Shown here: piece by piece, positions 1 through 36,668 of the stretch | Position numbering within the stretch: position 1 is the first letter of the stretch | How the letters are laid out: each line of letters opens with the position of its first letter | NCBI GenBank assembly: GCA_947581885.1 | Contig: CANPWF010000001.1 | Coordinates: 1-36,668, forward strand | Direction: 5' to 3' | DNA from: an uncultured Clostridia bacterium | Lineage (GTDB): Bacteria > Bacillota > Clostridia > Christensenellales > Borkfalkiaceae | DNA length: 36,668 nucleotides | Position numbers and translations under genes: made by a program | Notes under the pieces: model-generated | What the model was told of the DNA's origin: nothing | The model's database searches: none | The model's input: the letters and a program-made list of their open reading frames with translations, nothing else

Positions 1-353
1 TGCAGGGCATGCTCGATGAATTTGTCAAGGCGATGTTCTCCGAGACGTCGAGGACCCGCCTTCGCCCGTCCTACTTCCCGTTCACCGAGCCGTCGGTGGA
101 AGTGGACGTGAGTTGCCACGCCTGCGGCGGCAAGGGATGCGCCCTCTGCAAGGGCACGGGCTGGATCGAAGTGTTGGGCGCGGGCGTCGTCAACCGCCGC
201 GTGCTCGAAAACTGCGGCGTCGACCCCGATGAGTATTCGGGCTTTGCCTTCGGCATGGGCATCGAGCGCATCGCCATGCTCAAATACGGCATCAACAACA
301 TCAAACTGCTCACCGAAAACGACGTGCGGTTTTTACGGCAATTCAAGGACTGA
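1..353 (+). CDS. pheS: Phenylalanine--tRNA ligase alpha subunit, C-terminal ~116 aa (5' end off-window)
   Basis: The frame is open from the window edge to TGA 351-353. The translation has class-II aaRS core segments typical of PheS ([33 protein letters not shown]). pheT follows 12 nt later, the canonical pheST pair. Confidence 0.95.
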
Positions 354-365
354 GGGGGGAAGAAT

Positions 366-2756
366 ATGAAAGTACCGTTTTCTTGGCTCAAAGAATTTGT
401 GGACATCGATATCACCGCCGAAGCGTTGCAGGAAAAACTCTTCTCCTGCGGCTTCGAGGTGGAGGAACTCATCCCCCTCGGGAAGGACGTGACGGGCGTT
501 GTTGTCTGCCGCATCCTCAAATGCGAAAAACACCCCGATGCGGACAGGCTCACCGTCTGCGAAGCAGACTGCGGGGACAAGGGCAAAAAGCAAATTGTCA
601 CGGCGGCGACCAACGTGTTCGAGGGCGCGCTCGTGCCCGTCGCCCTCGACGGGGCGACCGTCCTCCATGAGGGCGGCATACAAAAAATTAAGGCGGGCAA
701 ACTGCGCGGCGTCGTCTCCGAGGGCATGTTCTGCTCGGGGGAAGAACTCGGCATCACCGACGATTTCTACGACGGCGCGGAAGTGAACGGCATCCTCATT
801 CTGAAGGAGGGGGACGCAAAGGAGGGCGAGGATATCCGCGCCGCCGTCGGCCTCTTCGACTACATCTTCGACATCGCCGTCACCGCCAACCGCCCCGACT
901 GTCAGAGCGTTTTCGGCATGGCGCGCGAAGTGGCCGCCATTCTCAAAAAGCCGCTCAAACTGCCCGATTTTTCGCACGGCACAAAAAAGACGAATGTGAA
1001 AATTCCCGTCGAAGTACAAGAGCCCGCGCTCTGCCCGCGCTACATCGGGCACTATGTGAGCGGCGTGAAGGTGGCCCCCTCGCCCCAATGGATGCGGCGG
1101 CGGCTCGCGCTCTGCGGCATCCGCGGCATCTCCAACATCGTGGATATCACCAACTATGTACTCCTCGAATTGGGCCAGCCCATGCACGCGTTCGATAGAA
1201 ACTTTTTGCACGGCGATAAAATTGTCGTGCGCAGGGCGGAGGAAGGCGAGAAAATTATCACCCTCGACGAGAAGGAATTTACGCTCCACAGGGAGAACCT
1301 TCTCATCTGCGACGCCGAGCGTCCCGTCGCGCTCGCGGGCGTGATGGGCGGGCTCAACAGCGAGATAAAGCCCGAGACCCGAGAGGTATTCTTCGAGGCG
1401 GCGAGTTTTGCGCGCGACAGCGTGAGAAAGACGGCGCGCGCCCTCGGCCAGCGTTCGGATTCCTCCGCCCGCTTTGAAAAGGGAGTCGAACCCGTTTGGT
1501 CTCCGAAGCACGGCATGGAGCGCGCCCTGCACCTTGTGGAGGAACTTGGCTGCGGCGTTGTGACGGACTACGGCGCGGACGAAATGCACGCTTCCGCGGA
1601 GAAAAAAGTCATCAAAACTTCCCATGCCGCCATCGGCGGCGTCCTCGGTATCGAGGTCCCCGCGGACGAGGCGAACGCCATTCTCACCCGCCTCGGATTT
1701 GAAATTGAGGACATGGGGTCGGATTTTTCCGCAATCGTGCCCCCGTGGCGGGACGACGTGGAGGACTACCCCGACCTCGCCGAGGAGATCATCCGCTCGT
1801 ACGGCTACGAACACATCAAGCCCACCTTCCTGAAAACGGCGGCGGTGACCCACGGCGGGCTGACCCCCAAGCAGAAGCAGGAACTCAAATTCAAGCAAAC
1901 GCTGGCAAACGAAGGCTACTTTGAGGCGTGCAACTACTCCTTCTACTCGCCCAAGGACTTTGACCTTCTCCGCCTTCCCGCGGACGCGCCCGAGCGCAAT
2001 GCCGTGAAAATTTTGAACCCGATCGGCGAGGATCTCTCCGTCATGCGCACCATTCTCGCGCCCTCGATGATTGCCAACGTCGTGCGCAACGTGCGGCGCG
2101 GCAACGAGAGCGGGCGGCTCTTTGAACTTGCCAACGTCTACACGCCCGCCGAGGGGGACGAACTTCCCGCAGAGCATAAAAAGGCCGTTATCGCGCTGTG
2201 GGGCGAGGGGGACTTCTTCGATTTGAAGGGCGCCGTCGAGGCCGTCGCCGAGGCGTTCGGATTGAAACTCGCCTATACGCGTGCGGAATTTCCCTTCCTG
2301 CACCCCGGCATCTCTGCCAAGGTGACGATGGGCGAGAAGGATGTGGGCTTCCTCGGAGAGTTGCACCCCGCCATTGCGGAGGAACTCGCCCTCGAGCGGC
2401 GCGTGTTCCTCGCCGAACTCGATTACGCCGCCATGTCGCGCAAGTTTGCGGCGGAGATCGACTATACGGGACTTCCCAAGTTCCCCGATGCCCAGCGCGA
2501 TCTCGCCGTTGTCGTGGGGGAGGAGACGACGTGCGCGGAGGTCGAGGCGTGCATTCTGCGCGCATGTAAGGCGGCAAAGAGGGCCGAACTTTTCGACGTC
2601 TACCGCGACCTGCGTATCGGCGCGGGCAAGAAGAGCATGGCGTTCCGCGTCACCTTCGCGGCAGGCGAGAAGCCGCTCGACGCCGAGACGCTCGACGCGT
2701 TCTTCAACAAGATCGTGGGCAACTTGAAGCACAACCTCGGCGCGGAATTGAGATGA
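366..2756 (+). CDS. pheT: Phenylalanine--tRNA ligase beta subunit (796 aa)
   Basis: ATG 366 is preceded by a GAGGGGGGA SD. The N-terminus has an OB/tRNA-binding segment (GVVVCRILKCEKHPDADRLTVCEADCG). A B3/B4-like segment (ANRPDCQSVFGMAREVAA) and a C-terminal ferredoxin-fold anticodon-binding-like segment (AFRVTFAAGEKPLDAETLD) follow. Size and order match bacterial PheT. Confidence 0.96.
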   Translation: MKVPFSWLKEFVDIDITAEALQEKLFSCGFEVEELIPLGKDVTGVVVCRILKCEKHPDADRLTVCEADCGDKGKKQIVTAATNVFEGALVPVALDGATVLHEGGIQKIKAGKLRGVVSEGMFCSGEELGITDDFYDGAEVNGILILKEGDAKEGEDIRAAVGLFDYIFDIAVTANRPDCQSVFGMAREVAAILKKPLKLPDFSHGTKKTNVKIPVEVQEPALCPRYIGHYVSGVKVAPSPQWMRRRLALCGIRGISNIVDITNYVLLELGQPMHAFDRNFLHGDKIVVRRAEEGEKIITLDEKEFTLHRENLLICDAERPVALAGVMGGLNSEIKPETREVFFEAASFARDSVRKTARALGQRSDSSARFEKGVEPVWSPKHGMERALHLVEELGCGVVTDYGADEMHASAEKKVIKTSHAAIGGVLGIEVPADEANAILTRLGFEIEDMGSDFSAIVPPWRDDVEDYPDLAEEIIRSYGYEHIKPTFLKTAAVTHGGLTPKQKQELKFKQTLANEGYFEACNYSFYSPKDFDLLRLPADAPERNAVKILNPIGEDLSVMRTILAPSMIANVVRNVRRGNESGRLFELANVYTPAEGDELPAEHKKAVIALWGEGDFFDLKGAVEAVAEAFGLKLAYTRAEFPFLHPGISAKVTMGEKDVGFLGELHPAIAEELALERRVFLAELDYAAMSRKFAAEIDYTGLPKFPDAQRDLAVVVGEETTCAEVEACILRACKAAKRAELFDVYRDLRIGAGKKSMAFRVTFAAGEKPLDAETLDAFFNKIVGNLKHNLGAELR

Positions 2757-2780
2757 CCTGCGCTTCGGCGCGAAAGATAA

Positions 2781-2808
2781 AAACGGTGGGGAAGCCCGCC
2801 GTTTTTTT
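2781..2808 (+). terminator. Rho-independent terminator of pheST
   Basis: Stem ACGGTGGG (2783-2790) pairs with CCCGCCGT (2795-2802), with one G-U pair and a GAAG loop. A run of T follows (2803-2808). It lies 25 nt after the pheT stop. Confidence 0.8.
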
Positions 2809-2831
2809 CGCAAAAAAATCACAAAAAACGC

Positions 2832-2860
2832 TTGACAGAAATCCGAAACCGTATTATACT
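2832..2860 (+). promoter_or_regulatory. SigA-type promoter of the MarR-led operon
   Basis: TTGACA (2832-2837), a 17-nt spacer, then TATACT (2855-2860). It lies ~30 nt upstream of the marR-family start with its TGAGGAA SD. Confidence 0.7.
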
Positions 2861-2869
2861 TAAAATACG
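2850..2869. promoter_or_regulatory. Candidate MarR operator (6-bp-arm inverted repeat over the -10 box)
   Basis: CGTATT (2850-2855), 8 nt, then AATACG (2864-2869), straddling the -10 hexamer. MarR-family repressors typically bind short pseudo-palindromes overlapping their own promoter. The arms are short, so this is only suggestive. Confidence 0.35.
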
Positions 2870-2890
2870 AAATGGGATTTTTGAGGAATT

Positions 2891-3331
2891 ATGAACGAAC
2901 GCACCTTTTTTTATGCACTCGGGAAACTTGTATACCAGATCGACGGCGTGTACGAAGCATACGGCAAAAACTGCCGCGTGGGCTCGCCCAACCTTTTATG
3001 GATCCTGTACGCCCTGAACGACGGGGAGCGGCACAGCCAGAAGCAAATTTGCGAGGATTGGGCAATTCCTCGAAGCACGGCGAACACCATCGTCAAGGAC
3101 TTGGAGAGCAAAAACCTTATCACGCTGTCGCAAATCGAGGGAGAGAGGCGGGAATTGCTCGTTTCATTGACCCCGAGAGGGAAGGAATATGCGGACGGAA
3201 TACTCGCCGACCTGTATAAGAGGGAGCGGGAAATTTACGCGGAGATCGGGGAGCCCGAGGGGCTGCTTTCCACATTACAAGAATTGGCGGCGAAGATGCA
3301 GAAGATCGCCGCAAAAGGAGATAGAATATGA
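2891..3331 (+). CDS. MarR-family transcriptional regulator (146 aa)
   Basis: It has a winged-HTH pattern: [30 protein letters not shown] followed by the wing [15 protein letters not shown]. It is the first gene after the promoter. Its stop overlaps the next start (ATGA at 3328-3331). Confidence 0.9.
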
Positions 3332-3804
3332 GTAAAATTTTGGTGGCGTATTTTTCGGCAAGCGGCACGACGGGAAGGACGGCGGCTTTGCTCGCAAAGG
3401 CCGCGGGGGCGGATCTCTTTGAAATTCAGCCCAAAGTGCCCTACACGGCCGCCGACCTCGACTGGACAAACAAGAAGAGCCGCTCCTCTTTGGAGATGAA
3501 CGACCCCGCTTCCCGCCCCGAAATCGGGAAACGGCTTGAAAACATGGCGGACTATGGCGTTGTGTTCGTGGGCTTCCCCGTCTGGTGGTACACTGCGCCG
3601 ACCATCATCAAGACCTTCCTCGAAAGTTATGACTTTGCGGGAAAGACCATCGTGCCCTTTGCGACGAGCGGCGGGAGCGGGCTCGGAAAGACGGAGAGCG
3701 CGCTTCGCCCCTGCGCCCCCGGCGCCGTGTGGAAAACAGGGAAAGTTTTGCGCGGCGAGACGGAGCATTCGCTCAAAAATTGGGTGGAGAGTTTGGGGGT
3801 ATGA
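3328..3804 (+). CDS. Flavodoxin (cytoplasmic, Flavodoxin_4-like, 158 aa)
   Basis: It has the FMN phosphate loop [16 protein letters not shown], then [12 protein letters not shown] and [12 protein letters not shown]. An AAGGAG SD lies upstream. There is no signal peptide. It is a paralogue of the mature part of the 7100-7684 product. Confidence 0.88.
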
Positions 3805-4379
3805 AGATCGTCGTCCTCTTGGGCAGCCCGCAGGCGCGCGGCTCTTCCAACCTGCTCGCAGAAGAGTTTATAAAGGGCGCGAAGGAGGCGGGGCATGTTG
3901 TCTCCGTCGTCGACACGGCGCGGACGAATGTGCGGCCGTGCAGGGGGTGCGTGCGGTGCGGTTACGGCGGTCCCTGCGCGCAAACCGACGACATGGGGTC
4001 GGAAAATTACGCGAAAGGCGGCATCAAGGCGGAGATTTTAAGCGCGGATATGGTGGTGTTCGTCACGCCGCTCTACTACTACGGAATGACGGCGCAACTC
4101 AAGATCGTCGTTGACCGCTTCTGCGCGTTCAACGGCGAAATTCAACGAAAACACATGAGGTCGGCGCTCATCTCCGTCGCGTGGAATGCGGACGGTTGGA
4201 CGTTCGACGCGCTCACGGCGCATTACAAGACGCTCGTAAAGTATCTGAATTTCAGGGATATGGGAATGGTGCTCGGGCGCGGCTGCGGCACGCCCGCGAT
4301 GACGGCGCGCTCCCGCTACCCGGCGGAGGCGTATGAACTCGGAAAAAGTCTCAAAAATCAATCAATCGGGAGGGGGTGA
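3801..4379 (+). CDS. Iron-sulfur flavoprotein (Isf)-like NAD(P)H-dependent FMN reductase family protein (192 aa)
   Basis: ATG 3801 overlaps the previous stop (ATGA). [19 protein letters not shown] is the typical FMN_red N-terminus. The compact Cys motif C-x2-C-x2-C-x5-C ([15 protein letters not shown], nt ~3939-3977) matches the [4Fe-4S] site of Isf-type flavoproteins. The upstream in-frame ATG 3729 lies inside the previous gene and lacks an SD. Confidence 0.85.
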
Positions 4380-4380
4380 A

Positions 4381-5508
4381 ATGTTGCAGAGCGAATTTTT
4401 CGGCAGGGAGATCGGGAAACTCGGCTTCGGCCTCATGCGGCTGCCCAAGAAGGGCTTCCACACCGACATTGAGCAAGTGAAGGAGATGGTAGACCTGTTT
4501 TTGGAGGCGGGGTTTACATACTTCGACACGGCGTTTGTGTACGGCACGAGCGAGGAGGACATCAGAAAGGCGCTCGTCGAACGCTATCCGCGCGACAGGT
4601 ATACGCTGACGACCAAACTCAACGCCTTCATGATGGCGGAAAACGAACAGGCGGCGAAGAGCCAATTTTATAAGAGTTTGGAGCGCACGGGCGCGGGGTA
4701 TTTCGACTTCTATCTTCTGCACGCCCTCATGGCGAACAACTATACGAAGTACGATACCTACCACATCTGGGATTTCGTCAAGGAGCAGAAGGCGAAGGGG
4801 CTTATAAAGCGTTTCGGCTTTTCCTATCACGCCGACCCCGCACTTCTCGATAAATTGTTGACGCTTCACCCCGAGGTGGATTTTATTCAACTGCAAATCA
4901 ACTACGCCGATTGGGAGAACCCGTCGGTGACGTCCCGCGGCAATTACGAGGTGGCGAGAAAGCATGGAAAGCCCGTCGTCATCATGGAACCCGTCAAGGG
5001 CGGCGCGCTCGCAAACCCGCCCAAAGGGGTGCAAAAACTGTTTCGGGAATATGCCCCCGAAGCCTCCTTTGCGAGTTGGGCGATCCGCTTTGCGGCTTCC
5101 CTCGACGGCGTGATGACCGTGCTCTCGGGCATGTCAAATACCGAACAAATGCGGGACAATATCTCGTTTATGAAGGAGTTTGTGCCCCTCAACGACGAGG
5201 AGCAGGAGATCATCCGCAAGGCACAGCGCATCATGGGAAATTCGGCGGCCATTCCCTGCACGGCGTGCCACTATTGCGTGGGGGGATGCCCGAAGAAGAT
5301 CGATATTCCCGCCATTTTTGCGGCGGCGAACAGGCACCTCGGCAACGGGCAGACGGCGCAGGCGGTCGAGGCATACAGACAGGCGACGGAGAGCGGCGGG
5401 TTGGCTTCATCCTGCATCAGTTGCAAGCAGTGCGAACGCGCTTGCCCCCAGCATTTGCCCATTACAAGGCACTTGAAGGAGTGCGCGGCATTGCTTGAAA
5501 ATAAATAG
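4381..5508 (+). CDS. Aldo/keto reductase with C-terminal 2x[4Fe-4S]-type Cys motifs (375 aa)
   Basis: ATG 4381 lies 1 nt after the previous stop, with a GGGAGGGGG SD. The AKR core shows GFGLMRLP, DTAFVYG, LTTKL and LLHAL. The C-terminus has CTACHYCVGGCP and CISCKQCERACP (C-x2-C-x2-C-x3-CP, twice). The longer ORF start at 4333 overlaps the upstream gene. Confidence 0.88.
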   Translation: MLQSEFFGREIGKLGFGLMRLPKKGFHTDIEQVKEMVDLFLEAGFTYFDTAFVYGTSEEDIRKALVERYPRDRYTLTTKLNAFMMAENEQAAKSQFYKSLERTGAGYFDFYLLHALMANNYTKYDTYHIWDFVKEQKAKGLIKRFGFSYHADPALLDKLLTLHPEVDFIQLQINYADWENPSVTSRGNYEVARKHGKPVVIMEPVKGGALANPPKGVQKLFREYAPEASFASWAIRFAASLDGVMTVLSGMSNTEQMRDNISFMKEFVPLNDEEQEIIRKAQRIMGNSAAIPCTACHYCVGGCPKKIDIPAIFAAANRHLGNGQTAQAVEAYRQATESGGLASSCISCKQCERACPQHLPITRHLKECAALLENK

Positions 5509-5537
5509 AGGCAGAGAAATCAAGAAAGGAGTGGGTC

Positions 5538-6296
5538 ATGAAAAAAATCACGCAGGATGCGGGAAGAAAGGCTTTGGGGGAGTTTGCCCCCGAATTTGCA
5601 CACTTTAACGACGACGTTTTATTCGGCGAGAATTGGAACAACCCCGATCTCGACCACAAGACGCGGTGTATCATCACGGTGGTTGCGCTGATGGCCTCGG
5701 GCGTTACCGACAGTTCTTTGAAATATCATTTGGAGAACGCCAAAAGGGCGGGCGTGATGAGAAAGGAGATCGCCGCCGCCGTCACGCATGTCGCCTTCTA
5801 TGCGGGCTGGCCCAAGGCGTGGGCGGTGTTCAACATAGCAAAGGACGTCTGGAACGAGGAGACCGCGGGGGCGAATGCCGAGCGGGCGGCGCATGAAAGC
5901 GCGATGATCTTCCCCATCGGCGCGCCCAACGACGGCTATGCGCAGTATTTCAGCGGGAAGAGTTACCTTGCGCCCGTCTCCCGCGAGCAGGTGGGCATCT
6001 TCAACGTCACCTTTGAGCCGGGGTGCCGCAACAATTGGCACATCCACCACGCCACGAAAGGCGGCGGGCAAATTTTGATTTGCGTTGCGGGACGCGGCTG
6101 GTATCAGGAATGGGGCAAAGCGGCCGTGGAGATGAGGCCGGGCGACGTTGTGAACATCCCCGCGGGCGTCAAACATTGGCACGGCGCGGCGAAAAACAGT
6201 TGGTTCTCCCACCTCGCCGTCGAGGTCCCCGGCGAGGGCAACCGGAACGAATGGCTGGAGCCCGTCGCACAAGCGGAATACGACAAATTGCCATAA
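5538..6296 (+). CDS. Carboxymuconolactone decarboxylase (AhpD-like) / cupin fusion protein (252 aa)
   Basis: The N-terminal half is CMD-like (LDHKTRCIITVVALMASG, EIAAAVTHVAFYAGWPKAW). The C-terminal half is a cupin barrel (FEPGCRNNWHIHHATKGGGQILICVAGRGWY ... GDVVNIPAGVKHWHGA). An AAAGGAG SD lies upstream. Confidence 0.85.
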   Translation: MKKITQDAGRKALGEFAPEFAHFNDDVLFGENWNNPDLDHKTRCIITVVALMASGVTDSSLKYHLENAKRAGVMRKEIAAAVTHVAFYAGWPKAWAVFNIAKDVWNEETAGANAERAAHESAMIFPIGAPNDGYAQYFSGKSYLAPVSREQVGIFNVTFEPGCRNNWHIHHATKGGGQILICVAGRGWYQEWGKAAVEMRPGDVVNIPAGVKHWHGAAKNSWFSHLAVEVPGEGNRNEWLEPVAQAEYDKLP

Positions 6297-6310
6297 TGGG
6301 GTGGGAAAAA

Positions 6311-6607
6311 ATGGCGCTTACGGTGAATATTTATTACACGGGAACGGACGGCAACGCGCGGAAATTTGCCGAGGAGATGCGGGCGTGCGGGCTTGTAGAT
6401 CGGGTGCGCGCAGAGAAGGGAAATCTGCGCTACGAGTACTTTCTGCCCATGGACGATGAGGAGACGGTTTTGCTCATCGATGTGTGGGAGAATGAGGCGG
6501 CGCTCGATCTTCACCACAAGAGCCCGATGATGGCGGAAATCGCCGCACTGCGCGAAAAATATCACCTCAAAATGCGGGTGCAAAAATTTTACGGGGAACT
6601 GTCATGA
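6311..6607 (+). CDS. Antibiotic-biosynthesis-monooxygenase (ABM) domain protein (98 aa)
   Basis: It has a ferredoxin-like ABM pattern (ETVLLIDVWENEAALDLHHKSPMMAEI). The start is uncertain. ATG 6311 has a GGTGGG SD-like box. ATG 6296 is an alternative that overlaps the upstream stop (TAATG). The stop overlaps the next start (ATGA at 6604-6607). Confidence 0.8.
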   Translation: MALTVNIYYTGTDGNARKFAEEMRACGLVDRVRAEKGNLRYEYFLPMDDEETVLLIDVWENEAALDLHHKSPMMAEIAALREKYHLKMRVQKFYGELS

Positions 6608-7083
6608 AAGGAAGAAAAATCACAGCGTTTTGCGGTTTTTTGACAATTTGCCTTCTGTTTTTGTTCGCGGCATGCGGCGGCTCTTTGGCGCCGCCCGCGG
6701 ACACCGAGGAGCCGACCGGAAACGCGGAGGAATTGTTTCTGACGATTGGGAGCCGGAAGATTTCCGTAAAACTCGAAACAAACGCCGCGGCGGCCGCCCT
6801 TGTCGGCATTCTGGAAGAGGGGGATATCACCTACACCGCGCACGATTACGGCGGGTTTGAAAAGGTGGGCGATTTGGGCCGCACCCTTCCCCGCAGCGAT
6901 ACGCAGATGACGGCGGGCGCGGGCGACGTGATCCTCTATTCGGGAGATCAGATCGTGCTGTTCTACGGGAGCAACTCGTGGAGTTATACGAAACTCGGAA
7001 CGATGCAAGGGCTCTCCGCGGCGGAAGTGGAGGAAATTCTTACCGCAGGCGACGAGATCACGGTGACAATCAGTCTGCGGTAA
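6604..7083 (+). CDS. Exported cyclophilin-like-fold lipoprotein (159 aa)
   Basis: It has a signal peptide plus a lipobox (LFAAC, Cys codon 6673-6675). The mature part (LFLTIGSRKISVKLETNAAAAALV ... GDVILYSGDQIVLFYGSNSWSYTKLG) resembles the cyclophilin-like 'Cyclophil_like2' family that commonly sits next to Flavodoxin_4 genes. That family call is from memory. Confidence 0.7.
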   Translation: MKGRKITAFCGFLTICLLFLFAACGGSLAPPADTEEPTGNAEELFLTIGSRKISVKLETNAAAAALVGILEEGDITYTAHDYGGFEKVGDLGRTLPRSDTQMTAGAGDVILYSGDQIVLFYGSNSWSYTKLGTMQGLSAAEVEEILTAGDEITVTISLR

Positions 7084-7099
7084 TGTTGGAGGAGATACG

Positions 7100-7684
7100 A
7101 TGAAAGGAAGAAAACTCACAGCGTTTTGCGGTTTTTTGACAATTTGCATGTTTTTCTCGCTCGCGGCGTGCGGCGGGGAGGACAGGGGGAAACTCGGGGA
7201 GAACGACCCGTCGGAGATCCTCGTTGCGTATTTCTCGTGTACGGGGAATACGGAAAAAGTGGCGGGATACATTGCCGACGTCACGGGCGGGGCGTTCTAT
7301 GAGATCACGGCGCAGGTCCCTTATACCGATGCCGATTTGGATTACAATTCCGACTGCCGCGCAAACAGGGAGCAAAATGACGACGCCGCACGCCCCCTGA
7401 TTTCGGGGAGCGTGGAGAATATGGAGAAATACAGCGTCGTCTATCTCGGCTATCCCATCTGGTGGGGCGAGGCGCCCAAGATCATGTACACGTTCCTCGA
7501 AACCTACGACCTCTCGGGCAAGACCATTGTGCCGTTCTGCACGTCGGGTTCGAGCGGGATCGGTTCGAGCGCGGAGAACATGCACGCCCTTGCGGGCGGC
7601 GCGACGTGGCTCGCGGGCAAGCGGTTTTCCGCTTCGGCCTCGAAGGGCGACGTCGAAAATTGGGTGAACGGTCTGAAAGGCTGA
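7100..7684 (+). CDS. Exported flavodoxin lipoprotein (Flavodoxin_4-like, 194 aa)
   Basis: A GGAGGAG SD lies 5 nt upstream. It has a signal peptide plus a lipobox (SLAAC, Cys codon 7169-7171). The flavodoxin core follows (ILVAYFSCTGNTEKVA, YLGYPIWWGEAP, TIVPFCTSGSSG). Confidence 0.88.
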   Translation: MKGRKLTAFCGFLTICMFFSLAACGGEDRGKLGENDPSEILVAYFSCTGNTEKVAGYIADVTGGAFYEITAQVPYTDADLDYNSDCRANREQNDDAARPLISGSVENMEKYSVVYLGYPIWWGEAPKIMYTFLETYDLSGKTIVPFCTSGSSGIGSSAENMHALAGGATWLAGKRFSASASKGDVENWVNGLKG

Positions 7685-7746
7685 CAAGGCCTTGCGGCGG
7701 GCAACTTGCGCCGCACACGACAGAAAATCCGTCAGAAAATTTTGTT

Positions 7747-7777
7747 ACGCCGTCCGCGTTGCGGGCGGCGTATTTTT
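7747..7777 (+). terminator. Rho-independent terminator of the MarR-led operon
   Basis: An 11-bp stem pairs ACGCCGTCCGC (7747-7757) with GCGGGCGGCGT (7761-7771), with one G-U pair and a GTT loop. ATTTTT follows. Confidence 0.8.
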
Positions 7778-7836
7778 GCATTTGCCCGTGCATACAAAAA
7801 TGCATAAATCTATGCATAAACAAATCGCATACGTAT
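7777..7836. repeat. Five tandem 12-bp-phased TGCAT units
   Basis: The units are tgcatttgcccg, tgcatacaaaaa, tgcataaatcta, tgcataaacaaa and tcgcatacgtat, starting at 7777, 7789, 7801, 7813 and 7825. Two units form ATGCAT palindromes. A TATAAT hexamer lies at 7834-7839. Confidence 0.6.
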
Positions 7837-8080
7837 AATTGTGTCTTTTTAGAGGCGCGGGCGGCAAAGCCCCGATGAAAAGGGGCGGCGCGGTCCCTAT
7901 ATACAATAATATTGGGGAGCGCTGTGCGCCGAGAAAAGAGGAAAAATGCGGGAATGGAAAATAGTAACATTTTTTGTAAAAAAGAGTAAAATATTTGAAT
8001 AACTTATACATTCCTTCTCTGATTTTTATAAAAAAATTCGTATTTTTATAAATTTTTTTTGAAAAACCGAGCGAGAACAA

Positions 8081-8111
8081 TTGACACGGGGGGGGGTATT
8101 GGTGTTATAAT
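8081..8111 (+). promoter_or_regulatory. SigA-type promoter with extended -10, driving the giant surface-protein locus
   Basis: TTGACA (8081-8086), a 19-nt spacer, then TGtTATAAT (8103-8111). It is preceded by a very AT-rich UP-like stretch (8020-8066). It lies ~35 nt upstream of start codon 8147. Confidence 0.7.
8088..8096. repeat. G9 homopolymer within the promoter spacer
   Basis: Nine consecutive G lie between the -35 and the extended -10 elements. The surrounding ~300 nt are strongly AT-rich. Confidence 0.95.
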
Positions 8112-8146
8112 TGTAACAAATTTCTTCATAACGGATGGTGAAATTT

Positions 8147-11100
8147 ATGAAGCGCAAAGTTTTATTGATACTTGGCTTGCTGTTCTCCGTCGTCACCCTG
8201 CTAGGTGCGCTTGCCGCATGCGGCGGCGGGGAAGAACCCGAGAAAAAGCAAGCCGGCTCCGAAGCGGGCACATATTACTGCGACTATAATGGGGTAGAGA
8301 ACGATTTGACCCTCGGTGGCGAATGCGAGTTTGAACTCAAGATCGGCGCCACGGTCATGAAGGGCGGTTACGAACTCGAGGGGGAGGGCCTTACCCTCTC
8401 GCCCGAGAACGCCGGCGTGATCTCCGCAAGATATAAGAACGAAAGGATCTCGTTTACCTATTCAAACGTCTCCTATACGTTTTTGCGGAAGATCGAGTAT
8501 ACGGTGAAGTTCGATACCGACGGCGGGACTGCAATCGACGACGTGAAGGTCGTCAACGGAAGGACGGTCGCAAGACCCACCCCGCCCAAGAAGGGTGAAC
8601 TGATTTTTGTCGGATGGTATACCGATAAGACCTATCAGAACCCGTTCTACTTCTCGCAACCCATCACCGGTGATAAGACGATCTGCGCGCGCTTTGTCGA
8701 GCCGCTCGATCCCGAGTTCGATGTAAAATTCGACCTAGGCTATACGGATGCGGCCGCAATGGCGCCTATCCGCACCGTTGGGCATAAACTCTATCCCGAC
8801 CAACTTCCCACGCCCGAGCGCACGGACGGCGTTGCGTTTATCGGCTGGTACGTCAGCGACTTTGAGACGCGCGATAAACTTTCGCGCGCGTTTGACTTGG
8901 AGGCGGAGGTCGCGCAGGACTTCACGCTGTACGCCGTTTGGGCGGAAACGGAAGGCGAGCCCGTCGTCTCGGTGACCGAGAGCGGCGTGGAGATCTCCGT
9001 GGATGGAGAAAACCTCGGCAATTATAATCTCAAAATCACCGCTCCCGACGACAGCGAGTCCACGCATTCTGACGCGCTTGCGACGGGCGCCACGACGAAA
9101 TACGATTACAATTTCGCCGCGCAAAACGAGGGCGAATATAAGGTGGAAGTCGAAGTTTCCGGCAAGACGACGACCCGCTATCTCAACAACAAGGCGCTTG
9201 CACGCGTCTCGGATTTCCGCCTCGAATTGGCGGGCGAGACGAGAACGTTGATCTTTAACAGCGTTGCGGGCGCAACGGAATATAAGATCACCGTAGAGTG
9301 CGGCACGGAAGGGCACGCGGCCGTTCACACCGAAAAATCGCTCGGCACAACCACGGCTTACGATTTCTCCGAGTGCGCTATGGGGGCGGACAAAACCATT
9401 AAGTTCACCGTGAAGGCGTATGCCGCGGGCCACGTGGCGAGCGTCTCCGAAACGTATGTTTACGACAAGACCCTTGACGAAGTGGACGCCATTACATTCG
9501 ACGAAGCGAAGGGTGATGTCACGTGGAGCAAGGTACCGTATGCGACGGCGTACCGTGTGACCGTTTCGCTCAACGACGAGCAAGTGGGCGAAACCACAGA
9601 ACTCCTTGCCGTTGGTACAAGCGGAAACGTGATGCGCTACTCCGTAAAGGAGATCGGAAAGGGCGAGGTGACCATTGAGGTCGTGCCTGTTGCATTCGGG
9701 TGGAATTCTCCCGAGGTCTCGGAATATACCTTTGAAAAACCCGCTCCCGCCGCTCCCACGAACGTACGTTTCGAGGACGGGAAAATCAAGTGGAACGCGG
9801 TCACGGGCGCAACAAAATATGAAGTTGTGATCGGCGAAACGACGAGAATGGCAGTAAGCGATCCCGCCGGGAACACTCCTCCTACCGAATATCAACTGCA
9901 GGAGGCGGACTTCGGCTCCTTGGAGGAGGCTGTGATCACGGTTTATACCGTGGGCGTGGACGACGCGGATAGATCGTACGCTTCGGATGCGATCAGTGTT
10001 GTGAACGCCAATGAGATCCGCGGCCTCGCCTATGCGGGCGGCTACGCGACGTGGAAGCCCGTATTCGGCGCGACTGCCTATCAGTATAAGGTGGGCACCG
10101 GCAACACTTGGAATACCGTCACTGCGTCCAAAGCGGCCATCGAATTCGGGGCTGCGGGCGAGCAGACCATTTCCGTAAAAGCGGTGAAAGACGGGGCCGA
10201 TTCGCCGGTGGAGACCGTTACCGTCACAGTCTATACCGTAGAGTTTGACATCGGCGGTGCCGCGAGCGAGATCGATGAGGTCGCCGACATGTATCTCGCC
10301 GCGGGCGATCCCATCTCGCTTCCCGTGCCTTCTACATGGCCCGGATATGACTTTGATGGTTGGTACACAGAAGATGGCGGCACAGGCGCAAAATACGAAC
10401 TCACCGTGTTCGACGGCGGCGCTTTGACGCTGTTTGCGAAGTGGAACCCCAAGAAATTCACCATTACGCTCGAAGTCGGCGCAGAAGGAACGTGCCAAGA
10501 AACGTTCGAAGTTTATTACAGACAAACAAACATCTGTCTGCCTATTCCCACGCCTGCCTCCGTGGAATATACCTTTAAGGGTTGGTACCTCGGCGTGGGC
10601 GGTACGGGCAGACTCTATGCGAACGCGACTGACGGATCCGCCGGTACATACACGCAACTTACAGACCTCACGGTCTATGCAAAGTGGACGACTCCCTTTG
10701 CGTATACGAATAAGAGTAACAAGCTTACAGTTACCGCGGGTACAAATATCGGCGGCGAAAAAGAAGTGACTATTCCCGATAAGCATGATGGTTTGCCCGT
10801 TACGACGGTCGGCGATTTCAACTCGGGAACCACACTTGAAATCATCAACATCCCCGATACGGTGGGAAACATCACGCTCGGCACCGTGGGTAGCGCATTT
10901 GAGAGCCTCAAGAACTTGAAAGAGGTCAACATCTATCACGTTGAGGGCAACAATACTCCCAAGTATGCTTCCAAGAACGGCATGGTGTATGAAGTGGAAG
11001 GGAATAAACTCGTCTATGTTCCCAAAGCTTACAAAGCTCCCGCTATCGGTCACAAGGACGACCCGGTGGAAGTGACCATTCCCGACAATATCGAGGTCAT

Positions 11101-14100
11101 CGTTTCGGGCGCAATGTACAAGAACCTGACGATCACCAAGCTCACTATTCCTGCATCGGTGCGCGAAGTGCAGACCAACGCCATTTACGGCAACGACTCC
11201 GAAAAGACGAATGCGAACGGCGATAAACTCGCGGAGATCGTGTTTGAAGCGACGGAGAACGGCACGCTTACTATCGCAAACGAGGCGTTTATCAATCTCC
11301 ATACGCTCACATCCATTACGCTTCCCAAGTATGTGCAGGCACTTGATGCAGAAAGTCACACCGTTATTCTCGGCACGGGCCAGATAAAGAACTGCGTAAG
11401 TCTTGAGAATATCAACATCGCGAACGGCGTTCCCGGTGATGCATACTTCTCGGAGGAAGGCGTACTCTGCCGCACCGCAGAGGGCGTGCGCGAGATTGTA
11501 TACTATCCCACTGCCCGTACGGAGACGTTGTATACGTTCCCCACGACGGTCGGAATCACCGTTATCGGCGCTCATGCGTTTGAAAAGGCAAAGAGCCTTC
11601 AAAGCATCGTTATCCCCGCTACCATCACGAAAATCGGGGAAAGCGCGTTCAACGGTTGCGAAGGTATCCAGAGCATCACGTTCCAATCCGGCGAGAGCGA
11701 TCAAGATCTCACGATCGAGAGAGAGGCTTTCGTCGGGACCAAGGCGCAAAGCCTTACGGTCCCCGCAAATGTTACCTCCGCAGGTTGGCACGCCTTCTAC
11801 ATCAGTACGTTGCAAACGGTCACGTTGAAGGGTAAAACGGGTATGCATGTGGAATATGCGGACAAGGGCGTGTTCCATCCTTCGACGGAAAACCTCACGA
11901 TCGAAGCGAACTTCCCCGTCATCGACATTTCGTCGGCATTTTCGAGCATCAACACTGCGGCGGCAGTACCGTCTCTGACGAAGGCAAAACTGAAAACGAT
12001 CAATATTTCCGCGAACGATAATTATAAGCAAGTGACGGGCAACGAAGCCGGTAAGGGCGCCATTTTCGATAAGGATATGACAAAGATCCTCTACATCGTG
12101 GAGGAGACGGAAGACTTTACGGTCCCCGAGGGTATTACCGAGATCGGCTCTGCGTTGTTCTACAATAATAAGACGTTGCGGACCATCACCATTCCCGCAA
12201 GCGTAAAGACGATCGCAGACAGGGCGTTCAGCGGTTGCGAAAATCTTGCCACGGTCACGTTCTCACCGTTCGTGGCACCCGCGGACAGCGGAGAGGCAAA
12301 GCGTGCCGCCTTGACCATAGGGGAGAAGGCATTCAACGAGTGCAAATCTCTCGCAACGATCGAGCTTCCTGCTGAAACGACATCTATCGGCAAGAGCGCA
12401 TTTAATAAATGCGCAAGCCTTACAGAGTTCACCGTCCCCGGCGGCGTGGCAGTTGTGGAAGAGGATCTGTTCTCCGAAGCCGGCATCGAAAGCATCACGC
12501 TTTCCGAAGGCGTATCGATGATCAAGGCGGGCGCGTTCAACAAGTGCGTTGCATTGGAAACGATCTCGCTTCCCGCGAGCATGGCGACCATCGAGCCCTC
12601 CGTGTTTACAGGATGCAAGGCGCTCACAACGATCACTGTTGCAGAGGAAAGTGAACACTTCAAGTCGATCGACGGCGTGTTGTACACTGCCCAAAAGAGA
12701 GCACAATCTACGGAGATAGACCCCGTAGAACTGTTGTTCGTTCCTCTGAACGGCAAGGCCGACAACGGTACGCTCCGCATTCCCGCAACGGTGACGAGCG
12801 TTGCGGAGAGGGCGGCGCAGTTCAACACCGGGATCACCGCGATCGAATTTGCCGAAAAGGTAGTGAAGTATAATGCGACGACCGGCGACGAGGAAGACGG
12901 CACGCTCGTCATCAACGATTATGCGTTTGGGGGAAATTCTACCGGCAAAACAAAGTTCAGCTCTATCAAACTGCCCATCGGGCTTACGACGATCGGCAAG
13001 CAAGCGTTCTCGTATCTGCACGAGTTGACCTCTATCGAAATTCCTTATACGGTGACGACGATCGGAACGCAGGCGTTCTATATGAGCGACCGTTTGGCGA
13101 CCATCACATTTAAGGAGACGCCCCAAGAGACCGCGGGGGTAGAGCTTACACTTGCAGGCAGTCCGTTCCAGAATGTCACCGGGCTGAAAAACATTGTGTT
13201 GCCCGACCGTCCGAAAGTAACGTTGAGCGTTGCGACGTTCTCGCAGTGCTACAACCTCGAATCGGTCACACTTCCTGCGGGTCTTGCGGAATTGCCCGGA
13301 CCTACATCGGGAGATACCGGCATATTCTCTAACTTCAAGAAGCTGACCACCGTCAACTTCCCCGCGCAGGTCTCCGCGAACTTCTCGATCGGCAAGTATG
13401 CCTTCTCCGGGTGCATCAATCTGGCACACGTTGGCACAGCCAAACAGGTGGATGTAGATGGTAAGGGTATGCAGAAAGAAGTCTACTTCCTGCCCGAAGG
13501 CGTCAAGACGATCGGCGCGTATGCGTTCCGTAACAGCGGACTTACGTCGATCGGCATCCCCGCATCGATGAGCGAATTCAGTCTCGAAAGCGAGGGTGGC
13601 ACATGCTACCGCCCGTTCGGGGGTTGCTCGAAGTTGGAAACAATTGCGTTTGCGAACGATTGCGCACTCACCTATCTGCCCGCAGGACTTATGACGGGTG
13701 CGCGTTCGTTGAAGTATGTGGTGTTCGGCAAGAACTCCCACATCCAAACGATCGGCGCATACGCCAGCGAAATAGTATCCGGAAACGGGCAGTCCGACTC
13801 GTTGGCAGGCGGTGTATTTGCGGGGGCTTCCCAACTTGCAAGCATCACGATCCCCGCATCGGTGGAAGTCATCGAAAACGGTTGCTTCATGAATTTGCCC
13901 TCGTTGCAAGAAGTGAAGTTCGAGGAGGGCAGCAAACTGCAAAAGATCGGCGGCGCTCTTATCACTTCGAACACGGAAGAAAAGGGAACAGACCCCGTGT
14001 TCGCTTTCTCCGGGCTCACCTCCTTCACCTTCCCGAAGATCACCAATGAAGCGGGAGAAGTACAGGAACTCAAAGTTGTGGCCGGCATATTTAGCGGATG

Positions 14101-17100
14101 TTCGAGTCTTACAAGCATCGCGATCTCGGAATCGGTGTGGGAGATCGACAATCTCTTAAAAGGCACGGTCGCGCTCGAAACGCTGACGGTTCCGGAAGGA
14201 AGCGAGCGCTTTGAGGTGGACGAGACGAACAAGGCGCTTTATAGCCTCAAAGAAGGCCAGAGGGATGTTCTTCTCGGCATCTACGGCGATCCGGGCAGCG
14301 TACTCAACATTGCAGGCGGCACGACGCAGATCGTGGCAAGTCTTTACAGGGGCAGAACGTCTATCACGCAGGTAAACATTCCCGATACCGTTGTCTCGAT
14401 CGGCGAAAGCGCATTTGAGAACTGCATCAACCTTACAACGGTGACCATCACCGTGGGCGATGGCAAGACGAGTGCGCTCAGCCTCATCGGTGATGCGGCG
14501 TTCAAGAACTGCTGGAAGCTCGCTTCGTTCGACTTTGCAAAGGCAGTCAACCTCAACCGTATCGGCAAGGAGGCGTTCTCCGCTTGTGCTTTCACGAAGC
14601 TCGACTTGCGGCAGAATCATCAGCTTGGCAATAATGCGGGCGGGACGAGTGTAAACGGCATCGGTGCGCAAGCATTTGAAAACGCTCCTCTGCTCGGCAC
14701 GGAGATGATCGATACCGCTATCGCGGCCACGGACCAATACTCCGTCATGTTCCCCGCAGAGCTGAAAACGATCGAGAAGGCGGCGTTCAGGAATACGCCG
14801 ATCACGAAGATCGATTTGAGCGGGACGAAGGTAACAAAGCTACCCGGCGGTACAAGCAACGATGGTATCTTCATGGGCTGTGCGCAACTCAAAGATGTGA
14901 AATTGCCCGTCGGCCTGACGTTGATAGAGGCACGAACGTTCTATAATTCGGGTCTTGAAACGATCAACCTCGAAGAGTTGGTCAACTTGACCGACATCAA
15001 GGCAAATGCGTTCAACAATACGCAACTCACGAGCATCGTGTTCCCCGAGGCAAAGAAGTTTGCAGCGACGACATCGCAATCCAGCATTTTTGCGAACAAC
15101 ACGAAGTTGAAATCTGTGGATATGTCGAAGGCGACCAGAATCCAGACGTACGGCAGCAGCGCATTCTCGGGGTGTCCCGAACTTGAAACGGTAACGTTGC
15201 CGAGCAGTCTCACCACGATCGGCAACAACATGTTTAAGGATTGCACTTCGCTTGAAAGTATCACTATCCCCGAAAATGTGACCTCGATTGGCAACAGCGC
15301 ATTCGAGGGTTGCACGGGTCTTGGAAACGTGACGATTCAAGCGACCGGGCTCAAAACGATCGGCAACAAAGCGTTCTCGGGCACGGTGCTCACGAGCTTC
15401 GATTTCCCGCAGACGGTGGAGTCGCTTGGCACGAACGCATTCGACGGCTGTTCGGAACTCGCGGAAGTGACATTCCACGACAACAGCAAGTTGACCATCG
15501 GAAATTATGCTTTCCAAGGAACGGGTCTCACTTCCGTTCACTTGCCCGAAGGGGTGGCGTCGATCAATCAATATGCGTTCAACAATTGCACGAGCCTCAC
15601 TACGGTGGAGTACGATAAGGACGGCATCACACTCGGTACGAGCTGCTTCGCGAATACCGCTCTCGCATCGTTTGACTTTGCACACGTGAAGGAGGTCGGT
15701 GCTACTGCATTCCAGAACACGAAGTTCACGGAGTTCACTTTCCCTGAACATACCATCTCTTGGAAAGCTGGCGTATTTACCGACTGTGCGGAACTCACGC
15801 AGGCTACGTTCCCGTCGTATGTGACGGAGATCCCCGCCAGCATGTTGAAGGGTTGTACCGCACTTGAAAAAGTGACGATCCAAAACGAATACCTCACCAC
15901 GATCAACAACAGTGCGTTTGAGGGTTGCACGGCGCTCGATGAAATCGAATGGCCCGCATCGCTCGACAGCCTTACAAAGCTCGGCACAAGTGTGTTCAAG
16001 GGGACCGGGTTCACCGCGATGGATCTCTCCAAGATGACGAACGAAAAAATCAACAATTTGCCCACAAGCACGTTCAGCGGCTGTGAAAGCCTTGGAAGCG
16101 TAAGACTAGCGCAGAATATGGTAACTTTCGGCGGGAAAGAAGTGTTTAAGGGCTGCACGAGCCTCACCACGGTGAACGGCATGAACCAAATCACAACGCT
16201 CACCGAAAGCGCATTTGACGGTTGCACGTCGCTCGCGACGATCGACATATCGAACGTGACCACGTTTGCCAAGAATGCCTTCAAGGGGTGCACCGAACTC
16301 AACAATGTGACCATCAACGAGAACGCTACCGCAATCGCCGAGGGAACATTTGCGGGGTGCGCAAGCCTTGCCAATATCGGGGACACTGAGACGGCGAACA
16401 TCACCTCGATCGCCAAGCGCGCATTCCAAGGGACCGCGTTCACGACATTTAAGATCCCCGCGAGCCTTACTACCGTCACCGCTTCCGCGTTCGACAGCTG
16501 CACCGACCTTGTAAGCTTTACCGTAGCGGACGAGAACGAAACGTTTGTAGTCGGTGAAAACGGTGAGCTCTATCAGCGCGGCGAGGGCGACGCGAAGATC
16601 CTCATCTGCTATCCCGCCGCCGCCACGACCGTGGAGATCGCCGCGGATGCGACGGAGATCGCTGCGCTTGCGTTCTCGGGCATAGGCGGCACGGGCAAGA
16701 CCCTCACCGTTCCCGGGAATGTCACGATCGACGGCTACGCCTTCGTGGGCTGCACATTCGATAAGGTCATCGTGGAGGACGGCGAAGGAGCCCTTGCACA
16801 GTACGCCTTTGCGCAAAACTCGTCGACTTATCCTGATGCGATTTGCGGCGTCAAAGAGGTAGAGTTCAGGGGCAGCACGGCGCTCAATGCGTCGGCGGCA
16901 ATGACCTCCTCCCAGTACCTGTTCCAGAACAACACGGGTACCACCAAGGTGACATTCCCCGAAGGGCTTACGACGATCGGCTCTTATTGGTTCGCAGGCA
17001 CAAGCAAGACGTCTTCCGCGGATGCGATCCCCACGGCTATCACCACAGTGGTTATTCCCGCCTCGGTGACGACCATCAAGGATTCGGCGTTCAAGGACGC

Positions 17101-17959
17101 GAGCCTCACGGACATCGTCATTCCCGAGACCGTCACTACGATCGAACAGAATGCGTTCGCGAACAATACCTCGCTCACCCACCTCACGTTCAATGCGCCC
17201 GTCGACCAGGTGAACATCGCCGCATCGGTATTCTCGGGCTGCACCTCGCTTGAAACGGTGAAGTTCGGGTCCAAGGTGACGACGATCGGCGAAAAGATGT
17301 TTGAAGGCTGCACATCGCTTGCGCACTTCGTCGCTGTCGCGGATGGCGACGCGGAGACGCAGGACGCCCTTCCAGAGTCGGTCGATTACATCGGCGCGGC
17401 CGCGTTCAAGGGAACTGCCATCGAGAAGCTTACGCTCCCCGGCAGTGCAGAAAAGCCGCTCACGATCGTTCATAACGGAAACGACGGCACCTTTGAGGGC
17501 TGCGCAAAATTGAAAAATATGGTGGTCCCTGAAGGAACGACGGAATTGCCTTATAAGATGTTCTATGGGTGCACCGCACTCGAATGGGTGAAACTTCCCG
17601 ACACCATTATAAAGGTGAACGGCAACGTCTTCTACAATTGCGCGTCGCTCAAATTCGTAAATTTGCCCGGAAGCATTGCCGAATTCTCTTCGAGTTTCCT
17701 CGGTAAGACGCCGAATCTTCATGTGTTCGTCGCGAAGGGCATCGCCAAATTCGGCACGGGTATATTCTGGACGAATGAAGAAGGGAACCGCCATATCTAC
17801 TTCGAGGACGATGAGTACACGGTGCTCTCCACGCGCGGGTTGACGTGGCACGCCAAGACCGACCATAGCGACTTCACTTGCGGCGCAACGCTTGCGCAGG
17901 CGCTGGAAGCTTCGGGCGCGACGGACTTCCCCGAGTATAACGAAATCGTAACGGATTAA
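8147..17959 (+). CDS. Giant surface lipoprotein (3,270 aa) with a BspA-type LRR array
   Basis: ATG 8147 has a GGTGA SD 5 nt upstream; the ORF-track ATG 8135 sits inside that SD. The signal peptide plus lipobox is LGALAAC (Cys codon 8219-8221). Two Listeria-Bacteroides (Flg_new) repeats lie at nt ~8489-8941 (YTVKFDTDGGT...FVGWYTD...ARF). About five FN3-like modules with a W..V.GAT.Y.V signature lie at ~8957-10234. Two more Flg_new repeats lie at ~10235-10687. A ~2,300-aa array of BspA/LRR_5-type repeats then runs over ~10700-17750 (e.g. IPASVKTIADRAFSGCENL, IPENVTSIGNSAFEGCTGL). I estimate 90-100 units but did not count them. I saw no LPXTG, SLH or choline-binding motif. Confidence 0.93.
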   Translation: MKRKVLLILGLLFSVVTLLGALAACGGGEEPEKKQAGSEAGTYYCDYNGVENDLTLGGECEFELKIGATVMKGGYELEGEGLTLSPENAGVISARYKNERISFTYSNVSYTFLRKIEYTVKFDTDGGTAIDDVKVVNGRTVARPTPPKKGELIFVGWYTDKTYQNPFYFSQPITGDKTICARFVEPLDPEFDVKFDLGYTDAAAMAPIRTVGHKLYPDQLPTPERTDGVAFIGWYVSDFETRDKLSRAFDLEAEVAQDFTLYAVWAETEGEPVVSVTESGVEISVDGENLGNYNLKITAPDDSESTHSDALATGATTKYDYNFAAQNEGEYKVEVEVSGKTTTRYLNNKALARVSDFRLELAGETRTLIFNSVAGATEYKITVECGTEGHAAVHTEKSLGTTTAYDFSECAMGADKTIKFTVKAYAAGHVASVSETYVYDKTLDEVDAITFDEAKGDVTWSKVPYATAYRVTVSLNDEQVGETTELLAVGTSGNVMRYSVKEIGKGEVTIEVVPVAFGWNSPEVSEYTFEKPAPAAPTNVRFEDGKIKWNAVTGATKYEVVIGETTRMAVSDPAGNTPPTEYQLQEADFGSLEEAVITVYTVGVDDADRSYASDAISVVNANEIRGLAYAGGYATWKPVFGATAYQYKVGTGNTWNTVTASKAAIEFGAAGEQTISVKAVKDGADSPVETVTVTVYTVEFDIGGAASEIDEVADMYLAAGDPISLPVPSTWPGYDFDGWYTEDGGTGAKYELTVFDGGALTLFAKWNPKKFTITLEVGAEGTCQETFEVYYRQTNICLPIPTPASVEYTFKGWYLGVGGTGRLYANATDGSAGTYTQLTDLTVYAKWTTPFAYTNKSNKLTVTAGTNIGGEKEVTIPDKHDGLPVTTVGDFNSGTTLEIINIPDTVGNITLGTVGSAFESLKNLKEVNIYHVEGNNTPKYASKNGMVYEVEGNKLVYVPKAYKAPAIGHKDDPVEVTIPDNIEVIVSGAMYKNLTITKLTIPASVREVQTNAIYGNDSEKTNANGDKLAEIVFEATENGTLTIANEAFINLHTLTSITLPKYVQALDAESHTVILGTGQIKNCVSLENINIANGVPGDAYFSEEGVLCRTAEGVREIVYYPTARTETLYTFPTTVGITVIGAHAFEKAKSLQSIVIPATITKIGESAFNGCEGIQSITFQSGESDQDLTIEREAFVGTKAQSLTVPANVTSAGWHAFYISTLQTVTLKGKTGMHVEYADKGVFHPSTENLTIEANFPVIDISSAFSSINTAAAVPSLTKAKLKTINISANDNYKQVTGNEAGKGAIFDKDMTKILYIVEETEDFTVPEGITEIGSALFYNNKTLRTITIPASVKTIADRAFSGCENLATVTFSPFVAPADSGEAKRAALTIGEKAFNECKSLATIELPAETTSIGKSAFNKCASLTEFTVPGGVAVVEEDLFSEAGIESITLSEGVSMIKAGAFNKCVALETISLPASMATIEPSVFTGCKALTTITVAEESEHFKSIDGVLYTAQKRAQSTEIDPVELLFVPLNGKADNGTLRIPATVTSVAERAAQFNTGITAIEFAEKVVKYNATTGDEEDGTLVINDYAFGGNSTGKTKFSSIKLPIGLTTIGKQAFSYLHELTSIEIPYTVTTIGTQAFYMSDRLATITFKETPQETAGVELTLAGSPFQNVTGLKNIVLPDRPKVTLSVATFSQCYNLESVTLPAGLAELPGPTSGDTGIFSNFKKLTTVNFPAQVSANFSIGKYAFSGCINLAHVGTAKQVDVDGKGMQKEVYFLPEGVKTIGAYAFRNSGLTSIGIPASMSEFSLESEGGTCYRPFGGCSKLETIAFANDCALTYLPAGLMTGARSLKYVVFGKNSHIQTIGAYASEIVSGNGQSDSLAGGVFAGASQLASITIPASVEVIENGCFMNLPSLQEVKFEEGSKLQKIGGALITSNTEEKGTDPVFAFSGLTSFTFPKITNEAGEVQELKVVAGIFSGCSSLTSIAISESVWEIDNLLKGTVALETLTVPEGSERFEVDETNKALYSLKEGQRDVLLGIYGDPGSVLNIAGGTTQIVASLYRGRTSITQVNIPDTVVSIGESAFENCINLTTVTITVGDGKTSALSLIGDAAFKNCWKLASFDFAKAVNLNRIGKEAFSACAFTKLDLRQNHQLGNNAGGTSVNGIGAQAFENAPLLGTEMIDTAIAATDQYSVMFPAELKTIEKAAFRNTPITKIDLSGTKVTKLPGGTSNDGIFMGCAQLKDVKLPVGLTLIEARTFYNSGLETINLEELVNLTDIKANAFNNTQLTSIVFPEAKKFAATTSQSSIFANNTKLKSVDMSKATRIQTYGSSAFSGCPELETVTLPSSLTTIGNNMFKDCTSLESITIPENVTSIGNSAFEGCTGLGNVTIQATGLKTIGNKAFSGTVLTSFDFPQTVESLGTNAFDGCSELAEVTFHDNSKLTIGNYAFQGTGLTSVHLPEGVASINQYAFNNCTSLTTVEYDKDGITLGTSCFANTALASFDFAHVKEVGATAFQNTKFTEFTFPEHTISWKAGVFTDCAELTQATFPSYVTEIPASMLKGCTALEKVTIQNEYLTTINNSAFEGCTALDEIEWPASLDSLTKLGTSVFKGTGFTAMDLSKMTNEKINNLPTSTFSGCESLGSVRLAQNMVTFGGKEVFKGCTSLTTVNGMNQITTLTESAFDGCTSLATIDISNVTTFAKNAFKGCTELNNVTINENATAIAEGTFAGCASLANIGDTETANITSIAKRAFQGTAFTTFKIPASLTTVTASAFDSCTDLVSFTVADENETFVVGENGELYQRGEGDAKILICYPAAATTVEIAADATEIAALAFSGIGGTGKTLTVPGNVTIDGYAFVGCTFDKVIVEDGEGALAQYAFAQNSSTYPDAICGVKEVEFRGSTALNASAAMTSSQYLFQNNTGTTKVTFPEGLTTIGSYWFAGTSKTSSADAIPTAITTVVIPASVTTIKDSAFKDASLTDIVIPETVTTIEQNAFANNTSLTHLTFNAPVDQVNIAASVFSGCTSLETVKFGSKVTTIGEKMFEGCTSLAHFVAVADGDAETQDALPESVDYIGAAAFKGTAIEKLTLPGSAEKPLTIVHNGNDGTFEGCAKLKNMVVPEGTTELPYKMFYGCTALEWVKLPDTIIKVNGNVFYNCASLKFVNLPGSIAEFSSSFLGKTPNLHVFVAKGIAKFGTGIFWTNEEGNRHIYFEDDEYTVLSTRGLTWHAKTDHSDFTCGATLAQALEASGATDFPEYNEIVTD

Positions 17960-18007
17960 GTGAACATTCCGCAAAATTGCGGAAAAAATTGAACGAAAGC
18001 AGTAAGA

Positions 18008-18040
18008 CCTCAGCGGTTTTCTTCGGAAATACCGCTGAGG
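18008..18040 (+). terminator. Stable UUCG-capped hairpin after the giant gene (weak or partial terminator, or a processing site)
   Basis: CCTCAGCGGTTTTC (18008-18021) pairs with GAAAtACCGCTGAGG (18026-18040), with a TTCG loop and one bulged T. There is no proper U-tract afterwards (CATACGCGTTTC). A smaller hairpin lies at 17968-17985. Confidence 0.4.
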
Positions 18041-18092
18041 CATACGCGTTTCAAAAGAACCTTGAAAAAATCGCCTTTGAAAGGAGGATACT

Positions 18093-19199
18093 ATGAAGGA
18101 CACCATGAAGAAATTCCGGCGAAGGATCGTCCGCGGCGCCATTTTGAAATCGGCTCTTGCCGCGCTCATCATCGCGTGCGGCGCGCTCCTCGTGACTGCA
18201 CTCGCCTCGTGGATCGCGGGCTTCCGTGCGGGCATCTGGCTCGCGCTCGGGCTGTTCGTCCTTTCGTTCGCAGTCAGCGCGCTCCTGTTCTATTTCCTCA
18301 AGTACCGCCCCTCCGCAAAGGAAGTGGCGCGCAGGATCGACGCGATCGGCCTTGAAGAGCGCCTCATCACGATGATGGAACTCGAAGGGGATGATTCCTA
18401 CCTCGCAAAAATGCAACGCGCGGACACCGAGCGGGCGCTCAAAACCGCCGACCATACCCTCATCAAAGTGGCGGCGTCGGTCGCGCTGTGCGTGACCGTG
18501 GGCGTTGCCGCGCTCTTTGGGGTGGGTGCGCTCACCGTCGATTCGCTCTACGTGGCGGGAGTCATCCCCAGCGGCGTGGAGTATGCCGCCTACCTTGAAG
18601 CAGAGCATGAGTTTACGTGCAGTTATTCCGTCGAAAAGAAGGGCGGCAAGATTTACTTCCTGACGGAGGAGGGCATCGGAGACGAAGTGACGGAAGCCAT
18701 CATCGTGGCCAAGGGCGAAAGCGCCCCGACTGTCATTGCCGTGCCCGATGAAGGCTACGTATTTACGGGATGGTCGGACGGCCTGTACGACCCCGTCCGC
18801 TGCGACGAGGGCGTGAAGGAGAAGATCCGCGTGCGCGCCAAGTTTGCGGTAGCCGAGGGACCTGACGATTTGCAGGATGACGGGGCCCAGCAACAAAAGC
18901 CTTCGGACGACGACTCCAGCGGCGATCCGGAAGATACGCCCCCGCAAGACGATCCCTCTCAACCGTCAAACGGCGCTCCAAGCAATGGCGCCAGCGGCGG
19001 CCACGACAATACCAACCAACAGGTCAATGACGGCAAGACCTATTACGGCGACGAGTACGGTGACGCCTACAATGACGCGATGGGACGCCTCGGCGACGGG
19101 AGCAATATCCCTGGGGATCTGCAGGGCGGCGTTTCGGGTTACCTCGATTCCATCGGCAAGGGCGGCTCCGAAGGCGGCGAAAGCGGCGGCGGAAATTAA
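18093..19199 (+). CDS. Three-TM membrane protein with an external Listeria-Bacteroides repeat and an acidic/Gly-Ser-rich tail (368 aa)
   Basis: An AAGGAGG SD lies 5 nt upstream. A TM hairpin spans aa ~17-70. A charged helical segment follows (EVARRIDAIGLEERLITMMELEGDD...), then a third TM (VAASVALCVTVGVAALFGVGAL). Next comes a Flg_new-like module (IAVPDEGYVFTGWSDGLYDP...RVRAKF). The last ~118 aa are low-complexity D/S/G/P/N (nt ~18843-19199). Confidence 0.85.
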   Translation: MKDTMKKFRRRIVRGAILKSALAALIIACGALLVTALASWIAGFRAGIWLALGLFVLSFAVSALLFYFLKYRPSAKEVARRIDAIGLEERLITMMELEGDDSYLAKMQRADTERALKTADHTLIKVAASVALCVTVGVAALFGVGALTVDSLYVAGVIPSGVEYAAYLEAEHEFTCSYSVEKKGGKIYFLTEEGIGDEVTEAIIVAKGESAPTVIAVPDEGYVFTGWSDGLYDPVRCDEGVKEKIRVRAKFAVAEGPDDLQDDGAQQQKPSDDDSSGDPEDTPPQDDPSQPSNGAPSNGASGGHDNTNQQVNDGKTYYGDEYGDAYNDAMGRLGDGSNIPGDLQGGVSGYLDSIGKGGSEGGESGGGN

Positions 19200-19232
19200 A
19201 GCGACAAAAATTCTTACAAAGAGAGAGAAACC

Positions 19233-20378
19233 ATGGTAACAGAACAGGACATCAAGCAATTCAGCGAAATTTGCACGCAGATCTTCAAACAGATTGCGCG
19301 GGACGTCATCGGGCAGGAAAAGGTCGTGCAGGGCACAGTCATTGCGATGATCGCGGGCGGCAACGTCCTCCTCGAGGGCGTGCCCGGCGTCGGCAAGACG
19401 CGGCTCGTGAGAACGCTCGGCAGAGTGTTCGATCTGCCCTTCTCGCGCATCCAGTTCACTCCCGACCTCATGCCGGCGGACGTGACGGGCACCAACATCA
19501 TCGTGAAGGATGAGAAGGGCAACTCGCAGTTCAGTTTCCAGCCGGGGCCCATATTCAGCAACATCATCCTCGCCGATGAGATCAACCGCGCCACCCCCAA
19601 GACGCAGTCGGCGCTCCTCGAAGCCATGCAGGAGCACACCGTCACCGTCATGGGCGTCTCGCGCAGACTCAATGAGCCGTTCTTCGTGCTTGCAACGCAG
19701 AACCCCATCGAACAGGACGGCACCTATCCTCTGCCCGAAGCGCAGATGGATCGTTTCATGTTCAAACTGCTCGTGCCCGATCCCTCGCTGGATGAACTCA
19801 TGCAGATCGTCAGCCTCACGCAAAAGACGATGGATGAAGTCGCGGAACGGGCGTGCACGGGGGAGCAACTGCTCGCCATGCGCAAGACTGCCAACCAGAT
19901 CCCCATTGCGGAGGACGTTTTGAAATACGCGATGATCCTCGTCGCGGCGACGAGGCCCGACGGCGAATGCGCGACGGAGGCGGCGAAGAAGTATATCCGC
20001 GTCGGCGCGAGCCCCCGTGCGGGACAGGCCATTGTCTCGGCGGCGAAGGTGCTCGCCCTCATCAAGGGCAGGTTCAACGTGTCGTACTACGACCTGTTCG
20101 AGATGGTGTATCCCGTATTCCGCCACCGTTTGAAACTCAATTTCGAGGCGGTCGCGGAGCGCGTTACCGCGGACGACGTGATCACCATGATCCTCGAAGA
20201 GGTGGAAAAGAAGTATCACAAGCGTCCCACAGCGGGAAAACCGCTCGCCGTGCCCGCAGAGGAACAGAAGGACGCGGAGGCGCCTGAAAAGCCGGCGGAG
20301 GCGCAGGAAGAAACAGCGGCTGAGATTGCCGAGGATCCGGAGAAAAAGAAGAAACGCGGCTTGTTCGGCAGAAAATAA
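19233..20378 (+). CDS. MoxR-family AAA+ ATPase (AAA_3 type, 381 aa) with a charged C-terminal extension
   Basis: It has Walker A (LLEGVPGVGKT), Walker B (IILADEINRA) and the MoxR-typical segments TPKTQSALLEAMQE and FFVLATQNPIEQDGTYPLPEAQMDRF. A C-terminal lid follows (GASPRAGQAIVSAAKVLALIKGR). About 60 aa of E/K/A/P-rich tail are appended. Confidence 0.93.
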   Translation: MVTEQDIKQFSEICTQIFKQIARDVIGQEKVVQGTVIAMIAGGNVLLEGVPGVGKTRLVRTLGRVFDLPFSRIQFTPDLMPADVTGTNIIVKDEKGNSQFSFQPGPIFSNIILADEINRATPKTQSALLEAMQEHTVTVMGVSRRLNEPFFVLATQNPIEQDGTYPLPEAQMDRFMFKLLVPDPSLDELMQIVSLTQKTMDEVAERACTGEQLLAMRKTANQIPIAEDVLKYAMILVAATRPDGECATEAAKKYIRVGASPRAGQAIVSAAKVLALIKGRFNVSYYDLFEMVYPVFRHRLKLNFEAVAERVTADDVITMILEEVEKKYHKRPTAGKPLAVPAEEQKDAEAPEKPAEAQEETAAEIAEDPEKKKKRGLFGRK

Positions 20379-20394
20379 ACGGGCGTAAAAGTGA

Positions 20395-21294
20395 ATGAAG
20401 GTAACGCAACTCGATGACGCGTTTTTCAGCCGTTTGGAAACGCTGTCATTAAATTTAAAGTCCAATCTCGCGGGGTATTTCGGCGGGAAGCATTTGGTGA
20501 AGACGTACGGGCAGACTGTGGAATTTGCCGATTTCCGCGAATATCAACTCGGCGACGATATCCGCCGCATCGACTGGAATTTGTTCAGCAGGTTTGAAAA
20601 ATACTTTCTGCGCCTGTTTACGGACGAAAGACAGATGCAGGTGCAAGTATTTTTGGACTTATCCGCTTCGGTTGGAAAGAACGACGAGCAAAAGGGCGCC
20701 TATGCCATAGGCGCCGCGGCGGCGCTCGGCTTTTTGGCTGTCCAAAATATGGATAAGCTCACCTTTCACCTCATGCGCGGCAATGTGGCGGATAATCCGT
20801 TCGGCACGCTTGTGGGAAAAAACGCCTTTTTTCGCGCGATGAGTTCCATCCGCGAACTTGAATTCGACGGCGATGTCGATATTTCGGCGTGTGTCGCGGG
20901 TTGCCGCGATACAGGAAACAACAACGGGCTCACCGTCATCGTATCCGACTTTCTCACCGAAAGCGATTGGAAGAAAGCGGTCGACTATTTGTGCTATAAA
21001 AAGAGGCAGGTCCTCTTGTTGCAAGTCCTCTCCCCCGAGGAGCTCGAACCGTCTTACGACGGCAGGGTGCTCCTCGTCGACGCGGAAGCCGAGGATCTTG
21101 AGGATCCGAGGAACATGCGTTTGAGGATCAATCCCGCCATGCAACAGGCATATCAGGAGGCTTTGCGCGATTTGCGCGAAGGAATGCGCTCCTATACCGC
21201 CAAGCGTGGTGCGGGCTATATTTCCGTCTCTTCGGATACCCCCATAGAGCGCGTGCTTTTCGGGGAACTTCTGAAATCTGGGATCATGTCATGA
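20395..21294 (+). CDS. DUF58 domain protein (MoxR-associated, VWA-like; 299 aa)
   Basis: It carries the DUF58 signature GKHLVKTYGQTVEFADFREYQLGDDIRRIDWNLFSR. A MIDAS-like FLDLSAS follows. The gene sits immediately after moxR, as in Bat/MoxR operons. Its stop overlaps the next start (ATGA at 21291-21294). Confidence 0.9.
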   Translation: MKVTQLDDAFFSRLETLSLNLKSNLAGYFGGKHLVKTYGQTVEFADFREYQLGDDIRRIDWNLFSRFEKYFLRLFTDERQMQVQVFLDLSASVGKNDEQKGAYAIGAAAALGFLAVQNMDKLTFHLMRGNVADNPFGTLVGKNAFFRAMSSIRELEFDGDVDISACVAGCRDTGNNNGLTVIVSDFLTESDWKKAVDYLCYKKRQVLLLQVLSPEELEPSYDGRVLLVDAEAEDLEDPRNMRLRINPAMQQAYQEALRDLREGMRSYTAKRGAGYISVSSDTPIERVLFGELLKSGIMS

Positions 21295-23240
21295 TGCAAT
21301 TGCTTTTACCGTTGGGCTTATTGGGGCTTCTGGGTGTTCTGGCACTCATCATCATTTACGTCATCAAGCCCAATTATCAGACAAAGCACGTTTCCACGAC
21401 ATATGTCTGGAAATTGAGCTTGAAATACAGAAGGAAACGGCTTCCGACCAGCAGGGTGCGGAATATTATCCTATTTATTTGCCAACTTCTCATTTTGATC
21501 GCCATGGCTCTCATTCTTGCACAACCTGCCATCGTGTACAATAACGACACGGGCGAACTCGATACGGTTGCGATTATCGATTCGTCCGCAAGCATGTATG
21601 CGGGCACGGACGGTGAGACGCGGTTCGACCGCGCCGTGGCAGAGGCAAGAACGCTCTCCGAGGAGACTCTGCAAAAGGGCGGCAACGCTTCGGTCATTTT
21701 GGCGGACGCTTCGCCAACTTTTTTGGCGCAGCGCGTCACGCAGAAAAACAGCCGCCTTCTATATGACGGGTTCGACGCCATCGAGAACGGTGATGTGAAA
21801 TGTTCGTACGGGTCGAGCGACGTCAATGCGGCGCTTGCCCTGTCAGAGGATGTGCTTGCGGTGAACCCGTCGGCCAAGATTTATCTCTATACCGATGTTC
21901 AATACAACTATATCCCCGAAAACGTGACTGTCGTCTCCGTCGCCGAAACGGGCGAGTGGAACGCAGCCATTCTCTCCGTCACATCCGAACTCGTGGACGG
22001 TTTCTATGCCGTGACGGTGGAGGTCGCAAATTACGGAAACAACAGGGAACTCAACGTGGAACTCACCGTAACGGGGGCGGATGCACAGGATGCCGCCATG
22101 AGCGGACGTTCTGTCTCCGTGTCCCAGAGCGTCTATTGCGACGGGGACACGGTAAAGACCGTCATCTTCTGCGACGGCGGCGGTGCGGATAGCGAGGACG
22201 TCATTTATTGCGACCTCGGTCCATCCGACAGGTTTTATTCCTACCGTTCCATCCATGTGGCTGTGGATGAGGACGACAGTTACCGCACGGACAACAATTT
22301 TTATCTTTATGACGGGCAGAAAGAGCTCGTCAAAGTACTGTATGCGAGCACCGACCCCAACCCCTTCTTTACGAGTGCGCTCGACTCATTGAAAGAGTTG
22401 TTTGCGGGCCGCTGGCAGTTGCAGGTGGACGAAGTTCCCAAGGGGCAGGAATTTCCGCAGAGCGGGTACGATTTCTATGTGTATGAGCATACCGCGCCCG
22501 ACGTGCTTCCCGTGGACGGGGCAGTCTTGCTCGCCGATCCCGACCGCGCGCCCGCAGGAACGGGACTGCGGCTTCGCAACATAAAGGCAACGGCGAACGG
22601 TTCTCTCATCCCGTGCGACGGGCTGACGGCGCACCCCGTGACGCAATATCTTGTCCCCGAATATATCCAGGTCAGCCGCTATACCGTGTTTGATTTTGAC
22701 GCCGACTATGAGGCGTTGCTCACGGTCGGCTCCGATCCGTTGCTCCTCGTCGAGAACCACGAGAATATCAAGATCGCCGTTCTGCCGTTCAGCGTGCACT
22801 ATTCCAATATCGCGTTGCAACCAGAGTGGCTCATCTTGCTGTACAACATTTTTAACTATTTCCTGCCTACGACGGTAAACGGCACTGCGTTTGAGGTCAA
22901 CGAGGACATCGTGCTGAGCGCCAGGGGGCCGCGGGTCACCTATTCGGACACCGAGGACCCCGTCGAGGAGTTTCCCGCCACATTGAGATTTTCCACTCCC
23001 GGCACCTATATCCTGCGGCAGGAACTGTATTTTACCGACAAAGAGCCCGTTAACGTCAGCATTTTCGTGCGTGCGCCGAGGGCGGAAAGCAACCTGTGGG
23101 CGGTGGAAGATACGTTGGAGGATCCGTATAAGGAGGATTACGGCGGCTCCTCTTATGACGATCTGCTCGTCTATCTCGCCGCCGCGCTCGTGGCGCTCCT
23201 CGTCTTGGAGTGGATCTTGCATTCGAGGGAGGGTAGGTAG
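21291..23240 (+). CDS. BatA-like membrane protein: aerotolerance-regulator N-terminal TM domain plus a VWA-like domain (649 aa)
   Basis: The N-terminus LLLPLGLLGLLGVLALIIIYVIKP plus a second TM (IILFICQLLILIAMALILAQP) is typical of the BatA_N domain. A MIDAS motif AIIDSSASM lies at nt ~21579. There is a C-terminal TM (LLVYLAAALVALLVLEWIL). Confidence 0.85.
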   Translation: MMQLLLPLGLLGLLGVLALIIIYVIKPNYQTKHVSTTYVWKLSLKYRRKRLPTSRVRNIILFICQLLILIAMALILAQPAIVYNNDTGELDTVAIIDSSASMYAGTDGETRFDRAVAEARTLSEETLQKGGNASVILADASPTFLAQRVTQKNSRLLYDGFDAIENGDVKCSYGSSDVNAALALSEDVLAVNPSAKIYLYTDVQYNYIPENVTVVSVAETGEWNAAILSVTSELVDGFYAVTVEVANYGNNRELNVELTVTGADAQDAAMSGRSVSVSQSVYCDGDTVKTVIFCDGGGADSEDVIYCDLGPSDRFYSYRSIHVAVDEDDSYRTDNNFYLYDGQKELVKVLYASTDPNPFFTSALDSLKELFAGRWQLQVDEVPKGQEFPQSGYDFYVYEHTAPDVLPVDGAVLLADPDRAPAGTGLRLRNIKATANGSLIPCDGLTAHPVTQYLVPEYIQVSRYTVFDFDADYEALLTVGSDPLLLVENHENIKIAVLPFSVHYSNIALQPEWLILLYNIFNYFLPTTVNGTAFEVNEDIVLSARGPRVTYSDTEDPVEEFPATLRFSTPGTYILRQELYFTDKEPVNVSIFVRAPRAESNLWAVEDTLEDPYKEDYGGSSYDDLLVYLAAALVALLVLEWILHSREGR

Positions 23241-23245
23241 AGATC

Positions 23246-26050
23246 ATGCGTAATTTTTCCATCCAATTTACCTATCCGTGGCTGTTGCTCCTTCTGATCC
23301 CCGCTGCGGCACTCACCGTGTTTTTGTATCTGCGCCTCAACAAGAAGTTCAGAAAGAACAGAAACCGTGTCGTCTCCGTCATTTTGCATTCGCTCGTCAT
23401 GGTGCTGTGCATTCTGACCATCTCGGGGATCACCTTCCACTACGATGTGGGGAACGCCGAGAACGAACTCATCCTTTTGGTGGATGTTTCGGACACGACG
23501 GAGGAGAATAAGGCAGAGAAAGAGAGTTTTGTACGGGCGGTCTTGCAGGAGAGCGGGTACGAAAGCTGTCGCGTAGCCGTCGTGACATTCGGCTTCACGC
23601 AGGAGACGGCGGTCCCGCTGACCTATGATGCGGACGAAGCATACGAATTGTATTTGGATGCAGAACTTCCCGATACGAGCGCGACGGACATCGCCGCCGC
23701 CCTGCGATACGCGCAGGGCCTCTTCGAGCACCCCGAGACGGGTAAGATCGTGCTTGTTTCCGACGGCAAACAGACGGACGAAGAGGCGATTTCCGTCATC
23801 CGCTCCATTGCCGCACAGGGCGTCACCGTGGATACGGTGTATTTCCCGAGCGATTATTCTGATGAGGTCGTGCAGATCGCTGGAATCGGACTTCCCGACT
23901 ACAACGTCAGGACGGGGGAGAATTGTCCCATTGACGTGATCATCGAGAGCCGCGAAAACATCGCGGAGGCGGAGATCGAACTGTTCGATAACGGTTCGTC
24001 GGTAGGGGAGAGCGGTTCGCAGACCGTGGAATTGTCCCCCGGGACGCAGACGGTGCGGTTCAACCATGCGTTCGGCGAACAGGGCTTGCATGAACTGTTC
24101 GCGCGCGTCCGTTACCAAAACGAGAAATTGCAGATCAACAACGAGTACTATGCATACCGCTGGATCCAAGTCCACAACAAGTTGCTCATTTTGGAACAGG
24201 CGGATGAGTCCGAGCGGCTCGTCCAACTTCTGGAAGAGGATGAGGTGAATTACAAGATCGACGTCGTAAACCTCAAAAATTCGACGGATATCCCCACCGA
24301 CGTAGACGGATTGCGGGTGTACGACCAAGTTATTCTCAATAATATCGCCAGCCGCGACCTCAAAGAGAAGGGGTTGGACGTCATGCTGTACGATTATGTC
24401 AACACGTATGGGGGCGGCGTCTTTACGACGGGAGGCATGGAGACGGACGGCGAGACCGCGCACGCCTATAACCGCGCGGATATGAACAATACGCTGTACC
24501 AACAGATGTTGCCCGTGCAGGCGATCGACTATACGCCGCCGGTGGGCGTGTTTATCGTCATCGATATTTCGGGCAGTATGTTGACCTCGGGCGCGCAGGG
24601 AAGGAGCAAGCTCGAATGGGCGAAGCAAGGCGCGATCGAATGTTATAGAGCGCTTACCGAGCGCGACTACATCGGTATTATGACGATGGACACGGATTAC
24701 GGCATGGTGCTCGATCTTACGTCTTGTACGCAGGAACAACGCATTGAATCAGCGATTCTCGGTGTCGGAAAGGGACAGAGCACAATCTACTCTACGGCGA
24801 TCGACCGTGCTGCACAGCGGCTTGCCAATCTCAAAACCGTGGATAAACGGCACATCATTCTCGTTACGGACGGCCAACCTTCCCAAGATGACGAAGCGGC
24901 TTACCTTGAAAATGCGGCAAATGCAAATAAAAACCATGGGATCACACTTTCCGTTGTCTTGATTGGCACAGAAGGATCGGGCGACGCGACAAAGATGAGC
25001 AAACTCGTGGATAAGGACCACGGAAACGGAAGACTGTATTTTGCGCAAGACAGCCAGCTCCTTGAGAAAATGAGAGACGACGTAAAAGCACCCGAGATCA
25101 AAGATGTTCAATATGTCGATTTTGACCCGACGATCCCCGCTGAATTCAAGGAGTCACCACTCTTTAGCGGGGTGGCAACAAAGGGGACTGATATCGGAGA
25201 CCGAAACACGGTGGATGCACCTCTCGGCGGATTCTTTGGTGTAAAGGCACGCTCGCGAGCCGATGTCGTGCTCGTCGGCGAGTACGAGGTGCCCATCTAT
25301 GCGCAGTGGAAGTTCGGTGAAGGCATGGTCGGCAGTTTCATGTGCGACGTCTACAGCGACTGGTCCGCCGACTTCATGGCAAACGACAGCGGGAAGCGGT
25401 TTTTGCGGAATGTGGTCGCCAACCTGATGCCGGTGGATGATATCCGCCCGGGAAGCGTTCGCCTCGACTTGAAAGAGGATAATTATATGAACCGTTTGAG
25501 CGTCTATTCGTCGTTGCAGGGCGGGGAGTATCTCAACGGGAAGATCGTCATGCAGACGGATGCGGGAGAGGTCTCCTATTCTCTCAACGCACTTTCCGAA
25601 ACGCAGGGCGGCGACGTATATGTGACGACGGCGCTCGGCGCGGAGAACAATTATTCCCGTGCCAATTTCGTCGTCAAAAAGAGCGGCGTATATCAAATCT
25701 CCGTCGATCTGTGCTCCGCGGACGGCACGGTGTTGGAGACGGTGGCAATCTACAAGGCGTTTTCCTATTCCGAAGAATTCAACTATTCGGCGGCGGAGGA
25801 CGATGCGCCCGAAAAGTTGATGGCGGAACTCGCGGAGCGCGGGAACGGCACCGTCGTGAAAGCGGACGAATTCTGGGAGATCTTCTCCACATTCGTTACG
25901 TCGCTTGGGAGGGTGTTCGACCCGAGATGGCTGTTCATCGGCCTTGCGATGGCGTTCTTCCTCCTCGATATCGCCGTCAGAAAATTCAAATTCAAATGGT
26001 TGCACGAGATCGTGCGCGAGCATAAAGAAAAAAAGGCAGGTAAGAAATGA
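23246..26050 (+). CDS. Double-VWA membrane protein with a central GATase1-like (DUF1355-type) domain (934 aa)
   Basis: It has an N-terminal TM pair (YPWLLLLLIPAAALTVFLYL; VVSVILHSLVMVLCILTISGI). VWA-1 reads LILLVDVSDTT...VAVVTFG...IVLVSDGKQTD. The middle domain (NKLLILEQ...YDQVILNNIA...YGGGVFTTGG) resembles class-I amidotransferase-like domains of Bat-type proteins. VWA-2 has a canonical MIDAS (FIVIDISGSM...IILVTDGQPS). There is a C-terminal TM (WLFIGLAMAFFLLDIAV). Confidence 0.88.
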   Translation: MRNFSIQFTYPWLLLLLIPAAALTVFLYLRLNKKFRKNRNRVVSVILHSLVMVLCILTISGITFHYDVGNAENELILLVDVSDTTEENKAEKESFVRAVLQESGYESCRVAVVTFGFTQETAVPLTYDADEAYELYLDAELPDTSATDIAAALRYAQGLFEHPETGKIVLVSDGKQTDEEAISVIRSIAAQGVTVDTVYFPSDYSDEVVQIAGIGLPDYNVRTGENCPIDVIIESRENIAEAEIELFDNGSSVGESGSQTVELSPGTQTVRFNHAFGEQGLHELFARVRYQNEKLQINNEYYAYRWIQVHNKLLILEQADESERLVQLLEEDEVNYKIDVVNLKNSTDIPTDVDGLRVYDQVILNNIASRDLKEKGLDVMLYDYVNTYGGGVFTTGGMETDGETAHAYNRADMNNTLYQQMLPVQAIDYTPPVGVFIVIDISGSMLTSGAQGRSKLEWAKQGAIECYRALTERDYIGIMTMDTDYGMVLDLTSCTQEQRIESAILGVGKGQSTIYSTAIDRAAQRLANLKTVDKRHIILVTDGQPSQDDEAAYLENAANANKNHGITLSVVLIGTEGSGDATKMSKLVDKDHGNGRLYFAQDSQLLEKMRDDVKAPEIKDVQYVDFDPTIPAEFKESPLFSGVATKGTDIGDRNTVDAPLGGFFGVKARSRADVVLVGEYEVPIYAQWKFGEGMVGSFMCDVYSDWSADFMANDSGKRFLRNVVANLMPVDDIRPGSVRLDLKEDNYMNRLSVYSSLQGGEYLNGKIVMQTDAGEVSYSLNALSETQGGDVYVTTALGAENNYSRANFVVKKSGVYQISVDLCSADGTVLETVAIYKAFSYSEEFNYSAAEDDAPEKLMAELAERGNGTVVKADEFWEIFSTFVTSLGRVFDPRWLFIGLAMAFFLLDIAVRKFKFKWLHEIVREHKEKKAGKK

Positions 26051-28935
26051 AGATCGGAAAGAGATTGTTCTGTTTGATCCTCGCCTTGTGTCTGTCGCTT
26101 CCGCTCGCCGCCTGCGGCGGGACGGAACTCGAAGCCCCCACGGGGATCGATTTGAGCGAAGAATATATGCTTTCCTGGGACGAGATGAAGAACGCGCGTT
26201 CCTATGAGGTGGAGATCACCGACGTCGCAAGCGGACAGACGAATGTCGATCCGAGCCGCCGCGCGAGTTACGACCTCTCCGCACTCTCCGAGGGCGATTA
26301 TTCCGTTCGTCTGCGCTCGGTGGGCGGGCAGGGGAACAACGAGTTCTCCGAGTGGACGGAAAAGTTTGATTTCCACAGAGAATATGAGTCGGGGCTCATC
26401 TATTCGCTCATCAACAGCGATATGGAATACGCCGTCATCAAGGTGGGGAAAGCCGAGGGCGACGTCGTGATCGAGGACACCTATCGCGGGAGACCCGTCA
26501 CCGCCATCGCCGACGCGGCGTTCCGTTCTGCAGGGGGACGCGTGACAAGTGTGACGTTCGGCAAAAACGTCAGGACTATCGGAGACAGCGCATTTTACAA
26601 CTGCACGGGCCTCACAAAGGTGACGATGAGCGATTCCGTTGTCTCCATCGGCAAGTCCGCCTTCCAAAACTGCGGCGCGCTCGAATCGATGACGCTCTCC
26701 GCCTCGCTGACGACGATCCCCGAGTATGCGTTTGCCTATTGCAAGTCGTTGCAGACGCTGGCGCTCGGCGATAAAATCACCTCGATCGGCGAATCCGCAT
26801 TTACGAATTGTTCTGGTCTCGCGCAGCTCCGACTTCCTGATTCCGTCGCCACTATCGGCGAATACTCGTTCAACGAGAACGACGCGCTTGCCGAAGTCAC
26901 GTTCGGTGCAGGCATCCGGACGATCAAAGGGCGCGCATTTTATGGGTGCGATGCCTTGCGCTCCGTCGTCTTTCCGGCACAACTTGCGGAGGGGAACTCC
27001 CTTTCGTTGGGTATATATGCGTTTTCCAACTGTGACGCGCTTGAAACGGTGGAACTTCCCGAGGGGACGGCTTCCATCGGGGAGGGGTGCTTTTCATACT
27101 CCGAACAGTTTGACAATATCGAGATTCCCGCGAGCGTAGAATCCGTCGGCTTCGGAGCGTTTACGGAGACGGCGCTTGAAAAATCGCAGGAGGGGAACGA
27201 TATGGTATATGCCGACCATTGGTTGCTCTCCATATCCCCTACGCTTTATTTGACATGTCAGACTGTTGACGACACCGTTTTGCGCCCTAACACAGTAGGG
27301 ATCGCCGATCGCGCATTTATCCGTCTCATTACGTCAAGCGACACAGGAATATCCCAATATTCCGGTGCGCCACAATTAGAGCGGATCAATCTGCCCTCCT
27401 CGGTGAAATATATCGGCCAATATGCATTTTACAACTCACCGTCGTTGAGCCGTCTGCACGCATTGAACGGCGGACTGCGGAAGATCGGCGCCTATGCGTT
27501 TGCCGGTTGCGGAGTGCTCAGCGGTGTGCAATTCAGCGAAGGTTTGCTTGAAATCGGTCAGTACGCTTTCTATCTCTGCACATTGTTGAACAATAACCGC
27601 AATGCACCACATTATTTGGTGCCCGAATCGGTCACGCGGATCGGGACCTATGCGTTTCGCGATACGATGCTGTGGACTTCGGCAAATGATAACGATGCGG
27701 TCTACGCCGGAAATTGGGTCGTGGGGTATAAAGGAGCGCCCACAGAGATCACTTTGAGAGAGGGCAACAATGCGGTGGAGGGCATTTCGGATTATGCTTT
27801 CTATAATGCAAGCACGCTGAGAACAGTTTCAAACGTGCAGTTGGCGCGATATGTCGGCGTAGGGGCGTTTTACGGATGCGCGGCGCTTTCCGCAATCAGT
27901 TTAAACAGAGATCTTGAAAAAATCGGTTCATATACGTTTTACGGATGCGCGGCGCTATGGCGCGTCTCACTTCCCACGAGGCTTACTGAGATCGGGGCAT
28001 ATTCGTTCTATAATTGTTCCGGTCTACTTCGAGTTTTGCTTTCGGGGTTTGATTTCGAGGGGCTCGATCTATCGGCGTGTCGCGTGCGCAAGATTGGAGA
28101 GCGTGCGTTTTACGGGTGCGAAGGGTTAAGAGGCGTCAGGTTTGGATCGATGCTTGAATCTCTCGGGACGCGCGCGTTCTACGGATGTACAATGTTGAAA
28201 GAGGTGACGATCCCCGGCACGGTGAAGGAGATCGGCGAAGCCGCCTTTGCCAAGAGCGCGGTTTCTGTCCTCACGTTGGAAAACGGGATAGAGAAGATCG
28301 GAAAGGACGCATTCCGCATGACGTCTGTTGCGGCGGTGCATATTCCTGACAGTGTGAAAGAAATCGGTCAAGCGGCATTTTACGACGCCTCTCAGAACTT
28401 GATCATCGACCTCGGCAACGGGGTGGAGCGCATCGGCGACTACGCCTTCGGGCGCAATTCCGGTGTGGTCGGGAACGTGACGATTCCCGCGAGCGTAAAG
28501 GAGATCGGGAAGTATGCGTTTGCCGAGTGCGTGAACCTCGGGAGTGTCATCTTCCGCGGCGCCCCTTCCTCGATCGGCTCCAATGCGTTTTACCTCTGTT
28601 CTCGTCTTACGTTCTACGTGGCGGACGGGGTAGAACTCCCCGGAGAGGGCTGGAATTCCTCCTTCCGCCCCGAGATAAACGGGTGCACGCTCTCAGACGA
28701 CGGCACCTACGTGTTTTCCGTGACGGTAGGCAATATCCGCTACGGCACGGCGTTCGGCGGACTGACGGCTCCCTCGCGCGCGGGCTTTGATTTTGTGGGT
28801 TGGTCCACGAGCCCCGGCGGCGAGCCCGATTACGCCGCGGGCGACCTTGCGTCAGCGCCGAATGGCATCACGCTGTATGCCGTCTACCGTTATCATACGG
28901 AAACGCCCGAGGGCGGAGCGCCCTCGCAAGAATAA
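26047..28935 (+). CDS. BspA-type LRR surface lipoprotein (962 aa) with a C-terminal Listeria-Bacteroides repeat
   Basis: The start overlaps the VWA stop (ATGA at 26047-26050). The lipobox is PLAAC (Cys codon 26113-26115). One FN3-like module follows (LSWDEMKNARSYEVEI...). The LRR_5-type array spans ~26380-28660 (IGDSAFYNCTGLTKVTM, IGESAFTNCSGLAQLRL, ...). The Flg_new repeat lies at ~28690-28885 (GFDFVGWSTSPGG...ITLYAVY). Confidence 0.92.
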   Translation: MKIGKRLFCLILALCLSLPLAACGGTELEAPTGIDLSEEYMLSWDEMKNARSYEVEITDVASGQTNVDPSRRASYDLSALSEGDYSVRLRSVGGQGNNEFSEWTEKFDFHREYESGLIYSLINSDMEYAVIKVGKAEGDVVIEDTYRGRPVTAIADAAFRSAGGRVTSVTFGKNVRTIGDSAFYNCTGLTKVTMSDSVVSIGKSAFQNCGALESMTLSASLTTIPEYAFAYCKSLQTLALGDKITSIGESAFTNCSGLAQLRLPDSVATIGEYSFNENDALAEVTFGAGIRTIKGRAFYGCDALRSVVFPAQLAEGNSLSLGIYAFSNCDALETVELPEGTASIGEGCFSYSEQFDNIEIPASVESVGFGAFTETALEKSQEGNDMVYADHWLLSISPTLYLTCQTVDDTVLRPNTVGIADRAFIRLITSSDTGISQYSGAPQLERINLPSSVKYIGQYAFYNSPSLSRLHALNGGLRKIGAYAFAGCGVLSGVQFSEGLLEIGQYAFYLCTLLNNNRNAPHYLVPESVTRIGTYAFRDTMLWTSANDNDAVYAGNWVVGYKGAPTEITLREGNNAVEGISDYAFYNASTLRTVSNVQLARYVGVGAFYGCAALSAISLNRDLEKIGSYTFYGCAALWRVSLPTRLTEIGAYSFYNCSGLLRVLLSGFDFEGLDLSACRVRKIGERAFYGCEGLRGVRFGSMLESLGTRAFYGCTMLKEVTIPGTVKEIGEAAFAKSAVSVLTLENGIEKIGKDAFRMTSVAAVHIPDSVKEIGQAAFYDASQNLIIDLGNGVERIGDYAFGRNSGVVGNVTIPASVKEIGKYAFAECVNLGSVIFRGAPSSIGSNAFYLCSRLTFYVADGVELPGEGWNSSFRPEINGCTLSDDGTYVFSVTVGNIRYGTAFGGLTAPSRAGFDFVGWSTSPGGEPDYAAGDLASAPNGITLYAVYRYHTETPEGGAPSQE

Positions 28936-28962
28936 ATGAGTTATCAATGAGGAGTGTTGATT

Positions 28963-31900
28963 ATGAAGCGAATCGGAAAAAGATTGTTGACTTGTATCCT
29001 GATGGCGCTGTGCGCGCTCTGTCTCGTGCTCGCCGCCTGCGGTGAGGGGGACAAGATCGAATTTTCTTTCGAAACAAACGGCGGTTCGCCCATCGAGACG
29101 GTCTATGTCGACAAGGGCGAAACGTACACGTTGCCGACTCCGCAGAGGGAGGGCTACGGTTTCGAGGGCTGGTACGACAATGCGGAATTTTCCGGGACGG
29201 CCGTAACCGAGGTCGTCGCGGAAAATCCCACAAAATACTATGCAAAGTGGGAACAACTCTACGAGATCAAACTCGAACTCGACGGCGGCACGCTCACGAC
29301 TGGGAAACTCTATGCAAAGACCGGCGATGCGATCTACGACGCCGTTAAGGACCTCGTACCAACCAAAGAGGGTTGGCAGTTTGGCGCATGGTATTTGGGC
29401 GGCACAGAACTCTCCCGCGCCACGCAGATGCAAACGGCGGACGTGACCCTCACCGCGCACTATAAAGTGGGCTATAAGGTGGAGATCTACAAACAGGACA
29501 CCGATTTGGAAGGGTACACGAAGGAAGAAAAGGACTATGTTGGCTACGAGTATATCACTTCTACGCCGTACACGCCCAATGTTGCGGTAAGGGGCTTTGA
29601 TCTTGCCGCCACACAGCCTGCGGACGGCGCCGCTCCGGCGATCACTTCCAAAGTTTTGACGGAAACCCCGTCGGATAACGTGTTCCGCCTGTATTACGAC
29701 AGGAAGCTCGTGGAAGTGACGATTGCCCCCAACTATCCCGACGGGCAAGCGGGCACACCCATTCAACGGCAGATCAGGTACGGCTGTGAAATGGAACTTC
29801 CGGTTGCGGAGTTTGCGGCAGACGGCTATTTCCTGTATGCTTGGTCGGCGATGGACGCCGAAGGCAACACGGACGTCATCGAGAGCGACTACATCAAGAG
29901 TTTGCTTGTCAACGTCGATGGAGGCGACGCCGAGTTTTCCGAAACGGTGGAGGTCGGGGAATACACCTCCTTTACCGCCCTTTGGAGCAAGGGCTACACC
30001 GACATGATGCGTGGCGTGGACCGAATTTATCTGTTCCATGAGGACGATACGGTTTGCTATCTCGAACGCTACGGAAAATACTTCGAGGGCGAATACACGC
30101 CGTTGACCCACTCTGCATATTTCTCTAATGGACGGAAATCTTTGGAGGGCCGGTTAAAGGACGACCATACTTTTATCTACGCACTCACTTCTAGAGACAC
30201 AATGACCGCCGACTACTATTCGTTCTCGGACGGCGTTGACAGTACCCGCCAAATCACTTTTGATGCGTATGATGGTCTTACCTATAATAATGGGGGGAGC
30301 TCGTCGGACGGAACATATACGATTGATGCAGCGAATAATTATCACGTTACATTCACGACCGGTGAATTGAGAGGACAAATGCTTGTGTTGCGCCTCTTGC
30401 AATCGACGGTAGATGGCGCAACGCGCACGCTCTTCCAGTTCCGCAACGAGGAAGAGTACGAAATGCCGATCTTGCAGCGTGCGCTCGTCGCCGAGCAGGG
30501 CGGTACCAATGTTGTCACCTATCTCATCAGCAATCTTTTATCCATTGACCTCGATGGCTACGGCATAGCGGTCATGAACCTCGGCGATGACGAGACGACA
30601 AACTATTACTATACACGCACGGAAGAAGCGCTCACCCTCTATAACACCAGCGGCAGAGTCTACGGCGTGTGCAAGTTTGTAATGGTCAGTAACATCTGTT
30701 GCTACATTCCCTATGATGAGGATATGGATGTCACATATACCTCTGAGGACGGAACGCTTAAACTCGATGGCGTCTCCGAGGCAATTTACAGGCCGAAGGG
30801 CAAGGCAACCGTCACCGGGACGTATTCCTACACCGCCTCGGTGTTCGGCGGAAATATCGTGACCGTTGCGATCAACAACGATCACTACGTGTTCCTTGTC
30901 AAGTCCGAAACGTCGGGGGAAGGCGAAGATATCGTTACGACGTACACCTATGAGAGAAAGCCGGACGGGTATGCCGAATATTACCATACGGACGGCAGAT
31001 ACATCAACTTTACCCCCATCATCGTGATCAACGAGACGGCGGAGGGCAGGGCGTCTGTCTACGGCGCTTCGGGTACATCTTCGCAACACGCATTCCACAA
31101 GGTCGCGGCGGGTCTGTACACGTACAACGCCAATCATCAAACGTATGCCCTCACCATCGACCATTGGGAGACGTACCCCGAGGACATTTTGGAGACGCCC
31201 ATCGATCTTCACAATCTCGCTGTCATCGTATTCGGCGTGAACACCACGCGCACGAATACGGCGCTCTATCATGTCTCCTATTGGCAGAGCATCAAGCGCA
31301 CGAGCGATGAAGCCGCGGATGACCTCACGACGACATATACGGGCCGAGTGACGCGTGGCAGTGAAACTGTGAATGCGACACTTTCGCTCGTGGGCGGATT
31401 TGCCATTTTGAAGATTGACACGGAAGATTGGAAAGTCGGTTCGTATTCGACGTCTAACGGTGTCACGACGGTCAACATCGGGCTCACGGAAAACACCTCG
31501 CGCTTCTATGTCGAACTCAACGATGGCGGCACAAAGACTTTCACCCATCTCAACCAACTGCTCGGCAGCGCGCGGGAGCGCAATGCCGACGGCACGTCGA
31601 ACAGTAACGTCACGTTCGAGTTTAACGGCAAGGGCGGCGCGACCCTCGTCACACAGCAGTCGGAGAGCGATCCGAAGCGCGTTGCGGGAACGATTGAGGA
31701 ACAGGACGATATCGAGGGCGTCGAGGGCACCGTCTACAAGTTCACGCCGGCCGAGGAGGGCGATACGCAAGAATTCCGCTTCGTGCTCCTCACTTCGGGC
31801 TCTTACACCTACTTCACCCGCGAGACGACGGACTACAACGGGACCTATACGGAGACGGGCGGCACGGGCACGCTCACGCTCGACGGCTTCGGCTTCCGCG

Positions 31901-34089
31901 GCACCTTCACCGTGGAAGGCGAAGATGAACCCCTCGTGGGCGTCTATTCCATCGTGGACGCCGACAAGAGGATCGTCTGCGTGATGGTCGGGAGCGACCC
32001 CTACTATTTTGATATCACGGATCGGAATTACGTGGTTCGCGGCTCGGAATACGGCGCATATATGTTCATCGTCAACTATGCCAACAACGGGTATCTGTTG
32101 CGCCTTGACGGGCACGAGAAAGCCACGTTGGAGAAGGACGAAATTGTCGTTGCAAACGGTTCGTACAGCGAGAAGAACGGCGTCTATACGCTGGATCTCA
32201 CGTTGGAAACGGAGGTCGCGGGCATCAATACGACGTATACGGGAGCCCTCGGGGAAGTCATACAAAACAATCAGAGATACAACGCCTTCCTTGTGGAATT
32301 CTCCAATGCGCGCAACGTCTATGTGGACCGCACGGAATGGACCGTGCTCATGCTCGACGGCTTCGGCAACGCGGTGCGTTTCGGGCAGTACGGCGGCGCG
32401 GAGCGCGGAACGTACACCGTGCTCACGGATGACCTCGTTTACTATGCGAACAGTGCGGGCACTGATGCGTGCATCTATCAGTACAGCGGCGACGGAATGG
32501 TCGGCGAGATCGTCATGCGGGAATACACCGCGCAGGGCTACTATACCCAAAACCTCGATGCGCTCCTCTTCACGGAATACGGCTTCATGCAGTTCAACGG
32601 CACGACGAGATATTACTACGAAATGGACGACGAGGGGAATGTCACCATTTACCGCCGTGCCTTCGGCGAAGAGGGCGCAAACAAATACGGGTTCCTTAAA
32701 AATGAGATCGGCAAGTTAGAGGATGAGTTGGACCTCAGCGGCATTGTCACAGAAAGCTTCGGTCAAGAGAAGTATTACAGCGCAGACGGCTACGCCATTA
32801 CCTTTAAGCGCGCGGAGGACGATAAATACGACGACACGCACTTCAAATATCCCGTCAGCGTGAGCGAGAAGGATGAAACCCTCTATTCGCTCGAAGACCT
32901 CGTGTTTGCACCCACGGGCGGCGATTCGTTTTCCGTGAGGGCGACGATCATCATCAACGGGAAGGACTATACGGGCACTATCCACCGCGCCGTCGTCAAA
33001 AACGGAGATACAGACGAGGCAACGACTACCGAATGGTATCTCACAAACGGCAACCTCCGCTTTGATCTCGAACTGTACTATCAGGGTGCGGAACACGCTA
33101 CGTACAAAATCACACAGTTGCGGAGCATTCGGACCTATCAGTCGAATATGTATCTTGACGTGTACCTCATGATGCTGCTTTTGCTCGGCTATCCGATGAC
33201 CGATTCGTTCGGCACGATCACCCTCGTCACGGAGTTCAACGAGGATGGTACCCCCGGCGAGGGCGACAAACAGTATATTACGTCGGCGTTCGGGCAGGGT
33301 TCCGCTTTGTACGGGTACGAGTTGGAGAAGCAACCCTACGAATATGACGAAGAGACGGGCATTTACACCGTCGAGTTGCCGGAAAAGAAAGCGGCTTCCG
33401 AAGAAGAGGCCCCCGCCGAAGAGCCCGCCGCTACGTACAAATACCGCCTGTATTTCACCTTGGAACCCAGCGATATGTTCTTGCAGATCGGCTATGAGAT
33501 GTGGGGGTACACCGTTCTCGCGTATACGCGCGTGGAGACGCTTCAAACGTCGGAGGCCGAGCCGCAGTACACCGTCACGGCGGAGCGCGTCCTCTACGGC
33601 GACACCAACAGATATCGGGCGGGCGACTACTATTCGGTGAAACTGCAAAAGGGAGCAGAGGAGACGATCGCCGCGTACGACCATCTGCTCACAGTCGGAG
33701 ATGCACTGTATTATGTGGTGTATACGCGCAAAGAGGAGAAGATCACCGCGGCGAAGTACTACGAACTCAAGTTCACCGAGGAGGACAGCGGATCCATCGC
33801 GGGGGACGAAGTGAAACTTTTGAAGAGCGTCGCGGTCCGCGAGATGGACGCAACGGTCTATTATACCGACGGCGGTTCGTATGCGGAAGTGCTCACGGAC
33901 GGCGCGGAGAAGAAGATCGTCCACGTCTACTACTCGCAGGATTACACCGTCACGGAGTGTGAGTACGATGCAGAAAGCCAAACGTTCACCGTGACGACCT
34001 CGACGGGCAGACGGCTCTCGATCAAGATCACGGACGAAACGGGCAAGAAAATCGAGATCACGGAGATCGTGGAAGAGGCGGAGGAATAA
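28963..34089 (+). CDS. Large surface lipoprotein (1,708 aa): N-terminal Listeria-Bacteroides repeats plus ~1,366 aa of unassigned beta-rich sequence
   Basis: ATG 28963 has a GAGGAG SD ~7 nt upstream; the ORF-track start 28954 is a GTG inside the SD region. The lipobox is VLAAC (Cys codon 29038-29040). Flg_new-type repeats span nt ~29056-29990 (FSFETNGGSPI...GYGFEGWYDN...YYAKW; WQFGAWYLGG...; YKVEIYKQD...). I recognise no family in the remainder. Confidence 0.9.
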   Translation: MKRIGKRLLTCILMALCALCLVLAACGEGDKIEFSFETNGGSPIETVYVDKGETYTLPTPQREGYGFEGWYDNAEFSGTAVTEVVAENPTKYYAKWEQLYEIKLELDGGTLTTGKLYAKTGDAIYDAVKDLVPTKEGWQFGAWYLGGTELSRATQMQTADVTLTAHYKVGYKVEIYKQDTDLEGYTKEEKDYVGYEYITSTPYTPNVAVRGFDLAATQPADGAAPAITSKVLTETPSDNVFRLYYDRKLVEVTIAPNYPDGQAGTPIQRQIRYGCEMELPVAEFAADGYFLYAWSAMDAEGNTDVIESDYIKSLLVNVDGGDAEFSETVEVGEYTSFTALWSKGYTDMMRGVDRIYLFHEDDTVCYLERYGKYFEGEYTPLTHSAYFSNGRKSLEGRLKDDHTFIYALTSRDTMTADYYSFSDGVDSTRQITFDAYDGLTYNNGGSSSDGTYTIDAANNYHVTFTTGELRGQMLVLRLLQSTVDGATRTLFQFRNEEEYEMPILQRALVAEQGGTNVVTYLISNLLSIDLDGYGIAVMNLGDDETTNYYYTRTEEALTLYNTSGRVYGVCKFVMVSNICCYIPYDEDMDVTYTSEDGTLKLDGVSEAIYRPKGKATVTGTYSYTASVFGGNIVTVAINNDHYVFLVKSETSGEGEDIVTTYTYERKPDGYAEYYHTDGRYINFTPIIVINETAEGRASVYGASGTSSQHAFHKVAAGLYTYNANHQTYALTIDHWETYPEDILETPIDLHNLAVIVFGVNTTRTNTALYHVSYWQSIKRTSDEAADDLTTTYTGRVTRGSETVNATLSLVGGFAILKIDTEDWKVGSYSTSNGVTTVNIGLTENTSRFYVELNDGGTKTFTHLNQLLGSARERNADGTSNSNVTFEFNGKGGATLVTQQSESDPKRVAGTIEEQDDIEGVEGTVYKFTPAEEGDTQEFRFVLLTSGSYTYFTRETTDYNGTYTETGGTGTLTLDGFGFRGTFTVEGEDEPLVGVYSIVDADKRIVCVMVGSDPYYFDITDRNYVVRGSEYGAYMFIVNYANNGYLLRLDGHEKATLEKDEIVVANGSYSEKNGVYTLDLTLETEVAGINTTYTGALGEVIQNNQRYNAFLVEFSNARNVYVDRTEWTVLMLDGFGNAVRFGQYGGAERGTYTVLTDDLVYYANSAGTDACIYQYSGDGMVGEIVMREYTAQGYYTQNLDALLFTEYGFMQFNGTTRYYYEMDDEGNVTIYRRAFGEEGANKYGFLKNEIGKLEDELDLSGIVTESFGQEKYYSADGYAITFKRAEDDKYDDTHFKYPVSVSEKDETLYSLEDLVFAPTGGDSFSVRATIIINGKDYTGTIHRAVVKNGDTDEATTTEWYLTNGNLRFDLELYYQGAEHATYKITQLRSIRTYQSNMYLDVYLMMLLLLGYPMTDSFGTITLVTEFNEDGTPGEGDKQYITSAFGQGSALYGYELEKQPYEYDEETGIYTVELPEKKAASEEEAPAEEPAATYKYRLYFTLEPSDMFLQIGYEMWGYTVLAYTRVETLQTSEAEPQYTVTAERVLYGDTNRYRAGDYYSVKLQKGAEETIAAYDHLLTVGDALYYVVYTRKEEKITAAKYYELKFTEEDSGSIAGDEVKLLKSVAVREMDATVYYTDGGSYAEVLTDGAEKKIVHVYYSQDYTVTECEYDAESQTFTVTTSTGRRLSIKITDETGKKIEITEIVEEAEE

Positions 34090-34097
34090 CGCCGAAA

Positions 34098-34140
34098 GAG
34101 AAAAGCGGGAGGGCATTCGCCCTCCCGCTTTTCTCTTCTT
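34098..34140 (+). terminator. Strong rho-independent terminator ending the 26-kb locus
   Basis: A perfect 17-bp stem pairs GAGAAAAGCGGGAGGGC (34098-34114) with GCCCTCCCGCTTTTCTC (34119-34135), with an ATTC loop. A T-rich tail follows. Confidence 0.85.
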
Positions 34141-34215
34141 CCCTTGCTCGCCCCTTTGGGGAATCTTCCTTATTCTTGCCCCCACTTCTCGGGGGTCTTC
34201 AACTGCCCCGGCAGA

Positions 34216-35312
34216 TTGTCAAGTAAGTGCAACGGAATATTGGGAGAAAACTTCGGCGGGAGTTTTCCAGCCGAGACATTTTCTGGGGCGGTTATTTATG
34301 AGGGAAACAACATAGTCCAATTCTTGTTGCGTGACTTTAAGGAAATCGCAGCCTTTGGGGAAAAAGAACCTCAGGATGCCGTTTGTATTTTCGTTCGTTC
34401 CCCGTTGCCAAGGTTTATGCGGCTCGGCGAAATAGACCGGTGCATGCAATGCTTTCTCTATCTCTCTGAACTTGGAGAACTCCGAACCGTTATCAAAACT
34501 TATGCTCTTTACCGGTTTTCCCTCGAACATTGCTATGACCGCCTCTTTGATATCTTCGGACTTCTTCGTATAACAGATCCTTGCCAGTAAATACCTGCTG
34601 TTCCTGTCTACTTGCGAAACAATTACCCCGCATCCCGGTTTCCCCAATACCGTGTCTCCTTCCCAATCGCCTATCCTTAAACGGTTCTTTATCATATCGG
34701 GCCATTCCGGGATGATCCTGTCCGGTTTTATCGTGTAATACTCATTATTTCCGCGCTGGATCTGCTTGCCTCTTCTTCTCAAGTGGGTCCTCCGGCTTAT
34801 ATTGGGGAAGTCTCCTCTCTTGATTGCTCTGTATATCGTAGAAACGCCGAAGATCTTTCGTGACGGGTTTTCTTCTCTCCATCTGTTTGTTATCTCTTCC
34901 GGTGTCCAGAATTGAGTAAATCCCCATATTATGTAATTCCACTCATCCGTATGTGCTTTTAAGCGGTAATGTTTGCTCGACTTCCTCCGCACAATGGAAA
35001 GTGTTTGCGCCCGCCATGAATGATAGCAGTATGGATTATCCGATACGCCCCACTTCGGCTTCTTGGAGCGGTTCCTCCTGACTTCACGGCTCACTGATGA
35101 AGGACTGCGCCCCAAATATTCCGCAATTTTTCTAAAACTATATCCTTCTGCCAGCAATTCTTGTAGATATTTTCTTTCTTCTAGTGTATAATGTGTGTAA
35201 GACAATGTAGTTGCTCTCCCTAATGTTTGTTTGGTCACTTACATTATACAAGAGTTTTCTTACATTGTCCCTTTTTTTATCCCCACCTACACCCGTTGCA
35301 CTTCATATGATA
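34216..35312 (-). mobile_element. IS30-family insertion sequence (~1.1 kb; ends approximate, +/-20 nt)
   Basis: It holds a single DDE transposase ORF. An 11-bp perfect inverted match pairs AAGTGCAACGG (34225-34235) with CCGTTGCACTT (35292-35302). A gapped extension is possible (TTGTCA / TGATAA). As in E. coli IS30, the downstream IR would overlap the transposase stop. Sampled lines are ~40-52% G+C against ~60% in the flanks. I could not identify a target-site duplication. Confidence 0.75.
34219..35205 (-). CDS. IS30-family transposase
   Basis: It has an N-terminal HTH (LEERKYLQELLAEGYSFRKIAEYLGRSPSSVSREVRRN). The DDE/rve core reads IGDWEGDTVLG...SISFDNGSEF...FAEPHKPWQRGTNENTNGILR...NNRPRK. 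The C-terminus ...VALT resembles that of IS30 InsI. The preferred start is TTG 35205 (MSYTHYTLEER..., the usual IS30-family N-terminus), with a GGGAGAG SD 9 nt upstream. The ORF-track start is GTG 35238, which sits only 4 nt from a TATAAT box (minus strand, 35243-35248). Confidence 0.9.
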   Translation of the reverse strand: MSYTHYTLEERKYLQELLAEGYSFRKIAEYLGRSPSSVSREVRRNRSKKPKWGVSDNPYCYHSWRAQTLSIVRRKSSKHYRLKAHTDEWNYIIWGFTQFWTPEEITNRWREENPSRKIFGVSTIYRAIKRGDFPNISRRTHLRRRGKQIQRGNNEYYTIKPDRIIPEWPDMIKNRLRIGDWEGDTVLGKPGCGVIVSQVDRNSRYLLARICYTKKSEDIKEAVIAMFEGKPVKSISFDNGSEFSKFREIEKALHAPVYFAEPHKPWQRGTNENTNGILRFFFPKGCDFLKVTQQELDYVVSLINNRPRKCLGWKTPAEVFSQYSVALT

Positions 35313-35454
35313 ACACGCGCCCCTCCTCAGGGACGCAAGGGGTGGACCCTCATACAGGACCTGCGCCGCGCCTCTTCTCTGTCCTCATACCGAGCCCTGC
35401 GTCCGCCCGCTTTGCGCTCTGTCCTTACGACCTGCTCCCTCTCCTCATACCGAG

Positions 35455-35489
35455 CGCGTCGCCGCGGCTCAAAAAGCCGCGGCGACGCG
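35455..35489. repeat. 15-bp perfect GC-rich hairpin
   Basis: CGCGTCGCCGCGGCT (35455-35469) pairs with AGCCGCGGCGACGCG (35475-35489), with a CAAAA loop. Neither strand has a flanking U-tract. Confidence 0.7.
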
Positions 35490-35625
35490 TGAGCGTATCT
35501 TTCCCAAAAAAATTTTGAAAAAAATCAAAAAAGTTTGGCATACATCGCCAAACAGCAAAAAATTTTGCGGTACAATAACTATGGAAAGAGGAGAGCGGAT
35601 GCAACGAGCGGCGGCGGCCAACAAA

Positions 35626-35696
35626 AAAGCCCTTTGCCCCCACCGCACACAAGCGGCGCGCCGCGCCGCTTGTGTGCGGTGGGGGCAAAGGGCTTT
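35626..35696. repeat. Perfect 71-nt palindrome (35-nt arms); probable minus-strand-oriented intrinsic terminator or a REP/MITE-like element
   Basis: Base-by-base check: 35626-35660 is the exact reverse complement of 35662-35696, centred on C35661. On the minus strand the stem is followed by TTT(TTT)GTTGG. Confidence 0.85.
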
Positions 35697-35728
35697 CAGG
35701 GAAAAAAATTCAAAATTAGATGCCTTGA

Positions 35729-35868
35729 TTTTCGTCCCGTTTTTCCCTTCAAGTCGCCCGAATTTGGTTCTGTTTCCCCCCATAAAACGTCCGAACTTTC
35801 GCCCCGTTTTCTCCTCAAATCGTCCGAATTTTTGCCCGTATTTTCGCCCCGTTTTTGCCCCGAAACGG
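35729..35868. repeat. Degenerate interleaved two-motif repeat array
   Basis: Motif A, TTTCG(Y)CCCGTTTT, occurs at 35729-35744, 35797-35810 and 35841-35856. Motif B, (T)CG(Y)CCGAA(Y)TTT, occurs at 35754-35765, 35788-35799 and 35820-35833. Confidence 0.6.
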
Positions 35869-35883
35869 ACACAAGGGGAAAAT

Positions 35884-35913
35884 GCCGCCCTCGGGAATTT
35901 CACCGAGGGCGGC
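35884..35913 (-). terminator. Probable intrinsic terminator of the convergent DUF697-like gene
   Basis: An 11-bp stem pairs GCCGCCCTCGG (35884-35894) with CCGAGGGCGGC (35903-35913), with an 8-nt loop. It lies 14 nt downstream of the minus-strand stop. On the minus strand ATTTTCCCC follows. Confidence 0.6.
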
Positions 35914-35926
35914 GCCGAAATCGGTT

Positions 35927-36668
35927 TTACACTGCTTCCGCGAGTTTCTTTTTCTTTTTGAGTTGGGTTTCGAGTTCGGAGCACGCCTCCTCGAGTTCGA
36001 CGGGCGTTTCGGAGACGTCCACGCCGTCCAAAATATTTTGCAGGCGGTATTCGGTGTTAAGATACTTAATCGTCTGATAGCCGATGACCGTCGTCAGCGT
36101 GCCGTTGGCGAGCCCCTGCACGGAGGAATCCACGACGGCGGCGATCGCCGAGCCCAAGATGGGAATGCCCTTGACGGCCGAGCCCATCGTCTGCACCACC
36201 GTCTGCCCGATGTTCATGCCGCCTAGCCCGTAGGCGACGAGGGAATTTTGCAGCACCCGCGCGAAAATTTTGGCGAGGCGCGCATCCGACGGGCGGAAGC
36301 CGTAGAGGAACACAAGGTCCTTCACGAGTTGCACGTTGATGAACGCGACGAGCACGGTATCCACCTTTGCCGTCTGCGAGATGGCGGAATACGTCGCCGA
36401 GCGGAGCGAGCTCTTGAAGATGAGGTCCTTTGCCGACTTCTTCACGGAGCCCTTGTAGAGTTCGGTGAGCGTATTTTTGATGCCCTCCTCGTTGCCCGTC
36501 TTGACGGCGATGGCGAGCCTGCCCACGACTTCGGAATCGTACCAGCCCACGCCCTCCACCGAGGCGGTGAGGTCGATGATCTTATCCGCGATATCGTGGC
36601 GCAGTTTGCGGTTGTGCTTCTGCGCCTCGCGCGCCGTGAACCCGTTGACGTTGGTCACGAAGTACCCC
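35927..36668 (-). CDS. DUF697/YcjF-like membrane protein, C-terminal ~247 aa (5' end off-window)
   Basis: The frame is open to the window edge, and the ORF-track 'M' at 36658 is an internal GTG. Segments VDTVLVAFINVQLVKDLVFLYGFRPSDARLAKIFARVLQNSLVAYGLGG and GIPILGSAIAAVVDSSVQGLANG resemble the YcjF/DUF697 core. That family call is from memory. Confidence 0.65.
   Translation of the reverse strand, partial: GYFVTNVNGFTAREAQKHNRKLRHDIADKIIDLTASVEGVGWYDSEVVGRLAIAVKTGNEEGIKNTLTELYKGSVKKSAKDLIFKSSLRSATYSAISQTAKVDTVLVAFINVQLVKDLVFLYGFRPSDARLAKIFARVLQNSLVAYGLGGMNIGQTVVQTMGSAVKGIPILGSAIAAVVDSSVQGLANGTLTTVIGYQTIKYLNTEYRLQNILDGVDVSETPVELEEACSELETQLKKKKKLAEAV

Follow-up and report, generated by a model that had tools for sequence, protein, structure and literature searches.

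A Bat-type MoxR/DUF58/VWA cassette conserved between genes for giant LRR_5/Flg_new lipoproteins in uncultured Clostridia: a candidate module for a cell-surface complex

The analysed window, a stretch of 36,668 nucleotides from an uncultured Clostridia bacterium (contig CANPWF010000001.1), contains eight consecutive genes on the + strand, here called G1 to G8, that form a 26-kb block flanked by a consensus promoter and an intrinsic terminator. This layout had been proposed in an earlier sequence-only reading and is borne out by the coordinates and profile matches given below. The sigma-70-type promoter (8081..8111, +), read from the sequence, has two perfect hexamers, −35 TTGACA at 8081-8086 and an extended −10 TGtTATAAT at 8103-8111, separated by a 19-nt spacer. 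Because our promoter scan covered spacers of 16-18 nt, the promoter is missing from the scan listing. Within the spacer lies a G9 run (8088-8096), the sole run of G or C of at least 7 bases in the window; such runs are rare across 1.8 Mb of related loci. The position of this tract suggests phase variation of the promoter. At the other end of the block, the terminator expected at 34098-34140 with a 17-bp stem was found at 34096..34137 (+) with a 19-bp stem (dG −37.7 kcal/mol, z = −7.0), a G+C-rich stem core and a U-rich 3′ side.

The assumption that no terminator lies in between holds in part. The spacer between G1 and G2 contains a stem-loop with a 14-bp stem (18008..18040, +; z = −5.2) at which no U tract was found. 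Strong structure recurs in 93% of the corresponding spacers from 44 orthologous loci, and its position is conserved. The median z of the G1/G2 spacers is −4.5, compared with about −1 for the G7/G8 and G2/G3 spacers. The stem-loop is a candidate attenuator or mRNA-stabilizing element. Its conservation argues against the simple, uniform single transcript that had been assumed for the block, and G1 may be a partly separate transcription unit.

The inner five genes encode the MoxR, DUF58, BatA_N-VWA and double-VWA proteins that had been recognized before, now confirmed by Pfam profile matches for G3 to G6, together with the small membrane protein G2. G3 (19233..20378, +) is a MoxR-type AAA+ ATPase (AAA_3 208 bits, AAA_lid_2 56 bits) with intact Walker A (GVPGVGKT) and Walker B (ILADEINR) motifs and with 193 residues that are at least 95% conserved in 54 orthologues. 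The DUF58 protein G4 (20395..21294, +; 110 bits) is encoded directly downstream, after a gap of 16 nt that equals the median across loci, and has a conserved DxSxS-like motif (D88, S90, S92). As both proteins lack predicted transmembrane (TM) segments, we infer that they are cytoplasmic. G5 (21291..23240, +), whose start overlaps G4 by 4 nt, consists of a BatA_N double-TM hairpin, a VWA domain with the MIDAS residues D97, S99 and S101 and a C-terminal TM segment (BatA 35.9 bits, VWA_2 35.8 bits). G6 (23246..26050, +; 934 aa) has a TM hairpin, a first VWA domain, a GATase1_like region, a second VWA domain and a C-terminal TM segment; the two VWA domains match with 90 bits and the MIDAS of the second (D440, S442, S444, T513, D542) is invariant. 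The GATase1_like match of G6 (23.8 bits) is below its cut-off of 27 and faint in most orthologues, and no match to DUF4350 was found. The G6 family comprises 949 clusters at the 50% identity level (E < 1e-30). Across all four VWA-type domains, that is, those of G4, G5 and both of G6, the MIDAS residues are invariant or at least 95% conserved. From hydropathy and charge, with K/R-rich loops inside, G5 and G6 are predicted to expose their three VWA/MIDAS domains on the outer side of the membrane, where the lipoproteins also sit. This topology agrees with the mapped periplasmic VWFA domain of Borrelia BB0173 (PMC5700661).

G2 (18093..19199, +) has the three hydrophobic segments previously noted and resembles an adaptor, with an ectodomain and an acidic, Gly/Ser-rich tail. 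It had been counted among the partners of the cassette, and this part of the earlier view did not stand. Homologues of G2 are encoded directly upstream of MoxR in Izimaplasma-type and Clostridium-type cassettes and accompany MoxR, DUF58, BatA and G6 even where LRR proteins are missing. Judged by gene neighbourhood, G2 therefore is a component of the core cassette rather than one of the lipoprotein partners. Its most conserved part, out to Izimaplasma, is a predicted cytoplasmic loop at about residues 70-112.

On both sides of this core, three large lipoproteins are encoded. Their lengths of 3,270, 962 and 1,708 aa, as reported earlier, agree with start codons supported by ribosome-binding sites, and each has N-terminal basic and hydrophobic regions followed by the L-x-[GAS]-C lipobox of SPase II substrates. 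G1 (8147..17959, +; 3,270 aa, lipobox LGALAAC) has Flg_new modules at residues of about 118-181 and about 696-765 and LRR_5 arrays from about residue 1140 to the C-terminus (21 stretches, 1062 bits). It diverges fast (about 25-28% identity). G7 (26047..28935, +; 962 aa, lipobox LPLAAC), whose start overlaps G6 by 4 nt, combines an N-terminal fn3-like domain, six LRR_5 stretches (451 bits) and a C-terminal Flg_new module; its orthologues align as one colinear segment of about 960 aa with 35-44% identity and are 925-1057 aa long. In G8 (28963..34089, +; 1,708 aa, lipobox LVLAAC), two N-terminal Flg_new modules were the only Pfam matches. They are followed by about 1,500 aa with a predicted all-beta structure (AlphaFold2 pLDDT about 90 for residues 170-1711), for which a whole-segment Foldseek search found no fold analogue in the PDB (best TM-score 0.16 or below). 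G8 orthologues are 1633-1785 aa long and, like those of G7, align end to end; the lipobox cysteine is at least 95% conserved in 75 G7 and 70 G8 orthologues. Thus, the BspA-type LRR arrays reported for two proteins are those of G1 and G7, and the Flg_new repeats reported for G1, G2, G7 and G8 were all matched, that in the G2 ectodomain (Flg_new_2) barely so, with 23.7 bits against a cut-off of 23.6. In agreement with the earlier reading, neither an LPXTG motif nor an SLH domain was found in the locus proteins. The HupY/LrrG equivalog model NF047961 reached 193 and 168 bits against its cut-off of 1250, and the model for Gli349, the gliding leg protein of Mycoplasma mobile (NF045861), was rejected with 95 and 82 bits against a cut-off of 1750, matching short repeat stretches only.

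A relative of G6 is encoded in 330 species genomes. For synteny we used 82 distinct loci from about 80 species with 43-83% G6 identity and scored a neighbour wherever the contig reached it. In these informative loci G1 was present in 50/50, G2 in 53/53, G3 in 59/61, G4 in 67/69, G5 in 77/77, G7 in 80/80 and G8 in 70/72, gene order and strand were unchanged throughout, and the median distance at both G4/G5 and G6/G7 was −4 nt, that is, an overlap. The genes flanking the block downstream vary between loci, and some metagenome-assembled genomes (MAGs) contain two complete copies of it. Even at about 30% G6 identity, one locus (L090) encodes a small G1 followed by G2 to G7 and another (L092) encodes G1 and G3 to G8. 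By these sequence comparisons the eight-gene arrangement recurs beyond chance, and the concern that the adjacency might be confined to a single genome did not materialize. Comparative genomics gives good support to the view that the cassette and the LRR/Flg_new lipoproteins are functionally linked, because the order is kept in all informative loci while the flanks differ, and because start and stop codons overlap at G4/G5 and G6/G7. The host organisms are uncultured gut Clostridia of rabbits, ruminants and humans.

The link has limits on both sides. G3 and G4 are cleanly missing from two loci (L080, L084) that keep G1, G2 and G5 to G8; therefore, the MoxR ATPase is not required in cis. Conversely, Candidatus Izimaplasma HR1 and Clostridium-type loci encode the G2 to G6 core without LRR or Flg_new neighbours, which indicates that the basic job of the core is not specific to LRR proteins. 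In an Izimaplasma-type locus (L089), the gene that directly follows G6 encodes a Flg_new-CotH lipoprotein. Outside the clade studied here, the cassette can do without LRR partners.

We propose, with about even confidence, that the eight genes work together as a single conserved functional module for building a cell-surface complex anchored in the membrane. MoxR ATPases act with VWA/MIDAS adaptors on dedicated client complexes, for example in CbbQ-CbbO, NorQ-NorD and RavA-ViaA. G2 to G6 would be a Firmicute form of the Bat-type MoxR/DUF58/VWA module, which in a Christensenellales-like clade would have acquired G1, G7 and G8 as dedicated lipoproteins. Held in the membrane by their N-terminal hairpins and C-terminal TM segments, G5 and G6 would expose three MIDAS-competent VWA domains that may bind and organize these lipoproteins, possibly through the Flg_new (InlB B-repeat) modules common to G1, G2, G7 and G8. 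The long LRR_5 arrays of the resulting complex could then extend outward and bind ligands presented by host material, food particles or other cells. From the cytoplasm, a MoxR hexamer and its VWA-like partner DUF58 would power ATP-dependent assembly or remodelling, and the signal might be relayed by the cytoplasmic loops of three proteins, the conserved one of G2 and the short ones of G5 and G6. The promoter is possibly phase-variable, and the stem-loop after G1 probably sets the level of G1 apart from that of G2 to G8. Gene content, synteny, start/stop overlaps and the conserved MIDAS, ATPase and lipobox motifs are observed; physical interaction, coupling direction and adhesive function are parts of the proposal. 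Several findings count against it: G1, G7 and G8 carry ordinary Sec/SPII signals that require no special exporter, lipoproteins and core each occur without the complete other part in the loci described above, the lengths of G7 and G8 hardly vary and their conservation is moderate and even, and G1 may be transcribed partly separately. Moreover, we know of no Bat-type system with an established route from a cytoplasmic AAA+ ring to extracytoplasmic VWA domains.

The earlier statement that no described system links such a cassette to such surface proteins was too strong, as partial precedents exist (PMC8430577, PMC5700661, PMC5898192). A similar architecture is that of the Bat-type operons of Bacteroides fragilis, Leptospira and Borrelia (BB0170-BB0176) (PMC3557215, PMC5700661), with which the locus shares a Walker-intact MoxR with an AAA_3 domain, DUF58 directly downstream and membrane proteins that combine a BatA_N double-TM hairpin with a MIDAS-VWA domain. 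The VWA domain is non-cytoplasmic in both, experimentally for BB0173 (PMC5700661) and by prediction here, where the host, given its affiliation to Clostridia, is probably monoderm. BB0172, which together with BB0173 adjoins MoxR, binds integrin alpha3beta1 (PMC5700661). In contrast to batA-E of B. fragilis, no match to the TPR, SH3 or BatD families (BatC/BatE/BatD) was detected in any of the eight proteins, and the 934-aa G6, the G2 adaptor family and the three fixed giant lipoproteins are additional here. The Bifidobacterium PFNA cluster, pkb2-fn3-aaa_atp(MoxR)-duf58-tgm, is likewise a conserved one-direction cluster with a MoxR-DUF58 pair and a large surface repeat protein of proposed adhesive role, and its authors suggested that MoxR may chaperone the surface protein (PMC8430577, PMC6803598). 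However, PFNA includes genes for a Ser/Thr kinase and for a transglutaminase-like membrane protein, families without a match to any gene of our locus, it lacks VWA/BatA proteins, and its surface protein is FN3-based instead of an LRR_5/Flg_new lipoprotein. In archaea, arCOG01314 (DUF4350/GldG-like), MoxR (COG0714), secreted vWA proteins and predicted S-layer/Ig-like proteins were predicted to form a secretion or membrane-remodelling complex (PMC5898192). This system resembles ours in joining MoxR and extracytoplasmic vWA proteins in an operon with several large surface proteins and in the proposed role of the ATPase in complex assembly or regulation. The archaeal theme includes an extracellular domain with a flavodoxin fold; G6 has its sub-threshold GATase1_like region. 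The system differs in the domain of life, in the surface proteins and in that no DUF58/BatA_N architecture is reported; it is itself a prediction. RavA-ViaA, a MoxR-VWA client-remodelling pair (PMC3893208), as well as CbbQ-CbbO, NorQ-NorD and BchI-BchD, in which a MoxR-class AAA+ hexamer acts via a VWA/MIDAS adaptor on a dedicated client, served as our mechanistic model for G3 and G4. Their clients and adaptors are cytoplasmic or at the inner membrane face, whereas three of the four VWA-type domains here are predicted outside. Finally, BspA-type LRR adhesins (Tannerella forsythia BspA, Treponema denticola LrrA, streptococcal HupY/LrrG) and InlB B-repeat proteins also carry LRR_5 arrays or Flg_new on surface-anchored proteins. 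In our locus the anchor is a lipid, the proteins are much larger, and their genes are constant members of an operon that includes a MoxR/VWA cassette.

The earlier idea of an adhesin-assembly system fits the synteny and the predicted outward VWA topology, but G7 and G8, judged by their constant length, full-length colinearity and moderate, even conservation, appear to evolve like structural subunits and unlike fast-diversifying adhesins. These features suit structural subunits at least as well as adhesins. G1, G7 and G8 might accordingly be fixed subunits of a surface layer or scaffold, with the cassette serving envelope integrity and ligand binding by the LRR arrays being secondary or absent. 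The Rhizobium MoxR/DUF58 operon RL3499-RL3502 is reportedly needed for envelope integrity. Close to universal retention in the clade, the duplicated blocks, the large, confidently folded G8 that lacks a known analogue and the archaeal tie of MoxR and vWA proteins to predicted S-layer proteins (PMC5898192) point in the same direction. We nevertheless consider this structural role rather unlikely: the G9 run between the promoter hexamers is a feature typical of variable surface antigens or adhesins and not of essential envelope scaffolds, and G1 diverges fast. In addition, LRR_5 (BspA-type) arrays and InlB B-repeats are ligand-binding adhesin modules where they have been studied.

Alternatively, the cassette could have its own membrane or stress job and the lipoproteins could merely share its transcription unit and be co-inherited. 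The core without LRR partners in other lineages, the lipoproteins retained without MoxR and DUF58 in L080 and L084, and the general frequency of LRR_5 genes in these genomes (L006, L032, L065 and L092 have additional copies in their flanks) would all be expected from such co-location. Against this, loci with G6 identities as low as 43% (about 30% in L090 and L092) still show the order, strand and 4-nt overlaps next to flanks that are not conserved, the cassette is embedded between its partners and not simply adjacent to them, and VWA domains and lipoproteins are predicted in one compartment. Functional separation therefore seems unlikely to us.

We know of no translocase activity of MoxR, the membrane proteins of the cassette have three TM segments each with no evident channel-forming subunit, and since the signal peptides of G1, G7 and G8 are standard, Sec/Lgt/Lsp should suffice for export. 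A new secretion system dedicated to the giant lipoproteins is thus very unlikely, even if the cargo-like proteins are very large and an ABC transporter adjoins the cassette in Clostridium-type relatives, and even if a related theme was predicted by Makarova et al. for archaeal arCOG01314/MoxR/vWA (PMC5898192).

The weakest alternative concerns phage defence. LRR arrays serve as sensors in other immunity systems. A MoxR-vWA biological conflict system such as those of Kaur et al. 2020, in which the LRR proteins would be sensors, is hinted at by weak bpMoxR (35 bits) and PADLOC DolB matches of G3, but is extremely improbable, as AAA_3 scores far higher in G3 (208 bits), the PADLOC families gave no match to G2 or G4 to G8, no effector domain (nuclease, peptidase, TIR etc.) occurs among the proteins, and the VWA and LRR parts lie outside the cytoplasm or on a lipid anchor.

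One can speculate further about a prokaryotic "inside-out" surface machine, akin to integrin inside-out activation or the ATP-driven legs of Mycoplasma mobile. The MoxR ring and DUF58 would transmit ATP-driven conformational changes via the G2 loop and the G5/G6 hairpins to outward MIDAS sites that hold the giant LRR lipoproteins, so that adhesion is actively switched or cycled. We regard this reading as quite improbable.

In conclusion, the locus bears on a long-standing question. The Bat operon was already known in the 1990s, and few bacterial gene clusters that lack a known client or mechanism are as widespread as MoxR-DUF58-BatA/VWA cassettes. Work on Leptospira and Borrelia left the Bat role unsettled (PMC3557215, PMC5700661). 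G1, G7 and G8 are the first concrete candidate clients for a cassette of this type and can be used for modelling and biochemistry. Two new protein families are defined, the G2 adaptor with its conserved, predicted cytoplasmic loop and the all-beta G8. The hosts spend 26 kb, and twice that in some MAGs, on a possibly phase-variable surface complex, which probably matters for colonization. If the "inside-out" reading were true, the general function of Bat-type MoxR/DUF58/VWA modules would be that of energy-coupled organizers of extracytoplasmic protein complexes.

The association of a MoxR/VWA cassette with giant surface lipoproteins is conserved among related genomes. More than 1,200 full-length relatives of the double-VWA protein G6 occur in the protein collection; every one belongs to an uncultured member of the Clostridia, and at the 50% cluster level the family comprises 949 clusters under E = 1e-30. 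In a scan with one genome per species, 330 genomes carried a G6 relative. The best 80 of these 330 are gut MAGs from rabbit, deer, goat, chicken and human, and the names found among them (Subdoligranulum sp. CAG:314, Ca. Scatosoma, Christensenella sp. UBA4636 and Christensenellaceae bacterium) indicate a Christensenellales-like clade. The same eight genes were present in six of six neighbourhoods with a G6 identity of 47–83%, where the downstream genes are mutually unrelated (DUF697, glutamate dehydrogenase, ABC transporter, S8 peptidase, dapB). Neighbours were counted by searching six-frame ORFs of 82 distinct loci with the eight window proteins, a locus being informative if its contig extends far enough to hold the gene in question. 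The lipoproteins G1, G7 and G8 were present in 50/50, 80/80 and 70/72 informative loci, the 3-TM protein G2 in 53/53, the MoxR protein G3 in 59/61, the DUF58 protein G4 in 67/69 and the BatA_N-VWA protein G5 in 77/77; no change of gene order was found among the 82 loci. The main scenario that could have refuted the sequence-only reading, an adjacency limited to one genome, is overturned by this synteny between unrelated flanks. Because G7 and G8 align to their relatives in single colinear segments of ~960 and ~1,750 residues, respectively, these relatives are true orthologues rather than repeat matches. Identity to the window proteins is highest for G3 (75–90%), followed by G4, G6 and G5 (~40–50%), G7 (35–44%), G2 and G8 (~30–35%) and finally G1 (~25–28%). 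The G4/G5 and G6/G7 pairs each have a median distance of −4 nt, an ATGA-type overlap.

All domains previously named from the sequence were recovered by Pfam search in the eight plus-strand genes. G1 (8147–17959) encodes 3,270 aa with LRR_5 (1062 bits, 21 stretches) and Flg_new (107 bits); scanning the protein in ten pieces placed Flg_new at residues ~118–181 and ~696–765 and LRR_5 from ~1140 to the C-terminus. G2 (18093–19199) matches Flg_new_2 barely over the cut-off (23.7 vs 23.6 bits). Next come G3 (19233–20378; AAA_3 208 bits, AAA_lid_2), G4 (20395–21294; DUF58 110 bits), G5 (21291–23240; BatA_N and VWA_2) and G6 (23246–26050; two VWA domains and a sub-threshold GATase1_like match). G7 (26047–28935) contains LRR_5 in six stretches, Flg_new and a weak fn3 match, and G8 (28963–34089) two N-terminal Flg_new modules and no other domain. 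Classical N-terminal lipoboxes are found in G1 (LGALAAC), G7 (LPLAAC) and G8 (LVLAAC). Membership in the Gli349 or HupY/LrrG families was dropped, as the NCBIfam matches lay far under the cut-offs and reflect repeat-level similarity.

Hydropathy scans gave three TM segments for G2, an N-terminal TM hairpin plus a C-terminal TM segment for each of G5 and G6, and none for G3 and G4. Judged by the positive-inside rule from their K/R-rich loops, G5 and G6 are predicted to expose their VWA domains on the outer side of the membrane, and residues ~67–125 of G2 to lie inside. The predicted outward position agrees with that of Borrelia BB0173, whose VWFA domain was mapped experimentally to the periplasm (PMC5700661). 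In G3, which is highly conserved across orthologues, the Walker A and B motifs are intact. The C-terminus of G3 (20190–20378) is a Glu/Lys/Ala/Pro-rich low-complexity tail of ~60 aa, found in only part of the MoxR orthologues, which are 329–391 aa long. Four out of four VWA-type domains retain their DxSxS-type MIDAS residues, each invariant or conserved to at least 95%, namely in G4 (D88, S90, S92), in G5 (D97, S99, S101) and in the first (D80, S82) and second (D440, S442, S444, T513, D542) VWA domains of G6. Selection therefore acts on metal-dependent ligand binding in all four VWA-type domains of G4–G6.

Full-length relatives of G8 are restricted to this eight-gene locus family. Apart from the Flg_new repeats, nothing in Pfam, NCBIfam or the PDB matches G8 by sequence, and no internal repeats were detected by BLAST. 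AlphaFold2 models, calculated from 45 orthologues in two segments that together cover residues 170–1711 (29461–34086, ~1,500 aa), are confident and all-beta, with a pLDDT of 90.0 for residues 170–1000 and 89.6 for residues 1001–1711. A Foldseek search at whole-segment level found no meaningful PDB match, and a beta-propeller or Rhs-type analogue was dropped at TM-scores of ≤0.16 for both models. On the basis of these models, G8 is a candidate for a new fold or domain arrangement.

At a G6 identity of ~30% (loci L089–L094), a core separates from accessory genes. Locus L090 encodes a 741-aa LRR_5 protein, G2–G6 and an 849-aa G7, and G8 is absent; L092 has a 4,113-aa G1, no G2, G3–G8 and an additional S8-peptidase/LRR_5 giant. 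Only G2–G6 are found in the Izimaplasma-type locus L089, followed by a Flg_new-CotH lipoprotein, and in L091 of Ca. Izimaplasma HR1, followed by small lipoproteins. In the Clostridium-type loci L093 and L094, MoxR-DUF58 is preceded by genes for a ~790-aa lipoprotein, for an ABC transporter consisting of an ATPase and an ABC-2 permease, and for a G2-like protein. G5 and G6 are fused to one protein of ~1,500 aa in L093 (10001–14575), and in L094 (68–16340) a GH9-CBM3 protein begins 2 nt past G6. Because the arrangements split in this way, G2 belongs to a five-gene core, G2–G6, and the LRR/Flg_new lipoproteins are a fixed but lineage-specific addition. The commonest feature of the proteins adjoining the cassette is the Flg_new module. 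The best-conserved part of G2 is the predicted cytoplasmic loop (YRPs.K.vA.RiD..GLEER..TM.ELE.d.sy.A..QR.dT), whose motif is still recognisable in Izimaplasma. In two species, at loci L080 (5523–5654) and L084 (7926–8044), moxR and duf58 are cleanly absent, leaving a spacer of ~120 nt, and G1, G2 and G5–G8 are retained. The loop core motif is kept in both, with an identity to the consensus of 0.48–0.51 versus a median of 0.67, and MoxR/DUF58 are either supplied in trans or dispensable in these hosts. In six MAGs the locus is present twice, as complete and divergent copies (L015/L031, L016/L035, L027/L049, L043/L051, L045/L057 and L013/L079) with G6 46–51% and G8 ~30–36% identical; the pairs represent either old paralogues or contamination of the bin. 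In some relatives an extra giant gene follows G8 (L006, 20898–22805; L092, 22049–23027); its product of 2,461–2,507 aa carries Peptidase_S8, PA, fn3_5 and LRR_5.

The sequence-only reading of a single uninterrupted operon held for its boundaries. The terminator at the end of the locus is real (19-bp stem, 34096–34137, ΔG −37.7 kcal/mol, z = −7.0), and the promoter has perfect hexamers, TTGACA at 8081–8086 and the extended −10 element TGtTATAAT at 8103–8111; it was not listed by a scan with 16–18-nt spacers because its spacer is 19 nt long. Within this spacer lies a G9 tract (8088–8096), the sole run of G or C of at least 7 bases in the 36.7-kb window; in related DNA such runs are rare as well, with seven of at least 8 bases in the 1.8 Mb searched. 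Loss of one or two G would produce an optimal spacer (G7 or G8 tract), and the layout resembles a classical slipped-strand phase-variable promoter. Metagenomes were searched for upstream regions using the N-terminal 500 residues of G1, which gave only two weak matches at Flg_new level. The spacer between G1 and G2 (17960–18092), the longest of the locus with a median of 162 nt, contains a 14-bp stem-loop (18008–18040, z = −5.2) that lacks a U tract. The most stable local hairpin in this spacer has −15 kcal/mol or lower in 96% of the 49 loci analysed, with a median of −28; of 44 loci, 93% show significant structure there (z below −2, median z −4.5), and the G7/G8 and G2/G3 spacers have none (median z ~ −1). 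Across the G1/G2 spacers of L001–L088 the position of the stem-loop is kept, its sequence is not, and the U tract is mostly absent. An Rfam scan of the whole window gave no family match, so that the 5′ region and this hairpin are not known RNAs. The stem-loop is a candidate for an attenuator or for an element that stabilises mRNA. Therefore, the single-operon reading needs a qualifier: the G1 level probably differs from that of G2–G8, either by attenuation or because a 3′ stem-loop stabilises the transcript.

Directly past the locus terminator lies an IS30-type transposase gene (34219–35238, −; HTH_38 and rve), and in six related neighbourhoods with gene calls other genes (DUF697, gdh, dapB etc.) occupy this position. 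The upstream region (366–7684, +) encodes pheT and then a redox-type cluster unrelated to the eight-gene locus, with a MarR regulator, two Flavodoxin_4 proteins, an FMN reductase, a CMD-cupin protein, a cyclophilin-like protein and an aldo-keto reductase with a 4Fe-4S domain, closed by a terminator at 7746–7772.

MoxR and DUF58 are a typical AAA+/VWA pair. The core shares the defining features of the Bat-type MoxR/DUF58/BatA-VWA cassette, whereas BatC, BatD and BatE are absent. Partial precedents exist for MoxR modules serving surface proteins, namely the Bifidobacterium PFNA cluster (PMC8430577), Borrelia BB0172/BB0173 (PMC5700661) and, as a prediction, archaeal arCOG01314 (PMC5898192). In the literature we found no description of the eight-gene arrangement, the G2 family or G8.

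In the best-supported reading, the products of the eight genes would make up a surface complex anchored in the membrane. Within it, G5 and G6 would present three MIDAS sites on the outer side of the membrane, which would bind and organise the lipoproteins G1, G7 and G8, and the LRR arrays would form binding surfaces that point outward. From the cytoplasm, MoxR and DUF58 would assemble or remodel this complex by way of G2 and of the short loops in G5 and G6. Gene anatomy, synteny and motif conservation are observed directly; the topology is predicted, and the interaction, coupling and adhesive role of the complex are inferred. The genes may instead form a structural envelope module. Co-location of the genes with no shared function is a further account; conserved synteny supports the functional link between cassette and lipoproteins proposed in the sequence-only reading, whose underlying observation stood and whose interpretation holds in part. 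A dedicated export system is opposed by the standard lipoprotein signal peptides of G1, G7 and G8. The domain content speaks against a conflict (defence) system, and so does PADLOC, which assigned G2–G8 to no defence system.

The hosts are uncultured and the mechanistic steps are all inferential; within these bounds, the locus offers candidate clients for a long-unexplained and very widespread cassette.

Follow-up and report, generated by a model that had tools for sequence, protein, structure and literature searches.

Gene content of the locus and layout of its promoter

The window, which is the whole stretch of 36,668 nucleotides analysed here from an uncultured Clostridia bacterium, carries a giant lipoprotein gene flanked on both sides by genes on the same strand. 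The locus is laid out as follows.

Upstream, plus strand: pheT, then genes for a MarR-type regulator, a flavodoxin, an FMN-reductase, an aldo-keto reductase and a CMD/cupin protein
Upstream, continued, plus strand: a cyclophilin-like lipoprotein gene, then a flavodoxin-like lipoprotein gene (ending at 7684)
8147-17959, plus strand: giant lipoprotein gene (3270 aa; BspA-type LRR and Listeria-Bacteroides repeats)
17967-18052, plus strand: two stem-loops in the 133-nt gap 3' of the giant gene
18093-34089, plus strand: seven genes (assigned by Pfam) with short or overlapping junctions, in the order 368-aa Flg_new_2 protein, MoxR AAA_3 ATPase, DUF58, BatA/VWA, VWA, 962-aa BspA-LRR protein, 1711-aa Flg_new protein
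34219-35238, minus strand: IS30-like transposase (HTH_38 and rve), bounding the locus directly past its last gene

In the 3270-aa product, Pfam assigned 21 stretches to LRR_5 (E = 0) and 3 to Flg_new. The N-terminus is characterized by a signal peptide, MKRKVLLILGLLFSVVTLLGALAAC, with the lipobox LAAC, and the MKRK start is conserved among relatives; the product is predicted to be a surface-exposed lipoprotein. The cyclophilin-like and flavodoxin-like genes share a 77-nt 5' segment (6604-6680 and 7100-7176, respectively; 88% identical), which encodes near-identical lipoprotein signal peptides, MKGRK(I/L)TAFCGFLTIC...AAC. Therefore, both redox/cyclophilin-like products appear to be exported lipoproteins with a duplicated leader.

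Folding of the RNA from 17960 to 18092 gave -42.3 kcal/mol (z = -4.6) and a clean U tract was absent. The two stem-loops may represent a partial terminator, or a site of RNA processing or stabilisation. The seven downstream genes are possibly co-transcribed with the giant gene, and no convincing internal promoter was found ahead of the downstream MoxR module. The Bat-like module (19233-26050), composed of MoxR AAA_3, DUF58, BatA/VWA and VWA proteins, sits amid giant proteins of the BspA-LRR and Flg_new types.

An intergenic region of 460 nt separates the flavodoxin-like lipoprotein gene from the giant gene. It contains a clean terminator (7746-7772) belonging to the former and, closer to the latter, the following elements.

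8021-8066, plus strand: AT-rich imperfect inverted repeat (repeat I3; TTTTTATAAAAAAATT / AATTTTTTTTGAAAAA), 88% complementary, upstream of the -35 hexamer
8081-8086, plus strand: -35 hexamer, consensus TTGACA, unchanged across all eight related promoters
8087-8105, plus strand: 19-nt spacer, consisting of c (8087), G9, tattgg (8097-8102) and TGt (8103-8105)
8088-8096, plus strand: G9 homopolymer (GGGGGGGGG) within the -35/-10 spacer, the proposed slippage-prone element
8103-8104, plus strand: TG of an extended -10 (TGn), read directly from the sequence (TGc in the related locus L005, TGt in L006)
8106-8111, plus strand: -10 hexamer, consensus TATAAT
8137-8141, plus strand: Shine-Dalgarno-like GGTGA, 5 nt ahead of the ATG, read directly

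The end of the -10 hexamer lies 35 nt from the ATG at 8147, and relatives carry GGAGG or AGGAG where the window has GGTGA. The sequence-only reading had described this promoter as TTGACA, G9, TGt and TATAAT with a 19-nt spacer, which matches the sequence exactly; its estimate of a low G+C content around the tract (roughly 20-30%) was also borne out, with 22% measured over the 130 nt upstream (7950-8080) versus 55% for the window.

Both the promoter and its tract are singular at the scale of the window. A perfect TTGACA-N15-21-TATAAT arrangement occurs only once on both strands of the 36.7 kb; the G9 run is the longest homopolymer, with no other G or C run longer than six, and a first-order model gives a probability of about 5e-5 to 9e-5 that any particular 19-nt spacer holds a G run of at least nine. 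A generic promoter scan misses this promoter because the scan allows spacers of 16-18 nt and the spacer here is 19 nt. Elsewhere in the window, promoter-like sites use 17-nt spacers (the MarR operon, for example, has TTGACA-17-TATACT); the organism's polymerase is therefore conventional.

Rfam, run on the entire window, on the intergenic region by itself and on ten related loci, detected no RNA family at the promoter; the output consisted of sub-threshold chance matches and one tRNA in L014. A hairpin in the 5' UTR (8118-8146) that might occlude the ribosome-binding site was considered and rejected, as it folded no better than shuffled sequence (z = -0.3).

Related loci and the conservation of promoter and tract

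This organism is seldom represented in public sequence data. Exact-protein look-ups with the flavodoxin and cyclophilin-like proteins returned three short ENA contigs (L001-L003), each 100% identical to the window, and the same strain is therefore present in three other samples; the CMD/cupin protein gave no exact-protein record. Relatives were sought by protein searches with the N-terminal 200 aa, by contig look-ups, and by a single scan each of the genome and the metagenome collections. From this, seven further 5' ends with comparable promoters were recovered. They are listed below with the window; amino-acid identities refer to the window's N-terminal 200 residues.

Window: spacer c-G9-tattgg-TGt, 19 nt
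L005: 67% aa identity, ~84% nt identity in the coding sequence; spacer c-G9-tatcgg-TGc, 19 nt
L006: 64% aa identity, ~66% nt identity in the coding sequence; spacer ggcac-G8-aa-TGt, 18 nt
L004: 52% aa identity; spacer without G tract, 18 nt
L012: 49% aa identity; spacer without G tract, 18 nt
L013: 48% aa identity; spacer without G tract, with T7, 18 nt
L014: 44% aa identity; spacer without G tract, with G4 at the equivalent position, 18 nt
L015: 46% aa identity; spacer without G tract, 18 nt

L006 comes from a rabbit-gut metagenome-assembled genome (MAG) of an uncultured Clostridia bacterium. It was the sole true relative in the genome-collection scan, the four other matches being to the Flg_new repeat only. 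The metagenome scan yielded one distant relative (L011, 34% identity), which had no comparable promoter; in the distant loci L016, L017 and L018, a comparable promoter was absent or the upstream DNA was too short. Two further features of the related loci were set aside: the apparent split of the gene in L005 corresponds to sequence divergence rather than to a repeat-associated frameshift, and a C7 run in L012 belongs to an ordinary terminator stem.

All eight loci (the window and the seven relatives) exhibited a perfect TTGACA and a perfect TATAAT, placed 30-38 nt before the conserved MKRK start, with spacer sequences that are unrelated to each other. Because the hexamers are perfect and hold a constant distance to the start codon while the spacer sequence varies, this comparison strongly supports a genuine promoter. 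The promoter call of the sequence-only reading is thus supported by eight lineages with the same geometry. Spacers of 18 nt were observed in all five tract-free relatives and in L006 (6 out of 8 related promoters), and the family norm is therefore 18 nt, slightly off the 17-nt optimum.

The tract itself was found only in the three closest lineages, as G9 in the window, G9 in L005 (337-345) and G8 in L006 (385-392), where the lengths given for L005 (1.7x coverage) and the window may be off by one; the comparison contigs as a whole had a coverage of 1.7-2.7x. The non-G part of the spacer amounts to 10 nt in both the window and L006, so that the difference between 19 and 18 nt is due entirely to G9 versus G8, i.e. 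one slippage unit. Upstream non-coding identity to the window was 63% for L005 and 54% for L006, and the bases flanking the tract within the spacer had changed, while the G run was uninterrupted. The chance of eight consecutive unchanged positions is about 0.007, a rough value that is uncorrected for conserved blocks. On this comparison, which the sequence-only reading had called for, the G tract appears as conserved as the hexamers in the tract lineages, being retained in the three closest of them while its surroundings diverged.

Tract and tract-free lineages also differed in the rest of the spacer. Spacer G+C content was 68-79% in the tract lineages versus 17-50% in the others, and the extended -10 TGn was present in 3 out of 3 tract lineages versus 1 out of 5 tract-free relatives (spacers read by eye).

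Two further blocks of the intergenic region are conserved. The AT-rich inverted repeat at 8021-8066 is nearly invariant in L005 and L006, and its TTATAAAT-like core also occurs in the tract-free L004, L012, L013 and L014; it could be an UP element or a site for a regulator. Directly past the flavodoxin terminator, five TGCAT(A)/ATGCAT motifs were observed at intervals of 12-13 nt (7776-7840), in an array that ends in TATAAT (7834-7839) and has conserved counterparts in L005 (at about 38-92) and in L006 (at about 44-100). The array precedes the G-tract promoter by ~270 nt and could serve as an operator array or constitute a second promoter. No terminator was predicted between it and the giant gene, and its TATAAT block might add tract-independent read-through transcription into the giant gene.

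G9 runs were absent from a background of ~68 kb (32 kb of unrelated loci plus the rest of the window) and were found at three other places among the related loci. In L006, a second G9 (520-528) occupies codons 28-31 (ACG GGG GGG GGT), immediately past the lipobox Cys, and the assembly has it in frame; a change of -1 leads to a stop at residue 62 and a change of +1 to a stop at residue 31. Its placement is the classic one for translational phase variation. In L004, a G9 (132-140) precedes the promoter by ~195 nt, with AGAGGAGGAG and a terminator-like hairpin after it (~2x coverage). In L017, a coding G9 (1228-1236) is located 15 nt before an in-frame TAG, past which the same frame is open (~2x coverage).

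A proposed slippage rheostat and its alternatives

We propose, with a probability of roughly 0.6, that the tract acts as a porA / tp0126-type slipped-strand rheostat at the sigma-A-type promoter of the giant BspA-type lipoprotein gene. The locus exhibits a homopolymer of at least ~7 nt (here G9) between recognisable -35 and -10 hexamers, and a product that is predicted to act at the surface or in host interaction, given its LAAC lipobox, 21 LRR_5 stretches and Flg_new repeats. Tracts of G7, G8, G9 and G10 correspond to spacers of 17, 18, 19 and 20 nt, respectively, and single-unit steps cross the optimum.

Under this proposal, slipped-strand mispairing during replication would add or remove G's, so that cells with G7, G8, G9 and G10 would be present in one population. 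RNA polymerase would contact the -35 and -10 hexamers best at 17-18 nt; G7 and G8 would be high-expression states, and G9, as in the window, or longer tracts would be low-expression states. On this view, the low state would apply to the window and L005, and the normal one to L006. The promoter also has an extended -10 (TGn), which would buffer spacing defects, and an AT-rich upstream block; the low states would therefore probably be leaky, which would result in a heritable and reversible rheostat with graded tuning rather than in a strict ON/OFF switch. The advantage would likely be that cells of one population differ in a lipoprotein that is very large, exposed and probably adhesive or antigenic.

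The slippage switch or rheostat suggested by the sequence-only reading is therefore retained in part: the promoter, the retention of the tract, the way in which spacer length tracks tract length and the second G9 of L006 all agree with it, but a clean ON/OFF switch is less likely than graded tuning. Likewise, the loss of two G's had been expected to give a near-perfect promoter, and G7 would indeed give the textbook 17 nt; however, the loss of one G already restores the usual state, since the five tract-free relatives and L006 all have 18 nt. As for control by the tract of the whole giant-adhesin/MoxR locus, this part of the suggestion is uncertain: the gap behind the giant gene holds two strong hairpins, yet a good promoter further downstream was not found either.

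Several observations count against a rheostat. Two lineages that differ at ~16% of positions share G9, and a fixed, selected length would look alike; the 19-nt consensus of two lineages corresponds to the state predicted to be weak; the extended -10 could leave the promoter largely insensitive to spacing; tract lengths may be miscalled by one; and transcription reading through from the upstream TATAAT-containing block (7776-7840) might be independent of the tract.

The first of these observations also belongs to the best-surviving alternative, which we consider unlikely while giving it real weight. Here the tract would be a fixed spacer element: a rigid, G+C-rich and slightly over-long spacer would set a constitutively low promoter strength for a very costly 3270-aa protein, or bind a putative factor, and length changes would be rare and non-regulatory. 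The occurrence of G8 and G9 alone in three lineages, with the same G9 in two that are ~84% identical, fits such an element, as does the elevated G+C content of the tract-lineage spacers. Moreover, the 18-nt spacer is supra-optimal and family-wide even without a tract, suggesting selection for attenuation. Yet the five tract-free relatives show that any sequence can attenuate, and no means of doing so is less stable than a pure homopolymer, of which the window has no other comparable run. An attenuator of this kind does not account for the G run having stayed uninterrupted while flanking spacer bases changed, nor for G8 and G9 differing by exactly one slippage unit, and the coding G9 of L006 is not explicable as a promoter attenuator.

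MerR-family target promoters are typified by good hexamers with a 19-nt spacer; in them, an activator bound in the deliberately over-long spacer untwists the DNA and realigns the -35 and -10 hexamers. The spacing was confirmed here, and it resembles the 19-20-bp spacers of those promoters, but a palindromic spacer operator and a nearby MerR gene are lacking: an inverted-repeat search found no inverted repeat within 8081-8111, where the G run has no matching C run, and no MerR domain was detected among the 18 window proteins scanned, whose only regulators are the MarR-type protein (2891-3331) and the HTH of the IS transposase. Furthermore, 6 out of 8 related promoters have 18 nt. We regard activation of the MerR kind as very improbable.

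We judge it just as improbable that the poly-G arose in sequencing or assembly (e.g. from two-colour-chemistry G calls), or that its true length is 8 and the promoter a normal 18-nt one: homopolymer lengths are error-prone, the comparison contigs are of low coverage and one contig (L001) ends inside the tract, but the tract occurs at the homologous position with homologous flanks in independent assemblies from different samples and lineages (G9 in L005, G8 in L006 and the first six G's in L001), spurious poly-G sits at read ends rather than embedded in conserved promoters, and a miscall of +/-1 would alter the inferred state and not the existence of the tract.

The contig end in L001 was also considered in its own right. 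L001, the only same-strain contig that reaches the promoter, is 100% identical to the window over 1278 nt and stops after the sixth G (1266-1278, equal to window 8081-8093). The chance that a random contig end falls inside the tract is roughly 1%. The break is suggestive only, as it fits either length heterogeneity or difficulty in sequencing poly-G. The tract also matters for assembly practice, since contigs may break at such sites.

Returning to the slippage rheostat, the second G9 of L006 would add a translational ON/OFF layer to it in at least that one relative. A broader reading, which we put forward only tentatively and hold to be unlikely as a whole, is that a clade of uncultured gut Clostridia (rabbit-gut MAG relatives) has a contingency system in which G8-G9 tracts act at two levels, at the 5' ends of its giant BspA-type lipoprotein genes. 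A promoter-spacer rheostat (17/18/19 nt) would be combined with translational ON/OFF switching in the codons directly following the lipobox Cys, and gating by the promoter tract might extend to the downstream MoxR-DUF58-VWA module.

Comparison with known systems and significance

The closest parallel is porA of Neisseria meningitidis, where, as summarised in PMC7864442, a poly-G tract lies between the -35 and -10 hexamers and its length sets the spacing, and hence the level of transcription. The likeness consists of a G homopolymer in the sigma-70-type promoter spacer of a surface protein gene. The two differ in host (a proteobacterial pathogen versus an uncultured gut Clostridia bacterium) and in product (a porin versus a 3270-aa BspA-type lipoprotein); in addition, the promoter described here has an extended -10, and the length variation of its tract and the resulting effect are proposed ones. 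Changes in -35/-10 spacing also switch surface lipoproteins and fimbriae through the poly-A tracts of Mycoplasma hyorhinis vlp and the TA repeats of Haemophilus influenzae hifA/hifB, respectively. In these systems, the repeat likewise lies between the hexamers at -35 and -10, whereas the repeat unit and the organisms differ.

Several Treponema pallidum genes offer a second comparison. The tp0126 gene, which encodes an OmpW homologue, has poly-G between the -35 and -10 hexamers, with optimal transcription at a 17-nt spacing; tracts of up to 8 G's are permissive at tprE/G/J; and at tprL, tracts of 7-11 G's coexist in vivo, mostly 9 (PMC7864442). These lengths are in the same range as the 8-9 G's observed here. 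The tprL tract overlaps the -10 hexamer, whereas ours lies within the spacer, and the Treponema cases draw on fragment-length and reporter evidence, in contrast to the sequence comparison presented here.

As regards the product, Ca. Mycoplasma girerdii has BspA-like surface proteins that phase-vary via repeats, as detected in metagenomic reads (PMC5476646). The protein class, BspA-type LRR surface proteins, is the same. However, the repeats of Ca. Mycoplasma girerdii are coding dinucleotides with translational ON/OFF effects, whereas the tract described here is a promoter-spacer homopolymer, with a coding tract only in L006.

The mechanism is thus a textbook one that is already known. The novelty lies in uncultured gut Clostridia as host, in a giant BspA-type lipoprotein beside a MoxR-VWA module as product, and in the pairing of two tracts in L006. 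To our knowledge, documented phase variation in Clostridia relies on invertible DNA. The literature searched contained no account of a promoter-spacer switch based on repeats in Clostridia; as far as it shows, the two-level contingency system, if true, would mean that a promoter-spacing switch driven by repeats is described in this class for the first time.

Were the tract to slip, uncultured gut Firmicutes of an abundant class would vary a giant surface lipoprotein with the cheap mutational device known from Neisseria and Treponema, and repeat-based contingency loci would extend to commensal Clostridia. Tract length in metagenomic reads would then serve as a marker of the state of this surface protein in vivo.
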